In this document: positions 1-64,000 of the stretch, piece by piece | How positions within the stretch are numbered: position 1 is the stretch's first letter | Layout of the letters: the number at the start of each line of letters is the position of its first letter | NCBI RefSeq assembly: GCF_004324835.1 | Contig: NW_021163026.1 | Location: forward strand, 2,163,271 to 2,227,270 | From: Dendronephthya gigantea | Taxonomy: Eukaryota | Length of the DNA stretch: 64,000 nt | Reading direction: 5' to 3' | The notes under the pieces: model-generated | Database searches by the model: none | Seen by the model: the letters and a program-made list of their open reading frames with translations, nothing else | What the model was told of the DNA's origin: nothing | Translations under genes and position numbers: made by a program

Positions 1-3000
1 ACAATAGTCAATAGATGTCATCTTGCGAGTACGGAAAGTATTTTGATTTATGAATTACTCAGAATTGCTATAAAAAAAAGTGTGCGCATTATGCCGTCAC
101 GAACGTATTCTATTTCGCAAAAAAATCGATCCGACATTCCCGGTTTTGACGTTTCAATAGCCAGGGCAGCGACGGCAATTGAAATGCATGTTAAATGGAG
201 TGTATTTCACAATAAAAATAGACACGAAACATCTTAGACCACCTGCTAATACCACATCAAGTATTCATTATCCTCTCACAGTATGCTTTTGTATTGAAAA
301 TTAAAAAAATCCTTTTCAAAATATGTTTTGAATTTGAAAATTAGACAAAATAAATGAAAACCATATGGACAAAAAACTGTGCTTTTTCTAAACCGTACAA
401 ATTGTCGCGCGCTGAGGAAATTTTATCGTGTTTTTATAACCCGTATCTTTGGATTCCACTTGACCTGATCTTAAATAATGTCAAGTGTTCTGTATCAGTT
501 TAAGTTTATGACAGGCGTTATTTCATAATGGTATGGAAGTCGCTACGCTATTATTGACAAAGCGAATCAGTCTTTCATCTGTGAAAAATTCATACATGAC
601 TTACATCAATAATGGCACGATTGTTTTTTGGAAATTTTTAAAATTCATCGACTTGTCAGTTCTAAAGTATCTCGGACAAAATGAAAAAAAAGTTCACAGA
701 ACTTGCCGTATGTAAGCCGGTGTTTGTTCTTACAGTATAATTCCCAGTGTAGAGTTAAATAAACTAAGCGTTTAATGAAGTTCTTGGAGCGAAAAGTGCA
801 AACAAGTAAATGCCGTAAATATGGCGAGTATGACGCGCAATGTTTGAAGAAAAAGCAAACAATTATTCGAGTGAATAATATGCCATAATTTACATATTTT
901 ATTGCCCGACTGTAATGTTTTGTCTACGTGATAACGAATTTTCGCACGAAATGCTTTAAATATTAAAAAAAAACTAGGGGTTGTGTAGAACTGAAAACAA
1001 AACCTAGCGCTCAAAATTCGAATCTAATTTGCTACATTAATTGCGTTCTAGAATGTACGGGATTCGGTAAGCGATATAATTGCAACTGTTTTGACCCGTA
1101 CTGCAATCGGTAATAGTTTTCGAAATAATTTTCTGGGATTATTTGAAACACAAACAAAAGCGGAGTGTGAGATTTGAAAACTAAACATGTCACAATCCTT
1201 CATAAAACGCGTCTCAACTGCAAGCGGTGTTGTATAGTGTGCGTTCTGACTCGCGTTGAATCAATCATTTTTTTCAATAAAAAAAATGAGGTTTATATTT
1301 CATATTCCACCAGGTATCTTCAAGCGGTCCTTTTGGTGTTATCAAAATTAATTAAACTATAGTGTATAGTGGTTTTTATGAAGAAATACCGTATAGTTTT
1401 CAAACAATTCCAACGCTAGACAGGCCTGGTCAACACTGTCAGAGCTATTTTTGTAAGACAATACAGCTTGTGAATCATAAACCTTCATTCAAAGACGTGA
1501 TATAGTTTCTAAGATCACAGCAAATAAGCCATTCTTTAGAAGGACAATGTTTTGCGACGTCTTAAATCGCAATAATTTCTCAGCTCCAGACTACTGCTAG
1601 CTAAATTATACTCATAATTCAAATATATTTCATTAAACCCACAGAGAAAGTATTAAAGAATATTGCTCATTACTATATTAGCACGTAATATCACTTTTTA
1701 ACTGGGATGTTTTCTCAAATTAAGATTATCGGGGAAAGCAAGTCTTGCATATATATATACATAATACATTTCACCCAACTAACTCGGCACGGATGTACTT
1801 TGGTATGAAATCTAGACGTGGTTTGCCGCGAGTTAGAACAATCATAGCGATATGCATCATTATTGAGCTGGGCAAATACGAAAGTCAAACAATAAACGCG
1901 CTCAAAAGTATTGATATTTGCTAAGCGAGATTTAAAAAACAAGCAATAAATCCGGCATCCCTGAGACAAAATACCGTCTCGTGGTACAGATCACTATAGC
2001 GCCACCGGGCAGTGTTTGACGAGGTCAATTTGCACATAGACCTTACTTAGCTTGGCCACCTTTTGGGGCATAAATATTGGCTCTATACGTTGGCTCCATT
2101 GTGTCTAGTCGGGTTTATATGAATATTACAATGAGAGATAGAATCAATATCGTTGTTGTCTTGCGTTTCTGCGCTTTTACAGAACCCCGTTGTGGCGACG
2201 TTTTGAAGGAAACGCACTGTGCTTGACATCAGCTTTTTAAAAACTGTCAAACAGCTGGATTTGGTAGCAAAACTGCGTGTTTTTCTTAGCACAAAACAGC
2301 GCAACATTACCACATGTTTTCACCAGTCCACGATAATGAAGTCAGCATGTTTCGAGAACGCGAGAGAAGCGTAAAACTTATGAAGTAAATTACGAAAACG
2401 GAATCAAGCATGAATCGTATTTATGAGACCTTAACCTTTGATGTTTATACGCAACGATGTTTTGCTTTGCCTGCAGTTGTTTTTCAAACGAATTTTCGCA
2501 GTATGAAATCACATAAATATTGTGAAAATTTCTCGAGGATATGGCTGTTCTGAATTAATCTCAGCGGGAGAGACAGTGTTGTTTTTCAGTTCAGGAAACA
2601 CTGACTGTCATATAGGGCCAGAGGCGAGGACAGACGGCTTAAGTAGAGCTAAAGTACTTGTCAATAAGAAGAGAAATTCAAGGCCAATATATTACCCTAT
2701 ATCCTGACGATCTAGCTTCCTGTAAGGGTCTGAGCTCAGACACAGCGCACTTGTTATCAGTCCGGATAAAAAAAACATTTGACCGCAATCTGCTATGGTT
2801 TTGCCGTTATAGTCAGTAATGATGCCGGCTGGAATAATATCACTAATATGCCACTGCATTTTATCCCTACCTATGGCATGTCAAAACTCTCAACTCATAT
2901 TGCTCGCTGTTCTCATGACATCAAAGTATCGATTTGAACGTCTAATTGTTTTCAAAGCTGTTCCATCGGTCCGTTTAAGGGATCAAATTGACATTTAAGA

Positions 3001-6000
3001 TGTTAGATGAGGAGAATATAGCGAGATTGAGTTTAAGGGAATAGGTTTTGTCTAGGAGTATTTTTAGTCAACAGTCAACACTCCAGCGCTACTGACCAAA
3101 TATGTACAGGAAAATAGACATGAACAGCATGCATTAATGCAAAGATCAGGGAATATTACGCAAAATGCTATCATTAGTTGCATATTCTTCAGTTAAAACC
3201 ACGCTAATTTTTAAACCAACATTTTGACGTGGGCTCCCACTTCTCGAGTTTTTCAATACAGCCAGTTGAAAGCGAATTATTTATATTCGTTCGTGTAGCC
3301 AATGAATCGCATCAAAAATAACAAAATATGGTAAAGCATTCAATAAACGGTCATAATTGTCATGTTTATGATGAAATATTTTCATACGATTACTGCTGTG
3401 AAACGCAGGAACTATACTCGTATATTGAAGATCTTCGTTTCCATATTCACCTAGTGCTTTCCAACATGATATATATCTCTGAAGTGGGTCAATGTGATAA
3501 TATAAACATAAGAAGAAAAAAAACCCCTGACCTTATGCAAGTGCGGAAACTCGCCGAATGGTTTAAATATGGCTTTGTTTGGTTAGTATGTACCTGTGTG
3601 TTTTAAGAAAAAAAAACCCTACCACAAAGAATATGTCTACCTCTGTTGTTAGCAAAGATATGAAATGACAATTCAGGATAATTCCTCATTTTTGCGAGTC
3701 GAGTTAGGTATAATACTCGAAGAGAAGACAGTCATATTTCTTTTAAATCAAACATTGTCCTATATAACATGCAAATATGTTTGAGTTTACACACATTTGT
3801 CCCAAATCAGTTTAAGTAACGACGTGTAATAATTTTGAATATTTTAAGTTAGGAAATGCCTTCAAAGTATTCAACTAACTGTCTCGTATTGAATCGGCAG
3901 CTTTGTCGTCGCTACTCGTAAATATAATTGTTGCCAATGCATTTAAATTATTATGATTTGTGCACTTTCACATACGCAAACACGCACGCACACAGCAAAA
4001 TCATAATATCGGGGTCTTGTTAGGACTCCATATTAATAAAAGCAGATAAAAAAACCTCAAAAAGTATGCAATATGTCTGAATAATATACCCGCGGCAAAG
4101 TGCTACCTTGAATTACGGTTAATTGCTACATTTGCAGAAGTTAATATGCGTTCGAATCGTGCTCGCATCTGACCCGTGACAAATAATCATGTCGGCATTC
4201 TTTTCGATGTTTTGCCGACATGAGCCACAGATCGTTAAAATTAACGATGAGACAACACACCCGCCTAGCTAAAAAACGTGCAAAATCGTTAAAAAATACT
4301 GATTGTCTTTCGGTATGCGGCGATAAACGTCCAAAAATAACGAACCGGTAACTACTTGACCGAAAGGCATTTTTCAAGTGCAGCCAACAAATCCCTTTTA
4401 TATCTGTCATTTTATGAGGGTTCTCAAATTATTTGAAGTGCCAGTCCCGGTCATTGGCTCAAATCGGAGCACGGACGCACACGTTTAGCGGCTTGTAAAC
4501 AAAGCAAGTTTCCTTTGAGTTAAAGTTGCGTGTTGCACTGGAGCAACGATATATATAACAACAACACAGCCAACCTACCTCAAAGCCAACATTGCCTAGT
4601 TTGTAAGCCGATTGTCACGATACGGAGAGTGTAATATTATCGAAGCTAAGTGGTTTTGAAGTATGCCAGCGTACAATCGCTTTTAAAGCCGTTAACACAA
4701 ATAAATAAGCCATATAGGTGACGCGGAAGAGCTCCAGATAGAAAAAAAATAATAGTGGAAAAAATGAGAGCAATTTTGATACATTTGTGTGATCGAAAAT
4801 AAAGGATGTTGACCCTCGTATGACATTAATCAAGTATAGCAACAAATTTCACGTTATCTGTTATTGCTCGTATCCAGCATAGCTTGATATATATACTGCA
4901 TAAGTATTTGTCATGTCGCATTCCTAAATTTCAATTCGTCCCATCCTTTCTTATGAAAGCAATTCATCAATCGTCCCGTTCTCATGAGACAATCAATACT
5001 ACGTTTTACATAACGCTGTATTTACAAGTACAACCCCCCAGAATCGAAGGTATTTGGGATTTTGCAATTGTTGATATCACACGGATATTTGTACCGCTCC
5101 TTCCTAGCATACTGGTTTGTTATCAAACTCATGTATTTCCTTATTCCACTGGGGAATATTCATGTAAACATAATACACTTCAAGCCATGATACTTTATAA
5201 CATACCTGTAATACGTCTCCCTGTGCCCGACTTAACGTTCCGATATTTGCAAAAGTCCCTTGGAGCTTGTCTGTGTACATGGATCGCTCGTCCGTGTTAT
5301 CACACACGACAATTTCGACAAACGCAGTTCTTGTCGCAAAGCTTAGGGATAGAAGGTCAAGGAGGATCGCAATAATAACACTTCGACACAACAACATAGC
5401 TAGCGCCGTTCCAGACATCCACAAAGTACCCAAATATAAACAGCACTTGAGTGCAAAGCCTGATTTCGATCTGCACTTGAAGTAACGGCCGCGATTTTCA
5501 CGCAAGTCCGCTCAATAGAGCACAGCAACCCGGCGATCCAGCAAAGCACTTCTGAATTCAAAACCTGCGGTTCTCCTCACACGTTTCATGGCCGCTCGGT
5601 GTGATGGATACAATGCGCTCACTCGGTCGCTTTGCTTCGGCACAGTCAGTCGATCAGTCGATCAATTATGCGCACCAGCTGTCAAAAATTCGTAATTAAA
5701 AAATTATTAATTTGTTTGATTATTAACCGCGCGGCGAAACACAGCGTTGGCGCTACGACGCGCTCTTGAAACTTAAGAAAATTGTCGGCCCGCGTTGCGT
5801 CGTTTGAGAGAATACTTAAATTTTCTCGCCAAATGTAGCGTGCGTGTTCTGTTGTTCCCAATTTGTGGCAATTGAGAGGCGAATGGAATTCGCGATTAGT
5901 TAATTGCGACAATGCTGCTATCGATTCAATGGCAGAGCGGAAATCAGCAACCGATGTCAATTTTACTTCATTGAACTCCACAGGGCCACTTGCACATTTG

Positions 6001-7685
6001 ATTCGGCTCGTTTTTGTGTTTTCTTTTTCATTGTCTTATCCACCGCCGCCTTTGTCTATGTTTGGAAGAGAAGAATAGTGTCACCATTTTATATTGTCTT
6101 TTTTGATAGCCCGCGTATTAAATGGTATATAACCTCGCCGTCGACCGTTCCGATAGCTTCCACGGCGATATCACTTTCCGCTTTGATAAATTTATAAAAC
6201 AAAAATAGCATGGTGCGATGGTATTAAATGAAGCCGTAAAATGTTCACAATGACTTAAGACGTTACTGGTCAATGGACCGGATACAAAAGCTTCTCCAAT
6301 GCTTTTCGCTCCAATTTTTCTCCTGTCTGGCGGAAAAGAATAAGTCCTTTTTATTTTCCGGACAAAAATCAGTTTGGAAGAGTTTTTTGAGTGTAGTATA
6401 GTAAACCTATATTTCTAGAGAAAAGTGTCATACATTATATAATATATTTGTTTATACTATAATCGATACAAATAGTGTCAAATAGTATCAAATTCCTGAT
6501 TTCCCAAATTTCATTATTTCCTGATTCAAAATCTGATCCAAATGCGAGGGTACTAATTGAGTCGGACATTTTTCCCGAGGCGAATTTGAATATGAAAACT
6601 TATCGTAAACTAAAGCTATAGGCAATCAAATTTTCCGCTACAGTGTATACAAGCCAGCCAATGTGTTTATTGCTTTTGGCAAGGCTGCGGTGAATTCGCG
6701 CGTGGTTTTTTTTGGGCCTGGATGAAGTATTAATCGGCAACGAGATCACAGTTTAACAAAACTGATAACACTGATTTCACTCCATGTTCAGTTGACTAAA
6801 GTACACATAGAAACAGGCATGACGGATTGGATTAGTTTTCATTGTTCTTACCATTGAAGTCGGCTCCGTGAAAATTGGAGTCATTCAATGTTGAAGCTAT
6901 GTAAATCGCAGCGCAAAATTTGCTGCGTGTGTATTTAATTGATATTTGGTGTTCCTAAGGTAAACAAAATAAAAAGACATAATTACAATAATATGTCAAT
7001 AACCAATGCGGTTAATGGGTATGCCTCTAGCTTGATATATTTCTAGATTTCTAAGATTTCTCAATATTTCGTGCATGTCAAAACAATTCTTCGGCAAAAC
7101 AACTGCTTTAGTGTGAAAACTGCACGCTAAACTTTAACCAACTGCTGCTTCATTGATCTTCGTAACGTTCGTTGAAACCTTAGTTGAATTGATTCAGAAA
7201 CGGTTTGTTCCTCACGTAAGTTCTTTTCGAATACATGAAAAAGTTCTTTTCCCACGCGAAAGGTTCTTTTCACTTACCAAAAAGTTCTAATTGATTTTTC
7301 TCACGCTTGCTACATTTTTGATACATTTTTGGAACAACAATCTTCGCTGCATTCTAGAACGTTTTTGTTACATTTCAGAACGTTCTAAATTGCGTATAAT
7401 TATTATTTCGTTCTAAATCTGAGGAATAAATCTGTTTTTCACCGTTAAAATGCACATTTTCCAACGTATCCCAAGCCGGCTTGTCGGTAATGTTCTCGTT
7501 CTCTTTGCCTGCTTGCTGTCCGAGACTTCGCCAAAGAGCAAATAGGACGAAAATGTGATACTGAGGCTGAATTTCAACTCTCTCATAATTAAACTTTTAT
7601 GCATTCAGTCACTATAGTTCAAGTTGAAGCTCGAATATATTTACACAGAATTATATTTAGGTCAAGAAGTTATCTGGTGTTTTCA

Positions 7686-7810
7686 CTATCTCCGTCTTTT
7701 TCCTCGTTTTTTGTCCTGATTTTTCATCTTCCCCCGCAAATCAGTCTTCATTCTCGGATCAACCATTTTGAAAGGACCCTTCACGCCCGCGGGCCGTTTT
7801 GCTCGTTTCC
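7686..7810 (-). CDS. FTSJ3: FTSJ3 homolog terminal coding exon (basic C-terminus, TAG stop at 7688-7686)
   Basis: The acceptor is caacag followed by GGAAACGAG. It reads [41 protein letters not shown]. This resembles the conserved FTSJ3/Spb1 extreme C-terminus (RPAGV+G.FK.VD.RMK.D); that alignment is from memory. Confidence 0.6.
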
Positions 7811-10800
7811 CTGTTGATTAAATACGAAAAGATACGGAATGATTAACGACTTTTACTTTGTCGAGACAATCGTTAGTGAACTTCAATGGGAGAATATGGA
7901 GCTTCTCCATTATTATTTATTAAAACATACCGATTCCTTTCTTGGCAACGACGTATTTCACTTCAGGTTTCTTTCGTTTGCCAACTCCAGCTTTTTTATA
8001 CAGGCTAAGATTAGAGAGACGTACGTTAACCACACGTGGAAGAAAACTATTTCCCTAGTTCCGTCCACTATCAACAACATCATCCAACATTGCTATGATC
8101 GACACTATGACCAATATCATTCATCAATATTATAACCACTAATATCATCGTCATCACCGATATCATCATCACTATTGCTAATATTATTATCACTACCACC
8201 AATATCATCATCACAATCACCGATATCATCGTCGATATCATTATCACTACCACCAATATCATCATCACAATCACCGATATCATCGTCGATATCATCATCA
8301 CTACCACCAATATCATCATCATCATCATCACTGTCACTGATTACCATCACTCACTTCCTGAGCTGTTGTGCCTTTTCCTTATCCGTGACTTCATCGTTAT
8401 CACAAATAACTTCTGCCTTCTTCCTCGCTCTTTCAAGTCGTTTCATTTCCTTCTGTTTCTTCCTGGCTTTAGCCTCAGCTATTTTCTTGATTGGTCTGGC
8501 ATTGATCTCTCGTAACCTGGCCTTGTATTCCATTGCCTCTTCTTTAGTGACTGGCAGGTTACGCTGATAATGTTTAGCTTCATCCTGGGTGAACCATTCT
8601 GGTAGGTTATCATCGTTGAACGTCCACCTTAAATGTCAAGAAATGAATTTCAAAATGGAGGTCCAGTGTTGCAATCTAACGTGGTGGTCTAGTGTAGGTA
8701 GTATTCTACAATAAGCTATCGTGGTTTGTGTCTGAACTACCTGAAACTACAGTACCTGTGGTATGCCTCATCTTCGATTTCTCGCTTTCGTTTCTTAGAG
8801 AAAGCCATTTGCGCTCCAAGGGCAAGTCCTTCAGGTGTCATATTTTTCATAAGATCTAAATGTATATTTATTACTGATATAGTAAAGAGTTTAGAACTGA
8901 TAGAGCTGTCCAGTACAATTAGAATTAACTTTGTTCAAACGTACAATGTTGTGATACGACTTCAAATCCATTTTCAGATTTCGTGGTAACATCTGTCTCG
9001 TTCTGCACTTGTTCCATTTCATAATCGCTGTCGTCGGAGTCACTGTCGGAGTCGGACGATTTGTTGTCGGCCTGACTCGCTGCATTATCGGACCTCTTCG
9101 TCATCGTTTTGGTATCCTTATCTGAAATACAAAACGCAAGCTTTTGGTCCTTGGTATAATCAGGTAACGTTTGTTTCAATTACTAGCCATTATTGCATAA
9201 CCATCCATGTCAGGTGATTCACGTACTATCTCCCAAAAGAACACCACCAGCTTTTTTGTGCCTTTTCATCATTTGCTCCACCTCAAAATCCTCATCTTCC
9301 ACAGTTTCTAGACCTTGAAACATGTCCTAAACGAAGTTGCAATGATTAATGGGCGACGTCTTTATTGTATCTTCTGTTTCAAGATTTTTGGATTAACTTG
9401 TGTTTACACAATCATCTTTTGCTAAACACTTACTTTGCCAAACCAAAGTTTGGTTTTCGTTAGTTGATCAGTCTCTTCGTCTGGATCGACCAACAGTGGA
9501 TTGACATCATCATCATCATCTTCTTCATCATCATTGTCCTCGATATCCCCAGCGCTACTGTCCTCACTGTCCTCGACATCACTGCTATCCCCATCATCGT
9601 CCGCATCTTCAATCATATCTCCCTCATCGACCTTCTCCAAATTCTATGATCAAATATATATATCCATGGTCATGAAGTTTTGGAGAGATTGGGTGAACTT
9701 ATCTTCGGCGAGGTTACATGCAGCAATTCCTCACTCTTCAACAATTCAAATGAAATCCTATTACTTGGTATAACACACGGTGTACAAATCACACTGCCAG
9801 TCAAACAATCAAGTCCCTGATTTAGGAAACCCTTTGTGGTTTTCCAACGATACCAGCCAACCTCTCAAAATTCATCCCAAAATGATGAAAGAAAACCAAA
9901 CTATTATATTGCTCAGGAGAGTGAAGACAAAGTTGATTACTAAAGTCACCGCACCTTCTTACTCTTGATGTTGTTCAGCGAGAAGAGCTCAGCGTCATCG
10001 CCGTCAGCAGTCGCTCCACCACCAATCTGCATTCTTTCACGAGCCTGTTTCTTCATTGCAAACAACTTACGACGCTTTCTACACATTTCACAAGTCAAGT
10101 CATCATTCATGAACAATGAGAAAAAAGAATAAAAAACCCCGAATTCCTGGAGGTTTTGTTTACCTTTTGCCATCAGCAGTTTCCTCGTCTTTCAAATCCT
10201 GGATCATCTCGTCAACAGTTTTCTAAATCATCCAGGTTAGAAGGAATGATTTACCATTATTTGCAATCTCTATGCTAGTGTATTCTACCTATTGGGAGTT
10301 ATTGTCACTCAGAGTATCTCGGATTTACAAAAAACTCGAGGACAATGCGGCCTAGGAAAACGTGTTTTACTAGAATTATCTTTCCACACCTCTGGTGCAA
10401 CGTCTTCTTTGTCTTGCTCAGCGCTGAGGAAAGAAACGACAATATGACAGAAGATATTAAAGGTGTACTGATCACGTATTTATCTGAATAAAACAAAGTT
10501 TCCCAACCTCGTGTTTTCAGCAGGACTGTTTTCCAGATCATGCAACATTGCTTGCCAGTTCAACAATAATCTAAAGTGATATCCAAAGCTTACTTAAAAA
10601 CAGTAATAGCCGTCCGTATGCCGTTCAAAATGTACTTGAAGTTTCAGGCAAAACTATTCGCAATCTCTTCTGGATAATCTTAATTCAACTAACCTCACTT
10701 CCCCTTTTCCTAAAACTTTGATATCCTTGCAACATTCCTTGATTTCAGACGTGGTTAAATCATGTTGAAGATATCTTTTATCATCAAACACAATCTACAA

Positions 10801-12622
10801 CGGGACAGTGACAGTCCGTTTTTACACTCCTTATTTTAGCATTTCTCACTCTTCAGTTCATAGGAGAGCAGTTAGACGACGCTATCCAGTCTAGATAAAG
10901 AAATATACGCACCTGATTCACTGAGCTCAAAAGATCCAAGGGTTTTGCACTCTTCACAAACTCTGTGACTGCTAAAGTCTTGAACAAGCTATAGTCTCCT
11001 TCTTCATAGCCCTGGGCACGCGATCGTTTCTACAAGGTGCATATACTAGGCATTACTATATGACAAGATCTTACAGTTTATTGTGGAATCATGACCACTT
11101 ACTTTATTGCTGAGAAGACTAGCTTGTTTTGTAGGCTCTTGATTTACTTCTTCAAAGATGCACTTCCAATCAAGTAACTTTGGATCTATCTTGTCTGGAG
11201 CTTTATAACCCTAGATATCAACAACCAACATTCTCATTTACTGGTAAACCGACCACAGAGGTACCCAGATGTACCCATTCCTCACACTTCTTTACCTGAC
11301 AAACAACAAATATTTCTGCTGACTCATTACGCGAGGCTTGTGGCTTTGTTGCATGAACTTTCTTGAAGAGTTGATTGAAAACCCAGATCAATGGTTGGTA
11401 GTCTTTTGAGCGAAACACCTGAAAAACATATTTGTTTGCAGCAATTACAGATGATTCAGACAGACAAAGCGTTTTCTGTTTTGACTTTTTGAGCAAGTAA
11501 GCACAAACCTTTGTGACAAACCATCCTCCCTTGTTTAAGAAGTCGCATGCAAGCTTCAAAGCAGCTAGTGTCAGATGTGCTGAAATGAACAAGACAGACT
11601 GAATCAGCTGTGATGATCATTTCTTGGACAAGGATTTTCCTAAACAAACCTTGTGTGAAAGCATCATGTGCCCAGGCTGATCCAACATTTGGAGCACCGT
11701 CGTTTAAAACACAGTCAGCTTTCCATGTCTTGAGCTCTTTCTTTATGTCCTAGTATTGTTAAACAAGACTGCTGTATTTTTTTTTATTTGAGAGATGTTG
11801 TGACAGTTTTTAAACTTTACATTAGAGAAGTGACCATGTCATAGCAGTGTATATATTAGGAAGGTATTCATATTGATGAGGTACATGGGTGCTTCCCATG
11901 TTAGAGGGGTGTACATATTAGAGAGGTACCCATATTGGAGAGACATCCGTGTAGAAATGATATTTATTAGGAAGGGGGTTTGTAATGGGAGAATTCATAA
12001 CTGAAGAGACCTGTGTTGTTTACCTGCCTACATTTCTGTGTGGTGATATCATCTTGCAAAGTGATAACGTTTGCTATTGGTTTTATTGGGACTAAATCTA
12101 CACCTGAAATACAATAACATATCAAACTCTGTTAATTATAAATTTACAAATATCAAACTCTGTTAATTTTTGTAGGGTGATCCATTGCAACCCTGGGAAC
12201 ATGAGAGAATTACCAATGATGATGCTTGATACTGGCATAAATCTTGACGCAACCTGGAGCCTGTGAATGGTATGAAATATATTAGTATACGCAGCTCTGT
12301 CCTAGGATGAAATTAGACTTCTTGTTCACGAGTTGATTGTTGAGTTCCTGGATTGACTCACCATCCTCCTGGTGCCGCGCACAGGTCAATACAAACACGA
12401 GATGACTGTAAGAATTCAAACTTTCTATTCAACTGAATAAGTTTGAATGCAGAACGTGCTCGGTAACCTAGACAACAGATATACAGACTATAATATCTGA
12501 TCTCAATATGGCACTGGATGATGATGTCACATACATGACCATTACACACACATACCTGTTTCTTTTGCTAGATGATAAAATTTATCTCTTCTCTGTTTTC
12601 CAATTTTTCCCTTCTTACCCAT
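7686..12622 (-). CDS. FTSJ3: Multi-exon gene for the pre-rRNA 2'-O-methyltransferase FTSJ3/Spb1 homolog (start codon to stop codon; internal exon boundaries only partly resolved)
   Basis: Minus-strand exon 1 reads [23 protein letters not shown] and is followed by GTATGT. Exon 2 reads [36 protein letters not shown], the FtsJ AdoMet-binding N-terminus. Further exons read [33 protein letters not shown] (about 11640-11740) and [63 protein letters not shown] (about 11220-11590). Spb1_C-like exons follow at 8355-10200: [57 protein letters not shown]... The conserved C-terminal tail exons are listed separately. Confidence 0.85.
7931..8004 (-). CDS. FTSJ3: FTSJ3 homolog penultimate coding exon
   Basis: The acceptor is tcttag followed by CCTGTAT. 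It reads (N)[25 protein letters not shown], and the donor is ATCG|GTATGT. The phase matches the upstream AA|GTGAGT donor. Confidence 0.6.
8103..8340. repeat. Tandem repeat of 60 bp and 4 units; it encodes a poly-acidic DDDIG peptide on the minus strand but is interpreted as intronic
   Basis: The unit is caccgatatcatcgtcgatatcat(t/c)atcactaccaccaatatcatcatcacaatcac, repeated four times between 8103 and 8340. Confidence 0.85.
8355..8624 (-). CDS. FTSJ3: FTSJ3 homolog Spb1_C-like exon (upper boundary approximate); the apparent TGA stop is part of the GTGAGT donor
   Basis: The acceptor is atttaag followed by GTGGACG. It reads [91 protein letters not shown]. On the minus strand the TGA at 8353-8351 overlaps a consensus GTGAGT donor (AGG AA|GTGAGT). 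Confidence 0.6.
12362..12467 (-). CDS. FTSJ3: FTSJ3 homolog coding exon 2 (FtsJ methyltransferase N-terminal motif)
   Basis: The acceptor is ctag followed by GTTACCGAG. Completed by the G from exon 1, it reads [36 protein letters not shown]. The donor is GGATG|GTGAGT. The tracked ORF 12358-12549 extends past the true acceptor. Confidence 0.8.
12556..12622 (-). CDS. FTSJ3: FTSJ3 homolog coding exon 1 (ATG at 12622-12620 on the minus strand)
   Basis: The reverse complement reads ATG GGT AAG AAG GGA AAA ATT GGA AAA CAG AGA AGA GAT AAA TTT TAT CAT CTA GCA AAA GAA ACA G, followed by the donor GTATGTGTG. It ends in phase 1. Confidence 0.8.
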
Positions 12623-13361
12623 GATGAGTTTTCAAATACTAACAATAAGTCAATAACAAAGAGAATACCTAGACTGTAAAGACGCAGTATGCTAAACACA
12701 GCAGAGGAGGACTCGAAGGACGAAGGAAAAGCTAATCCGCGGTCTTCAAGTCACTTTACTGATAGTCTAAACGCCATAATATGATAGTATTTTACTTCTA
12801 ATAAAAAACAACGAGATAATTGGATCAGAAAATCGATTTTCTGAGCACCAGCCATTAGAAATCAAGATCTAACTGCAGTAAAATGTCATATATAACCCTC
12901 ACCTATTCCAATCAGCAATCTTAACGGTCTTCTTGAGTCAAAATCCAAAAATTTTTGGCAGAAAAACTTTATCATTCGTGTTTGTAAACACGTACCATGT
13001 GAGTTCTATTGTGTTTGGTATTAAATAAAGTATCGTAACATATTACCGCAGAGTATACAAACGTGTTGGCTCAGCTAGGCTAAACGATGTAATTTGTCCA
13101 CAAAATTCTATATGATTTAATTTTGGGAGGATTTTCACAACTTATCTTTCCCTTCCACCGCCATAAAGCTGTTATTATGTTTTTAGTTGAGAGTATTTTT
13201 GCCTTTTTCCCTGCAAATACACAATTTAAACTTCTTTTTGATAAACTGAAAACTCTGGGGGTCTGGGGCTCAATCATCTTCTTTCCTTTTGGTTTTCCCA
13301 CGTTGCGTCATAAAAAAGAGAAGAAAATTTATTGAAAAAATTTCATTTCTCTTCTGTAATA

Positions 13362-16300
13362 ATGTCTAGATTCTTCGCTGCTCGTTCATCTGGCAGCGAG
13401 GATGAATCAAGCGACGAAGCGCCAGTTGCTGTACCAAAACCAGCGCCCACAGTTGCTTCAAGGTTTGTTGAAAATCTACGTTTTATAATACTTCTGTGCA
13501 TGAGTCATATAAATATGACGAGTATTATAACGTAATGGATGAATGATTAATAAGGAGCACGTTTTGTTCATATTAAGCATAGTGTTTGCCTCAAAAACAA
13601 CAAATTACAGTATCAAATTTTAGTACAATTGTTGCACGTGATAGCTTGTATGAAATATAGCACTGGCAGACACGTGAAGGAGTTTATATTAGGTGAAATA
13701 AATATCCCAATGTGTTGCGAGGAAAAAATCAAATATCCTGCATGGTTTTGCGTTGTAAGCTATGAATATGGCAAGTTATTCTAGGTTTGGATGGGGTGAA
13801 GAATTATGCTGCATTGCCGCTTACCAAGATCCTCTTAACCGGAGTGTTTTTCACATTTGTCTCGGTTATCCGCAAGATGATTTGTTGTGTCCGATGCACA
13901 TGTTGCCATGCCATAAAACTGATCCCCCTCATAGGGCAGCTGTTTGTCATTTATGCCTCAACCAATATTTATGCCTCATCTAAATTCTTACAATTATGGC
14001 TAGTCTGTATCCTATGAGCTTTGCTAGTATGCCAGGCAGCAATTGTTTCCTGCTCACTAAGAGAAAACCTAACTCTGTGTGAAGGTTCTTCAACATTTGC
14101 TACACTGGAGGCCTATTTAGACTACACAATAAGTTGTATGCAATTATCATTCTGATGAATGCAAAAGAGGGCCTATGCCACAATCTTCATTCAGTTTTGT
14201 TCAGGTTTGAATTTAAAGTGTCACGTTTGTATGTGTGTTCATACGTTCACATATACCAGAGTACGAATCCTATGTGACAAAACGCATAGTGTAAATTGTC
14301 CTTAAATGATCCACCAGTGTGCTTATTTAATTCTCATAATCCTCCAATCAGGGCTCAGTTTCTGTTCAGTGACGAAGAAGATGAGGACACGAAACGCGTT
14401 GTCCGAAGTCAAAAAGACAAACGGTAAAAATGAGTTCACAACATTGGGCAGTGTGGAAAGGTTGGGAAAAGATGGCTTGGACACTGTTTTTATTGAATGG
14501 TTTTTATTTTTTTTATTTGCTGTAGATTTGATGAAATATCCAGCATTGCCAAGCAACTGAAAAATCACAAGAAAATCAAAGACATGTCCAAGATCCTGAC
14601 AGGTAAAGAGTAAAACCTCAATTGTAAATTTTAAAATCATATGCTGTAGAAATGTATACAAGATACATCTAAGCATGACAATATACCCATATTCAATGTT
14701 GCTTCATTCGCAGAGTTTGAAAATCTTGGTCGAGCATTCACGAAAGCAAAGAATGTAGTTGATAAGGAAGGAATTCCAACCACATTTATCAAATGTTTGG
14801 TGGAGTTGGAAGATTTCATCAAAGAGGTATAACACTCATTTAACAAAATTTTGCAGCCTAGGTTTTCCAGCCAGGGTTTCAACTGTGTAGGATTCAACCA
14901 TCTTTACCTGGATCACAAGTTTGCCACCAGGAATCATCGTCATATGTTCCATGTTAATCATTTGTTCTCTTAATTTTCATTGCAGAACTGGGAGGACACT
15001 GAAGGAAGAAAAAAGCTCAGCAAATTGAATGCCAAGGTCAGTGTAAAATCGTATGAATTACCGTATGACTCACTCTTGTTGATATGAATGAAAATCTGAG
15101 AAATGGGTATTTTTTTAGGCACTCACTGCTTTGAGGCAAAAGGTTAAGAAGTACAATAAGACATTTGAAAATGATATTGAGAAATACAGAGAGGTATGAA
15201 TGGAGTGGATTTGAAAAATAATGTTTCCTTTCTGGTGTTGTTAATTCATGAAATGTTGGTTGTTTTTAGAATCCACTCATCTCTGATGATGGTGAGGAAG
15301 AAGATGCTGGCAGATCAGGCAAGTGTTATAAATGGTTTGAATTGTTTTATTATTAAACAAGCCACCAGAAACCACAGATTAATAATGAAAAATCATGAAT
15401 ATTCATCATTTTACAATTCTGACAGATGATTCAGATGAGGATGATGACATCGTCTTGAAAAAACCTGAACCACAAGCTGCTAAACAAAAAGCAGATAAAT
15501 TTGAGGTATGCTGTTTGTGATATGGGGGCATTTGGTATTATCCCCACCCCTCTCAATGGGTAGCCCCTTGCCTCTTAAGAATTACCCTCATTTCAATGAA
15601 CAGTCTGTCTGCTAAGAACTGTGTTTGTTATGACAGGATTCAGACAGTGAATTTGATGATATGGACAGCGATGTTGAAACAGACAGCAGCAGTGATAGCG
15701 ATCTTGATATCCCTCAAGGGGGGAAAGTTACTGCTGCCATGTTCTTGAAGAGGTATAAACATCTTCAGTAAGGATCATCTCTTATTGATCCAGTTTTACT
15801 ACAGGACTTGATAACTGTATCAGTTCTAAAACTGTTCTTCCTAGAGGTCCAGTAAGGATCATCTCTTATTGATCCAGTGTTACTACACGAGGAAACCTAA
15901 ACTAAACTAACTTTATTTATACTAGATAGTTCTATCAGTTCTAAAACTGTTCTTCCTAGAGGTCCAGTAAGGATCATCTCTTATTGATCCAGTGTTACTA
16001 CAGGAGGAAACCTAAACTAAACTAACTTTATTTATACTGGATAACTCTATCAGTTCTAAACTGTTCTTCCTAGAGATCCAGTAAGGATCATCTCTTATTG
16101 ATCCAGTGTTACTACAGGAGGAAACCTAAACTAAACTAACTTTATTTATACTGGATAGCTCTATCAGTTCTAAAACTGTTCTTTTTAGAGGTCCAGTAAG
16201 AATCATCTCTTATTGATCCAGTGTTACTACAGGAGGAAACCTGAACTAAACTAACTTTATTTATACTGGATAGTTCTATCAGTTCTAAACTGTTCTTCCT

Positions 16301-19300
16301 AGAGGTCCAGTTAGGATCATCTCTTTTTGATCCAGTGTTACTACAGGAGGAAAACTCATACCATATCTATTTGTAGTTTTACTGCAGTAGGAAAAATAAC
16401 CTGAACTTGTTTTACTTCTGTGTTTCTCAGAGAACGGGATGAAGATGAAGAGAAAACTAAAGAGAAGAAACTTGAAAAGGAAAGACAAAAAAAACGCAGA
16501 CAAAAAGTGAAAGAAGATCAAGAAGAAGAGGATGAAGGAGAGGAATGGGAGCAAGTCAAATCATCTCACACCATTGTACGTGTTTGTTTCACGTTTTTTG
16601 TTTTATTTTCCTGACATATTTCTCAACGTCATCGTCTTCTGTTTTCAGGAGAAGACCAGAGCATTGTTTGCCAAAGACACAGAGATAAATCACGCCGTTA
16701 TTCTCAAGAAATTGCACGAGATTTTAGGAGCTCGTGGAAAAAAGGTTGGTTTTGTTGTGAGTTGATCTGCTGATCCTACAGGAACGATAGCGTCTCTTAA
16801 ATTATTTTGCTTTGTGTTTAGGGAACTGACAGAACAGACCAAATTGAGTACCTCAAGGATTTAAGAAAGATTGCAGAGAAAAACAACCTAGGTTAGTCTT
16901 TGAAATCAAGCTTTATTCTTCAGTATTTCAGGATTAGGGATTAATTTATTCTTCAGTATTTCAGGATTAGGGATTAATTTATTCTTCATTATTTCAGGAT
17001 TAGGGATTAATTTATTCTTCAGTATTTATGGATTAGGGATTAATTTATTCTTCAGTATTTCAGGATTAGGGATTAATTTATTCTTCAGTATTTATGGATT
17101 AGGGATTAATTTATTCTTCAGTATTTATGGATTAGGGATTAATTTATCCTTTAGTATTTATGGATTAGGGATTAATTATCCTTTAGTATTTATGGATTAG
17201 GGATTAAAAACCAACCAGAATCCAGGATTTATATCATTTTCTTGCCTTCCTCAGGTGTTGCAATGAGCATCAAGATCATGTTCAACATTATTGCATCCAT
17301 CTTTGATTACAACCCAAATGCAGCCACTTGTATGAAACCAGAAATGTGGAAAAGGTATGAGAGAGTCGACAGAATATAATGCTTACTGTATATTTCACGC
17401 TTGAATAAAACTAATTTTGTTTTACTGCTCAGCTCAGGTAATTTGATTTAGTGTTCTTCCTGCATGGTGATTCTGTAGCATTCCCTCGCATCTTTAGGCT
17501 TTGAGTTTGAACGTTGTGGTTATTTGCAGTATTTAGTAATATCCTGGCTTCTGTCTGCTTCATTTCAGTTGTCTGGAATACGTGAATGAATTGTTGATAA
17601 AACTCGTGGATAATCCTAACGTCACTGTGGGAGAAAACATCGCAGAAGATGCTGAAAATTTGGAGGTAACTTGAATTGAACAGGGGCCGGTTGTATCAAA
17701 CCCGTTTATCTAAAGGCCCTGTTACACGGTGCAATTTTTCCTGCAACTTGCAATGCAATTCTTCTTTTGAGGGATGTAAATTTGGCAACTACCAAACTTT
17801 CGTCTTTCTTACACTCCATGGCGTTTACTATGTATAGAAGTTTGCCCTGTCCTAATGCGCGTTTTTTTTCTAGGATGCGGACGCTGGGTTCAAAATTCGC
17901 GGTTGCATTTTGATCGCAATCGAGAGAACTGACGATGAATTCACAAAGATGTTACAAGGATGTGATTGTCATTCCACTGAGTATGTTGAGAGGTAAGCTG
18001 ACATAATTGAAGGATGAATTGTTTTCAGAGTGAAACCTATTCTTAGACCCCATTTTTCGGCCAATTCGACCATGGTCGAATTCGTCATTTTCCGGTAAAT
18101 TCATCCCTGCATTATGTGTAAATCTCTGATGATGTGTGATCAGGTATATCCATCATTTTCCTCCAGGTTGAAAGATGAGATTACTATGACCTTATTGATC
18201 AGCAGAGTTATGAAATATCTTGAAGACCACGATGCTGCTCCCAGCATGATCTGCAGAGTTTATCTCAGATTTATTGAACACATTTACTATAAGGTTAGTC
18301 AAAAGTAACTAGAATTTCCACCGTGTTTTTCCCTGATGCATTGCCAGGCACCCCGACGAGATTTCAAGGACAATTATCCTCGGGAAAGAGGGAGGTAGGA
18401 TAGATTGCTAGAGAGGAGAGAGAAGGGGGTTTTGTTACTGAAATACTTACCTCCAGCCTTATCCCCCCACAGCTTGACATGGTTCGTATGAAGGAAATGA
18501 GCGAGGAAAGGAAATTGAACAAAACTTCAGACGAAGAGGAAGTGTCAGTAGATCAAGCGGCAGCATCGACAGCCTCTCAGATGGAGGGAATGTGTCAGTT
18601 CATTTACTCCAAAGACGACTCGAACCGTATCAGGACCAGAGCGATGTTATGTCACGTTTATTTCCTCGCTCTGCATGATCGCTGGTACGAGGCACGTGAT
18701 CTCATGCTGATGTCACATTTGCAGGAGAATATCGGGCACTCTGATATACCCACACAGGTAGGTGGAATACTAATGACGACATTTTTGAACGGACTATCGT
18801 CACGTTGTTGGTTAAACTTAAACCTTTGTGTAGATTTTGTACAACCGTACCATGGTACAGCTTGGTCTGTGCGCGTTCCGTCATGGTATGATCAAAGACG
18901 CACACAACGCCTTACATGACGTACAGTCAAGTGGCAAGGCTAAAGAACTTTTGGCGCAGGTCAGTAGAAGATTTCAAACACATTCACTGTAAACACTGAT
19001 CCCTGGTCTTACTGCATTCATCATATGATAATAGGATCATCTCCAGAATCCACGGATATAATCCCAACTTTAATCCTAAGTCTTAGCCTAAGCCTTACCC
19101 AAGTACTATCCTTAAATGATTAGATTGAGGATTAGATTAAGGATGATCATATTCCTGGATTCTTGGCTTGGAATTATTACTACTTACTGTGTTTCACCCT
19201 ATCATTTGTTACCATTCCTATTATTAAAGCGATGTCTTTCCTCTTGTTTCTCCAGGGTCTAATGCAGCAGAGACAACACGAGAGGAATTTGGAACAAGAA

Positions 19301-21364
19301 AAAATTGAACGGCGAAGATTGGTATGTGTGCACGTGTTGGTCATGTATTGAGATGCAATATAGAGGAAAATGACGAATGTTTGAGACGGAATTTGCTAAG
19401 AGTATTTCCACGAGGAGCTCATGATCAACTGTCATCTTTTGCTTAAAGGAAAAAGAGCCTGTATGAGTGTTGACAAGCATGAGTATTCCATGAGTACCTC
19501 CTCAGCTGTCATTTCTTTTTTCCATGAAAAAAGCTTGTGATGAGAGTTGGCAAGCGGCAATATTCATGAGTGTCTTCTCCTGTAAACTGTCAGTACTGAC
19601 CCTTGGAACAAAGCATGCATGAATGTCCATTGAGATTCATCCTCGTTTGACCTGAGCCTTGTTTAACCTAAGTTTTGTTTGACCTCAGCCTGTCCATTGA
19701 GACTCAGCCTTGTTTGACTTCAGCCTTGTTTGACCTCAGCCTGTCCATTGAGGTTTTTTTTCGTTTTGTGAAGGTGCCATTCCACATGCATATTAACCTG
19801 GAACTGCTGGAGTGTGTCTACCTCACCTCAGCGATGTTGCTCGAGATTCCTCATATGGCAGGTGAGTGGGAACATGTGGAACATGCTGGGATATTTTTTA
19901 AGCCAATGATGTTTCTTACGATTGTTTTTTTTGTTTTAGCACGAGAGTTTGAGCATCGTCGACGTATGATTAGCAAGAGTTTCCATCATCAACTGAAACT
20001 GAGCGATAGACAGCCTTTAGTAGGTCAGAAGAATACACAACTATTGCTTCTTATCATCCATCAATATCCATCATCAACCTCTATCATCACCATATATCAT
20101 GTAGTATCCATTAACACCATCATTATGTATAAGATTCATTACCCATCGTTATCCATCATCATCTATTGCTATCCATCATCATCATTATATATCATCACCC
20201 TGTACCATTCCATCCCCATTCTTCATCTTATGAATACGTCCTAAATATTTAGGTCCACCTGAGAGCATGCGCGAACACGTTGTAGCCGCGTCGAAAGAAA
20301 TGAGCAAAGGAAATTGGCGCGAGTGTGCCGACTTTATTCTGGCCGTTAAGGTAAGTTCTACGATGAGAAAAATTATCATGTTGGTGTCAAAAATATTAAC
20401 AGATATTTCTTTCAATGCAAGGTGTGGAACTTATTCGACCAGGCCGAGGAAGTGAAGAAGATGTTAAAAAGGTAAGTTGCCCTCCCTAGGAACGGCTGGG
20501 ATTGACCTCTCGATGCCTCGATGGATTTTCAAATGCATTCTTACACTTGTTTTCATGTGTGTTTAGAAAGATCCAAGAAGAATCACTCAGGACTTACCTT
20601 TTCAGCTACAACAGCGTGTATGATTCCATTAGGTAAAGAAACCATTTTGATCCAAACTCTCTTCATTGTTTCATCGTTCTCCCGTGCGTGAGGAGATATT
20701 GAGTTCCATATATTCTTGTACCTGAACCATCTCCTCTGTATTTAGTATGAATACTCTGGCTGCAATGTTTGAACTGGACCGTCCTGTTGTGCACAGCATA
20801 ATCAGCAAAATGATCATCAACAGCGAATTACAGGTACTGGGAAATTGTGATGTCTCTAGATCTTTACGTGTGTGTATCCAGTAGTTTGTTTGAACGACGT
20901 CTTTTCGTTTTTAGGCATCTTGGGACGAGCCAACCCAAACTGTGGTCATGCACCGTGGTGCTGAACCATCTCGTCTACAGAGCTTAGCACTGCAATTGGC
21001 AGACAAGGTAACACGAGGCCTGCATATTCACGTTTCCCTGCGATTTCAACCAAGTTAAATTTCATGTGTTTTTCTTCTTTTTAGATCAGCACTCTTGTTG
21101 ATAACAACGAACGAGTATTGGACACGAAACATCAATTTAACTATCGTGATCGACAAGGTAAACTACGAGAGAATACGAAAAGTTTAATGAAAGATACAAA
21201 ATGAAACACTGGAATAAAACATCACAAAACAGAATGTACATTACAGGCTATATTCAGGCTGGAATTAACGACAACTGCCTTTTTCTTGTGTCTTGAAATT
21301 TCATTTTAAATTCGTTGCAGGGCAAGGACGATACAGACCTCAAAGAAGTCAGCAAGTATATTAA
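13362..21364 (+). CDS. EIF3C: Eukaryotic translation initiation factor 3 subunit C (eIF3c, PCI-domain protein), 28 coding exons
   Basis: Exons, all GT-AG except one GC-AG: 13362-13462, 14352-14423, 14526-14602, 14714-14826, 14986-15036, 15119-15193, 15270-15318, 15426-15505, 15637-15752, 16431-16575, 16649-16744, 16822-16891, 17255-17354, 17569-17665, 17874-17992, 18167-18293, 18473-18757, 18834-18959, 19256-19321, 19774-19861, 19940-20023, 20253-20350, 20422-20471, 20567-20632, 20746-20833, 20915-21007, 21085-21157, 21321-21364. Phases are continuous and the total is 2649 nt, or 882 aa plus a stop. Motifs matching eIF3c include MSRFFA...[139 protein letters not shown] and the C-terminus [13 protein letters not shown]. 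Confidence 0.9.
15757..16350. repeat. Tandem array (about 5 units) of a 117-bp satellite-like repeat in the eIF3c intron between exons 9 and 10
   Basis: The unit is ggtccagtaaggatcatctcttattgatccagtgttactacaggaggaaacctaaactaaactaactttatttatactggata(g/a)ctctatcagttctaaa(a)ctgttcttcctagag. It contains an internal inverted repeat, GGATCA...TGATCC. Confidence 0.9.
16897..17215. repeat. Minisatellite of about 36 bp and roughly 9 units in an eIF3c intron
   Basis: The unit is ttattcttcagtatt(tca/tat)ggattagggattaattta. Related ggattag(g) motifs recur around 19060-19150, 31040-31200 and 31890-31960. Confidence 0.85.
19635..19760. repeat. Short degenerate tandem repeat (tgtttgacctcagcc / tgtccattgag) in an eIF3c intron
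   Basis: It reads gtttgacctgagccttgtttaacctaagttttgtttgacctcagcctgtccattgagactcagccttgtttgacttcagccttgtttgacctcagcctgtccattgag. Confidence 0.7.
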
Positions 21365-22594
21365 AGTTTTCGGATCAAGGACAATCACAAAGGCGGTATA
21401 CATAGTCAGAGTAATTGTAACTCGATAACAAGAGAGAAAATATTTAATAGGGACGTTACCGGATAGGAATACGAAAACGCACAAAAGCATTCAAAATCAC
21501 CAAATATAATCATCTCTATTCCGGACCTAATATAATACATTACATTCTAGATCCTGGGTATAGGAAGTTATTGAGGTTGGAGGGTCTGAGGTTTACCCCC
21601 TTCTTCCCCCGCTTCCTACGCCCTTGTTCTAGAATTTTTCTCTTTATTGGAAAATATTTAGTTTGAAAATAAAAATCCGCTTGTCATGGACACTGAAGTC
21701 TCGATATCAGTGCATATGCTAATTTTGCAGTTTTCTAATCAATGTTTACCGCAAATGCGTTTTGCCACGAGCTCCAATTTGTTCGGCGCCATTGGGTAAT
21801 GTTTTCGGATGTTTTCACGAATACGTAGACAGTTTGCTATCTCACAGTAGAGATTGTGGTAAAGAGGAACTCCTTCAAACCATCGAACTGATGAGATTTG
21901 AGGAAGCAAAACGTGACATATGTTATCAAAAACACTGTTTTTAAAAAGTACAGTTTTTCAGCTGTTCTTGAACTTTTGTGCTGCCCGAAATCTCAGTATT
22001 CTTGAAACTAACCACCATCTTGGACATGAATGTTATAATCTGTTCTGTACAGAAAGAAAAATGAGAATTATGCCGACCATCTGGCGAAATACCACATCTT
22101 CACTGCATGTCTGTGAAATTTGATCTAACTCTGATTAACTTCTGCCCATAACGTTCGGTATTAAGTAACCGCTAGATAAAAACGCGCCCAAAGCTAACGC
22201 ATAAATCGAAACTTGGCGCACTCGCCGCGATCTTTGAACAACGTGAAAAGTTGCACAAACGTGCGCGTCATGTCTATTTCTGCGTTTTAAAATGAAATGC
22301 GTGCGTCACCATGCGCTTAGCGTAGCGAAGTACCAACACCCTGTTGTATATGCCTAATATGGTCATGGAATGCATAATTTATTGAAATTGATCCATTGCA
22401 ATAAAACGGGATTTATATTCTGGCACTATTTTCCGGTGATTACAGCGAAATTATCTCGTGAAGTGATCTAAATTTTGAAAGGATAGTTGCATCGTGTGTT
22501 TGTCTTTTTGAGAGTTTGTTTTGGAAGGAAATCTGAGCGGCGAAAGCGGGATTATTTACATTTTTAGCGAAGCATCAAGAAGAACATTTCAGCG

Positions 22595-22607
22595 ATGGAC
22601 GATTTAG
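22595..22607 (+). CDS. PXN: Paxillin 13-nt first coding exon (MDDL plus 1 nt)
   Basis: The ATG at 22595 is followed by the donor G|GTGAGGTAC at 22608. The acceptor ttttttag|ACGCAC at 23485 restores [11 protein letters not shown], the canonical paxillin N-terminal LD1 motif. Confidence 0.75.
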
Positions 22608-25600
22608 GTGAGGTACTCGTTTGTAGTATTTTAATTCTGTGGACAATTTCGCCTCGATTTGGCCTCGTCTGTTTTTTAGATACAGGTGTTTCGCTTTCCA
22701 TTTGGGTTCCCATAGTGTCTACGTCTACATTATGCTCTCAACAAAACAAATATCTGCTTAACAATCCACCAAAATGTATACTTTACCAAATTCGGGCATC
22801 ACGACCGCCATTGCATCCTTGAAGCTATACCATGTACTTCGCCTGTAGTATTTATTTGTATTTTGCGAACTTGATATGGTCTGATAATGGCCTGCTTTGT
22901 TAGTTTGTCCTCAAAGATGTTCAATTGTGTGAATATGTAGTAGTTGACTGCTATTTTCCTGAGCAATCGAGCTGCTAAAATATTTGTATATTTATCAAAC
23001 ATCTTTCATTAAGTTTGCATTCCGTTTGCTGTTGTTGTTAAAATAAAAACCTCTCTGCCGAAAAAAACGCCCAAAATCCCCGTTTTAATGGTATTTCAAA
23101 CAGATTTAGAGCAATTTTGAATTCTTCTGCGGCAATATTCACAAAACGTTAGACGATATATGTTATAGAATCGACCGCGATAAATAATTCATGATGGCAA
23201 TTTATGTCAAATAGACTTTTCCCCTTGTCATTCTTAATCTATAAAAACATCAAAGTGTGTATTTATACACGTGAGGCAATGATATCTGTCGTTCAGACAC
23301 GAAACATTCACTGGTTTATATCTGAAACCAAAAAACTGTCTTGTACATCAAATCAATTTTGGTATTGTACTTGAAATTGTTGGCCCAATACGGACTTGTT
23401 TTCCGTGTATAAAACACATCAAAATGGCCGACGCAAGGCAGAGAGATTACTCCATGAAATTTAAAGAAAACATTGATTTTTTAGACGCACTTTTGGCCGA
23501 CTTACAAGCAATTCCAGTTAGTGGAGCGCAAAAGACAACGAGGGACCCAACAGATCCACCACCACCTTTGCCAAAGGAGAACGGAACGTCCAGACATACT
23601 GGCACAAGTTTAGGTTCAAATTTATCCGAATTAGATAGTCTCTTGGAAGATTTGAATACCACTACCACTCCGAAAGGTATCATCACCTATTTTAGATTAG
23701 AGTAAACTAGAAACCTTCACTTGTACCCAACAGCCGTTTGTATAATTTTTGGTCGATTGGGGCATTGATGAATTTGATGCCTATGTGAATATTTACAATT
23801 CCTGGTGTGTGAATCGATGCTTGTGTATTTTAAAAGCAGTTGGAACCCAAATATATGCCTTTTCTGGTTTGTTTCATAGCCACAACACTCCAGCGTAGTT
23901 GTAAAATATTTTGCATAGCACCTGCATGCAAAACATATTTTCCTGAAGGGTTTAAATTTCAGTTCACGCCCTCTGCAAATAGTCTGTTTCCCATATGCGA
24001 GTTGTTTTCATGAACTTGGGCGACGTTTTTAGAAATTCTGGCTGTTTGAAATAGCAGGAGAAATTTGCAAAGGTCATTTATAATTTGTTTATGTAACAGC
24101 AACACTGTATAAAGCCTTGCAGGCTGATAGGATTCCTCAACTGCAAAATAGGAAGTTGGATTATGATTATTGATAGTTGAGAGTCAATTAAGCAATCTTG
24201 AAAACTTGAATCTATTGCAAATAATTGCTTTGAGACATGTTGCAATTGGACCAAATTGGAAAATAATTTGCACTCATTTCATAATTGTGTTTAATTATTA
24301 TCTATGATCAGATTTAATTGCAGCTATTTTCTGTTTATAAGCAGTAATTATGATTGTAATTTTTAATCCAAATCTTTGCTGTAGCAACACTCTGTGTTAT
24401 TCTGCCTGTCATTGTAGACTGTTTCATATAAATCATTAGTTAGCAATGCACCTAGACATGTCCTAATTTAGAATTTCTCACTAGCTCAAAAGTGTCTAAT
24501 TGGAATTGCTTGTGATTCTATTTTAACAACCTTTTGGTACAGCCCAAAAATGGACACAATCCACCAGTGTTGTCCTGTGAAGATCAGCATGTGATGTATG
24601 TGTAAATATTTAGGAGGAAGTAACAGAAGCAGTGAAAATCGTTTGTCGGAGAACATCAACAATCCTCCTCAGCAGAATCGACCACCAGGTGGGTAATATG
24701 TATTTATACTAGAAATGACACAGACAGCAAGTGTTACTGACAATTGATAACTCAATAATACCTTACAGTATGTACCAAACAGGTGGGTTAAGTTTTTGAT
24801 GAATGTTTTATGATGTTACATAATTGTATTTGGACAATAATAGATCTTAGTCATGACTTGCAATGTGTTGATAAACCACAGGTTTTGAATGATAGGAAAC
24901 TCATTCTTTATTTCCTTCCTTGTGGTTTCTTTGGGAGGAATAGAGTAATTTGTTAAGTATTCAAAGATAAGGACCTTGAATCATCACCTTTTTTACCATA
25001 GGATATCACTAAAATTGGTTTTTGATAAACTTATCTTTTACTTTGCAAATTAGAAAATCTCTATCAGTGGTTAGCTAGATTTACCAGATATGTTACAGCT
25101 GTATTTCTAAGCATTAGTATTTTTTGTATAGTTGAATCACTGCTCAGTGAGCTTGACAATGCTGTCAGTAGCTCTCGACAACAGCCAAATGAACCTGAGG
25201 CATCAGTTCAAGATGTACCACCACCAAACAAGGCCTCATCCGCAACAAAGGAGCTCGACGACTTGATGGCATCTCTGTCTGACTTCAAGGTGAATGTTCA
25301 GACAGTTGGACCTGCTCAGCCTGTCAAGCACAGTGATGATTATGCAAAACCTCAGAGAGCTACCAGCTCAAATAAACCTGCCCAACAAGGTTAGTGTCTG
25401 ATCTATCTTGTGTGTACGTCACATAGAGTTTGGTGTTTATCAACTGCTGTAAATTAAAATAAGTCATATGTTTTTTATTTAACTTCAAATTGTATACTGC
25501 TTAAAACATACTTCTGGAGTATCTGTTTGTTGCATTAAAGTCATGGCTCCCCATTTTAGGAGGCCAGCCTATGAGAACAAGTCAACTAGACTCCATGCTT

Positions 25601-27110
25601 GGCAGTCTTCAATCTGATATGACCCGCCAAGGAGTGAGTACGGTCAAGAAAGGCACATGTGCGGCATGTAATAAGCCAATCATTGGCCAAGTTTGTACGG
25701 CTCTCGGCAAGACGTGGCATCCGGAGCATTTCACATGTGTTGCATGTGAGTTGCCCCTGGGCTCAAGAAATTTTTTCGAAAGAGAAGGCAAGCCATTCTG
25801 TGAGAAAGATTACCATGAATTGTATGCTCCAAGGTGTGCTTACTGTAATGGCCCCATTCTTGATGTAAGTAGACAAGCCTTTGTTCATTTTTTTAACCAA
25901 ATTGTGTTGCCTTTACTGTGTTTGAAGTATAGAAAAAACGTCTCAATCCAAGGACATTTATTGAGAGAGACAACTGTAATTAACACCTTTATGAACTTGT
26001 ACATTTTTTAAAGTTCTGCTATTTTATACTCATATTGTTATTATCGCATACTATATCACTACATAGAAATGTTTGTGAACTTTGACTCATAATTAATAAT
26101 TATAAATTAATAGATGATGTACATATTGGTTAACCTATCAGTTGATGAAAAAAAACTTGAACATTTTATTTTTAGTCATGTGTAACTGCTCTGGACAAAA
26201 CCTGGCATCAAGAGCATTTCTTCTGCCATCAATGTGGCAAACCCTTCGGAGATTCTGGCTTCCACGAGCGAGATGGCAAGCCTTTCTGCAGAGATGATTA
26301 CTTTGCTGCATTTGCTCCCAAATGTGGTGGCTGTGAGCAGCCCATCATGGATAATTATATTGCTGCTCTTGGCCAGCATTGGCACCCAGAGTGTTTCGTC
26401 TGCTATGTGAGTATATTCTTGTTTATAAAACTCTGTATGATTTAATGTGTACATTGAATTGTTCCAGTAAGGGCCAGTAAGGATCATCTCTTATTGATCC
26501 AGTGTTACTACAGGAGCAAACCTAAACTAAACTAACTTTATTTATACTGGATAACTCTATCAGTTCCAAAATGTTCTTCCTCGAGGTCCTTGATCCAGTG
26601 TTACTACAGGAGGAAACCTAAACTAAACTAACTTTATTTATACTGGATAACTCTATCAGTTCCAAAATGTTCTTCCTTGAGGTCCAGTAAGGATCATCTC
26701 TTATTCATTATTAATACTAGCTATTTTTATCAGATCTAAACTATAATACTAATAATATTATAATAAATGTCTTCTTCCTAATCTTATTGATGCGTTTAGT
26801 GGGTGGCATAATATGAATTACAAAAACATTTTGTTATTTCTAGGAATGCCATCAGCCGTTCCCAGGTGGCAGTTTCTTTGAGCACGAAGGAAAGCCTTAC
26901 TGCGAGATGCATTACCACTCAAAGCGTGGTACATTATGTTACAATTGCCAGAAACCTATCACGGGTCGCTGCATCACCGCAATGCATCGTAAGTTCCATC
27001 CAGAACATTTCATCTGCGCCTTCTGTCTGAAGCAGTTGAACAAGGGCACGTTTAAGGAACAAAATGATAAACCTTATTGTCATACTTGCTTCGTGAAACT
27101 CTTTGGTTGA
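22595..27110 (+). CDS. PXN: Paxillin-family focal adhesion adaptor (LD motifs and four C-terminal LIM domains), 7 coding exons
   Basis: Exons: 22595-22607 (ATG GAC GAT TTA G|GTGAGG), 23485-23676, 24614-24688, 25132-25389, 25560-25864, 26176-26406, 26844-27110. They total 1341 nt, or 446 aa. The spliced N-terminus is MDDL|DALLADLQ, the LD1 motif. Further LD motifs are [36 protein letters not shown] and [13 protein letters not shown]. The LIM domains begin [30 protein letters not shown]..., [19 protein letters not shown]..., [27 protein letters not shown]... and [30 protein letters not shown]... Confidence 0.88.
26466..26710. repeat. Two units of the same 117-bp repeat family in a paxillin intron
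   Basis: The same unit sequence as at 15757-16350, with minor substitutions. Confidence 0.9.
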
Positions 27111-28091
27111 AGAAAAGAATCAAAGAATATTGGAAAATGTAGAAAAAAAACAGATGACTTGGGCGGGCTCTTATTAAGAAGATGAATTTAGAAAACTTGA
27201 TCCTTGGAGGCAGCCGTTTTGGATTGAAAGAATTTGAATATAATTTTCACACAAGGAACGATACGCGATGCGCGCATGTGGCCTTTTTTCTGTTTCGCAA
27301 CAGAGGAAAACCAGCAAAACAGAACATTCATTTTATTTTGGTATTAACTATAGTGAAGATATTCATAGTTTATTTCGAATTCTTTAATTTTTCTCAAAAA
27401 AAAAATAGGGTTATAATGTAGTAAATATAGATCTGGGCATGTGGGATGGTCTTGAAGAAGTTCTGAGTTCGTAAAATACGAGCTAAAATCACGTCGACGA
27501 GTTAGAAAACGAGGGGTTTAATTTCATTAAACTCTCTTAAACTGGAGTTCCAGCACGTTGCTGAGTATAAATCAGGGGAATTTTCGATAAGCTCTCGTCA
27601 AAATTTTAACTATGCTCTTTTTGAACGAAATACCTGGCTAGTTCGCTGTGGTCTTCTCCTAAAATGTACCATAGAATTTCAGTGACTCAATAATGACCAA
27701 CGCCCAATATTTGTGTATATTCAAATAGGATTTTTATGTCAACGAATAAAAGGTTTTTGTAATTTTAAAAGTTTTTTAGTTTATTTTGAAACTCTACGTT
27801 AAAAAACACGAAAATTCAATTACCAATGAAGTTTATTTATCATATATAATTACAACAGCGCTATAGTAAAAGCTTTTAACTATTAAGAATTTCAGTTTTT
27901 GCTTGTATCCTGATGCCAAAGCCCTTTACTTTTTGGCATATTTATGTTTAAAAACATTTGTTTTGGTAAAAATAATCGTGTGGAAAGACGTCTTGGTTGT
28001 AAGCGAATGCTTTTCGCCCGAGTTCTTCAATGCTCCTACTGACCACACAAAGTTTTCAACTGCCGTTCACCACAAACCAATATCGCTGCGG

Positions 28092-30698
28092 TCACAGGAA
28101 GTAATCGATAACTGGTCTCTTTGTGGGAATTCCTCTTACATCCTGCGAGGAAAAAACGTAAGAAAATTCTAGTTATAGCCGACTTGGCATGATAGCCTAA
28201 ATTTTATTTAAAAATCTCGCTCTTCTGTATGTTATCCTGTCCAGAGATCCAAATGTTCCAACGTCTTTCCTTTGTTTTTGAAAGTCGAAACTGAGAAAAA
28301 ACCCCAACTTTACCTGAGGCGCCGCTTCAAATATCGTGAATTCACGTTGAAGGTTTTCATCCAGTTGCAAAATAGCAGCAACATTTCCACACCTGACAGA
28401 AAAAAAATCCAGTGTTACTACAGCGGAGAAACTTCAATTAAACTAACCCAACTTTTACTCACCTATAACAATAGTTAGGCGCAGACCAGACCGTGAGCAC
28501 AGTTTCGTTGAAATGCCATTTATAACCCTCCATGACCAGCTGATGAGCCCGGCAAATAATGTCAATGTTATTCGTTGAGTTGAACTGAAAATACAAAGAT
28601 CTTTCTTCGGTGAGTAAATAATTATATTGAGAATAAGATGTTATTCCTTGGAGTTGCATTAAACTACATTTCTTGTATTTATTTTTGCTGTATAAATAAT
28701 AGAAATTTGTATTGTGAAATCTTTAGCAGTGAATAGAAAATTCTATGAATCAAACCTGGGATACAACGTCACTGCCAAAGAGATAACCAGCACCTCGAGG
28801 ACTGACCCCCCAGCCTTGGGTATCTGAGAAAATCAAAACAAATTAACCAGGTTATAATTTCTTTGTAGTAAAGTATTTTGACAAGTTTCTTGCAATTTCA
28901 ACAAATATGTTTGACATGGTTTTTTTTCTGTCTAATGCCAGGCTATTAATAGTTTTGTTGCCTAATGAACAGGTTTTGTTATGGGGAAATACTAGAAGAT
29001 GATGGATTGACAGTTTTCTGAAAGAGATTTCTTTGTAAATGAAAAGCAGATGTCGCCCAACCTTCAGGATCTGACCACAAAAGATCACACATTGGACCAT
29101 CATGAGGTACTTCTTGTTTGCGATCAATTGAACGGATCTATTTTGAACAAAATACATGTTTGGTTTGAGCTCTCTGGTCAATGATAGACCATGCAAGATG
29201 GTCCTTGTCCGTAGGTAAATTCCACTGAAATTTCAGGTTAAGATCACCAATTTAGGTATCCACAATAGTTGAGGGTATTTCATGACTATACCTACCTGAT
29301 CTAGTGTTGTTATTGAAGGTGATAAGCCCCCGTGAACACAAAAGATCTAAGGAAACCAAATGACGGTGAAAAACAGATTCATTTACTTCATATGATGCAT
29401 TGTACATCCTCAAAACAGCGAGCTTACTTTGTTGTCGATAATTGCAGACAAACTAAGATAGTCGAATATCTCTGTGCAATATCTCCAGACAGAAACGGAA
29501 CCATATTTCTTCAAACACTCATCATAAAAGCCGTAAACCTGGTGTGAAACATGTAAATCTTCATTAACAAACAGGAAATCAAGGATTGATGATGAACTGG
29601 GAGACGGTTGTTTTCCACCAAAAGGTACGGGTTAATTCACAGTTAAATACCTGAGTAATTTGTCTGCTTTCGTGATTTCCTCTAATGAGAGTAATTCTAT
29701 CAGGATAACGCACCTGAAAGAGAATAAAAATTTGTTATTTTGATGCGATTTATTTATAGCTTCTTTGCAAACGTTTTATCACCAAGTACCTTCAGTGCTA
29801 AAAGAAGTAGAAATGTCTCAACGCTGTAGAAACCTCGGTCTACAAAATCTCCCATGAATAAATAGTTTGTTTCAGGCACATCTCCTCCAACCTAAATTGG
29901 AATTATGGTAAGTCGTCAAATTCTATATATTTCAGGCGTATGTGAATAAACACAGATAAAACTGCTACAGAGTAGTAATATTTGTACCTTGAACAGTTCC
30001 TTCAGGTCATAAAACTGTCCATGAATGTCACCGCAAACCTGGAAACAGAGGATTGGTGTGAATTGTACATGTGGAGAAACATCAAATTGAAAAAGCAGAA
30101 GAATTTCTTACAGTCACTGGAGAGTCTACTCTCTGAACATTACTTTCCTCCACAAGAATTTCCCTGGTAAAGACAAATACATTGTTTAACCATTTCTCTT
30201 AAGATTGATGTGAACAGACATGTAATCACATGTCAAAAGATATCTGAATACCTTGCTTTTCCACATAATTGCTTCACCTCATTTTCAGTGATGAGTTCAC
30301 ATTTTCGAAGCTTTTCTATTTGTCTGGAAAAAACCAAGCACATATATCACAATTTTACTACTGATTATCAATGCCTTCAAATGCACAAACCAATTTTAGT
30401 ATCTTTAATACTAGTTGATACTAAAAGTCTCTACTTCCTAAATATTAAAAAGTATCTTTTCTGAAACATTTTAGATCTTTCAATAATTTTATAGATAGTT
30501 CAAAAACAACAGTTTATGTGCAATTTGAAAAAACCGGGAGATATATAGAGACTAGAGTAAGCATACGATTATAAGGTAAGCTTACAATATTTTCTAGTAT
30601 TAAGATAGAATGATAGATATCTCGTTTTCAACTCACAATAGATTTTAAATTTTTCCTCAAACTCACCGGTCTAAATCGCTGCAACAGGAATCCACCAT
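28092..30698 (-). CDS. PPP4C: Serine/threonine protein phosphatase 4 catalytic subunit (PPP family), multi-exon
   Basis: Minus-strand exons: 30667-30698 ([11 protein letters not shown], then GTGAGT); about 30255-30330 ([24 protein letters not shown]); about 29060-29095 (...CDLLWSDPE); about 28700-28790 (...[18 protein letters not shown]...); 28463-28584 ([41 protein letters not shown]); about 28300-28380 ([26 protein letters not shown]); and the last exon 28092-28142 ([16 protein letters not shown]). The sequence is near-identical to PP4C in its conserved segments. The middle exons of the catalytic core were not all delimited. Confidence 0.85.
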
Positions 30699-31501
30699 GA
30701 CTTGAGTGTATATTTATTATATCTTTCAATAATATAATAGTAAATATTGTCTAATAAATCTTAGTTACCGAATGTTTACAATTCAAAATATCAATTCAAA
30801 TACAGTTGGCACTCTTGATCATGAAAAACCTTCCCAAACGGCCGAATCTCGATTCAAAGACGAAATCGGGTAGTATAGAATGAATATCTAGGTCAATGGC
30901 TGCACAACCGTTACGTTTTTGAAGATTTAAGCCAAGAGAAAGTCATAATAAAAACATTTTCGATCAATGATCATTAAAAACTATCAACCTCATTCATGAT
31001 ATTTTTCTCAGATTATTTCCCGCATTATTTTTTATCCCCCAGTCTTCGCTCGGTTGTCGAAAAAAATAACGAAATTTAGTCGGAGCTCTTGGATTAAAGA
31101 TTAGGATTTAGAAGAGGGATAAAATTTGTGTTAGCATGGGGATTAGATTTAATTCCAGGTTCAGTATATCCGAAATCCTAAGAGGATTAGGTCAGGATTT
31201 AATACATTTCCGGTTCTAAAAACTGTTCCTGTTTTTCGTGGAAAACCAATTACTGGTATATATTATCGCTCAAGCCACATGTGGTTCGAAGACCACATAA
31301 GACAACCGCGTTGCTTATTTTGTGCATATTTTTTTATCAATAGGAACCTGCCACGTTGTTAGGAACGCTACTGTTTAAAGACTCGCCCAGGCAAAACGGG
31401 TCATTTTTATTTTAACCAGCTTTTTTAACACGATTATCGGCAGATACATGTCTACCTGGTGTACTTTCGCTTTGCAGTGATTTTCCCGTGGTCTGTATGG
31501 C

Positions 31502-34500
31502 ATGGCGGAAGCTGTAGGTATGTTTCGTAAACTTTGTTTGCTAAACTGTGTCAAAAAAAGGTGCGACTTTAAATAACACTAATGTGGCTTCTAGCCAATA
31601 TTAAACACTGTGTTTATGAGAAATGCAACGAATATAAGTGTTCTGCATTTTGATAAGTTTTAGTAAACGGTTTCCATATATAATTCGCATACTTGTTATG
31701 CTTGGATACCCCAGTCGCAATTAGTTTTGCATATTCATGAATCATGGCAACTCTTTGTGTCAATATAAAGAGGACTTGTGACCGCCAAAGTCTTCTCGTT
31801 TTATGCATGCATAATTCATAGTTATCTTAAAATAGTATCTTCTTCAAAAACACGGGTTAGTTGCTGCTCAGTCAAATGTAAAGAAATTGCATGGATTAAA
31901 GGGGTAAGGTTGGTGTTAGGATTAGTAGAGGGATTAGACTTACGTTTGAATCAAAGAATTAAGATTTCAAGGATTTATTTTTCAGTTAAATCCAAGTTTG
32001 GTCAGAGAGAACCCCCACTTACAAATCAGATTGTGAGCATATTGAATCGTTATCCTGATGGAGGGCAAATATTGAAGGTAATCAGCATTACCATTATTCA
32101 AGCAATCATTTAGCAGATTGAACATTCTTGTTTTCGAGAACCAGTTTACAATATTGACATGCACAAACAATTATTTTACCATGCTCTTAGGAATTGATTC
32201 AAAATGCTGATGACGCTGAAGCAAAGGAGGTTAAATTTCTATACGATGGCAGACAATTTGGTGTAAATAATCTTACTAGTAAACATCTGAAGGACTTCCA
32301 GGGACCTGCGCTTTATGCATTTAATGATGCAAAATTCAAAGAGAGCGATTGGGATGGGATACAAAATCTCATGAAGAGTAATAAAAAGGAAGATATTCTC
32401 AAAGTAGGAAGATTTGGTATTGGGTTCAACTCAGTGTATCACATCACAGGTTTGTGCAGATCATGAATTTAATTTGGTTGTTTGTTTGCACGTATTTTTT
32501 GCCTGCAATAAAGATATTAAGATAGTTCTAGTTTTGGAAGGACTGAAGTTGAGCAAAGATTCTAGCATGCATCTTTAGTCCTGATATTCATTTTTGCTAT
32601 CAATAACAAGCAGCTTATTGAGCTAGCTCCTGCATGTATAAAGAATATCAACATCTGCATTTGTCTTAAAATGATGCAAACAAACAAATGTGTTATTACT
32701 ACATTTAGTATTTCTTTTAAACTTTGATGGTAGTAATAGAATTGAATCACCTTGAATGCAACTTGTTAGATCTGCCAGGAATCGCAAGTGGGAAAAAAAT
32801 TGGATTTTTGGATCCACATAAACGATGTTTTGAAAAGGGGGAACCTGGAGTACAATATGAGGTTGATTCAAAATTACTGCGACAGGAACATCTTCTTCGA
32901 GATCAATTTGAGCCGTTCAAAGGAGTGTTTGGTTTTGATTTTTGCGAAGAATATCCCCATACTCTCTTTCGCTTTCCATTGCGAAAATGTCCGTCTGAAC
33001 TCTCACAGACAGAGTACACAAAGGAAAAAGTCGAGAAGCTTTTCAATTCGTTGCGCGAAGAAGCTCCAATCATTTTGTTGTTCATGAAACACATCCAACA
33101 CATCAGCGTTTATGAACGTTTGGATGAAAATGACACGGTCAAATGTCTCTTCGAAGTTGAGATTGCTCGTGAAACACGCGAAGTTGTTCAACAGGAAAGG
33201 CAGAAGATGTTTGAAAAAGCTAAACAAGCTCTTAGTCTTACAGTTACGGAGTCAAGCTGTGTCGTTGACATTTCTTTATCTTCTATGAATGGCTCGGGCC
33301 ACACGGATGAGTGTTTTAGATGGCTTGTAATCAACCAGATTGGCTTAGCTGAAAAAGATGAAAAGGTTGAAGAGCTTTCGAAGACTTTAAGTTTGCTTCC
33401 GTGGATTGGCTGTGCTGTTCCGCTTAACGAGAATGCCCAAAAGGAAGACAGCGGTCGGATTTTTTGTTCTTTACCACTTCCTCATGATGTCGACTGCAAG
33501 ACAGGCCTGCCAGTTTTGGTGCATGGTGCATTCGGAGTCACAGACAACAGACGGGGACTTCTGTGGCCCGGAAATGAATGTCAAAATAACGAAACTGCCG
33601 AGTGGAACGTGCTGTTGGTGAAGAAAATCCTGTCCTCCGTTTTCCGCAAAGTTTTAAAAGCAATAATTACAGATCATCCTGCCACTGGTCTGCACGACGT
33701 GGAGAGACGTGATCTTGTCTATAACACTTTGCCGAAATTAAGCAATGTTATTGGTCACTGGAAGGATGTACTGGATCCTCTATTTCATGAACTTAAGCAT
33801 CTCAACCTCTTTTTTACTCAATCATGCGGTCCTTCATCTTGGGTGACTCTGCAGGAAGGACTTCTTGATCAAATGAAAAAGGATGGCGTGTCTGATGAGA
33901 CGAGGGGAATTGTCCTCAAAACACTGTTACAGAATCATTCTATTATAACAGAACTTCCTGAGCATGTGAGCGAGATTGTTGAAAAATATTTCGGTGCTGA
34001 GAAACAAGATATTACTCCGGAAATTCTGAGAAATTTACTCCTGAGAACAAACTCGCTACAGACGGCATCCCGTAATGATAAACTCCGGTTACTGGAATAC
34101 GTGTTACATGATAACCCACAACCCCAAATGCTCACAGGAATCCCTCTTCTTCCTCTGTCATCTGGAGAATTCAAAAACTTCACTCACCATTCAAATCCTT
34201 CACAGTTGGTATTTGTGCCCAGCGACAACTGTAGCGAAGATTTACTTCCAAATATGCAAAACCATTTCCTAGACATGAATATTCCTGCAGAAACCCGTAA
34301 AAAGCTTGTTGAAATGGCGGCCTTGGATGAACCCACTGCAACACAAATGGTTTTACTCAGCCCAGATCTTGTCGTGTCATACTTACGACGCTGTCTTCCC
34401 GAAGAATGGTTCAATCCCAACCAAAATTTTGTTTCCTGGAAACATGATCATCCTAAACATCCACCAAAGAAATGGATCACAGATATTTGGCATTGGATCA

Positions 34501-37500
34501 ATGAAATCTTTGAAGAATCTCTTGAGAAGTTCGAAGGAATCCCGCTGATACCGTTTGAAATCGAATCGGAGGCTAAACTTGGCGTGCTTTCAAAAACCTC
34601 CAAGTTCATATTCAGTTCAGATGCTTCTCAGAATGTGCAATTGCCTCAGCAGATTGTGAAAGTTCTCCAAGCGTCAGGCTGCGTTGTCCTACCCTGTCAA
34701 CCGACATCCCCCCACGTGCGTCACCCCGATATCTGCTCTTACATTGCGTCTCCCGTCCCGACGGAAGTGATCCAGAAGCTCCTCAGCTCTTCGTGGAATT
34801 CTGCCAAAGAGTACATCGTGAATTGCCCAAGAAACGAATGGAAAACGATCCAAAATTTTTTTGCATCGGTGCAGATGTCGGAGGATCTTCGTGAATCGTA
34901 TGTTAACGCATTACGTGATCTGCCGTTGCTGGAGACACTTGGTGGAAAATACACAACCGCTGTTGTCGACGGTAGGAACCTTTGGGTTGCTTCGCCAGAC
35001 TTCAAACTTCCAGATGGTTTCGACTTTCGCAAAGCGGACCACATCATCTCATCTGCTGAATCTGAATCCGCTCAACTGGTTGGTTTGTTAAAATTAGTTC
35101 CTTGCAAGCCTGTAGATATTTTTTGCCATTTTCTGTTCCCGGACATTGAGACCCAGTCGATTTACAACCGCGAAGAAACAACTAAGGTCATGTTATGGCT
35201 TCTGGAAAGAATCTGCGATTTTAAGGATGATTATTTCCACGACAAAATGAAGAACTTATCGTTTGTAAGCACGCGAAATGGGGAACTTAGAAAGCCAAGT
35301 CAAATCTATAACCCAAATGATCCTCTTCTAAGGGATTTGTTCATTGGTGATGACTCGAAGTTTCCGTCGAAGGAATTTAGTGAACCGCGTGTGATAGGAA
35401 CGCTGACTGATTATGGGCTTCGAACACCAGACATGATAACTCCATCGGATCTCCCTGGAGCAGTTGAGACGGTCGCATCTTTAAAATACGAAGATTCCTT
35501 GAGCAAGGTGAAAGCGTTGATAGAAGTTTTACAACAGAATCCAAAGTTCTTACAAAAATCGATGTGACAACAAAGCTTGCTGGAATAGCGTGGCTTCCTC
35601 GCGCCAAGAAACACAAGAAAGGCTTCCCTTCGTTCATGCACAAGGAATGGTACAACACTGACATTATGTTTTATAAATCAGATGAAATATTTCGCGAGTC
35701 CCGCATGCTTCTCGTTGGAACTTCTGCTCCGATTCTTGGCGTTGACATTGAGAAAAGTCTTCAAGATGCATTGTGTATTAACAAAGAGGTAAATCTCGAT
35801 CAAGTGATCAAACATCTCAAAACATGTGTTCGCGTCTGGGATGAGAAAAAGAAATCAACTTCGCAATATATTGAAATGCTCAAAGAAATCTACGTGTATC
35901 TTTCGAAAAGGCCTTCACAAGAAGACGTCTCCCGTATTATTCTGCAACATTTTGCAGAATATGGAGAAAAATGGATATGGCACGGTGCGGGTTTCTGCGC
36001 ACCCGAACAACTCGCCCTGGAGAAAGATTTACCCTTTGAATTTCGACCTCCGCTTTTTCTGCTGCCCGAGGCTCTAAATGATGGGAAATCGCTGACGATT
36101 TTTTTTCGAAACCACGGGGTTCGTGAACAGTTTTCCAAAGAAGACATTATTTCCGTCTTGGTCGCCATTAAGAAGACATACGAGGAGACTGTACGTCCTA
36201 TTTCGCTGAAGGAGCAGGAAAAAGATTTAAAGTTTTGTCGTTCCGTTCTCGAGTGGTTGGTAAGTGATGGACAGAAGTTGGACGAAGATCTCAGAAGGAA
36301 GATATTTGTTCCAGTGCAAAAAGACAAGAAGTTAGTCTTAGAGGAATGTGAAAAAGGCACGTATTGCGATCAAGAATGGTTGAAACATGGAAAAAGTGAA
36401 CTTGATATTCCTGATGATATTCAACTGATCCACGATTCCATTACGACTAAAACAGCAATTCTGCTTGGAGTACCTTCACTAAGCTCCTGTCTGCTGTCGG
36501 CTGAGTGCGTTGAGTTTGAACAAACCGGACCCTACGAGCCGATCACAACAAGAATCAAGAATATTCTGAAAGAGTATAAAGAAGGTGTTGGTATTTTCAA
36601 AGAGCTTATTCAGAATGCGGATGACGCAGGCGCGGATACGGTCAAATTTTTGGTGGACTGGAGAACAGGGAAGATTGGCAGCTTATTCTCGCCTGATATG
36701 GCCCCAAGCCAAGGGCCTGCACTCTGGGCGTACAACAATGCTGTGTTCACTGATAAAGATTTTGAGAATATCAACAAGCTAGCTGGAGGAACGAAAGTGG
36801 AAGATCTTTCGAAGATTGGTCGTTTTGGGCTGGGTTTCAACGCTGTTTACCATCTTACTGACGTACCGAGTTTTATCAGTCGAAGCATCTTGTGTATTTT
36901 TGACCCAAATGTCAACCACATCTCAAACCACATTCGCGACAAGTCCCGTCCAGGAATCCGAATAGATCTTGCCAAGAACCCAAGGCCGTTGACAGCGTTC
37001 GCCGACCAGTTTTCCCTCTATAACGAAATCTTTGAATGCAAGACAACTCTGGATGATAAAGAGAAGTTCTCGTACCAAGGCACCTTATTCCGCTTTCCTT
37101 TTCGCACTGCGACTGAGGCAGAGAAGAGCGAGATGTGTCAGACTGTTTACAATCAAGTCGAAGTGAAAAGAATTGTAGATACTTTGCAGCGCAATGCATC
37201 CCTCATTCTTCTTTTTACACAAAATGTTAAGCGCGTTGAACTGTACGAACTTGCTGCTGAAGACTGCCCGCAAAACATGAAACTTATACTTTCTATCAAT
37301 AAAGAAGTACTTTCTACTAATAAAGAAATTTCCACCATTCCGGAGGTTGTGCAGGTATCTCCATACATTAAACGATGCTCCAACTGGTGGAATGAAAAGC
37401 AATCGTTGAGTGAAGCACCGTGGTGTTTGGAGCAGGTTGAAATCCGGATTGATAAGGAAGACCCAACCACAAATGAAACTGGAGCGTGCGACGTAAAGAC

Positions 37501-40500
37501 TTCTTCCTGGTTTGTGTCTTATTGTGTTGGAAAGGATCTTTCGATCAAACTTGCCAGGGAAGAAGGTGAAAAAGATGGTCTCTTGCCTCTCGCCGGTGCT
37601 GCTGCTCTCCTTCAAAGCAATTCAAATGATGATGCGATGATCGCTAAACAAGTTAATGGTGAAGCATTTTGCTTCTTGCCACTGTCCATTTCCACCGGAC
37701 TACCCGTCCATGTAAACAGTTCCTTTGCTGTTCGTTCGAATCGCGATGGAATCTGGGAAAAGACCACGGCTGAGGAAAACTTGGAATCTCGCTGGAACGA
37801 AACTCTTTTACAAGATGCGATACCCGAGGCATATTTCCAACTACTCCACGGAATGGTGAATTTATCGAAGAATAATTCCTTAACACAATTCGATCAGCGT
37901 TTCCATGATTTCTGGCCGCGTCTTGCCACGTCAAAAACGTCGTGGACCGCTCTCGTATCGAGTTTTTATACAAAGTTATTAGCACAAAATTTGAAGCTGT
38001 TTTGCAGCACTGGAAAGTGGATGGACATTAACGATGGTTTTATCTTAGACGATGAGTTGCGAAGTCATGATCACGACAGAGTCGTGAGAACGCTGAAATT
38101 TATCGAAATACACGTTTTTGATCTTCCATCAGATGTCGTTACCGCAATGAAAGACTCCGCTAGTGATTCTGTCCAAAATGTTCTTCAGAAGCAGACGTTG
38201 AACTTTGTATCATTCTTTGAGCTCCACTTGTTCCCTAAGTTAGAAGTAATCCCGGCTGATTTACGCAATCCCATTGTCCATGATGGGCTACGCTATCTCC
38301 TGGACGAGACAAAGCAAGGCTATCAGAAACTGAATAGTTTATACAAGAAAACCAAATGTATTCCGTGTTCTCCCGATGGTGAAAAGTTAGCTCGACCGTG
38401 CGATTTGATCAACCCGAATGACGAAAGTATTTCTAGGTTATACTCGCCCGAAGAAGGCAGGTTTCCTCATGGAAATCTCGATAATACACAAATGTTTGTA
38501 TTGGCCGAAAAACTTGGGATGGTTAAAGATCTTTTAAGTTGGGAAGAAATTCGTGGACGTGCGATGTCTATTGAGAAGCTAGCAGAGACGAACAAGGAAG
38601 CAGCTCTGCTACGCTCAAGGTATCTTGTCTATTATCTACGATGTAATATGGAGAGACTTAAACAGATGACAGATATTTCGCTTTGTCCTTCTCTTCAGAA
38701 AATAAATTTTTTACCGGTGCGTCTCACTGCCACAGAATCGTACACTTTGCCATGGAAAGGGGAGTCTTGTTCCACGCAGTTTCTGAGTCCTGGTGAACTG
38801 TTTTTGCCAGAAGATGATACCCTCATCGGCTCAGCCAGCTTGATCGTCGACGACACCGAAGAAAGCGGGTGTGGTTCACTGGAAGTTTTAAAGAGCGTTC
38901 TTGGTTTTTCTCGTCGCCCGAGCTGTCAACAAGTGTTTGAACAGTTGGATATTACCAGGAAATCACATGCGACCGACGAAATGAAAAATAGAGTGTGCAA
39001 ACGTGTTTACAAACATCTAAATGATGAGCTGGACGAGAATTCAGACGTAACTGAAAAACTTCAGAATTCTCCGTGGCTTTACCTTGAAGGAACTTTCGTA
39101 GAAAACAAGAAGATTGCAATGAGCTGGAATGGGTACGCCGTGCCTTTTCTGTACAGTGTTCCAGACAGAGACAAACAAGAGTATAAAAAACTCCTCAAAC
39201 TGGCAGGAATTAAGGAGTGCTTCACAGCCACCGATTTCATCGAAGCTCTAGATTTGCTCAGGGAATCCATGCAGGATACCCCTTTGTCACCAGAACATAT
39301 ACAACTTGTTGTGACGTTGATCAGGGAGCTAAGAGATCCAAGCGAGGCGGTTAGAAGACGTTTTGGTACAATACCATTACCTGACACAAGCGGTGTGTTA
39401 TACGACAGCAAAGATCTAACCATCCCAGAAAGTTTTGCAGTGAAATACAACAACAAAGGCGAGCTTTTCATTCATCAAGAGATAGTCCAAAACACTGCTC
39501 GCAAGCTTGGAGCAAAAGCCTTGCGTGCAAGACGAAGGGAGAAGTATGGTAACACAATGTCTATATCTTTTGGGCAATTTGAGAAACTAACGGATCGTAT
39601 AAAGAACATCTTAGAATCATACCCTTGTGATGCTGGAATCTTAAAGGAACTCGTTCAAAATGCAGACGATGCGAAGGCCACCGAAATTCAGTTCATCTAC
39701 GACAAACGAAAACTTCCTCACGAGCGAGTTCTTCAAAATCAAGCGAGCGAAATCCAAGGACCTGCGTTATGTGTTTACAATAACAAACAATTCAGCGAAG
39801 ATGATTTTAATGGAATCTGCAAACTTGGAATCGGGAGCAAACACGATGACCCTGCTAAAACTGGACAGTATGGAATTGGATTCAATGCCGTGTATCACTT
39901 AACGGACTGTCCTAGCTTTTTGTCCAACGATAGCACTCTTTGTATCCTTGATCCTCACTGTGAATACGCTCCTGAAGCTACTTTGGATGCACCTGGAGGA
40001 CGTTATGACAACATTGATAACGATTTTAGAGATATCTTCTCTGACACTGTAAGTGGTTATCTTAAGAATCTCGATCGTTTTCCTCTGAAAAATTCCACCA
40101 TGTTTCGACTTCCACTGCGAACAAGCGAACAAGCAGCTAAGTCTGAAGTATCGAGGATTGTTGCTACCGAAGAAATCATGACTTTACTAAAGAAATTTGA
40201 AGAAGAAGCGAAGAAATTGTTGCTTTTTCTCAATCATGTTAAGGAGATTGGTTTGTGGGAAATCGATGAGAATTCTGAGTTAAAACTCACATACTCGGTG
40301 AGTTCTAAACTTAAACCAAAAAGTGAGAAGAAATTACATGAGCTGCATGGTCACTTGCAAGACCACAAGAATTTAAAAACTCATGAGATTCTTATAAAGG
40401 ACACTACGTATAGCATCCATATTCAGGACACAGAGAGACTCCAGGAAAAATGGCTCATTCATCAAATTTTTGGCATCAGAGAAGAAGCAATGAGCGATGA

Positions 40501-43500
40501 ACAAACTCCAAACGTCTGTGATCTTGGCCTGTTCCCTCGTGGTGGAATTGCAGCGCTATTGTCGACGACGAATCGTCCAGATTTGGAAAAATATGTCGCG
40601 TACTGTTTTTTGCCTTTGCCTGTAACAACTTCGCTGCCCGTTCACGTCAATGGTCATTTTGCACTCGATGGATCACGACGAGATTTGTGGTGGGACCAGA
40701 GCAAGACTTGTCGGAAAACGAACTGGAATGGGTTCATGAAGGAACAAGTGCTTGGCCCTGCTTATGCATCATTGATCACGAAAATCAGAAAACATATTCC
40801 CTATTGTGAAAGAGAGTCAGAGAAGATCTTCTTCTCAAACGAAGACGAAGCAATAAAAGCCTTGGTTTGGTATCACAAATTATTTCCAGATCCTGAAAAA
40901 GATCCCGACTGGAATACTCTTGCCGTGGCTGTTTATAAGAGCTTAAAAGAGGCGCAAATTTTTCCAGTGGTCTCTCAATCACGTGGTGTTAACACAGCGA
41001 AGAAGCATCAATCTGATGAATGTGGGTCAGAGAAATCTTCTGGCACCAGAGAGGGTAGACGTGAAAATTCAGTTTTAATTGGTGGCCGTTATCGCAACGT
41101 GTCTAGCAAGCACGCTCCTCGCTTGTCACGGCATCGCGAAAAGGGAAGAAGATACAATTCGAAGAATGTGAAGATGGCAAGGTACGCTTTTGTTGCACAA
41201 AAACGATGTGAAATAGTGACAAAGTTTTCTATCGAGTGGCTGCCTCCAAACCTTGTCTACTTCACTGAAGAAAAAAAGCGAATCGAACAACAGGCTCTGT
41301 TGTTAACCGCACTCTTAGAGATCCGTATGCCAGTGTTATTATATACTCCAATGAGAATCTACAAAGCATTGAAGAAGTCTGAGGTTACAACCAATCTCCT
41401 TTCTCCGGAAAATGTCATCGATTTCATGTTGAAGTCGCAAGATGAAAGCTCCAGGTGTGTCATTGGAAAACTTCCTATCCAACTGGGGCAATCAAACATT
41501 CAAAACGAGTCTAATTTACGAAGTATTTTTCAATATTGCAAGTCGAAACTTGAGGAATTACCTTCAAATCTCGAAGGGCTGCCACTTCTGTTGACGGCTG
41601 ATAATATGTTGAGAGCGTTTACTGCGAACAGTCCCGTGTATTGTACAGAATTTATCGATTTGTTTCCTGACAAAGCTTCTAGGTTCGTTCATCTTCAATT
41701 TGTTCCGCTATTGTTATCATTTTGTGAAGTTGATGAAGCCGAACTTGGTATTATCCGTCATCTCACCATCACGTCGTTAGCTGAAGAATTTATGCCGGAC
41801 GTCTTCCGTGACAAATTACCGTTGGGTGAGACAAAACATGTCCCATGGAGCTACCCAGAAAATGGCGTCCTCTCAAAGGAATGGTTCAGAATTTTATGGA
41901 AGTTCTTGAAAACTGTCGAACGATCGGAAAGAGAAGATACTATTCCACTCCTTGGTAAATATCCGATTATACCAACCAAAGATGGCAAGCTAGCAACGGT
42001 TGATAACTCCAAATCTGTGTTGGCAATGACTATATTCAAGACGAAGTCTTTGAATTCACTCCAGAGGCCGGTTGCAAAAATTCTGGAAGACCTATCATGT
42101 CCGTTTTTAGATGAATCCATTACAGAATATGGTTTGCCTGTTGTCCTTCCATTAGTCGCTCACCCAGACAGCGAATCAGATGTACTTCATGTTCTCGACT
42201 ATATGAATTCGACTGGAATACTCGACTTGAGCAAATTTGACGACGAAAAAATTTTCACTCTTTTGAAATTTTTTCAGGCTGATTGCGGAAACGAGACGTC
42301 TATGGGAAAAGCTAAAACATTACCGTTCTACAAAGGCGTTGATGGCAATTATTATTCGCTGTTGTTGCATTCCTCATACATTAAAATTCCAGCTCGCTTA
42401 CCAGAAGATGGCATAAGAGAACTACAAAGTATTTATGGAACGAGAGTGTTGCTGTTTCCCTCATCACTACCGTCAGAGTTGAATCAATTGTTCGCGGCTC
42501 TTGGGATTGAGGTGAACTGCCGTGTTTCTGAGTTTTACATCAAATACGTGTTGCCAAATTTTTCATTATTATCTCGTGAATGCCAAATAAAATTTTTAAC
42601 TTGCATCAGAGGAACGCTGCGCTTCGATTTGATCGAAGAATTGAAATGGACAAGATGTATTCCTGACCAAACTGGAAACCTTTGCTTTGCTTCCAGATAT
42701 CTCAATCCACACAACGAATTATTTCAAGCGATGTTTAAGACTGATGCAGACGTTTTTCCAGCATCACCGTTCAATGAAATGAAGTGGCTCGAATTCCTTC
42801 TCCAAATAGGAATGAAGGAAAAATGTGACCAGGAACAGTTCATTGAATTTGCAAATAACGTGGAGCAGTCTGCACAGAAATTGACCGAATACGATGAAAA
42901 CATTATAGCTCAGTCCAAAGCACTCGTCAAGTACCTACTAGGAAATGAACGCGATGGGACCTGGTCATTCTACGGTATTCCTGAAATAAAGTTTATCGTC
43001 CCTAAGGAAATCGAAGAAGAGCTCTCTTCTATTCATCCCCAGCATCGTGCAGATGGAATTCTGGAATTTGTTTCATATCGTGATTCAGTGCCGTGGGACC
43101 TTAGACACCTAATTTGGACAAGTTATAAACTTCTACCAGATTGGGCTTTTCCTCGTCATAATGAGAGTCTTATTTCAGCGTTAGGAATAACTTCAGAGCC
43201 ACCTCTTAATGCTGTGTTTCAGCACATAGAAACCATGTCCAATTGTGCTTCGAAGATAATCGTGTCGGGTAGTACTTTGTCGGAAAAGCTTAAGGAAGTG
43301 TTTAAAACAACCTACGAATTCCTGGTGAACCTGATGAAACACTGCGCCAAAGAACCTTCCTCAGACTGTAACGAGAAGTGTCAGAAGATTGGAGAGTGTT
43401 TAAAATCTGTTGCTTGTATTCTGCTCAACGAAGAACGATGTTTGGTGAGAGGTGAAAAACTTTCAATTGAAGACACAAAAGACAAATTGAAACCGCATTT

Positions 43501-46446
43501 TTATAAAATACCACGCGACTATGCTCCGTTTGATCATCTCCTGAAAAGACTTGGCGCTACGGAGAAGATCTCCGCTTCACAAATGGCCAGTGTTCTCAAG
43601 TCTATCAAAGATTCTTCCACAGATGAAAAGATGAATTCTGAAGAAGAGGAAAAGGCGTGCTTTGCTACTTCTGTTTTGTTCAAATCACTCCTTGACGATA
43701 AAGAGACCGAAGCTGATTCAAGACTGGCAAATTGCGAGGAGCTTCTTTTGCCAAGCATGGCTAAACGACTCATAAGCTCCGACAAGTTGGTTTGTAAAAT
43801 GCAGCCCCGACTCCGCGAGTCAGTAGCGAAGCAAGGCTACGAGATTTTGATGCCTTTTGAAAAATGCGGAATGAAACGTGAGTTGGAAAACGACTATCTT
43901 CAAGCTCTTCCTAATCGTCTCCGGCCAACGCCGTTAAGCGAACTGGTACGCGAAGAGTTACATCCGCTGTGTAAGAAGGACATGAGTTGTACTTTATGCC
44001 TGGCGATGGATTACCATTCGTTTATCCAGAAGGTTCATTTTACTTTTGCGATCCTCGCAATTTGAGCGCGGTATCATACGGCTCTTGAAGCACCAGAAGG
44101 AATTGACAGAGCTTGATGAAAAAGACAGAGAAAGAGCCGCACGATTTACTTCAGCTAAGGTTAGTCGTCATGTTTTTCGAATTTTCTAATTCAAAAGTTC
44201 AGACACAAACCACGACAGCTTATTGTAGAATACTACCTACACTGGACCACCACGTTTGAGATCTCTTTCTCAGGTAGTTCAGACACAAACCACGACAGCT
44301 TATTGTAGAATACTACCTACACTAGACCACCACGTTTGAGATACCTTTTTCATGTAGTTCAGACACAAACCACGACAGCTTATTGTAGAATACTACCTAC
44401 ACTGGGCCACCACGTTTGAGATATCTTTCTCAGGTAGTTCAGACACAAACCACGACAGCTTATTGTAGAATACTACCTACACTGGGCCACCACGTTTGAG
44501 ATATCTTTCTCAGGTAGTTCAGACACAAACCACGACAGCTTATTGTAGAATACTACCTACACTCGACCACCACGTTTGAGATATCTTTTTCAGGTAGTTA
44601 AGACACAAACCACGACAGCTTATTGTAGAATACTACCTACACTGGACCACCACGTTTGAGATATCTTTTTCAGGTAGTTCAGAAACAAACCACGACAGCT
44701 TTTGTGGAATAAATAACACTTCTTTTCTTTGCATAAGTCTCTCTATTTCTATATTAAAGCTGACTACGATCAAATGTATGCAACAAGTTCAAATCCACCT
44801 TGTTAACGTATTGAAGGAAGAACCATTGCCAGGAAGCTCAGTCGACAGATCGTGTCATGTAGAAAAGGAAGAGAATTCCTGGACACTGTATATTCAACAC
44901 GAATTTGGAGGCAGAAAGAACCACGCCATCTTCGCGAAAGCTGTAAATGAAATCATGGACAGATGTTTAGAACAAACTGCCGAGTTAAGCGATATGCTCT
45001 CTTGCGACTCGCCTTCCCAGATACCAGGAGTACTTAACGACCATGACGTTGCGATTGATTATAACGAAGAAAATGAACAGTTTGGTCTTCCTGTGCCGGA
45101 TGTTTACCACTATCTCATTATTCAAAAACCACTCTGTAATTACGAGGAAGGAGCTCGGGTTGCCTATGACGAGGACGAAGGTAATAAAATATGAAATATC
45201 CAGTTAATAGTTTGAAAATCACTTATGTAAACACTGCATCTATTGTAATTTTTAAGATGTTTGTTAGTTTGTATCGCTTGAAGAAAGTGTGTAAGGTGGT
45301 GTTCCTCAGTTCTGAAGCCTTTCCCAATCTTTTAATGGTGGGTGAATATTATTTACAACCGAAATATTTACTAAGCACTTTTCTCTTTTGGTTTTTCCAC
45401 CAGGTTGCGCTGGAAATTGGAAAGAAAGCGAGCTAAAGGAGACATCGATTAGATACAAGTTCGTAAAGATCAACAGTCGTGCCAATGCTATTGACAAAGA
45501 TGCCAATGAATTCGACTTCAAAGCTCGGTACAAAATTGATCTCGGCAGCAAAACTGACTATAAAATAGTGAGTGTCCTTGATCTTTATAGTTACAAACAG
45601 AACGAGATGGGAAGTCTCGTTCCAGACGATGAAGATGACGAAAAAGTAAAAGTGGATGTTTTGGTAGAAAAATCTAAAATCACTCGGGCACTTAAACTTG
45701 CCAAGAACAACTTGGACTCATTAACACAGCGAGAAAAGGTGATAAGGCGTCTTTTCCTACATTGGCTTCGTTGTAAGGACTCTGAAACTGCAGATGAGAT
45801 AACCAAATTCATAGAAAATGAAGTCACAAGGCTGAAGATTCTGTGTCTGGAAGAAACGCGAGCCTTTTCAAGTTACTGGAGAAGTTATGGCAAACGTGAG
45901 AGGACGACATATAGAAGCTACAATCGTTGGACGTCGGTATGCGACAGTCCTGGCGGTTACCATGACAGCGGCAGTAATCGCGGTTACCATGACAGCGGCA
46001 GTCATGGTGGTCATTATGATCCTTGGGATTACGTAAGCCCCGATGCAAAGGAAGCAGAACGATGGATCAAGCAATCGCAAGCAGATTTGAATGTCGCCAC
46101 GTGGTTGCTCGACAAATCCTTTTCACAAGTATGTTATATGAGCCAGCAATGTGTGGAGAAAGTTTTGAAAGGTGTTCTGTACGCCAAGTGTGGAATACCA
46201 CGAGTGGAATTACGTACCCACCATATATACCGGCTTGTAAATGTATGCCGTGGCCTCGACGAAGCCCCAAGCGAAGCCCTGGATCGAGCTAGTAGCGTTG
46301 GAGGTTACTACCTTCCAACACGTTATCCTGACAATCAACCGCAGTATCGAGTTCCCGCTGAAGAATACACCGAGGAACAAGCCAAGCAAGCGTTAGATGT
46401 TGCTGTAACAATTTTTGCAGTTCTTGAAAAATTTGCCTTCAACTAA
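31502..46446 (+). CDS. SACS: Sacsin-like giant gene with three HATPase-like repeats, a degenerate J domain and a C-terminal HEPN domain (gene span; two internal frame discontinuities)
   Basis: Exons: 31502-31517 (MAEAV-), 31986-32077 ([31 protein letters not shown]), 32191-32449 ([16 protein letters not shown]...[14 protein letters not shown]-), a giant exon 32770-44065, then 44760-45180 and 45404-46446. Three repeat cores of the sacsin repeating-region type are present: [28 protein letters not shown] (32191-), [31 protein letters not shown] (about 36600), and [31 protein letters not shown] (about 39650). Each is followed by a ...FRFPLR... segment. The total is about 4400 aa, comparable to vertebrate sacsin. 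Confidence 0.8.
32770..44065 (+). CDS. SACS: Sacsin-like giant coding exon (about 11.3 kb), read as two ORFs split by an apparent 1-nt frame discontinuity at 35550-35567
   Basis: The acceptor gttag|ATCTGCC joins YHIT to [17 protein letters not shown] (sacsin has [21 protein letters not shown]). Frame 0 runs open from 32770 to the TGA at 35565-35567. Frame 2 runs open from 35468 to 44065 and contains HATPase-like repeats 2 and 3. The two frames overlap only across 35468-35567. The true 3' end of this exon is uncertain; see the findings. Confidence 0.75.
44198..44700. repeat. Tandem repeat of about 80 bp and roughly 6.5 units, immediately downstream of the sacsin giant ORF
   Basis: The unit is gttcagacacaaaccacgacagcttattgtagaatactacctacactggaccaccacgtttgagatatctttctcaggta. 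Confidence 0.9.
45404..46446 (+). CDS. SACS: Sacsin-like C-terminal exon with a J-domain-like region lacking HPD and a HEPN domain
   Basis: The acceptor ccaccag|GTTGCGC is in phase with the donor GACGAAG|GTAATA at 45180. It reads ...[25 protein letters not shown]... (vertebrate sacsin has [21 protein letters not shown]). It continues with [36 protein letters not shown], where the J-domain position has LRCKD in place of HPDKN. The C-terminus reads [20 protein letters not shown]...[14 protein letters not shown]...[14 protein letters not shown], a HEPN fold with the TRYPD signature of sacsin's C-terminus. Confidence 0.8.
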
Positions 46447-47392
46447 GCGAAGATTGGACAGATTTAATCCGCTGTCGTTTAGGAATAGTTCATATTATTT
46501 GTTAGGTTAAAAGACAATGCAAACACTCTTTGCAATGCAGTTAAAGGTGGCCTCTAGTGGTCATGCTAATAATGATCATAATATGACCATCTTTTCTGTT
46601 CTGGTGTTATGCAAAGTTTTGCATTTCAATATTATTCTTCCATCTTTTTTTACTGTATTGTTATTATGATGAACATATACATCAATATTATAGAGATGTT
46701 ACTCGATAAGCATTTTGATTGTTAGTCAAATATTTAACTATGAATAATGTAATCGGTCGAGTATAGCTATTATCAGTTTTTTAATTAGCACTAGTCAATA
46801 ATCATGCATGCCTTTTTGAAGATTTTTTAATTTGGGAAGTAACCACCGCGAAACTAGATTTGTAATTTATGATAGAATATTTTACTTTTCTATTTTTTTA
46901 ATATGACTTTGCTCGTTATCATCACGCATGTCATTTACTGGTTTGCTAAATGAAAGCATTTGTTTCATACCTGCCCAAATAGCTCAGCTAGTCACTTGTG
47001 GTATTGCGAAGAATTTATTTGTCGTGATTATATAGTGATACAATTATAGGAACTGCACGAGGTGATTGTGATGTATGAAACCATTTTAATAAAATGATTC
47101 AAATTCTAGGATGTAATACTGATGCTGTGTCTTCTGTGTCTAATACTTGCGGTAAAAATCTCACAACAAAGCACATTTTTAACGTTCATTATTTATTAAA
47201 AACAACCTGTTGTAATATGTCATTCCCAAATGCGTGTGATATTGTTTATGACAAATTGTCTTACTGAACGTTTCAAATAAACCTTGAAATTTATCACTGT
47301 TGGCATTTCATTCTTTTTCATAGAAGTCTCTACAGGAAATCAGCCTAACTAGGCTGAAAAGGATCTCGTCTGGGAGAACTGTTCTTCAAAAG

Positions 47393-48556
47393 ATGTCGAT
47401 TCGTCTTTACGATTCAAAACTCGAAGAAGATGGATTGCGCACTTATGTATTTATCGTCGAGAAATTTTCTTCAATTGGTTCCGAAATCTACTCAAAACCT
47501 TTTCACTTCGCTGGTCATCGTTGGAAAATCCAGGCTGGGATTAAAGAAAAGCACTTTGGAGCGTTTTTACGCTGGTTGAGCGGTGGGGAACACAGTAAGG
47601 GTGTGAAATGCAAGGTGAACTTCACGTTGGGCGTTTTAAACAAGGGGGAGATTTCAAAGTCAATTCGTCGCGGGAATATGACAGATAAGCCCGACGAATT
47701 TACAAAATCAGGATGTGGTATTGGCTGGGGAAAGTTGGCCTCTCTTGAAGATCTCGAGAGTGATCGTAATTTCATAACAGACGATACGATCTTGGTTGAA
47801 CTGCATTGTCGTTTAGACGAGACGACATTTGAGAACAGGTTACCGTGCGCGGCGAAAGCTGGGGATAAGTTCATAAAGAGCTCAATGTTTTCATTCTGCA
47901 ATAGTCGTTGGTCCATTATCATGTTTCCTAATGGACCGCCAAGTAAGAATGACGTCCCGCCTCAAAACGACAACGTCGCTGTTTATCTGCATTGCGAAGA
48001 CGTCGGATTGCTTCGTTACAAGGTCGGCTTCTCGTTTCACGCTCGTAGCAGGCTCGCAAAGCAACGGCAAATCACGTATAACTTTTTCGATACTTCTCAC
48101 GATACGTCTTGCAACGCTTTTGGTATCGAGCAATTTATGCCTTCAAAGGAACTCAAAAGAATCGCAAAGAATGGAAAGGTTAAGATCAAAGTCAAAATCA
48201 AATTCATGGAACCATACTTCTATCTTGCGCTTGATCCAGCGAACTTGAAGAACACAGAGGGAAAGATGTGTACACGTGAGGACTTGGTGGATCAATGTAA
48301 TAACCCTCTTGCCTTGACCCTCGAAACGTCCCGAGACGAGAAGCTCGTTTTCAAATTGAAATATGATCCGCAATTTGAGAACGAGGCTCTGGATGAGATG
48401 CCGTATTTTAAGAAGATTTTTTGGCGAGCTGTTCTCAACTCGTTCGAGGATGATTCCGAAACGGTCGTCGTGTCGTCGTCGTCGGAAGCCGGGAAGAGTT
48501 CGTTTTGTTACAGCGAAGCCGAGTGCTCGATTGCATCCAGTTTAGATATCAGAAAG
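47393..48556 (+). CDS. First exon of the MATH-OAS gene, encoding tandem MATH/TRAF-like domains (388 codons)
   Basis: The ORF is 394 aa, with an in-frame donor AAG|GTGGGA at 48557. Two repeated beta-sandwich-like segments each carry the F-x-W-x-I core motifs typical of MATH domains. Confidence 0.75.
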
Positions 48557-51338
48557 GTGGGAACCATTATTATCTAGTGACATTGATTGAGTGAGTGTTG
48601 ACGAGAATCTGAAAGCAAGAGTTTCCATTTTTGATAAATTCTTCAGCTCTCGTGACCTAGTCAAAGGAAGACAAGAATTGCCAGAGAGTTGAATTAATAG
48701 CACGTAAAAAATGCTATTAGCTATCAACTTTTATCAAAATTTCACTATTTCGAAAGTCAAAAAGCTTGAGAAGCACTATCATTGACTCATATAAACTTTC
48801 TTTCTTTGTCTGCTGGCTTGCCTTTTCTTTTCTAATGATCAGCGTTTCTTGAATAAACTTTTATTACATTTCCTCCACAGATTGAAGAACGAGGTAGTGT
48901 GTTCCTGGACGAAGAAGATATGCTGAGTGTTCATGTTTTTATCGACGATGCAAATCTTGTTTATGATCCATTGCTTGATCCTCTCACGAAACAGAGCGTC
49001 TCAAAGTTGAGGGAAGAGAAAGACCAAAGATTGAGGAATTTGGAACGAGAATGGTAAGGTATCACTTGGTCTATAAACCTGTTTTTATACAAGAACTTCA
49101 GTATTGATGAAATCTGAACTAAACAAACGCTTATACGTTCTATACCTCTAACAATTCTTTCTAATGCATGTAGGAAGCTTCTCTTACAAATTTAATGAAT
49201 ACTCTCATGAATCAAACTAAGTTGACCGAGCATTCTTTTGTGTGTTCCGGTTAGATTTGAAAGGATTTATATAATTTTAAAACAGTGAAAGTTTCATCGA
49301 AAACACAATGGCGGAGAAAGATGTGATCATATCAGAACAGGAGGAGCTTTTGGAAGAACGCGATTGTATTATCAGTAAACAAGAGGGACATATCGCTGGC
49401 TTGAAAACAGAAATGGAAGACAACGATAAATATTTGAGTGAACTTGTTGACGGTAAAGATGAGGTAAGAGTTTGGACTTGAGAGGCAAGTTCTTTCGACC
49501 TTCTTCAATAAGTATAGTAGATAACAGAACTTGGTTCAATTCTAGTCGTTAAAAAAGGCTTAAACTACAACGAAGTAATATCTTCTGATTATAGACTGAC
49601 CACTTTTTTGTTTTATCATTGTGAAGGGTGAAGCGAGCAAACTCCTCAAACGTAGTCTTCGACAATTGATCAAAAATGCGAAACCGTCAAAAGACGAAAT
49701 AAAAGCACAGAAAACGGTCGAGAAGAAACTCAGCAAATTCCTGAAGGTTTGTCAACAAATAGATCAATAGTTCCGTTAATAGAGTAGTTTTGAATACAAG
49801 CTGGTCTGATGACAAATATGTTTTAGAAAAAGCTACCATTTAACATCAGTCGTGTGTCAGCTGTGGGTTCTTATGGACAGAAAACCACGTTAAAAGGATT
49901 GAGAGAGTGTGGTCTTGCCATTGCTATTCAAGGTAAGATTTGTCAGGAAGAAACGAGTCATTTTGAAGTGTAAAACCTCCATTTTTGGTTCCCTACGGGA
50001 ATAGTTTAGTACAAATGTTATTGAGGATTCAAAGTTAGTTCAGTCTTCTCTTTTACCCAGATCTTCCTCGCACAGAACATGATAGCTGGCTACCAACGAT
50101 CGTGGGCACCATTAAGACATTACTCAATCAACGTGATAAAAGCGACAGCACGATACCACCATGTTCTGAGTTCAACACCACATCATCGACCGTCAATTTC
50201 AGATGTGCTGACGTCGATGTTGAACTCACACCAATCAATGACTGGGAAAATAATGGTGGCTTCCAGGCCCTTTATCAAATGAGCCTGAAACAGAGCGCTG
50301 ACGTGCAAGTTCAGTGAGTATTGGGAACGATATTAAGTATCTCAATATAAACCTGAAGTGATACCGTTTTATACTTTTGCGTGTAAGTGTTAGTGTGAAA
50401 AGAATTATTTTTTTTATCATCTTTTACAGTTACAACAACAACGTATGTGAACTTCAAGCAGCATTTATCGCCAATCAACCTGAGAAGGTAAATCAGTTGT
50501 TCTCCAATGATGTCTGTGGACAAAGCGTTAAATTAAACACTTTATTTTCCTCGTTCATTCCAGTGTAAAGATTTGATACGAGTTGTGAAGAAGTGGAGCC
50601 GTGATATTGAATGGGATCCTGGGACCAAACCAAGCGACTATCTTCTGTCATTACTCGTTGTTCAAGCCTACGAGATCGTGCAACCGTAAGTAGGAAAGAA
50701 TAAAATTCCAAAGGCAATGGGGCTCGGAACCGCGCGCCTGCTAATAGAGTCCGGGAAAATTTTGAAATATAGGTCTCTGAAATCGCCGCAAATGCCTCTC
50801 AATTTAAGGATTAATAGAAAATAATAGAAGTATGTAAAGTTTTCAGCATGTTTGGCGCTCATATACAAATATTAAACAATATAACCTTGCTTTGGTTATA
50901 ATGTCAAATATTTTGACATCGATAACCACGCTGTTTTAATGGTCAGAACCATTGGAAGACACTTGAACCATTCTTTCTTGTACTGATAGAGACATGGTCG
51001 AGCAGTCGTCGGCAGATCTCGACGTGTTGTTGGAGATGGCTGATATAGTAAATGACAGTAACCTCGAGTGAGTATGTAGCGGACGGAACGAATACGAACT
51101 GTCAATTAAACTTGTCAATCCATTATCTTCCTAATTTTGGTTTACATTTAGATTATCCTGGGACACGGACAACTACATCTCTGCGCAGTATCCGCGGCAG
51201 TTCTTCCCCAAACCCTTCACACAACCTATCGTCCAGGACCCCGCTATCCCCACCCACAACGTGGCCGAGTCAGGCATGGAGGATTGGAAAGAATTTCGAA
51301 AAAGGTTCAAGGAATGGGTTATCTCATTGACTCCTTGA
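47393..51338 (+). CDS. Novel-architecture gene fusing two MATH/TRAF-like domains to an OAS-like (2'-5'-oligoadenylate synthetase family) nucleotidyltransferase, 10 coding exons
   Basis: Exons: 47393-48556, 48881-49053, 49286-49463, 49627-49746, 49827-49932, 50061-50313, 50430-50487, 50564-50685, 50990-51067, 51152-51338. Phases are continuous and total 2439 nt, or 812 aa plus a stop. All donors are GT(A/G)AGT-like, including two CA|GTGAGT and GA|GTGAGT sites that the ORF track reads as stops. MATH-like segments are LRTYVFIVEKFSSIGSEIYSKPFHFAGHRWKIQAG...FGAFLRW...GIGWGKLASLEDLE...DDTILVELHC and SSMFSFCNSRWSIIMFPNG...NVAVYLHCED... OAS-like segments are VGSYGQKTTLKGLRECGLAIAIQ (the NTase GS motif), CKDLIRVVKKWSRDIEWDPGTKPSDYLLSLLVVQAYE (OAS1 has LIRLVKHWYQ...PPQYALELLTVYAWE), and LSWDTDNYISAQYPRQFFPKPFTQPIVQDPAIPTHNVAESGMEDWKEFRKRFKEW (OAS1 has IYWTKYYDF..PIIEKYLRRQLTKPRPVILDPAEPTGDV...W..L..EA). 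Confidence 0.75.
49827..49932 (+). CDS. MATH-OAS gene exon 5, carrying the nucleotidyltransferase GS motif
   Basis: It reads KKLPFNISRVSAVGSYGQKTTLKGLRECGLAIAIQ-G. Aligned to the OAS1 motif [22 protein letters not shown], the [DE]h[DE]h positions read E-C-G, so the second metal-binding acidic residue appears to be replaced by Gly. Confidence 0.65.
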
Positions 51339-51906
51339 TAAAGTTTCAAATACCATTGTATCCAATCTTGTTTCATCGGTATTCAGACAAGATTTCCTGG
51401 GGTTTTCTCCGAATCAGATTTTAGTTGGAAAATCAGGGGGGTTAATTTAGTAGATTGAGAAATCAGGGGGAGGTAGAATTTAGCCAAAATTGACAAGGTA
51501 GTCTTTTCTCTCAACAAAATATCTTTATTTATAACTCTTCTGTTTTGGTAGTTTTGTTTATTGATAAATAGAGATTAAAAGACGTGAAATATTTCTCTAT
51601 GTTGCTTCTAGATACTTTTAAATTACAAGACTGAAAGGATTTCATTTACTGTATTTAAAAAATTTATGATTTCATAAATGTCTAGTTCAGCCGGCCGGAG
51701 TAGAGTAAAATGGCGCACTTCGTAGACCTGGAAACTACTATGTCTTCATTGTCTCGCAGCCAATCAGAATCGAGCATTTTGTTCACAGAATTCAAAAAGA
51801 GAAACAAAAATTGTTACGAGTGGAGAAATATTTGCAGATATTTGACAACTTTTGTGTGTGTTTTTTTGAAGAATTTTCTCTTCAGTGTTGCTGTGAAGTT
51901 GACAAG

Positions 51907-54900
51907 ATGTTTTCCAGTCCTTCGGTGGATAAAGAGAATGTTTTAGAAGAGGTAAATTTGTATTTTGCTGCCTTAGAAAGTTGAATTGAAAGATCGCTAT
52001 TTTAATGTGTGCATTGTTGATTGTTTTCATTATTTCTGTACTCTTTGATATATGCCTCTGATACTGGATGGTTTTGATAATTTTACCACGGTTAAACACT
52101 AGCAATACAGTGAATAGAAGAAATGAGTAAAATCATCTGGCATTAAAATACGAAATATATAAAATGGAGCAGTGTTAGAGTTATAAAGATATGGAGCATT
52201 GTTTGGCTGATGGCACAGCCATTGCACTAAGATGCATCTGCTTACTACCATGTTTTTTGCTTTTGTATAGATTTTTGCTACAACACCTGGCAGAGCACCT
52301 CTGAAGACTGTCCAAAAGGGAAGCATTGCAGCCGTGGGGACACCCTTGGGGATAGCGAAGAGAACACCAAGGCCAGGGTCTGCACATGCCACAACACCTA
52401 GTTTCCGTAGGCTGGCAAGAAGATTGAAACGACAGAGTGTACCGTTTGCTTTATCAAAGCCAGTGTCAATATTTGACAACAATGGAAAAGGTATCTTCAC
52501 AGGAAATCCTGTCTTTGAGGAAGGCGGACAACAATTGAAAAGAAATGGACCAGGGTTGAATGAAATGATACAAGACAAAGTCTCTGAAACTGTTATCAAG
52601 ATTAGGGAGGTATATCAATTAATATAATTATATAATTATCATTAGCAAACCATCATTATTATCACCAGTGATCATTACCATATGCCGCCCATCATCATAA
52701 ACAAAATCATATATTCTATAGAGGTATGAGGCAACCTTAGCTCAGAAACAACATGATCTTGATGAAAAGAATATCATGATCTCACAGCTACAATCAGAAA
52801 TCAGCCTTCTAAAACACTCTCACAATGACAGCCAGACACAGTCAGAAAAAGTAAACCAGGATTTGAGCATTTCAAACTTTGTGAATGAAGTAATCTCAAA
52901 GGCTGCTCAAGAGATCCAGAATGAAGATTCCACAGCAGAAACCTGCGACCTGCAACCTTCCTCTGTTGATTTAATACAAAATACCTCACCAGTAAAGCTT
53001 AGAGGTTGCTCAACTGCAATCACACCAACAAAATTGGTTTCTGCAGGAACATCTCCAATAAAACTTAAACTAACAGAAAACGAGACATCCATGACGCCCG
53101 TCTTGAAGATCCATGAAGCAACTTCGGTAACCCCGGTTGGAACAGCAGACGCAATGCTGGCAACCTCTCCTGCTTGTCTGAAAGATGCAGGAATTTCCAC
53201 ATCACCTTTCTGCCTGCTGGACTCAACAACAAACACATCTCATAACTGTTCACTCAACTCAGTGCAAGAGACCTCATCCACGAGCACCAAATCTGATGGA
53301 GAACACAAACCATATCCTGGATCTAAAGGCGGTAGCTCCATTCCAGATGGGAATGATACCGATCCATCCTTCAATTGTGCAGAAGAAACAGCAGTAGCTG
53401 CACCTATAAAACCGGAGCAAGATTTTGGAAGCCTGAATGTATCCTCACAGAGAGAATCCTGTGGGACCCCACTCTCTTCAATACATATAACAGATGCAGA
53501 TAATGGTCACGCCTTTTCCGACAATACCCTAAAGGAAATTGGAACATCAATGACACCCGTCACCCTAATACACAAACACACACTGGTGTCTCCAGTGCAA
53601 ACATCAAATGTATCAATATCCACCTCGCCCCTTGTTGCTGCTCTCCATCCAGAAATCATTACAAGCCTGCCACTCAGTCAACTCCGATCCGAACTAGAAT
53701 CAGCCGCAATCAGCAATGAGCTTCTGAGAAGCGAATGCGACGAGCTTAGCGCAAAGATTGAACTACTGCAGTCATCTGTCGACAAGGCAAGATCTGAGGC
53801 TGAGAGGAAATGTAGCTCAATGCAAAATGTGGTAGATTCTCTTACAAAAAAACTTGAAGAAGCTTTGGAGCTCAATGAGGATATGGAAAGGAAGAAGGTG
53901 AAATCGTTTATAAAATCACAATACAATACAGTTTTATTACTTTTCAAGTACTTTTATAATGGTACATGATTGAGAAAATCATAATCCCTTGGGTCAGCTC
54001 TATAACCTAGCCTATTGTACAACTGGCTAGAGTTTAGCAATTAAACTGCTGAACCGAGCTCGCCAGCCTGCCCCACTGCTAAACTCCAACTGTTCTCATT
54101 ATCATTACAGCCTTTGAACGCTGAGGAATATGACAAAACCATCAGCAGTCTGCAGAAAGATATCTTGTTGAAGGAGAAACAGATGACATTTTACATCAAG
54201 GTACTCGTGAGCTAAACTAGGTGTTGCTTGAAAAACATATGAAAACAAAAACCATGCATGTTATGATAGTTTCATAGGCCAGCACTGGAAATCGTGAACA
54301 CTTGAGCAAGCTGATTATGCAGTAATTTTTTGCATTGTATGTGTTAATTAAACAGAAAGCATCTGAAGCAGATAACTTACAAAAAGACTTGCGAAGAATG
54401 TATGCAAAATACAATGCACAGGTATGAATCATTGATACTGTTTAGTTAATATAATATACTATGCAACTCTATCTGTTTGTAGAGGTCCAGTAAGGATCAT
54501 CTCTTATTGATCCAGTGTTACTACAGGAGCAAACCTAAACTAAACCAACTTTATTTATACTGGATAGCTCTATCAGTTCTAAACTGTTCTTCCTAGAGGT
54601 CCAGTAAGGATCATCTCTTATTGATCCAGTGTTACTACAGAAGGAAACCTAAACTAAACTAACTTTATTTATACTGGATAGCTCTATCAGTTCTAAACTG
54701 TTCTTCCTAGAGGTCCAGTAAGGATCATCTCTTATTGATCCAGTGTTACTACAGGAGGAAACCTAAACTAAACTAACTTTATTTATACTGGATAGCTCTA
54801 TCAGTTCTAAACTGTTCTTCCTAGAGGTCCAGTAAGGATCATCTCTTATTGATCCAGTGTTACTACAGGAGGAAACCTAAACTAAACTAACTTTATTTAT

Positions 54901-57900
54901 ACTGGATAGCTCTATCAGTTCTAAACTGTTCTTCCTAGAGGTCCAGTGAGGATAATCTCTTATTGATCCAGTGTTACTACAGGAGGAAACCTAAACTAAA
55001 CTAACTTTATTTATACTGGATAGCTCTATCAGTTCTAAACTGTTCTTCCTAGAGGTCCAGTAAAGATCATCTCTTATTGATCCAGTGTTACTACAGGAGG
55101 AAACCTAAACTAAACTAACTTTATTTATACTGGATAGCTCTATCAGTTCTAAACTGTTCTTCCTAGAGGTCCAGTGAGGATAATCTCTTATTGATCCAGT
55201 GTTACTACAGGAGGAAACCTAAACTAAACTAACTTTATTTATACTGGATAGCTCTATCAGTTCTAAACTGTTCTTCCTAGAGGTCCAGTAAAGATCATCT
55301 CTTAATGTTACTATTATTTTCAGCACCAGTCATACATGACAATGGAAGAAGAAACGAAGAAACTCAGTGAGAACTACAGCGCAAAGTGTGTCAACTACGA
55401 CGCATTACAAAGTGAACTTTGTGACGTGAAAGTTGAACTACAGCAAGCTCTTCAGGAGATTGAGGCTCATGGTAAAGTCAGGGAGGAGGCTAAAGAGCAT
55501 CAAGTGAGATGCAGCATTCTTGAAGAACAGATTCAGGTTTGTCTCAAATAAGTAGATTTGTATTTTAAACCCCCAACTAGGGCGATTCGGAAGGTTAATA
55601 AGAGAAGCACTTGTTGGAGGTGATACAGGGTCAAGGGCCAGGGCAGACGTATCCATCCATGAAATTTTTCTTGTGTGCATTTAACCGGCATTTTCTTCCT
55701 CTTCAAATTCTTCAACATTCAGAGCTCTAGCTGAGGTGCCGGGAACCGACTTATAAATAGTAGAACCACATTTCTCGATCAACGTATTTTTTCAGCAAGT
55801 ATAACAGCATGGTATTTTTATCGTTTATTACATTCTCCTGAAAGCGACACTTTCTTTGCAAAGTCTTGATGTAAACTGAGTTATCGCGGATTTCTGGTGC
55901 AAAGTTCTCGAGCGTCTCCGTCGGGATTCTCCTAGCAATGACATCAAGTATTTTCTCAAGTGGTAACTCGTGACGTGCAGCGTAAGGAAGAAGACGCAAA
56001 GTATTTTCGGGCTCAAGATTCCCAGCTTCATTCATACATCGCTTTATGACATCTATCGCTGTGTATTTGTCAGCGATCTCGAGAATATCGAAAATATTGT
56101 CATCGTCAATTTCTACAATTTCATCGCCCAGCATTATCGTTGGATATAATAACTTGAGGAATTCATTCATAGCAAAATAGTCATCGTCTTTTAACTCGAT
56201 TCTCTCCTGTGTTGCATCCTTGAAGTTGCCGTTGAACATCGCTTCAAACACAGGTGACTGCAACGACAGAATGTAGCGATGGACATGAAGCTCTTTGCTT
56301 TCGACCACCAACACAGCATCGCTCCTTCGCCATGGTTTTGAAAAAAAATCATAATTTTTTTCCCCCATATTTACGTTCATGTATACTGTAATGTACTCGC
56401 TTTCATGAAATGTTTTCAAGAAGTCAGAATGTAATATGACTCTTTGTGAGCCATTTTCGTTCGGGTAGGCACTTAGGGTAGGCTAATCGGGACACACATC
56501 AATGACACACGTTATTTCAACTTAGTAACGGCCACTGGTAACGGCACGTCTTTTATGAGTTTTATCGTAATTGAGTTATAATGTAAGATATTATCATGGA
56601 CTTTGACTTATCTGTTTCATATTTTTACAGACCTTCCAATGCCAGCAGAGAGAGAATCTGGAGTTCTTGGAGCAAGAGAGAAAAGGACTGGAAGAGACAA
56701 GCCTTGAGTTGGAACAACAAGTAAGCGTCACTTTGTGAATCGAGAAGAGTTCATTGCCCAAAACAAAAAATTTGATGGTGAGAACTCGTGCATCATGTAA
56801 CACCAAACGTCAAATTCAAGAATTTCCGTCTAGTTCCAGTCGGAGTAACTCCATACAAAATTCGTATTTTCAATGTTTTCCTAACATCATTCACTTCCTG
56901 CCATTGTCATCTTATAAATGAAAGCCGGCAACTGCTAGGTTTACTACGAGTACGGTCCTTAATTCAAACCATTTTACGCTTCTTTTAAAGGTTAAAAGGC
57001 TTTCGGAAGAACTAAGTTTGGCGCGTCAGGCTTTTGAGGAAAAGTCACGACTACACGAGGATACGAGTGACACTGTGCGTCAATTACGGTACGTTCAACG
57101 GTTCACGTTTTGTTCGTTTCCACAGCAACACGGGAGTGAAACGCTAACTTCAGCACTATACTTGGTTGAACCAAAAATAAGTGATTTGAGTTTTTGACTC
57201 TGTTTCTCGTTAAGAATTTAGCAAATGATTGTATTTTACATAGTTCTAGACATTCCTAGATAATTCCTCTCTACGTCTGTCTTAAACGTTCAAAAACCCA
57301 GAAAAACTACGCCAAGTTAGCGTTCCATGTTCTAGCTATTACACTGACTCGAAATCATCAGTTTTCCTCCAGTAATGGCAGTGTATACTTACAATCCACA
57401 GGAGTCAACTATCTGACGTCCAGGATGAACTGAACGCTGTACAATCTCAGGCGTATCTGCTCATGTTGGAACAAGAGAAAGAATTGACAGCTGCATCGAG
57501 AGTTCTGGAAGACACCTGGGAACGACTTGTGCCTGTCGTCGAGACGTATAAAGAACGTGCCAAACAACAGGAGGAGGTAAGCGTAGGAGGGACCCCCCGA
57601 CCCTCTCTCCACCTGGGACGTCACTCCTTCCCCGCACACACCCACTAAGGAGCCGTAAGACTTTCATTGCAATTTTTTTTATCATTTTTTTAGCCGACAG
57701 TGGAGAAAAATAGCGAAGAAATATTAGGGAACGAATACAGACCATCGTTTGTGTATTCTGTCCTGGCAGCTGTTTCAGGATCCGTGCCAACGGTAAGAAC
57801 ACATCGCGCACACCAAGTTTACCCAATTGCCATGCACTAGCTGTCTTCCCCTCGAGATTCAGAAATTGAGCAGTTTTAAACATGATAGAAATAGAAGACA

Positions 57901-59665
57901 TATATATAGGATCTCTATTAAATTTTCCAAACAATCCAACTGGCGACGTGAAGCTTTTTGAAGGAGTCATCGTATTTTTATTTACAGTCTGAGAATGTCA
58001 AGAACTCTTCATCGCCAGAAGACACGACGGAGGATGATAATAACACTGGAGTGGTCCCTTGTGAGGAACCAGCAGTTGACGTGCAGAGTCACGAGGGGGA
58101 AGACTTCACCCTAGTGAGCCGAGCCAAGGCTTTTCAAACACTTCTCTCAGATCTCGAAGGATACGTGCAAGACGGTAATGAACACGCGCAGATGACGATA
58201 CAACGGCAAGTTGATGAGATGTAAGTATTATGAGGGAGGGGGGTGAAATGATGATGTTCTGGGGGCTATGAATGGCTAACTGGGGGTTAAATGATGGTGG
58301 TGTGGGGGGTATGAATGGTTTTGATTCTGATCTTGTTGATATTTTGTCCAGCGCTAATCTTGAGGAATCCTTGCTTGAGGCAAAGCAACAACAAAATGAA
58401 CAGTTGACAATCTTGAAACAAGAACTGGAAAACGAAGCCTGCGGTGATGAAGAAATTGCAACGAGAGAACGACAACAAACAATACGAGATTGAAAGACTC
58501 AAGCTGGAACTGAAAACCGCTGAAGAAAATTTTGAGACGTCGCAGGAACGAATGAGGGAGATTGGAAACAGATGCTGCGCTTTGATCGAACAGGAGGCTG
58601 AGAATCAGGTAACGAAATTGCTCACCTGACGTAGCAGTTGTGCCCATCTCTATTCGCTTTTGAAAACTGATGAAACTCTTGTAGAAACTCCCGTTTGTTA
58701 GTCAGACAGCATTAACTCTCGTTTGGCTGGTACTTTTCAGATAATCCTGCCAGAAAAACCTTGTTCTTTTGTTTAGATATTAGTCGAATACACTATCGAA
58801 TACATACATGCGCATGACGATTTTGGTTGCAAATTGAGCTAATTTATCATGTTACACAATGTTTTCTTTACAAGATGTTAAATGAGAAACTTCGCCTTCT
58901 TAACGATGAGCTCGAGAAAGTGAAGCAGGAAAAAACGTGTTTGGAGAAAGAACTGGAGGAGAACATTAAAAGACTACAGAGATTGGTCGACGCCAGCGAG
59001 AGTACTGACCAAGAGAAGCAGGCGACTCTTGTGCGGGAGAGCTTTACCGATCTTCTGAACAAGAAACTGCATTTGGAAAGAGAGGTATCACAGTGCCTTG
59101 TGATGTTTTATACTTACATGATATGTGCAGTTTAAGGTTTGTATTTCCACACGACGATACGAAGCTGTTATCGTGTTTTTGTTTAGGTCGAGAAGTTGCG
59201 AAGTTCTTTTGCGAAAACGCTGAAAGAGAACGAGAGTTTTGCACAGTATAACGCGCGCTTGGAAAACAAGGTATTTTAGTAGCTGTTTTGGTCTTCTAAT
59301 GCAGCAATTTCCATGGTCTCAGAGACTGGTATTGGACTAAATCAATTGGTCGACTACATTCGCACCCTGTGCCAAATATAATTGCTTTTTTGTATACCAA
59401 TTTATAGGCGAGCATTCTTGGCAGTAATCTCTTGAGAGCTGAAGAAGAAATATATAGACTGGATGGTATTGTTGATCGATTTTGCATTGTGAGTACTCTT
59501 TTGTAAATCGTTAGAACGTCGTTTCAACTTTGTTTTCGAACGAGTTCAGCATTATAATTCTTTAAAACGACTTTCTCCCAGGCGACGCAGGCCAGTTGGC
59601 AAACAATGACGGCTTCCCAGGATCTGCGGGATTTACTGAAGGAACTTGATATTGTTGTGGAATAG
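51907..59665 (+). CDS. Long coiled-coil protein gene with an N-terminal KEN box, 15 coding exons, and one apparent +1 frame discontinuity in exon 11; protein family unassigned
   Basis: Exons: 51907-51951 (MFSSPSVDKENVLEE), 52271-52609, 52722-53897, 54111-54200, 54356-54421, 55324-55536, 56631-56720, 56991-57088, 57402-57576, 57988-58220, 58352-58608, 58875-59084, 59187-59270, 59408-59488, 59582-59665 (...DLRDLLKELDIVVE*). All introns are GT-AG and phases are continuous. The total is 3241 nt, or 3240 nt if one extra nucleotide in exon 11 is removed. Exon 3 has a Ser/Thr-rich region, followed by heptad-like coiled-coil sequence through the C-terminus. Confidence 0.65.
54481..55305. repeat. Tandem array (about 7 units) of the 117-bp repeat family in an intron of the coiled-coil gene
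   Basis: These are near-identical units. The array sits between exons 54356-54421 and 55324-55536. Confidence 0.9.
55751..56419 (-). CDS. Intronless BTB/POZ-domain protein gene nested antisense within an intron of the coiled-coil gene
   Basis: An uninterrupted 222-aa ORF carries a classic BTB core: DAVLVVESKELHVHRYILSLQSPVFEAMFNGNFKDATQERIELKDDDYFAMNEFLKLLY. It lies wholly inside intron 55537-56630 of the plus-strand coiled-coil gene. Confidence 0.7.
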   Translation of the reverse strand: MKTFHESEYITVYMNVNMGEKNYDFFSKPWRRSDAVLVVESKELHVHRYILSLQSPVFEAMFNGNFKDATQERIELKDDDYFAMNEFLKLLYPTIMLGDEIVEIDDDNIFDILEIADKYTAIDVIKRCMNEAGNLEPENTLRLLPYAARHELPLEKILDVIARRIPTETLENFAPEIRDNSVYIKTLQRKCRFQENVINDKNTMLLYLLKKYVDREMWFYYL

Positions 59666-60701
59666 GAGCCAGTGGACTTGTGGACGTGCGTACGAAAGGG
59701 GGGTTTTAAACTTGTAAATAGTGTCTTATCTTACCATATGATCGAATAGATTCGGTTAATAGAGTTTTATATCGTATACGCCCCTCGTGAATGAAAACCG
59801 CAGCAATTGAGATGATTTTTAGCATGGCATGTCTTTGGTACAAATAATGGTAACAACCAAAACAACTTCGATGCAAGTGAAGCGCTCGTCCCCCCCCCCT
59901 CTTTCGCTGTACCTGGTCTCTAAGGGGGAGGGGTTGGCATTGTGCACAGCTGAGTATAGCCTGAGTTGACGTTTTTAACCTCGTTTCCAAGCTTTTGCTT
60001 TTAATGTAGGGAATTCTCAAGGAGGGAATATTTTCGCTCTTCCTAAGGAATTCTCGAATTTCCAAAACCGCAAAGCATTGTGGTTGGTTACATTTCCAAA
60101 GTGCAAAGCAATATTAAACGCTGGTTTGGATACAAAACTTACACAGGAAAGCAAGCTTTTTTTTTCATTAAACTGCGCCAAGACATCAAATTATAGACCT
60201 TTATCGCCATTACAAGGTAATGTGTATTAATTTAGTTCTTTTTGGGCAAGTAAACGCTCTAAAAATGCTATTTTTTCGAGCAAGTCTTGTCTGTCTATCG
60301 GAGCAAACATACAGACCGCAGATGTTTTGAGCTATATATAAAGTAATTTACGTTTTATGAAACGTTTCGAGTGCTAGTGTTAGAAAATATTATGATTGAG
60401 ATATTTGGCCATTATATATCAGGCCGATATGGGTGGACTATTTTAACGTTTATGACTTTATGTTTAACACAATCTTTGAGAATTTATTGCATGATATTTT
60501 TGAGGAAGATAATTAACGAGCTATTTACATTTCTTTTTCCGTTTTGACCTCGATTTCGAAAAGGGATCGATGTGTGCCATGCTTTTTCGTTTAAAACAAT
60601 TTTATTGAGCCCTGAAATTCTGGTTGTGATGTTTTTGCATTCTGCTTGTGTGAAATATATGCTCTGTTCTTAAACAGAATAACATCTTTGTGTTATTTAG
60701 G

Positions 60702-61853
60702 ATGTCAAGAAGTGATGTTCGAACCACAAAAGTTTATGTTGGGAATCTTCCTCATGATGCTCGTAAGGAAGAGCTAGAACATGAATTCTCGCGCTATGGT
60801 AAACTCCAAGATGTTTGGGTGGCCCGTAACCCCCCTGGATTTGCTTTTGTTGAATTCTACGATGAACGTGATGCCAAAGATGCGTGCGATGACTTGGATG
60901 GTCGAACTCTGTGTGGGGCACGGGTCAGAGTGGAAATATCACATGGTAAAAGTCGGGGGAGAGGTCGTGGCCGAGGAGGTGGTGGAAGAGATCGCCGTGA
61001 TGATCGTAGAGACGATCGCCGTCGTTATGACGATGGTGGTAGCCGGGGACAGAGGTAAAATTTGCTGCGGGTTAAAAAATTTTTGCTTTTGTTTATATCA
61101 ATTTACATGAGTAATATTTTTTGTCTTTTTAACAATGCCTAGGTATCCTCCCCCATTTCTAAGTTCCATCCATGCGACAAATTGTTACACATCCTCGCCA
61201 TAGAGGAACTGAAACACAACCACAGTTTGCCGCGATCTCTCTATAATATCTCTTCAATTTCGACCATCGTTGTCAACACTACAATGTTCACTGTATCGCC
61301 GATTACTCTACTGCTTCGTCAGCAAATTCTGCAAAAGTTCTGTGGAAAGTAAACAACCGAGAATAGCTTTTCTCACCATCCGCTCGGAGTTGCTGAACCT
61401 GTTCTACATAAATGCCTTTTTTCAACCAACAACACAACAGCTGCAATATTTCCTAGGCATCCACTGAGATTTATCACCGATAATCCTTTTGAATCGCTTT
61501 CTGCCAACTAAATTTCAACGTTTGTGAGGGTAATTCATCTTCACAAAGATTCATCATCTTCGGAAGCATCAACTTCAGTGAAATCTGCACGAAAAATTTC
61601 ATATTCGACTTCGTCTGTATGCTCAGCTCACCACAAAGGTCAAAATCTCATAGTTTTTTTGTTCCTCAAAAAAAGGAAAGGTATAAAACTAGGAGGGTTG
61701 TGTAATACTTTTTGTTCAAGTTCTTAATCACTAAGTTATTGTTCAAGGCCATAAAAATGGCTGTTGTCAGACATTCCACCCATTTTCCAAAACTTTCTTC
61801 CAATTTTTAGGAGCTGGCGAAGTCGTTCAAGATCACCAGATCGACGCTATTAA
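60702..61853 (+). CDS. SR-family splicing factor (SRSF3/SRSF7-like: one RRM plus an RS tail), 2 coding exons
   Basis: Exons: 60702-61054 and 61811-61853. The ATG sits just after the ttatttag acceptor of a 5'UTR intron. The RRM reads [73 protein letters not shown]. It is followed by [11 protein letters not shown]...[20 protein letters not shown]|[13 protein letters not shown]. The donor is CAGAG|GTAAAA and the acceptor is tttttag|GAGCTGG. Confidence 0.75.
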
Positions 61854-62904
61854 AATATCCACATTTGGTAAGCTTTTGTTTTCCTTTAAAGAGGGTTAAG
61901 GTCTGTTCACACGATTTCAATTTTGTTGGTTCCAATTCACCTGTGACGTATGAAATATAGTCGGCTATTGGTGAAGCCGTAGTACATTGGCTTCAGTGGA
62001 TTTTCTGCTGATATACATTACAAGACAACAGACTATAAAACATCCATCAGAAGTGAATTGGATCCAACAAAATTGGATTGTGTGAACAAACTTTTACAGT
62101 GCCTTTTGTGAATTGCTTAATATCTTCTTCTCATAACAATGGGTGTATGCTGCTCAATTGAAGATCACTAAAATTTAACATGTTTCTGATTTTTCTAAAC
62201 AAACTTCAGCTCATAGTTATTTAGAACCATAGTGATCTAAAATAGGGTTAAATATTCTGACCGTAGTTGATATTATAGGAAATATAGTAATTCAAAATGT
62301 ACATTTTATTGACTGTTTGTTTTCTCATACTAAACCTAAAATATTTTGTTTTCAGGAAGGTGTTTTAAAGTTGTAGAATATGATGGCTGAAGTGTCTTCA
62401 AACTTAACCTAGGATTCCTAAGAGTCCTGTTCCTTTTTCTTGTGCTTGTAACCTGCTCAATTGGACATACTTTGCATTTGTTTTTATCTTTGTATATGAT
62501 TTATTAAAGTTAACATCTTAAAATTGTATTTGTCTTCAGAAATAAAATTCCTTAAAGCTTCTTTTATTAGTTTTTATTTTGAATACCAAGAGGTTCAATG
62601 CACTTTGGCTACAACATGAAATTTTCCCAGTGTGACGTGTGCTTGGCTGTGCTCAATCTGTGTTTATGTGCTTTTTTCCTTGGGCTTTTTTCCAAAACTA
62701 CATAATTTTCCACACTGTTTGGAGCCTTGGCCAAAGCAGCACAAAATTAATTAGTAAGTTTCTGTTTTTAATGAAAAACTAGTCCAAATTTTTTAGGATT
62801 TTCGCATTTGAAAAAACTTCTTTTGATTATTCAAAATTTGTTTCCAGTAATATATTGTATGTATTTTTCTTTATCTCTAAATACTTGTGGACATCTGAGG
62901 CACA

Positions 62905-63680
62905 AAGCAGCTTGGCACATTTGATGCAGACATATTCAAAAGAAGAGCTGGAGAGTAGAAAGCAGATCCACAAACCAAGTATACAGATGAGGAGAAATGA
63001 AAGGTAGTTATCTTCTATTACTTCAGATGTGTTGTTTATCGTTCATAGCAGTGATAGGTAAATTATATTAGAATCTACTTTTTCTTTATGTGGAAATATC
63101 GAATTTTTTTATGTAGCCGGTGTTGGCCCAGAGCTGATTGATGCATTTGATACATATTCAAAAGAAAAGCTGGAGAGATGAAGTAAATCATCATCACATT
63201 AAGTATACAGATGAAGAAAAATGAAAGGTAGTTAACTACGTTGCTCTACATGTGTGTTTCTCATTCATAGCAATGATAGGTAAATGGTATTAGAATCTAT
63301 CCTTTTCGTGTGTGGAAATGTCTATTTTTGATTTGTTTACAGGCCTTGGTTATACATATTCAAAAGAAGAGCTGGAGAGAAGTGAATCGACACTCTAAGT
63401 ATACAGATGATTCGAAATGAAAGGTAATTGCTTTAAGCTATACATATTTCTATCATTCATAGCAACGATAGGTAAATAAATGATATTACAGTTTATTTTT
63501 TGTTTATGTGGAAATATATCTTTTTTCTTTATGTGGAGGCCTTGGTCCAGTGTGTATCAGTACATTTCACACATTTTCAAAAGAAGAGCCAGAGAGAAGC
63601 CATTGGGATGTACATCAATGTACAACTAAAGAAAAATGAAAGGTTGCCTACCTTATCCTATCCATATGTTTATCATTCAT
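62905..63680. repeat. Tandem repeat of about 220 bp and roughly 4 units, downstream of the SR-protein gene
   Basis: The blocks atattcaaaagaagagctggagag...cagatgag(g/a)a(g/a)aaatgaaaggta...cattcatagcaatgataggtaaat recur at about 62919, 63146, 63349 and 63570. Confidence 0.8.
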
Positions 63681-64000
63681 AGCATGAAAAGCTCTTGTTT
63701 GATATATTTTTCCAGTACTAATATCTGGGGAGTGTATATTATGTTTACATATAATAGAAACAATAGGTACAAAAGAAATCAGACAGGTATATAGTACAAA
63801 TGTATGAATATGGATCATACAACCCAGTACAATTCAGCTTCTCTAGGTATGGCTCTGGGCAGGATATTGCAATCCACCAGATAGTGATTCTTTCAATTAA
63901 TTGTTTTAAAATCGTCTGTAGTTGGCTATAACTTTGATTAAATATTAGTATTCCTATATAGAGGACCTCTTTAATAATGTTGCTTTGATGAGCAATCCAG

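Follow-up and report, generated by a model that had tools for sequence, protein, structure and literature searches.

The 3' end of the FTSJ3 gene in this stretch of DNA is very probably an ordinary one, in which a normal phase-2 intron carries a minisatellite. The initial annotation had pointed to a stop codon embedded in a splice donor and followed by an in-frame repeat, and it had read this layout as one that could support two C-termini. The stop arises automatically when a phase-2 intron has a GTRAGT donor, and it is no termination signal. Two biologically meaningful C-termini are not supported by any feature setting this intron, intron 19 of the gene, apart from other introns. The apparent "stop plus in-frame repeat" arises from the splice-site consensus and from the register of the repeat, and it matters little in itself. 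What the analysis does confirm is that the 3' end of FTSJ3 is modelled correctly.

FTSJ3, or Spb1, is a pre-rRNA 2'-O-ribose methyltransferase and a pre-60S assembly factor for the 60S ribosome. The gene at 12622-7686 on the minus strand of the window (the whole 64,000-nucleotide stretch that was analysed) is an FTSJ3/Spb1 orthologue. Its model was built by hand from stop-to-stop open reading frames (ORFs), splice-site scores and homology. The features of the gene, together with the corresponding donors in related lineages, are collected in Table 1.

Table 1. Features of the FTSJ3 gene and of its intron 19, and intron 19 donors in contigs of relatives (L numbers). Positions refer to the window; a slash marks a splice site.
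Feature	Position	Strand	Description
FTSJ3/Spb1 orthologue, complete coding region	7686..12622	minus	21 exons, 20 GT-AG introns, 752 aa
Intron 2 donor	12356..12363	minus	TG/GTGAGT; phase 2; W then TGA, amid the SAM-binding motif CAAPGGW
Intron 13 donor	10158..10165	minus	AG/GTAAAC; phase 2; R then TAA
Exon 19	8355..8627	minus	Spb1_C core; ends KEKAQQLR plus AA of a split codon
Intron 19 donor	8349..8356	minus	AA/GTGAGT; phase 2; first intron G = 8354; TGA = intron bases +2 to +4
Intron 19	8005..8354	minus	350 nt (3n+2); longest of the gene's 20 introns
Minisatellite	8181..8321	minus	54-bp unit (GATGATGATATTGGTGGTAGTGATRATGATATCGACGATGATATCGGTGATTGT); 2.6 copies, 97% matches (Tandem Repeats Finder)
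Intron 19 3' end	8005..8029	minus	branch-point-like TTAAC 8029-8025; pyrimidine-rich CGTCTCTCTAATCTT; AG 8006-8005
Exon 20	7931..8004	minus	completes Asn; ends with G of a split codon; kept in relatives
Intron 20	7811..7930	minus	120 nt; phase 1; G/GTATGT...ACAG/GG; read-through GMF then stop
Exon 21, coding part	7686..7810	minus	basic tail; stop TAG 7688-7686
Donor in L001-L006, L012, L013			AA/GTAAGT; read-through K TAA
Donor in L010			AG/GTAGTT; read-through R TAG
Donor in L007			AA/GTACGT; read-through 10 codons then stop
Donor in L009			AG/GTATGT; read-through 8 codons then stop

The 752-residue model translates with zero internal stops. Three Pfam families are found along it: FtsJ (PF01728, SAM-dependent methyltransferase) in the N-terminal part (E = 3.4e-53, profile positions 1-181 of 181), the Spb1-specific DUF3381 (PF11861) in the centre (E = 1e-37), and Spb1_C (PF07780) extending to the basic tail (E = 4e-69, profile positions 2-213 of 216). 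The Spb1_C match is obtained in this form only with introns 19 and 20 removed. Human FTSJ3 and yeast Spb1 have the same three-domain architecture, and the human protein (8fkp_SJ; PDB 8fkp chain SJ) aligns with the full model from residue 1 to the last (E = 2e-218). The window protein is shorter than its human counterpart (752 versus 847 amino acids) because its acidic low-complexity middle region is shorter. At the C-terminus there is no difference between the two, and the alignment takes in the tail of the form KYVVAKKG.G....RPAGV.G.FK.VD.RMK.D.R.

Without splicing, the minus strand at the end of exon 19 reads GCA CAA CAG CTC AGG AAG TGA, with the TGA at 8353-8351. This stop does lie inside the AA/GTGAGT donor, as had been annotated. 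By splice-site scoring, the acceptor of intron 19 has the top score, and AA/GTGAGT ... TCTCTCTAATCTTAG/CC is the top-scoring frame-compatible pair of donor and acceptor. The TTAAC upstream of the acceptor is a candidate branch point. Intron 19, whose donor resembles the consensus and whose acceptor is rich in pyrimidines, appears to be a U2-type GT-AG intron; its composition is C-poor (8% C, 29% G).

The initial annotation had joined 8354 to 8004. The acceptor side of this junction stands, and the donor side has to be moved by one base. The last exon base is 8355, which makes the junction 8355^8004; joining 8354 to 8004 would read AAG CCT GTA TAA, which is a stop. The next join, from 7931 to 7810, is retained as proposed; the boundaries of the last two exons read TAG/CC, CG/GTATGT and CAG/GG.

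Splicing at these sites restores the conserved basic tail, and the two downstream exons (8004-7931 and 7810-7686) encode it, as had been suggested. In the spliced product, the last 156 residues line up gap-free with residues 692-847 of human FTSJ3 over both junctions (E = 3e-47). At the intron 19 junction itself, the window residues stand opposite human QLRSLYKKAGLGK with no gap. The spliced tail also aligns to the tails of yeast Spb1 proteins. Its closest named match in a protein search is a sponge protein, at 57% identity; the genome is of animal type and rich in introns.

Part of this tail has been assigned a role in the human protein, where residues 808-847 are a putative NLS (Morello et al., PMC3241699). 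The basic tail of exon 21 corresponds to this segment. The unspliced product would end at position 160 of 216 in the Spb1_C profile and would be without the region that matches the putative NLS.

When proteins were searched with the spliced tail, many short ORFs of close relatives were returned (86-92% identity), and their contigs were retrieved. Exon 19 is likewise 86-92% identical at the protein level to the counterpart exon in L001-L010. The position of intron 19 and its phase 2 are common to L001-L006, L007, L009, L010, L012 and L013. At least five related lineages are represented among the eight independent contigs that share position and phase. Where the tail is assembled (L001, L005, L006, L009 and L010), the downstream exons have 82-83% protein identity, and they are thus coding in those lineages. 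The L007 contig contains a poly-C run, and for the junction of exon 20 and intron 20 it offers no GT in a compatible phase; the ORF of the last exon is nevertheless conserved.

Among the relatives, the splice sites are the only conserved sequence of intron 19. The stop is not conserved as a stop. It follows whatever the donor sequence dictates, and is read as TGA, TAA or TAG, or is not immediate at all.

The reason for the stop lies in the phase of the intron. The last codon of exon 19 is split after its second base and GTGAGT opens the intron, so the unspliced reading is AAG TGA. Any codon split after its second base and followed by a GTGAGT or GTAAGT donor gives NNG TGA or NNG TAA. An in-frame stop arises from GTGAGT or GTAAGT in every phase-2 intron (Mekouar et al. 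2010, PMC2911113). The layout of these introns is identical to that of intron 19, with no difference between them. The stop-in-donor layout is already known as a generic property of such phase-2 introns, and a special status for this site is not supported.

The same gene provides internal controls, for which the donors of introns 2 and 13 were used. Both share the stop-in-donor layout, which is thus found in three of the six phase-2 introns of FTSJ3 (2, 13 and 19). Retention of any one of the 20 introns stops translation, and in 11 of the 20 it does so within 10 codons. Stops created by GTRAGT donors should not be taken as alternative C-termini without transcript support.

Splicing of intron 19 in the window species is predicted from homology and from the transcripts of relatives. 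The spliceosome would remove both intron 19 (350 nt, 8354-8005) and intron 20 (120 nt, 7930-7811), and the spliced mRNA would encode the full 752-residue protein with its conserved basic tail, including the putative nuclear/nucleolar targeting stretch. In unspliced FTSJ3 transcripts a premature stop would lie some 420 nt upstream of the last exon junction, and such transcripts would be expected to be retained in the nucleus or degraded, as with any intron. Some intron-retaining RNA is surely made, again as for any intron, and nothing singles out intron 19 in this respect.

The tandem repeat within intron 19 is real. An exact 24-mer occurs at 8320, 8266 and 8212, a spacing of exactly 54 bp, and 100 shuffles gave 0 matches. 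The array is a minisatellite, a class of tandem repeat with units of about 10-100 bp. It had been described as a 60-bp unit present four times; Tandem Repeats Finder and the 24-mer spacing give instead a 54-bp unit in about 2.6-3 copies. It sits in a looser triplet tract of the GAT/GGT type, at about 8120-8335, with a sub-period of about 21 bp.

Intronic minisatellites and VNTRs that originate from triplet microsatellites offer a close parallel: here, too, the 54-bp units are built from GAT and GGT and lie head to tail, with 97% identity. The array would be a neutral intronic minisatellite, grown from the GAT/GGT triplet tract beside the donor. It would have no coding role, and its Asp frame would be an accident of register. 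An origin as a dispersed repeat or transposon was considered and rejected, since a search of the window for further copies of the 54-bp unit found none.

A C-poor tract rich in GAT and GGT adjoins the donor in three lineages, namely in the window, in L001-L006 and in L012/L013 (GCA_949826985.1). L007, L009 and L010 lack it. In the sister lineage, intron alleles of 121, 196 and 226 nt are found, which differ in the repeat tract, and the higher-order unit is 15 bp, versus 54 bp in the window. These length alleles and the 15-bp unit are observations on the sister lineage. The minisatellite in intron 19 is fast-evolving.

Counted against the ordinary reading, the persistence of the C-poor GAT/GGT tract in three lineages is compatible with some role in cis; the persistence of microsatellites explains it equally well.

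Past the TGA, the exon frame runs on through 77 codons. It is Asp-rich, with in-frame repeats of the DDDIG type, as had been noted, and ends in NIDE before a stop. A frame encoding Met, Val and Ile is open in the same repeat for 86 codons. A repeat based on GAT leaves two frames out of three open. The expectation is therefore that some open frame follows the stop in about two cases out of three, and that this is the Asp frame in about one case out of three. With the Met/Val/Ile frame equally open, the open frame past the TGA is uninformative.

Comparison with relatives bears on the same question. The exon frame reads the tract as Asp in the window and as Gly/Asp in the L005 allele; in L001-L004 and L006 it meets one stop after another, and in L012 and L013 it gives Met/Val. 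An indel of a single nucleotide flips the register between alleles of one lineage. The poly-Asp frame is not conserved, either across lineages or across alleles.

Stop-codon readthrough had been proposed as a way of appending a poly-Asp tract. Under this explanation, readthrough of the UGA at 8353-8351 on an unspliced mRNA would add an Asp-rich tail of 77 residues, for which the open frame past the TGA gives the necessary room. The Met/Val frame of the repeat is no less open, however, and the mRNA would in addition have to be both unspliced and exported. Programmed readthrough is found in animal genes with the sequence UGA-CUAG, a known readthrough-promoting stop context. What intron 19 shares with these genes is an open frame after a UGA, and only superficially so. 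Its context is UGA-GUGA, in which a G follows the UGA, and its extension is intronic and unconserved in frame and sequence. The exon frame of relatives meets stops (L001-L004, L006) or runs into Met/Val (L012, L013), one indel is enough to change it, and no Pfam family matches the Asp-rich translation of the repeat. The comparative data make readthrough very unlikely, and the chance that it adds such a tail is close to nil.

Transcript-like contigs show splicing at the intron 19 position in relatives. Contig L011 (Logan SRR30948333) is 99.9% identical to L009 (SRR30948331), except that a 79-nt intron is missing from it. L011 reads ...CAACAGCTTAAGAG/TTTGTATAAGAAAGC, exactly the predicted intron 19 junction. 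In L014 (ENA ERZ1738539), a contig of another relative, the identical junction is seen, and both contigs are joined at ...QQLK/S/LYKKAG.... These two joins in relatives agree with the proposed splicing from the donor to 8004, and the restored tail agrees with both that join and the one from 7931 to 7810. A search of the protein and contig collection for the exact 60-residue exon ORF of the window found no match.

L009 retains the homologous 79-nt intron, and four or five neighbouring 3' introns are gone from it. The retained intron counts against the ordinary reading, since it could mean that this intron is removed slowly or is kept more often than the others. An unspliced upstream intron is present in each of L009, L011 and L014, and the simplest reading of all three is partly processed pre-mRNA in assemblies derived from RNA.

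This observation is the starting point for an explanation by regulated retention, in which intron 19 is "detained". The intron would stay in a considerable fraction of the transcripts. Retention would lower the amount of FTSJ3, either through nuclear detention or through NMD, or it would give a protein of 687 residues without the basic tail and the putative NLS. The G/T-rich repeat beside a slightly weak donor would tune splicing. Several facts agree with this. L009 keeps the intron when its other 3' introns are gone and the contig from the neighbouring run, L011, is spliced; the C-poor tract adjoins the donor in three lineages; and the tail that would be lost would hold the putative NLS of the human protein (PMC3241699). 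Intron 19 also has A at donor position -1, where the consensus has G, and no other intron of the gene is as long. These last two features count against reading it as an ordinary intron, and they are, like the persistent tract, weak cues.

Other facts point the opposite way. The unspliced upstream introns in L009, L011 and L014 resemble generic, partly processed pre-mRNA. The species of L009, which keeps the intron, is wholly without the repeat tract. L007 and L010 are without it as well, and in the lineages that have the tract, its length and unit vary. Apart from the splice sites, no sequence of the intron is conserved. Regulated retention is thus an improbable explanation. The possibility that, in this animal lineage, intron 19 is slowly spliced or detained, its transcripts being an NMD substrate or the source of the NLS-less 687-residue protein and the repeat modulating its splicing, is distinctly unlikely. 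If it were true, length alleles of the minisatellite could change how much of this ribosome-biogenesis factor is made.

A further route to a shorter protein would be polyadenylation within the intron. A cleavage site just past the TGA would produce a short mRNA for an isoform ending in ...AQQLRK, and the stop at the first codon of the intron would give that mRNA a clean end to its ORF. Yet intron 19 (8354-8005) contains 0 of nine common types of poly(A) hexamer, AATAAA and ATTAAA included. Beyond the stop of the gene, downstream of 7686, AATATA and CATAAA hexamers lie at 7657-7601. The product would also be without one third of Spb1_C and without the basic tail, both of which are conserved from yeast to human. 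Intronic polyadenylation is highly improbable here. With a stop and an Asp frame that are unconserved in relatives, and an intron without a poly(A) hexamer, the suggestion that the layout supports alternative C-termini finds no support.

Two other candidates for a function of the repeat were tried and rejected. One was an intron-hosted snoRNA. The repeat contains UGAUGA motifs that resemble a C box, and the Rfam C/D-box hits to it stay below threshold, with 20.5 bits where the gathering score is 41 and 14.3 bits where it is 39. These hits are due to the UGAUGA strings of the repeat, and no Rfam family reaches its gathering score anywhere in the window. The other was a gene on the plus strand over the array, where every ORF is a low-complexity artefact produced by the repeat.

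The donor stop also leaves its mark on sequence records. Several ORF records of relatives end exactly at the exon 19 donor (P0044, P0050, P0053 and P0056, and the cluster members P0123-P0129). Prokaryote-style ORF callers cut exon 19 short at this stop in many metagenome records, such as P0044, P0050 and P0123-P0129.

FTSJ3 contains candidate alternative splice sites in introns 18 and 19. Two donors that are in frame with each other lie 15 nt apart in intron 18. The first is backed by transcripts of relatives, and use of the second would insert the residues RYCSF. In intron 19, a weak alternative acceptor precedes the real acceptor by 42 nt and is in frame with it; its use would result in a 14-residue insertion. 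Its pyrimidine tract is poor, it scores much below the real acceptor, and it has no homology support.

A canonical AATAAA hexamer is located 9 nt into intron 20. Because this intron is AT-rich, the hexamer is probably due to chance. If intron 20 is read through, the protein ends in ...KKGIGMF*.

Simple and tandem repeats are found both in the gene and elsewhere in the window. The coding (GAT)n run of exon 15 forms the poly-Asp part of an acidic region, and its triplet type is identical to that of the array in intron 19. Elsewhere in the window an 80-bp satellite is tandemly arrayed, and a 61-bp stretch of intron 18 matches its unit at 97% identity. Intron 17 holds a 25-bp fragment of a 115-bp satellite family that forms three arrays in the window. 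Another tandem repeat, with a 33-bp unit, can be translated in one frame as 11-residue-type repeats; it is probably non-coding.

Contigs of related lineages provide further observations on the gene. All three cDNA-like contigs (L009, L011 and L014) start inside an unspliced upstream intron, with the downstream introns removed. Such starts could possibly reflect a 3'-first order of splicing, pre-mRNA, or an internal start; a CRE-like motif, TGACGTCA, is present in the upstream part of L011. In another relative's contig, L007, intron 20 contains a run of about 29 C, and exon 20 is without a phase-compatible GT donor. Together, the poly-C run and the missing donor may be an assembly artefact. Finally, tandem genes for EF-hand proteins (186 aa) lie downstream of FTSJ3 in the relative assembly GCA_949826985.1, represented by contigs L012 and L013.

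Features of the window and of relatives' contigs (slash, splice boundary)
Feature	Position	Strand	Details
Intron 18, paired donors	8740-8756	-	
Intron 18, donor 1	G at 8755	-	CAG/GTACTG
Intron 18, donor 2	G at 8740	-	CAG/GTAGTT
Intron 19, alternative acceptor	8046 (region 8005-8046)	-	AAATAG/TT
Intron 20, hexamer	7916-7921	-	
Exon 15, (GAT)n	9505-9534	-	
80-bp satellite array	44196-44711		6.5 copies
Intron 18, 80-bp satellite copy	8678-8738		
115-bp satellite arrays	15806-16353, 26474-26705, 54480-55304		up to 7.2 copies, 94-97% identity
Intron 17, 115-bp satellite fragment	8890-8914		
33-bp tandem repeat	16912-17207		9 copies, 95% identity
Unspliced contig starts	L009 1-100, L011 1-235, L014 1-118		
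Poly-C run	L007 2395-2423		
EF-hand protein genes	L012 9385-9945 and 11646-12201, L013 9020-9580

Follow-up and report, generated by a model that had tools for sequence, protein, structure and literature searches.

A dispersed, satellite-like 114-bp repeat in short introns of Dendronephthya gigantea and related octocorals

In the beetle Tribolium castaneum, satellite DNA has spread in gene-rich regions, and eccDNA has been detected (PMC11610590; PMC3411249). Of the TCAST-like elements of this species, 29 of 68 lie within introns (PMC3411249), and recurrent bursts through eccDNA have been proposed as the way in which its euchromatic satellites spread (PMC3411249; PMC11610590). Here, we describe a 114-bp tandem repeat of the octocoral Dendronephthya gigantea and its relatives, which most closely resembles the dispersed euchromatic satellites of Tribolium. 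Like the TCAST-like (PMC3411249) and Cast1-Cast9 (PMC11610590) repeats, it forms short arrays or partial monomers in gene-rich DNA, many of them intronic, with high similarity between loci and a homogenisation within arrays that is no stronger than between them. Some beetle repeats are, however, embedded in transposon-like units, which are not seen in the octocoral arrays. Conversely, the octocoral repeat has no known major heterochromatic parent satellite, and its host introns are very short, so that an array takes up nearly all of one; that its consensus is unchanged at a silent-site distance of ~0.45 is a point outside the scope of the Tribolium papers. In the Pacific oyster, another marine invertebrate, tandem repeats are also the dominant repeat class and occur as short arrays genome-wide, yet Cg_HINE is Helentron-borne, with specific left and right flanks for each element (PMC7492417), whereas the octocoral arrays lack common flanks and have variable ends. 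Human euchromatic alpha-satellite repeats (PMC7719264) likewise permit a comparison of orthologous loci across species, but their parent is a known centromeric satellite, and no such parent is known for the octocoral repeat. Tandem repeats amount to 7.24% of the D. gigantea assembly and are its largest annotated repeat class (PMC6447388). Octocoral repeats are mostly unclassified; in the literature on octocoral satellites or intron repeats we found no description of a 114-bp family, and a 19-mer of the unit had no occurrence in the literature. Monomers whose consensus is unchanged across otherwise well-diverged species are familiar as "frozen" satellites and from the satellite "library" idea; the octocoral evidence differs in coming from short intronic arrays and not from bulk satellite. 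What is unusual about the 114-bp repeat is precisely that its sequence has changed little between species; otherwise it is an ordinary dispersed satellite. Our findings favor a model where it is probably a satellite DNA family dispersed in gene regions of an octocoral clade that includes D. gigantea, and neither a transposon with defined ends nor a creator of introns.

The window, that is the whole 64-kb stretch of D. gigantea DNA that was analysed, was searched with Tandem Repeats Finder, with BLAST using the unit, and with nhmmer, for which a reversed-sequence control gave a maximum of 2.1 bits. Its BTB ORF at 55751-56419 matches a D. gigantea protein at NCBI with 100% identity. Host introns were delimited by hand, and all three arrays sit in introns of the GT...AG type. 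The copies and their host introns are:

8886 to 8935, minus strand: FTSJ3/SPB1-like relic, a single degenerate unit (unit positions 59-108, 82% identical; BLAST E 1.6e-9, nhmmer 25 bits)
15753 to 16430: eIF3c intron (intron a), with Pfam eIF-3c_N on the neighbouring exons
15766 to 16356, plus strand: array 1, with ~5 units, each 114-115 bp long (Tandem Repeats Finder, BLAST, nhmmer)
16375 to 16415, plus strand: degenerate continuation of array 1 toward the acceptor of the eIF3c intron (nhmmer 10.1 bits)
26407 to 26843: paxillin intron (LIM and Paxillin domains)
26470 to 26742, plus strand: array 2, about 2.5 units, sense to paxillin (Tandem Repeats Finder, BLAST, nhmmer)
28407 to 28459, plus strand: one degenerate, incomplete copy (unit positions 31-82) lying antisense to PPP4C (alignment, nhmmer)
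49106 to 49254, plus strand: weak old relic, tentative (nhmmer 12.2 bits, E 0.009)
54422 to 55323: intron of an unnamed coiled-coil gene, with GT...AG ends
54480 to 55309, plus strand: array 3, 7.26 units, sense to the coiled-coil gene (Tandem Repeats Finder, BLAST, nhmmer)

Tandem arrays of one unit had been predicted in the eIF3c, paxillin and coiled-coil introns, and all three are found there, far above chance expectation. The unit itself measures 114 bp, or 115 bp in two units of array 1, and not the 117 bp of the original prediction; its G+C content is 36%. By Tandem Repeats Finder, array 1 covers 15806-16353 (period 115, 4.8 copies, score 977), array 2 covers 26494-26685, and array 3 covers 54480-55304 (period 114, 7.2 copies, 97% matches, score 1587), and BLAST and nhmmer with the unit widened them to the limits listed above. 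The monomers run head to tail (period 114-115, 2-7 copies and 94-97% matches in the window by Tandem Repeats Finder), as they do in five other taxa. Array 1, in sense orientation, takes up most of its intron, and its units match the family consensus at 97-99% identity; the first one has an internal deletion. In array 2, 25 bp have been deleted between TCCAGT direct repeats, and the last piece is degenerate. The youngest array seen is array 3, whose units match the consensus at 98-100% identity; its flanks resemble older degenerate unit sequence. A further match at 57359-57431 (5.6 bits) overlaps a conserved exon and was treated as spurious. The internal inverted repeat GGATCA-N8-TGATCC, already pointed out from the sequence, lies at unit positions 15-34. 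Its pairs show no covariation above shuffles, the unit fold is no more stable than shuffles (z-scores -0.97 to +0.21), and a search of Rfam over array 3 and its flanks returned no relevant family at E <= 1. Without covariation or excess stability, the hairpin was ruled out as a selected structure.

For comparison we used loci L001-L013, with a species tree from ~1.4 kb of exons of ENA holobiont assemblies (ERZ25073789, ERZ25067893, ERZ25067548, ERZ25878362, ERZ25073809, GCA_949826985.1). Five other octocoral lineages also have the unit, in both orientations and in different introns of the genes named above, which upholds the idea of one dispersed satellite-like family in unrelated genes. Taking the window and these loci together, it occupies no fewer than 10 different introns, which belong to 5 genes; outside D. 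gigantea the occupied introns include:

eIF3c intron a', L009: sense array
eIF3c intron b, L001-L003: sense array
eIF3c intron b', L013: sense array
eIF3c intron c, L001-L005, L009 and L013: antisense array
eIF3c intron d, L001-L003 and L013: antisense array
Paxillin intron, the same as that of array 2, L004, L005 and L009: sense array
Coiled-coil intron, orthologous to that of array 3, L008: degenerate copies, antisense

Occupancy is lineage specific, presence or absence varying between lineages at nearly every site, and follows the host tree in a nested fashion: arrays occupy intron c in every L-clade member, and intron b in L001-L003 alone. In D. gigantea, eIF3c introns b, c, and d (187, 59, and 76 bp) hold no array; collapsed antisense units suspected by eye in c and d were unsupported by nhmmer and its reversed-sequence control. 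Intron a is array-free in L001, L003, and L009, and the paxillin intron is empty in L013, L011, and L012. Three taxa that are more distantly related, L010, L011, and L012, have no copy of the unit at their loci. Two 24-25-mers of the unit had no match in JGI metagenome scans, even though the JGI-derived contig L006 carries it, and a scan of viral contigs with the unit gave no match.

The host introns themselves are ancestral. Seven of them (eIF3c a, a', b, c, and d, paxillin, and PPP4C) have a repeat-free counterpart in another lineage, and thus the repeat created neither these introns nor their splice positions; the coiled-coil intron has no empty comparator, since the sole relative examined (L008) also has the repeat, in the opposite orientation. 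This bears directly on the idea of an introner-like element, whose insertion would create introns or supply splice sites and fill introns to their junctions. The sense unit does contain a donor-like CCA|GTAAGG, a branch-like ACTAAC, and the acceptor-like TTCTTCCTAG| and TTACTACAG|, several arrays come up to a splice donor or acceptor with just a few bases to spare, and unit sequence accounts for nearly all of the relic introns of PPP4C and FTSJ3. Yet antisense arrays, about half of the total, cannot use these motifs, and with the repeat-free orthologues an introner origin is highly improbable and largely refuted here.

The original prediction had also seen a splice signal taken from the repeat, in a truncated antisense copy abutting a PPP4C exon and forming its donor. 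The copy is real (local alignment score 61 versus 19.5 +/- 3.8 for shuffles; nhmmer 18 bits) but stops short of the GT: it covers positions +4 to +56 of the 70-nt minus-strand intron 28393-28462, and the donor bases GTG fall outside its alignment. The similarity of its donor-proximal 16 nt is not significant alone (169 of 1000 shuffles score as well), and within the donor region the repeat could have supplied no more than intron positions +4 to +10. A repeat-free intron at the same codon position occurs in L004 (514 bp, donor AG|GTCGGT), L005 (504 bp), and L011 (163 bp). The splice position is therefore older than the fragment, and exaptation of the donor is unsupported in the form in which it was stated.

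All six copies in the window are intronic, as are all copies at the relatives' loci. By a rough hand annotation, however, introns account for ~79% of the non-coding DNA of this window, which is dense in genes, and random placement gives six intronic copies out of six at p ~0.24; with some 80% of the local non-coding DNA in introns, a preference for introns cannot be shown here. The arrays probably lie in introns mainly because these are the bulk of the tolerated non-coding space in a compact genome.

How such arrays reach their sites is a separate matter. They could be the central repeats of a non-autonomous DNA transposon, either a MITE that contains internal repeats or an element of the Helentron/DINE-1-like type, inserted by a transposase or a rolling-circle enzyme. 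Dispersal over many loci in both orientations and the short palindrome in each unit are consistent with this, and in the oyster satellite-like arrays are carried by such elements (PMC7492417). Nevertheless, the MITE-like character first proposed for the family was not borne out. When 150-nt flanks were compared all against all, matches appeared only between orthologous loci, through their exons, and revealed no common module. Across 12 arrays, no terminal inverted repeat rose above shuffles in the 40-nt flanks; target-site duplications at the array edges, which the original prediction had recommended looking for, did not exceed shuffled controls either, although the edges are degenerate and may hide very short ones, and introns are too diverged between lineages for filled and empty sites to be aligned, so that short duplications of the target, or microhomologies, could have escaped notice. 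Moreover, arrays start and end at varying unit phases in place of fixed termini, and several end 10-20 nt from a splice site, a gap too small to accommodate the ends of a transposon. A carrier element that has lost its ends to decay at these loci is conceivable in the strict sense; overall, we regard a transposon origin as unlikely.

The monomer is strikingly constant. Per-species consensus sequences are identical at 114 of 114 positions in the window, L001, and L002/L003, and per-array consensuses, those of two L009 arrays and of L013_c among them, show 0-2 differences from the family consensus in most arrays. The third-codon-position distance between the window and its relatives is 0.36-0.62. 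Mean unit divergence is 1-12% in arrays whose site is common across splits of 0.32-0.46, and array ages within each lineage span 1% to 26% divergence. Since array consensuses stay very near that of the family, most mutations are private to single units, and there is little homogenisation within arrays. In the short term decay is near neutral: the arrays of L001 and L003 differ by ~9%, like flanking non-coding DNA. Close relatives have unit-specific variants in common. Edge units are less conserved than inner ones (91.6% versus 94.7% identity, one-sided p = 0.03), and the least variable stretch of the unit is positions 21-35 (2-3% variability versus 6-9% elsewhere). Judged from these alignments, an identical consensus at a silent-site distance of ~0.45 together with young arrays implies that the source is presumably under constraint and that occupied sites have been renewed time and again. 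We infer that the constraint acts on the source sequence; independent insertions into an intron that is a hotspot could give the same appearance as the renewal of a persistent site.

Purifying selection on the intronic copies themselves, as protein-binding or regulatory modules or as sources of small RNA, would explain the frozen monomer, in keeping with its identity across such silent-site distances and with the quiet stretch at unit positions 21-35. But presence or absence of the copies differs between lineages at nearly all sites, the L001 and L003 arrays diverge at the pace of the flanking introns, and both orientations occur; the unit fold (z = -0.5 to -1) is no better than shuffles, the hairpin lacks covariation, and Rfam had no match over positions 54300-55500. 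Functional copies are, in our view, quite unlikely. Alternatively, the identical consensus might reflect recent horizontal transfer between octocoral lineages and not long-term conservation, given the high divergence of the hosts and the absence of the family at the loci of the distant taxa. The nesting of occupancy on the host tree, the unit-specific variants common to close relatives and the spread of array ages in each lineage argue against it. In addition, an 80-bp repeat family shows the same pattern and is equally conserved across species, while its unit has no similarity to the 114-bp unit above shuffles. Transfer is thus very unlikely.

In the dispersed-satellite model that we favor, short blocks of near-consensus monomers would enter pre-existing short introns in either orientation, breaking at arbitrary unit phase. 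Private mutations would then accumulate in each unit at a roughly neutral rate, with the array edges the first to decay, until the array collapses to one degenerate unit, as may have happened in the 70-nt PPP4C and ~100-nt FTSJ3 introns. The likeliest vehicle would be copying, or recombination, with a conserved array as the source, via extrachromosomal circles or by gene conversion into a resident seed. Such copying would account for one intron being occupied, in one orientation, across deep splits by units that look young, and from this we infer a circular-DNA or recombination route of spread. A joint reading, which we consider doubtful, is that the monomer is more than tolerated junk: a source copy would be held invariant (114/114) against a silent-site change of ~0.45 per site, and occupied introns would be refilled repeatedly, in the same orientation, with fresh near-consensus units, either by a dedicated, sequence-specific propagation or recombination system or through a selected function of the monomer in octocoral genes. 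The candidate recognition box would then be the least variable part, unit positions ~18-46 (ATCATCTCTTATTGATCCAGTGTTACTAC). As a candidate function, the juxtaposed acceptor- and donor-like motifs TTCTTCCTAGAG|GTCCAGTAAGG of sense copies could permit the stepwise removal of an array during splicing.

The 114-bp and 80-bp families show what much of the tandem-repeat fraction may be, and the picture is one of satellite arrays that colonise, swell, and later vacate short introns of housekeeping genes. With orthologous filled and empty introns on hand in several octocoral species, they offer a tractable case of how naked arrays reach new euchromatic sites and why some monomers stay frozen. The arrays will also inflate intron-length differences between octocoral species and may confuse intron-based markers and gene models.

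Two relics in the window, at 8886-8935 and 49106-49254, were absent from the list of copies in the original prediction. The FTSJ3-like relic is sense to its gene and forms most of a ~100-nt intron (8856-8957), the adjoining exon of which carries an FtsJ domain. The tentative relic at 49106-49254 lies within a putative intron, ~49054-49285, after an exon conserved with L011 (conserved block 48896-49058).

In this study, we find that the one notable property of the 114-bp satellite is a monomer frozen across well-diverged octocorals, along with an apparent renewal of the introns that it occupies. Tandem Repeats Finder, BLAST and nhmmer all confirm that a single unit is arrayed in tandem in introns of eIF3c, paxillin and a coiled-coil gene. 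The original prediction placed the unit at 117 bp; its actual length is 114 bp, with two copies reaching 115 bp through one additional A. It is 36% G+C, contains stop codons in all six frames and does carry the inverted repeat GGATCA-N8-TGATCC, at unit positions 15-34. Wider array limits were given by BLAST with the consensus and by an nhmmer profile made from 55 copies (maximum in the reversed-sequence control, 2.1 bits), and intron limits were placed manually, guided by GT-AG ends and blocks of exon conservation.

Arrays, profile-search relics and host introns in the window
15806-16353, array 1 (period 115, 4.8 copies, score 977); wider limits 15766-16356; degenerate tail 16375-16415; eIF3c intron 15753-16430, GT...AG
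26494-26685, array 2 (partial-period call); wider limits 26470-26742; paxillin intron 26407-26843, GT...AG
54480-55304, array 3 (period 114, 7.2 copies, 97% matches, score 1587); wider limits 54480-55309; intron 54422-55323 of the coiled-coil gene, which has no Pfam name, GT...AG
8886-8935, relic, one degenerate unit; intron of ~100 nt in an FtsJ-domain gene
49106-49254, weak relic; putative intron

The loci of relatives (L001-L013) are contigs of octocoral holobiont assemblies, reached with exon-length ORFs from eIF3c, paxillin and BTB-family genes. Exon distances, over little exon sequence, give the approximate tree (D. gigantea, (L013, ((L001,(L002,L003)), (L009,(L004,L005))))), with L011 outside that group and L010 and L012 still more distant. 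Third-codon-position distances are 0.36-0.62 between D. gigantea and the clade formed by the other named loci (L-clade), 0.32-0.46 for deep splits within it, 0.06 for L001 versus L003 and 0.05 for L004 versus L005. The unit occupies a variable set of introns in these loci (eIF3c introns are lettered, a being the array-bearing one of D. gigantea), and no copy was found in the L010, L011 and L012 loci.

Introns of relatives carrying the 114-bp unit, with orientation to the host gene
eIF3c intron a', array in L009, sense
eIF3c intron b, array in L001-L003, sense
eIF3c intron b', array in L013, sense
eIF3c intron c, array in L001-L005, L009 and L013, antisense
eIF3c intron d, array in L001-L003 and L013, antisense
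Paxillin intron, array in L004, L005 and L009, sense
Coiled-coil intron, degenerate copies in L008, antisense

Sense and antisense arrays are about even. The repeat went into pre-existing introns, since those tested occur repeat-free in other lineages: introns b, c and d of D. gigantea eIF3c (187, 59 and 76 bp) are array-free, intron a is present but empty in L001, L003 and L009, and the paxillin intron is array-free in L013 (121 bp), L011 and L012. Together with the PPP4C intron considered below, these cases rule out the repeat as creator of the introns concerned. The family consensus is identical at 114 of 114 positions in D. gigantea, L001 and L002/L003, and that of L004 is two positions off. 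Most array-specific consensuses, including two L009 arrays and that of L013 intron c, also lie within 0-2 positions of it, the paxillin arrays of D. gigantea and L009 differing at 3 and 5. Because array consensuses stay so near the family consensus, nearly all mutations are private to single units, with no internal homogenisation. Mean unit divergence is 1% in array 3, 2-12% in most arrays and about 26% in the relics. Arrays of L001 and L003 are ~9% different, similar to the non-coding DNA around them, and thus decay neutrally at short range. Given that a neutral source would differ at ~20 of the 114 positions, we infer that a source held at consensus must exist. Intron c is filled, antisense each time, in every L-clade lineage, and these split ~0.16-0.23 neutral substitutions per lineage ago; yet its units are 4-12% off consensus, less than that depth. 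A like age mismatch holds for the paxillin intron when D. gigantea is compared with L004, L005 and L009. This pattern points to seeded sites being renewed via homology-guided copying rather than passively inherited. Separate insertions into hotspot introns are a possible alternative, and repeat hits do happen, the coiled-coil intron being occupied in opposite orientations in D. gigantea (sense) and L008 (antisense). Under renewal, new units would be copied by homology into sites already seeded with the unit. Edge units are slightly older than inner ones (91.6% vs 94.7% identity, one-sided p = 0.03).

Regarding the kind of element, the family fits naked satellite arrays, a dispersed euchromatic satellite. 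The MITE-like nature first proposed is unsupported: flanks of non-orthologous arrays have nothing in common, and at 12 arrays neither inverted repeats nor target-site duplications exceed shuffles across the junctions. Arrays start and stop at variable unit phase, and several reach within 10-20 nt of a splice site, leaving too little space for transposon ends. No Rfam family matched the unit over the scanned array-3 region, its fold is no better than shuffles, and its hairpin pairs lack covariation: in L004 and L005, for instance, the variant GAGTCA...TGATCC has no compensating change. The same observations weigh against a structured RNA and against a composite of Helentron type. The nearest documented systems are euchromatic satellites of Tribolium castaneum: the TCAST-like elements, 29 of 68 intronic and with within-array homogenisation not stronger (PMC3411249), and Cast1-Cast9, with burst spread in gene-rich regions and detected eccDNA (PMC11610590). 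Unlike the octocoral arrays, satellite-like arrays of oysters are borne by Helentron flanks (PMC7492417). The kind of element is known and this octocoral member is new; the literature searched contains no description of it, and the D. gigantea genome paper says of tandem repeats only that they form 7.24% of the assembly (PMC6447388).

Every copy seen is intronic. By rough hand annotation, introns account for ~79% of the non-coding DNA between 8 and 64 kb of the window, so that six of six window copies are unremarkable with regard to the preference originally proposed (p about 0.24 under random placement); with relatives' sites included, p is only about 0.05.

A truncated copy had also been read as the source of a splice donor in a phosphatase gene, whose exons match PP2A-family catalytic subunits and which is probably PPP4C, as judged from the human sequence. 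The fragment is real (unit 31-82 aligned to 28407-28459, score 61 vs 19.5 +/- 3.8 in shuffles), covering positions +4 to +56 of an intron of 70 nt on the minus strand (28393-28462) and stopping short of the donor GT. The donor position is older than the fragment, because introns at the identical codon (NYCYR|CGN) are repeat-free in L004, L005 and L011 (514, 504 and 163 bp), and exaptation as a splice signal is thus unsupported; the L004 donor is AG|GTCGGT. Near the donor, no more than +4 to +10 of the intron could derive from the repeat, a stretch whose similarity to the unit is not significant by itself. At eIF3c, the exon end and donor (TGTTCTTGAAGAG|GT, 15739-15775) are collinear with TGTTCTTCCTAGAG|GT of the unit immediately upstream of array 1, whose nhmmer match reaches 15741, and the L001 intron b donor (CTAGAG|GT) is an 8-nt match to the unit. 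This could be insertion microhomology or chance, the latter conceivable because donors generally resemble AG|GT.

Other repeats and genes were observed. A second tandem family, with an unrelated 80-bp unit (no more similar to the 114-bp unit than shuffles are), behaves alike: it occupies an intron-like gap of a sacsin-like gene as an array of 6.5 units (44196-44711, plus strand), has one copy in an FTSJ3 intron (8675-8738, minus strand), is arrayed in other introns of L008 (4710-4906) and L009 (707-861), and shows 92-96% identity between species. Among the sequences compared, only the window has the 33-bp minisatellite (9 copies at 95% matches) that lies in another eIF3c intron (16912-17207). 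The eIF3c region also holds an imperfect short tandem repeat (19624-19752; periods 16, 35 and 51), and a coding repeat in the FTSJ3-like gene, close to its 3' end (8153-8330, minus strand; periods 21, 33 and 54) yields an acidic, aspartate-rich tract. The giant sacsin-like gene (32194-46446; ORFs of 947 aa and 2833 aa and a 352-aa C-terminal one) separates PPP4C from a MATH gene in D. gigantea; L011 has the MATH gene at most ~2 kb after PPP4C, so the sacsin-like gene is missing there. Near paxillin, L012, a locus without the 114-bp family, has a reverse-transcriptase ORF (RVT_1, 14750-15433). A single-exon BTB gene (55751-56419, minus strand) is nested antiparallel in a coiled-coil gene intron; its ORF is 100% identical to a D. 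gigantea NCBI protein, the next named matches being from the gorgonian Paramuricea, which marks the window as DNA of a soft coral, and the equivalent place in L008 (6205-18195) carries six or more BTB paralogs, with some on each strand.

Follow-up and report, generated by a model that had tools for sequence, protein, structure and literature searches.

In a 64,000-nt stretch of DNA from Dendronephthya gigantea (hereafter the window), we found a sacsin-like gene on the forward strand at positions 31502-46446, which comprises six coding exons including a giant exon of 11.4 kb. With considerable confidence, we regard it as a sacsin-family gene encoding a protein of about 4406 aa, as one of at least three paralogues in D. 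gigantea and as a member of an octocoral-specific branch that lacks the HPD motif of J domains. Parts of this are known already: NCBI calls the locus 'sacsin-like', and the architecture of cnidarian sacsin-like genes, with Hsp90-like, J and HEPN domains and no ubiquitin-like domain (UBL), has been published (PMC8626496, bioRxiv 10.1101/867754, PMC3710099). The gene leaves the understanding of the family unchanged and is best seen as ordinary, with one modest peculiarity.

The six-exon model, its splicing and its expression are predicted from the genomic sequence. After two 1-nt frameshift corrections, the coding sequence spans 13,221 nt with one terminal stop and yields 4406 aa, in agreement with the roughly 4400 aa of the original prediction. 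Every intron is of the GT-AG type with compatible phases, as read from the sequence. A paralogue from another species in L004 has the same ATGGCGGAAGCT start and a phase-1 GTACGT donor upstream of exon 2, and the exon 2 region shares 63-74% identity with the N-termini of Acropora and Actinia models (tblastn). The N-terminus, with about 13 residues before the first sacsin repeat (SRR1), resembles these models, which are likewise devoid of a UBL. The giant exon is colinear with unbroken ORFs of about 3800 aa in the homologues P0045-P0061 and ends at the donor AAG/GTTAGT (44159/60). Exon 5 follows with the acceptor AAAG/CTG (phase 0) and the donor G/GTAATA (phase 1), and exon 6 with the acceptor CCAG/GT and a stop codon that ends at 46446. 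The relative L007 shares the exon 6 splice sites, and exons 4 and 5 are uninterrupted in the single-ORF homologues P0071, P0075 and P0090. That the exon starting at 45404 belongs to the same gene, as first proposed, is borne out by fitting splice sites and phases and by the single-ORF homologues P0071 and P0075, which span the junctions. The other features of the original prediction were likewise found at the positions given there. An Rfam scan of the whole window gave no hits.

Table 1 Features of the sacsin-like locus and its neighbours in the window.
Feature	Position	Strand	Details
Coding exon 1	31502..31517	+	ATG GCG GAA GCT GTA G, then GTATGT donor; M-A-E-A-V, phase 1
Coding exon 2	31986..32077	+	Start of SRR1; AG acceptor 31984-85, GT donor 32078-79
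SRR1 SACS domain	32009..33176	+	aa ~14-258, crosses introns 2 and 3; Pfam
Coding exon 3	32191..32449	+	SRR1 N-box ELIQNADDA and G-box; Pfam SACS E 4.8e-35, splice sites, tblastn
Giant coding exon 4	32770..44159	+	11,390 nt; remainder of SIRPT1, followed by SIRPT2 and SIRPT3
Frameshift 1	35554..35567	+	Frame 0 to frame 2, A5 run 35554-35558; one missing A restores frame
SRR2 SACS domain	36530..37264	+	aa ~1377-1621; N-box 36602-36634, G-box 36818-36862
SRR3 SACS domain	39572..40303 (approximate)	+	N-box ELVQNADDA 39647-39679, G-box 39863-39907
Frameshift 2	44021..44033	+	Frame 2 to frame 0 at TTTATCCAGAAGG, ATCC about 44026; removing one C restores frame
Intron 4 tandem repeat	44196..44711		80 nt x 6.5; TRF score 934, 95% matches
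Coding exon 5	44760..45180	+	Ends AYDEDE-G; linker from SIRPT3 to J-like segment
Coding exon 6	45404..46446	+	Small beta region and J-like helices, then low-complexity linker and HEPN; stop
J-like segment	45676..45867	+	aa 4151-4214; L-R-C at HPD position, 45766-45774
HEPN domain	46054..46428	+	aa ~4277-4401; TRYPDNQ 46318-46338, conserved LRTHHIY 46210-46230
MATH-domain gene	47393..48577	+	Single exon; Pfam MATH_2 E 5e-26; between sacsin-like and OAS-like genes
OAS-like gene	about 49600..51335 (approximate)	+	Multi-exon, downstream; Pfam OAS1_C E 8.8e-9 on concatenated exons

A giant exon had been expected from the first inspection of the locus and does exist, but as assembled it is not a single open frame: two 1-nt frameshifts interrupt it and leave the ORFs 32724-35567 and 35564-44065. 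The public protein model P0044 ('sacsin-like [Dendronephthya gigantea]', 2809 aa) is 100% identical to the larger of the two and represents a truncated version, consisting of the longest ORF only. Because of the two frame breaks, it falls short by about 1600 residues: the first ATPase repeat is lost, and so are HEPN and the J-like segment. Counts or comparisons of coral sacsin genes that build on such annotations will mislead. Searches for exact matches to the products of the window returned nothing. As an alternative to frameshifts, tiny introns at the breaks were considered and rejected, since the GT..AG candidates span 29-31 nt, which is too short, and homologues are continuous there.

Are the two breaks features of the genome or of its assembly? 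Both shift the frame by +/-1 nt within a short run of a single base (A5 and CC), and such runs are typical sites of long-read errors. The assembly is based on PacBio/FALCON with Illumina correction and shows high heterozygosity; four comparable assembly indels have been reported for the sacsin-like gene of Acropora millepora. In assembly L001 the orthologous giant ORF is intact, in L005 it is shattered, and the region of frameshift 2, once corrected, aligns to homologues free of gaps. Illumina correction should have removed many indels, which speaks for real frameshifts and hence for a recently inactivated pseudogene of which the fragments alone are translatable, as in the 2809-aa NCBI model. 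Two frame breaks in one exon fit this reading, as does a public model confined to the longest ORF, truncated rather than corrected; the family evolves fast and duplicates, copies may be lost, and in L002 and L007 related copies are followed by short SACS fragments. Against inactivation, after the two 1-nt corrections no other stop or indel is left in 13.2 kb, the splice sites are all intact, and the 947-aa part before frameshift 1 is conserved nearly to the same degree as the remainder (60% vs 65% identity to P0046). In comparison with L007 (85% identical), we obtained an overall dN/dS of 0.185 (dS 0.41) for the region of exons 5 and 6, with values of 0.086 for exon 5, 0.21 for the J-like segment and 0.27 for HEPN; the closest available homologue of the giant exon is 65-69% identical in protein, a distance at which saturation of synonymous sites is to be expected. 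The exons carrying the J-like segment and HEPN are under purifying selection (dN/dS 0.19) and are not decaying, and a ratio of this size permits neutral evolution over a few percent of the branch at most. If the frameshifts are real, inactivation is very recent. By our estimate, residual long-read assembly indels are favoured over true inactivation, and we consider the pseudogene possible but doubtful.

In the corrected protein, the HATPase-like and HEPN domains named in the original prediction were recovered by a domain search as three matches to Pfam SACS (PF25794) and a match to HEPN (PF05168). All three repeats begin with an Hsp90-like (GHKL) domain. The match in SRR1 is split into 32194-32466 (E 4.8e-35) and a part from 32724 onwards (E 3.1e-21), and the ORF 35564-44065 contains two further SACS stretches (E 5e-163). 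SRR2 is the best Pfam stretch (aa 325-569 of this ORF) and matches the PDB structure 5v44 of human sacsin SRR1 with an E value of 3.8e-45; the SRR3 region gives a weak HATPase_c_3 match (aa 1359-1442 of the same ORF). The N-boxes are located at aa 37, 1401 and 2416, in parallel to the spacing of human SIRPT1-3 at 84, 1444 and 2512. Read from the translation, all three repeats carry an N-box of the form E-L-[IV]-Q-N-A-D-D-A and a G-box of the form G-x-[FY]-G-x-G-F-N. The three motif repeats described at first are present (ELIQNADDA, ELIQNADDA, ELVQNADDA), except that the third G-box reads GxYG instead of GxFG. Residues of human sacsin equivalent to those that bind ATP are listed in PMC9880540 (Glu116 etc.); with the ATP-binding Glu, Asn and Asp and the glycines characteristic of GHKL domains present in all three modules, we infer that the modules are competent. 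They would probably still be able to bind ATP and hydrolyse it, which has also been proposed for the human protein.

The J-like segment aligns with the J domain of mouse sacsin, 1iur (phmmer, E 4e-4), with LRC placed under HPD, which confirms that the tripeptide is missing from the DnaJ-homologous region. Pfam DnaJ did not match, even at E<=1. An AF2 model of the segment (pLDDT 84) displays four helices (8-25, 29-46, 49-65 and 71-102) and retrieved no J domain from PDB with Foldseek (best E 0.59), while the model of the whole of exon 6 (pLDDT 78.5) matched HEPN structures alone. The homology to J domains is therefore a reading of sequence and not of fold. 'Degenerate', the term initially chosen for this domain, is an overstatement, since the dN/dS of 0.21 against a close relative indicates constraint instead of decay. 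In J-domain proteins, HPD is indispensable for the stimulation of Hsp70. Pam16/Tim16 are J-like proteins that lack HPD, in which the J-homologous helical segment is retained under selection; the window gene differs from this class in that HPD was lost inside the sacsin family. With HPD lost, the J-like segment would be unable to stimulate the Hsp70 ATPase, and the paralogue would then work independently of Hsp70 recruitment or use the segment for another contact.

Whether the gene is 'the' sacsin ortholog, as stated in the original prediction, depends on its relatives. Direct 1:1 orthology with vertebrate SACS, together with a role as Hsp70 co-chaperone through a divergent J domain, would account for the colinear architecture and the repeat spacing shared with human sacsin, and sacsin itself is the best PDB relative of the SRR and J segments. 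Like vertebrate sacsin (the ARSACS protein; human 4579 aa), the coral gene has a giant exon and three long-short-long repeats with an Hsp90-like GHKL start, in which the N-box E-L-x-Q-N-A-D-D-A and the G-box are conserved, followed by a J-homologous segment and a C-terminal HEPN with TRYP but without the His of Rx4-6H. Vertebrate sacsin differs in its N-terminal UBL, a further vertebrate fusion (PMC3710099), for which we found no counterpart at the coral N-terminus. The coral gene also has LRC in place of HPD, occurs in multiple copies and shows by sequence no XPCB, the domain that vertebrate-type sacsin has between srX and sr3 of its third repeat: PF09280 did not match, and aa 3354-4060 found nothing among PDB sequences at E<=10. 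In the part that links the third repeat to the J-like segment, Pfam and PDB sequence searches detected no other domains either.

At least three sacsin-like proteins of D. gigantea are encoded on different scaffolds (P0044, P0090 and P0156). P0090 retains HPD (RRLYLRWHPDKNP) and P0156 is devoid of any J-like segment. HPD was found in 38 homologues among those matched by a motif search and, in a separate check, in 6/6 named hexacoral models examined; the octocoral clade that holds P0090 also retains it. By contrast, every member of the octocoral clade of the window gene is devoid of HPD, which is replaced by [L/F][R/W/Q][C/Y/R], and at least one related assembly carries tandem copies of this branch (outside the window). 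The phylogenetic placement recommended at the outset took the form of a neighbour-joining tree without bootstrap, rooted on vertebrate fragments of 211-217 aa that cover HEPN and the upstream linker (the human HEPN query had retrieved vertebrate fragments of 94-217 aa), and it puts the window gene in a derived octocoral clade. Judged from these sequences, the window gene is a co-ortholog on the HPD-less octocoral branch, and a 1:1 relationship is quite unlikely, given a second locus with HPD, six of six hexacoral models with HPD against a clade wholly without it, and the missing UBL and XPCB.

The hexacoral sacsin-like genes (Acropora millepora/palmata, Actinia, Stylophora; PMC8626496, bioRxiv 10.1101/867754) share the UBL-less architecture with the short N-terminus MA..FGQR.PPLT.. 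and consist of few exons, one of them giant, with 34-39% aa identity over the giant-ORF query. They carry WHPDKN and mostly RYPxxH in HEPN, of which the window gene has neither. P0090 ('LOW QUALITY PROTEIN: sacsin-like') and its octocoral clade (P0068, P0075, P0079-P0087) show 40-47% aa identity and an HEPN with RYPNQQ, again without the His. Located on a different scaffold from the window gene and with the canonical RRLYLRWHPDKNPDN kept, P0090 appears to be the likelier of the two to act as a conventional Hsp70 co-chaperone. Heat-stress and selection studies repeatedly refer to coral 'sacsin' as a co-chaperone of Hsp70. In octocorals, paralogues predicted to be unable to stimulate Hsp70, from the absence of HPD or of the J segment, exist beside one that could; functions should thus not be transferred wholesale. 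The subfamily amounts to a natural experiment, a sacsin without a working J domain, and bears on the mechanism of the human disease protein.

The C-terminal HEPN with TRYPD, already recognised in the first reading, is matched by Pfam (PF05168, E 1.3e-17 in ORF 45388-46446) and TRYPD is seen in the translation. The domain corresponds to 1wol, 1ufb and the sacsin HEPN structure 3o10 both by sequence and, using the AF2 model, by Foldseek (TMt 0.66-0.75, prob 1.00). The best matches are prokaryotic HEPN-T proteins of MNT-HEPN toxin-antitoxin systems (PF05168; 1wol, 1ufb), with E 2e-12 in sequence and TMt 0.73-0.75 in fold, and the motifs WxxQA, QQxxEKxxK, xH and TRYP are common to both. The coral gene keeps a helix-3 His (THH) that it shares with prokaryotic HEPN-T and that human sacsin has lost. 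In contrast to HEPN-T, the coral domain sits at the C-terminus of a eukaryotic protein of 4406 aa, lacks an MNT partner and has no His of the 1ufb type (RYPDAH). In the motif TRYPDNQPQ, the Arg is kept and no His is found at +5 to +7, as in human sacsin (RYPDLLPF), and hexacoral copies read RYPDKH or RYPHFH. The catalytic motif Rx4-6H is defined in PMC3710099, with which the His-less state is consistent. RNase activity, hinted at in the original prediction, is not expected, because the His of Rx4-6H is missing as in the human protein. With the fold and the TRYP arginine kept and the catalytic His lost, HEPN would most likely serve to dimerise and to bind nucleotides or RNA, the role it has in human sacsin, and not to cleave RNA. 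ATPase competence, lost Hsp70 stimulation and a non-catalytic HEPN are thus predicted properties, derived from motifs.

Why should a coral keep sacsin genes without HPD? The HPD-less genes may form a fast-evolving octocoral subfamily with tandem copies, freed from co-chaperoning Hsp70, that acts, together with its conserved MATH/TRAF-like and OAS-like neighbours, in innate antiviral or stress defence, the giant ATPase serving as sensor or scaffold and HEPN as RNA-binding part; we put this forward as a speculation and consider it rather unlikely. The MATH gene occupies the same relative position in L001, L003, L004 and L005 with 76-82% aa identity. The OAS-like gene matches OAS2 and OAS1 in PDB (E 4e-7 to 8e-7), and its exons share 67-86% identity with those in L001, L003 and L005, where the order sacsin-like, MATH, OAS-like is kept. 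The OAS-like neighbour may be inactive, as its NTase strand reads LKGLRECGL where OAS has SDxDL.

A more specific proposal would couple the sacsin-like protein to these neighbours as an innate-immune effector, for instance as an HEPN RNase regulated by 2'-5' oligoadenylate in the manner of RNase L. The conserved gene order would suit such a system, and the sacsin-like gene (60-66% aa identity) is far more diverged than its neighbours (82-86%) and occurs in tandem copies in related assemblies. Oyster sacsin genes form a multigene family induced by poly(I:C) and virus (PMC7064767), and Acropora sacsin is under balancing selection. We nevertheless regard this proposal as very improbable: HEPN has no His of Rx4-6H, the NTase of the OAS-like gene is possibly inactive, L004 is without OAS core exons, and L002 is without both MATH and OAS. 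Pfam found neither an ankyrin nor a 2-5A sensor domain in the sacsin-like protein. The adjacency looks like plain, ordinary synteny, because gene order stays colinear as far as 54.2 kb, across additional unrelated genes; the early caution that proximity to OAS might be coincidental was well placed, with the qualification that the arrangement is conserved, within longer colinear synteny.

A division of the locus into three genes (one for the N-terminal SACS part, one for the annotated protein of 2809 aa and a small one for the J-like segment and HEPN) is hardly credible: the pieces are separate ORFs in the assembly and prokaryote-style callers set SACS and HEPN ORFs apart in related contigs, yet the more distant homologues P0068, P0071 and P0075 (4308-4443 aa) and NCBI hexacoral models have all parts in one protein, the alignment is unbroken across every junction, and L007 has kept the canonical, phase-compatible splice sites. 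The preferred single six-exon gene also includes intron 4 (44160-44759) with its tandem repeat, whose 80-nt unit occurs in the homologous L007 intron as well.

Long open reading frames follow one another on the forward strand between 31.5 and 46.5 kb of the window, and Pfam matched the sacsin domain PF25794 three times in them, the first copy being split and two further copies lying in the 2833-aa frame (E 5e-163). In a search against solved structures, the repeats matched the Hsp90-like domain of human sacsin (5v44, E 3.8e-45) and the last frame matched the HEPN proteins 1wol and 1ufb, the human sacsin HEPN domain 3o10 and the sacsin J domain 1iur. Chance cannot account for matches of this strength. 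The observation of a sacsin gene in the original prediction was confirmed, its interpretation only in part; the motif strings it listed are all found in the translation, the third G-box reading GQYG rather than GxFG. The gene is of a known kind and is already publicly labelled sacsin-like in truncated form: the 2833-aa frame is 100% identical to P0044, a 2809-aa protein named 'sacsin-like [Dendronephthya gigantea]' at NCBI, which identifies the window as octocoral DNA. P0044 spans exactly the first ATG to the stop of this frame. The public model thus comprises the longest open frame only and leaves out SRR1 (the Hsp90-like domain opening the first repeat), the J-like segment and the HEPN domain. 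Our analysis adds a corrected full-length model of a gene that is one of at least three D. gigantea paralogues, a constrained octocoral subfamily defined by HPD loss, and a HEPN domain lacking the catalytic histidine.

Features of the sacsin-like gene and its surroundings (window coordinates)
Feature	Position	Strand	Remarks
Exon 1	31502-31517	+	ATG GCG GAA GCT GTA G, then GTATGT donor
Exon 2	31986-32077	+	
Exon 3	32191-32449	+	
Exon 4	32770-44159	+	giant exon
Exon 5	44760-45180	+	
Exon 6	45404-46446	+	
ORF	32724-35567	+	947 aa
ORF	35564-44065	+	2833 aa
ORF	44778-45194	+	
ORF	45388-46446	+	HEPN PF05168, E 1.3e-17 (Pfam)
First PF25794 copy, split	32194-32466 and start of 947-aa ORF	+	E 4.8e-35 and 3.1e-21 (Pfam)
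Frameshift 1	35554-35558	+	AAAAA run, frame moves -1
Frameshift 2	about 44026	+	TTTATCCAGAAGG, frame moves +1
MATH-domain (TRAF-like) gene	47393-48577	+	single exon, 394 aa, directly downstream of sacsin-like gene
OAS-like gene	~49.6-51.35 kb	+	OAS1_C E 8.8e-9 (Pfam); PDB OAS2, OAS1 E ~4e-7 to 8e-7
eIF3c exons	18479-20244		
LIM-domain exon	25571-26011		
BTB/POZ exon	55751-56419	-	
RRM exon	60690-61058		

Every intron has GT-AG ends, and the phases are compatible. The same MAEA start with a phase-1 donor also precedes a paralogue in another species, and hexacoral NCBI models begin alike, about 15 residues ahead of the first ATPase domain and without a ubiquitin-like domain (UBL). Exon 6 belongs to this gene and not to a separate one, since the more distant homologues P0071, P0075, P0068 and P0090, which hold everything in one ORF, align unbroken over the exon 4/5 and 5/6 junctions. 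Both 3' splice sites are kept in L007, an 85%-identical relative on a Tara metagenome scaffold. Intron 5 (45181-45403, 223 nt) is longer there (about 400 nt) and is missing from the 60%-identical homologue P0002, where a single ORF covers exons 5 and 6 (L001 10001-11443); this distribution is a lineage-specific gain or loss. Much of intron 4 is occupied by 6.5 copies of an 80-nt unit (44196-44711, 95% matches), which also occurs in the homologous intron of L007 (1-95) and, as a partial copy, at about 8675-8715 of the window.

In the D. gigantea assembly, the giant exon is broken into more than one open frame. With one A inserted and one C deleted, the coding sequence measures 13,221 nt, has a single terminal stop (4406 aa) and aligns to homologues undisturbed at either frameshift and gap-free at the second. 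We favour an assembly artefact as the probable cause because homologues P0045-P0061 (ORFs of about 3800 aa) are unbroken at both positions, the assembly is PacBio/FALCON-based and Illumina-corrected for a highly heterozygous genome, the sacsin-like gene of Acropora millepora was reported to contain four assembly indels, and two assemblies of one locus differ: the orthologous giant ORF is intact in ERZ25067548 (L001 1-11443, 3778 aa) and in more than 10 pieces in GCA_949826985.1 (L005 1-11164), a contrast showing that giant exons get shattered depending on assembly quality. That the frameshifts are real and mark a very recent null allele is the less favoured reading, of appreciable probability; any pseudogene phase can have occupied no more than a small share of the branch, a few percent. 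Purifying selection acts on the C-terminal exons, which are coding (exons 5 and 6 against L007: dN/dS 0.185, dS 0.41; exon 5 0.086, J-like segment 0.21, HEPN 0.27).

Constrained in this way, the J-like segment is not decaying, and the description of the J domain as 'degenerate' is not supported. The loss of HPD is: in the phmmer alignment to the sacsin J domain (E 4e-4), LRC stands in its place. Pfam DnaJ gave no match to the segment even at E<=1, and matches hexacoral homologues weakly. WHPDKN is kept in all six named hexacoral sacsin-like proteins examined and in one octocoral clade, to which the D. gigantea paralogue P0090 belongs; in the window gene's clade all members carry [L/F][R/W/Q][C/Y/R/H] instead, and a third D. 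gigantea paralogue, P0156, lacks the segment altogether. An AF2 model predicted four confident helices, with which Foldseek retrieved no J domains. Homology to J domains is therefore suggested by sequence, retention of the J fold being unsupported by Foldseek.

Retention of the HEPN domain was borne out by Pfam, and its fold was confirmed by Foldseek matches to 1wol, 1ufb and 3o10 (TMt 0.66-0.75). The TRYP arginine is kept and followed by DNQPQ; positions +5 to +7 hold no histidine, which is also the case in human sacsin (RYPDLLPF), whereas hexacoral domains read RYPDKH, RYPHFH or RYPNKH and resemble prokaryotic 1ufb (RYPDAH). The pattern fits the account of Anantharaman et al. (PMC3710099), who reported that some animal sacsins keep the motif and the human one does not. 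The D. gigantea gene retains a helix-3 histidine (LRTHH) that it shares with prokaryotic HEPN-T and that human sacsin has lost. Its HEPN domain most likely has a non-catalytic role in binding or dimerisation; RNA binding by the human sacsin HEPN domain was reported in a recent preprint. The overall layout also resembles the human protein: N-boxes at aa 37, 1401 and 2416 compare with human repeat (SIRPT) starts at 84, 1444 and 2512, a common long-short-long pattern offset by the missing UBL, and the human ATP-binding residues (Glu116, Asn, Asp, glycines) are present in all three repeats. XPCB was not detectable by Pfam or PDB sequence search.

An OAS-like gene does lie nearby, beyond the MATH gene, in conserved order. 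The order sacsin-like, MATH, OAS-like recurs in L001, L003 and L005, and colinearity extends past the OAS-like gene through more genes to 54.2 kb; four related loci carry the MATH gene at the equivalent place with 76-82% identity. The OAS core exons are missing from L004, and L002 has neither neighbour. The arrangement is ordinary synteny, a HEPN-OAS link being without support in the evidence here. An immune or stress reading is kept alive by virus-induced oyster sacsins (PMC7064767), balancing selection on Acropora sacsin and faster evolution of the sacsin-like gene (60-66% identity between species) than of its neighbours (82-86%). The OAS-like NTase strand (about 49827-49970, +) reads GSYGQKTTLKGLRECGLAIAI, with LKGLRECGL against SDxDL in OAS enzymes, so that the second catalytic Asp appears replaced; the sole phmmer alignment of this piece is to domain I of OAS2, which is inactive, and the neighbour may be a pseudo-enzyme.

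An Rfam scan of the whole 64-kb window gave no match. A 114/115-nt satellite forms three separate tandem arrays (15806-16353, 26494-26685, 54480-55304) and also occurs in a related octocoral contig (L004 14434-14649). Just downstream of the HEPN exon, L002 (16154-16681, 15120-15773) and L007 (2518-2719) carry short SACS fragments similar to the N-box region of SRR3, in L002 adjoining a reverse-transcriptase ORF. These fragments have the look of gene pieces that were duplicated or retroposed.

What the first reader, a model, noticed from the sequence alone, without database searches (positions are those of the whole stretch)
35545..35567. Apparent single-nucleotide frame break inside the sacsin giant exon at an A5 run
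Frame 0 is open from 32770 to 35567 and frame 2 is open from 35468 to 44065. Both carry sacsin homology, and there is no room for an intron. Adding one A to caaaaatcg (35553-35557) gives ...[22 protein letters not shown]... as one continuous ORF of about 3780 codons. The cause is either a homopolymer indel in the assembly, a real pseudogenising mutation, or programmed frameshifting. Assembly error seems most likely.
Basis: seen in the sequence. Interest (0 to 1): 0.5.

Follow-up and report, generated by a model that had tools for sequence, protein, structure and literature searches.

The report
Two frame breaks in sacsin-like gene
A giant sacsin-like gene in what is probably a cnidarian genome is interrupted by two one-base-type insertion/deletion defects, not one; it is otherwise intact and conserved, so this is most likely sequencing/assembly error or else a very young broken allele, and it is ordinary.

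Summary
The frame break is real in the sequence. One + strand frame is open 32721-35564 (exon starts at 32770; TGA at 35565-67). Another is open 35468-44062. Both carry Pfam Sacsin domains. Five homologous loci or proteins read straight through the site, which rules out an intron. The lesion lies within 35554-35562. Three repairs fit equally well: +A in the A5 run, +G in TCG|GAT, or -2 nt. The missing base therefore need not be an A.

At 44032-33 the window has one extra G compared with L001, L002 and L004. The last 10 codons of the "3780-codon ORF" are out of frame. The true exon continues in the original frame to a donor at 44159/44160, then into two intact 3' exons ending in a HEPN domain. 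With both repairs the giant exon is 3797 open codons.

There are no in-frame stops. dN/dS against a homologue is 0.12-0.16 on both sides. An intact orthologue in the same gene order exists (L004, 107x coverage). Any real inactivation is therefore very recent (<0.3% neutral divergence).

I found no slippery heptamer, no downstream structure and no conservation of the shift, so programmed frameshifting is rejected.

My estimate is consensus error about 0.6 and young loss-of-function allele about 0.3. Only reads can decide. Interest is low.

The parts
31986..32077 (+). Upstream coding exon (..[30 protein letters not shown]), the start of the first sacsin repeat. The exon carrying the start codon lies further upstream and was not found.
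   Evidence: tblastn of full-length sacsins P0027, P0010 and P0033 at 63-64% identity. Acceptor TTTATTTTTCAG| and donor AAG|GTAATC.
32191..32449 (+). Coding exon with the N-terminal half of the first Sacsin (Hsp90-like ATPase) domain: ELIQNADDA...[14 protein letters not shown].
   Evidence: tblastn. Donor ACAG|GTTTGT. It supplies Pfam SACS profile positions 1-110, which are missing from the giant exon.
32770..35561 (+). Giant exon, segment 1, reading frame pos%3==0. It carries the rest of sacsin repeat 1.
   Evidence: Acceptor CTTGTTAG|AT at 32769/32770. Open frame. PF25794 E=3e-21. 58-59% aa identity to L001 and P0156.
35554..35562 (+). Frame break 1: the interval AAAAATCGA, within which 1 nt is missing or 2 nt are extra. 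It includes the A5 run at 35554-58.
   Evidence: Homology follows the upstream frame through FLQK and the downstream frame from DVTT. DNA alignments A1 and A3 show 2 extra nt against L001-L004.
35565..35567 (+). Premature TGA reached in the original frame as a result of break 1.
35562..44032 (+). Giant exon, segment 2 (8.47 kb), reading frame pos%3==2. It carries sacsin repeats 2 and 3.
   Evidence: Open frame 35468-44062. PF25794 E=5e-163 with two full domains. 64-66% aa identity to P0008 and P0156.
44032..44033 (+). Frame break 2: GG where the homologues have one base, so one nucleotide is extra.
   Evidence: Window CAGAAGGTTCATT against L002 CAGAA-GTTCATC, L001 CAGAA-ATTCATC and L004 AAAAA-GTTTATC. 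tblastn switches frame at 44028-44032 with no gap in protein or DNA.
44033..44065 (+).
44034..44159 (+). Giant exon, segment 3, back in frame pos%3==0: [42 protein letters not shown], ending at donor AAG|GTTAGT.
   Evidence: 72% identity to P0156 and conserved in P0008, L001 and P0011. Donor coordinates.
44160..44759 (+). Intron of 600 nt, phase 0, containing an 80-bp tandem repeat array at 44196-44711.
   Evidence: GT..AG boundaries and frame continuity. Tandem Repeats Finder: 6.5 copies, 95% matches.
44760..45180 (+). Coding exon ([16 protein letters not shown]...DEDE), intact.
   Evidence: 39% identity to P0011 residues 3778-3911. Splice sites.
45404..46446 (+). Last coding exon: degenerate J-like region (HWLRCKDS at 45745-83), then a HEPN domain and TAA. 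Intact.
   Evidence: PF05168 HEPN E=1.3e-17. 61% identity to the L004 HEPN ORF. Alignment to P0011. Coordinates.

Best explanation
The window holds a complete sacsin-like gene that is conserved in gene order and has been kept by selection. The host is probably an anthozoan cnidarian. The gene has at least 5 coding exons, an 11,390-nt giant exon, three Hsp90-like sacsin repeats and a C-terminal HEPN domain. As written, its giant exon carries two independent small indels. At 35554-35562 one base is missing (or two are extra). At 44032-33 one G is extra. Read literally, translation stops at 35565-67 after repeat 1. I think both lesions are most likely consensus (assembly or polishing) errors at short homopolymers (A5 or GG; G to GG), and that the organism's real gene is one open reading frame. 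Shown here: the two breaks, where they are, continuity of homology across them, integrity of everything else, and the absence of recoding signals. Inferred: that the cause is technical and not mutational.
For: Both breaks are in-frame in four homologous loci. With both repaired, the giant exon is 3797 codons with no stop. All splice sites and both 3' exons are intact and phase-compatible. The lesions are indels only. A random substitution would make a stop 4.3% of the time, and 9-18 disabling events are expected per 1% neutral divergence, so finding no others caps any real decay at about 0.2-0.3% divergence. dN/dS against L001 is 0.16 upstream and 0.12 downstream of break 1. The window lineage shows no excess of unique changes at otherwise invariant sites. 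The syntenic orthologue L004 (107x coverage) is one intact 3778-aa ORF followed by the HEPN ORF and the same MATH-domain neighbour (82% aa identity). The same kind of defect is seen in a low-coverage homologous contig: L001 (6.6x) has one extra A in an A-run, and removing it yields a 3827-codon ORF, while its close relatives are intact there. Break 1 touches a homopolymer of at least 5 nt, which only 7.6% of 9-nt intervals in this CDS do. My rough Bayesian weighing over plausible assembly error rates favours error by about 2:1. This is my own estimate, not a tool result.
Against: No reads are available, and the genome is absent from every searchable collection, so the cause is untested. Two errors in 11.4 kb imply an indel error rate near 1e-4, which is too high for a good HiFi assembly. 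About 7.5 kb of other coding sequence in the window (eIF3c exons, MATH, LIM, BTB, a 397-aa ORF and the gene's own small exons) shows no frame break. The 12 A/T runs of 6 nt or more inside the CDS are all correct. The homopolymer length spectrum of the window looks like that of the HiFi contigs. Real pseudogenes do occur in this family: L002, at 56x coverage, has a hairpin insertion, several frameshifts and stops.
Confidence: 0.58

Rival explanations
1. Both indels (or one of them) are real. The assembled haplotype would then be a very young loss-of-function allele or nascent pseudogene of the sacsin-like gene. Translation would stop at 35565-67, giving a protein of about 1,050 residues with repeat 1 only. 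The mRNA would be a target of nonsense-mediated decay, because the stop lies far upstream of two exon junctions. The second indel would have accumulated neutrally on the already dead haplotype.
For: The lesions are concentrated in this gene, while about 7.5 kb of neighbouring coding sequence is clean. Under uniform error the chance that both fall here is about 0.36. Short homopolymers are also hotspots for real replication slippage. The family does produce pseudogenes (L002). The gene evolves fast compared with its neighbour: 64% against 82% aa identity to L004. Two frameshifts and no stop fits neutral decay of about 0.05-0.3% divergence. In human SACS, single-base frameshifts in the giant exon are the classical null alleles, for example c.8844delT (PMC8745260).
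Against: The gene is conserved in gene order, with an intact orthologue and long-term dN/dS of 0.12-0.16. A real loss would have to fall in a very narrow recent time window. There is no relaxed-constraint signal. Every splice site and the 3' exons are intact.
Confidence: 0.33
2. Programmed recoding. Ribosomes would shift -1 at CAA AAA TCG, with tRNA-Lys slipping on A_AAA, and shift +1 again at AAG G TTC, so the full protein would be made from the sequence as written.
For: The needed shift at break 1 is -1, and an A_AAA P-site slip would give exactly KIDVTT. The two breaks have opposite sign, so they cancel arithmetically.
Against: There is no X_XXY_YYZ heptamer in the zero frame. The 102 nt downstream fold worse than shuffled sequence (z=+2.04, 199 of 200 shuffles fold at least as well). 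There is no significant Rfam match (one chance-level hit, E=0.28). All four homologous loci, including the syntenic orthologue, are in frame at both sites, so nothing is conserved. Break 2 has no known +1 signal: no stop and no hungry codon. An A5 run is too short for transcriptional slippage (established knowledge).
Confidence: 0.02
3. A short spliceosomal intron removes the break. The best candidate is 68 nt, 35508-35575, with donor AAG|GTGAAA and acceptor ACAACAAAG|.
For: GT..AG pairs of length 3k+2 that span the break do exist. This genome does have short introns, for example 75 nt in eIF3c and 113 nt in this gene.
Against: Every candidate removes at least 10 residues that align to homologues in which the region is plainly coding. 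The candidate acceptors are purine-rich, unlike the real ones in this window: TTTGTGTAG, GCTCTTAG, CTTGTTAG. It would not explain break 2, where homology has no gap at all.
Confidence: 0.02

Closest known systems
Vertebrate SACS (sacsin), the ARSACS gene
   Same: Nearly the whole protein is encoded by one giant coding exon (11.4 kb here; human exon 10 is described as the longest vertebrate exon, PMC8745260). It has three repeated Hsp90-like Sacsin domains (PF25794) and a C-terminal HEPN domain. Single-base frameshifts in the giant exon are the classical way this gene is inactivated in humans (c.8844delT, PMC8745260).
   Different: This is an invertebrate homologue, probably cnidarian (best named eIF3c match is Oculina patagonica at 81%). 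It is only about 28-30% identical to most sacsins of about 4,000-4,600 aa in the representative library; whether any of those is vertebrate is unknown. The HPD motif of the J domain is replaced by HWLRCKDS, and the orthologue L004 shares this. No ubiquitin-like N-terminus was found.
Residual indel errors at short homopolymers in long-read assemblies
   Same: The lesions are plus or minus one base at or next to a homopolymer (A5 or GG; G to GG), they are indels only, and the ORF is otherwise perfect. A homologous 6.6x contig (L001) shows the same type of defect at an A-run, and a 2x contig (L003) is broken into many ORFs.
   Different: The sequencing technology and coverage of the window are unknown. 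The longer runs in the same CDS are all correct, and neighbouring genes are clean.
Decayed sacsin-like pseudogene (L002, ENA ERZ25073789, 56x coverage)
   Same: It belongs to the same gene family and has the same exon layout. It also has frame breaks inside the giant exon.
   Different: L002 has about six frameshifts, in-frame stops, a deletion and a 183-nt hairpin (foldback) insertion. The window copy has only two one-base lesions and nothing else.

Membership tests
Sacsin family | Repeated Sacsin (SRR/SIRPT, Hsp90-like ATPase) domains | tested here: met
   PF25794: E=3e-21 (partial; completed by exon 32191-32449) and E=5e-163 with two full copies. The internal repeats align with each other.
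Sacsin family | C-terminal HEPN domain | tested here: met
   PF05168 E=1.3e-17 in the last exon, 45404-46443.
Sacsin family | J domain with HPD motif upstream of HEPN | tested here: not met
   No DnaJ hit in Pfam. Where P0011 has QWHPDKNP, the window has HWLRCKDS and L004 has HWFRCKDS. This is a lineage feature and not decay.
Sacsin family | N-terminal ubiquitin-like domain | not tested
   The start-codon exon was not located. Close homologues begin only 5-6 residues before FGQ.
Sacsin family | Giant single coding exon | tested here: met
   Exon 32770-44159, 11,390 nt.
Programmed -1 ribosomal frameshift site | Slippery heptamer X_XXY_YYZ in the zero frame | tested here: not met
   The zero-frame codons are TTA CAA AAA TCG ATG.
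Programmed -1 ribosomal frameshift site | Stable stem-loop or pseudoknot 5-9 nt downstream | tested here: not met
   MFE -15.4 kcal/mol against a shuffle mean of -22.1, z=+2.04. No significant Rfam match; one chance-level hit at E=0.28.
Programmed -1 ribosomal frameshift site | The frame shift is conserved in orthologues | tested here: not met
   L001-L004 are all in frame at the site.
Spliceosomal intron | GT..AG with a pyrimidine-rich acceptor, and removal that preserves homology | tested here: not met
Pseudogene (unitary, decayed) | Multiple disabling lesions including stops, and relaxed constraint | tested here: inconclusive
   Two frameshifts, no stops, no other indels. dN/dS is 0.12-0.16, but dS is saturated, so this reflects long-term history only. 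No excess of unique changes.

The most novel reading that the evidence does not exclude
The DNA is correct as written and the gene is still expressed. Either two opposite-sign recoding events (-1 at A_AAA_TCG, +1 at AAG_G_TTC) would bracket the 8.47-kb middle segment, or the gene would make a deliberately truncated protein with only repeat 1.
Probability: 0.02. Interest if true: 0.65.

Novelty: not a real feature. Interest (0 to 1): 0.12.

Why it matters
It matters mainly for annotation. A gene caller would split or truncate a sacsin-like gene of about 4,400 codons. If the indels prove real, the locus would be a very young null allele of a conserved gene with a giant exon. That is the same lesion type that causes human ARSACS. 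It would be of modest population-genetic interest but would not be a new mechanism.

Tried and rejected
1. Programmed frameshifting: no heptamer, no downstream structure, no significant Rfam match (one chance-level hit), and no conservation of the shift.

2. Intron: I enumerated 4,947 GT..AG candidates of the right length class. The shortest ones remove conserved residues and have purine-rich acceptors.

3. Chimeric join of paralogues at the breaks: the identity profile in 100-aa steps against three homologues changes smoothly and identically, tracking domain conservation and not the breaks.

4. Gene on the opposite strand: only ORFs of 176 aa or fewer, with no significant Pfam match (weak sub-threshold hits only, E>=0.04).

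5. Homopolymer length spectrum as a marker of sequencing technology: it cannot be told apart from that of the HiFi contigs.

6. Finding the same species elsewhere, to compare alleles:
- protein searches gave nothing above 64% identity;
- an exact DNA pattern allowing the repaired alleles gave no match in JGI metagenomes;
- a related-loci scan found nothing;
- exact look-ups of the two neighbouring ORFs were not on record.

7. Deciding which base is missing at break 1: the homologues disagree, because the site lies in a loop of variable length.

8. The literature search for sacsin-like gene expansions in invertebrates was uninformative.

Full report
**Observation**

The sequence at 35540-35567 reads TCCAAAGTTCTTACAAAAATCGATGTGA. 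On the + strand, the frame whose codons start at positions divisible by 3 is open from 32721 to 35564 and ends at TGA 35565-67. The frame one base behind it is open from 35468 to 44062. The two open stretches overlap by 97 nt.

Both ORFs match the Pfam Sacsin domain PF25794. The upstream ORF matches from profile position 111 onward (E=3e-21). The downstream ORF contains two full copies (E=5e-163).

Inserting one A gives a 3781-codon open frame.

**What surrounds it**

The window is eukaryotic.
- It carries eIF3c exons at about 16.5-21.2 kb. Their best named match is the coral Oculina patagonica at 81%.
- It also carries a LIM-domain ORF, the sacsin-like gene, a MATH-domain gene at 47393-48574, and a BTB ORF on the other strand.

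The sacsin-like gene has these parts:
- small exons at 31986-32077 and 32191-32449, which hold the start of the first ATPase-like domain;
- a giant exon from 32770;
- a 600-nt intron at 44160-44759, which contains an 80-bp tandem array;
- an exon at 44760-45180;
- a last exon at 45404-46443 with a HEPN domain (E=1.3e-17).

**Continuity across the break**

Two ENA contigs carry homologues. They are L001 (6.6x coverage, 58-64% aa identity) and L002 (56x). An exhaustive profile-free search with P0001 found 1,847 relatives. Among them, P0008 is a single 3778-aa ORF that aligns with the repaired window protein from residue 23 to 3763 at 64% identity.

All of these read straight through the break, as do 27 more distant sacsins. 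The gene's own repeats 2 and 3 also align across it. No intron is there.

The GT..AG candidates of the right length class all delete conserved residues. They also have purine-rich acceptors, unlike the real acceptors in this window.

**Where the lesion is**

Homology follows the upstream frame through FLQK and the downstream frame from DVTT. This confines the lesion to 35554-35562. In DNA alignments the window has two extra bases relative to L001, L002, L003 and L004.

Three repairs are equally good:
- +A in the A-run gives KIDVTT, which resembles RISLVS in P0008.
- +G in TCG|GAT gives KSDVTT, which resembles SDLT in P0001, P0004, P0006 and P0007.
- Removing 2 nt matches the length of three of the four loci.

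The site lies in a loop whose length varies by 0-17 residues across the family, so the choice cannot be resolved. The A-run is a candidate and not a proven culprit.

**A second break**

Aligning long homologues to the 3' end showed that P0156, P0011, P0008, L001 and L002 continue past ...SFIQK with FIL(V/L)LRSSQFERG... In the window this continuation lies in the original frame (pos%3==0) and not in the frame of the 8.6-kb ORF.

The DNA alignments show one extra base. The window has CAGAAGGTTCATT, against CAGAA-GTTCATC in L002, CAGAA-ATTCATC in L001 and AAAAA-GTTTATC in L004. The GG is at 44032-33.

The true exon runs on to the donor AAG|GTTAGT at 44159/44160. It joins the next exon in phase 0, and that exon joins the HEPN exon in phase 1.

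The giant exon thus consists of three segments in frames 0, 2 and 0. The first break removes one base (or adds two), and the second adds one. With both repaired, the exon is 3797 open codons.

**Is the gene otherwise alive?**

- There are no in-frame stops and no further frame changes.
- All splice sites are canonical.
- dN/dS against L001 is 0.16 upstream and 0.12 downstream of break 1. dS is saturated, so this reflects long-term history only.
- At sites otherwise invariant across six relatives the window has 29 unique changes, against 19, 10 and 15 for the others. This fits its position as the deepest branch of the four.
- In this CDS 4.3% of random substitutions would create a stop. Together with indels, 9-18 disabling events are expected per 1% neutral divergence. 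The absence of others therefore caps any real decay at about 0.2-0.3% divergence.
- L004 (107x coverage) is the syntenic orthologue. It has an upstream Sacsin-domain exon, an intact 3778-aa giant ORF and a HEPN ORF, followed by a MATH gene that is 82% identical to the window's.
- The degenerate J-like motif HWLRCKDS is shared with L004, so it is a lineage trait and not decay.

**Recoding**

The shift needed at break 1 is -1. Several tests argue against programmed frameshifting:
- There is no X_XXY_YYZ heptamer in the zero frame.
- The 102 nt downstream fold less stably than shuffled sequence (z=+2.04).
- Rfam finds nothing relevant.
- No orthologue shares the shift.
- A second event of opposite sign would be required at a site with no known +1 signal.

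The opposite strand carries only short ORFs with no significant family match, only weak sub-threshold hits.

**Error or mutation?**

The tools cannot settle this. The genome is absent from all searchable collections.

Evidence for error:
- The lesions are indels only, at short homopolymers, in a conserved gene that is intact in its orthologue.
- L001, at 6.6x coverage, has the same kind of defect: A5 has become A6. Removing the extra A gives a 3827-codon ORF, and close relatives are intact at that position.
- L003, at 2x coverage, is fragmented into many ORFs.

Evidence for real lesions:
- Two errors in 11.4 kb imply an error rate near 1e-4.
- About 7.5 kb of other coding sequence in the window is clean.
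- The longer homopolymers in the same CDS are correct.
- The family does contain true pseudogenes. L002 has a 183-nt hairpin insertion, about six frameshifts and stops at 56x coverage.

I weighed these over plausible assembly error rates and over the frequency of loss-of-function alleles. This is my own rough estimate. It gives consensus error about 0.6, real young null allele about 0.3, and everything else under 0.05.

**Comparison with what is known**

By the tests made here this is a sacsin-family gene. It has repeated Sacsin domains, a HEPN domain and a giant exon. Its J domain lacks the HPD motif, and its N-terminus is unresolved.

In human SACS, single-base frameshifts in the giant exon are the classical null mutations (PMC8745260). 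Neither reading of the window involves a new mechanism.

**Verdict**

The finding is real in the sequence but ordinary. The main addition from this stage is that there are two breaks and not one, so a single-base repair does not restore the gene.

Noticed in passing
window 44196-44711: An 80-bp tandem repeat array (6.5 copies, 95% matches, no indels) fills most of the 600-nt intron between the giant exon and the next exon. In the more distant homologue P0011 the whole region is one uninterrupted ORF with no intron.
   Followed up: partly
window 45745-45783: The J-domain signature is degenerate. The window has HWLRCKDS where P0011 has QWHPDKNP. The orthologue L004 shares the loss (HWFRCKDS), so this clade of sacsin-like proteins probably cannot stimulate Hsp70 through an HPD motif.
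   Followed up: partly
L001 13220-13233: The homologous contig L001 (6.6x coverage) has its own single frame break: an extra A in CTGGAAAAAAGAT, where the window has CTGGAGAAAGAT. Removing the extra A gives a 3827-codon ORF. P0004 and P0007 are intact at that position.
   Followed up: yes
L002 9833-10015: A 183-nt near-perfect hairpin (arms of 90 nt, 86% complementary, 3 nt apart) is inserted in the coding sequence of the L002 sacsin-like pseudogene. It looks like a foldback or MITE-type element. L002 also has about six frameshifts and in-frame stops at 56x coverage.
   Followed up: partly
window 47393-48574 and L004 19907-21148: Gene order is conserved. A single-exon MATH-domain gene follows the sacsin-like gene in both the window and L004. 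It is 82% identical in protein, against 64% for the sacsin-like gene, so the sacsin-like gene evolves much faster than its neighbour.
   Followed up: yes
P0156 (4572 aa, same 90% cluster as P0007): This homologue appears to carry an extra internal copy of a sacsin repeat. Residues around 2254-2370 and 3000-3116 both match the same window exons, and 2910-4507 re-aligns to window 39284-44032. Repeat number therefore varies within the clade.
   Followed up: no
window 16904-17197: A tandemly repeated stretch (it translates as the reiterated ...[10 protein letters not shown]...) lies in an intron of the eIF3c gene. Introns in this gene can be as short as 75 nt (18758-18832).
   Followed up: no
window 52776-53966: An intact 397-aa ATG-to-stop ORF with no significant Pfam family, only a weak coiled-coil-like LPP hit at E=8e-4. 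Its identity is unknown.
   Followed up: no
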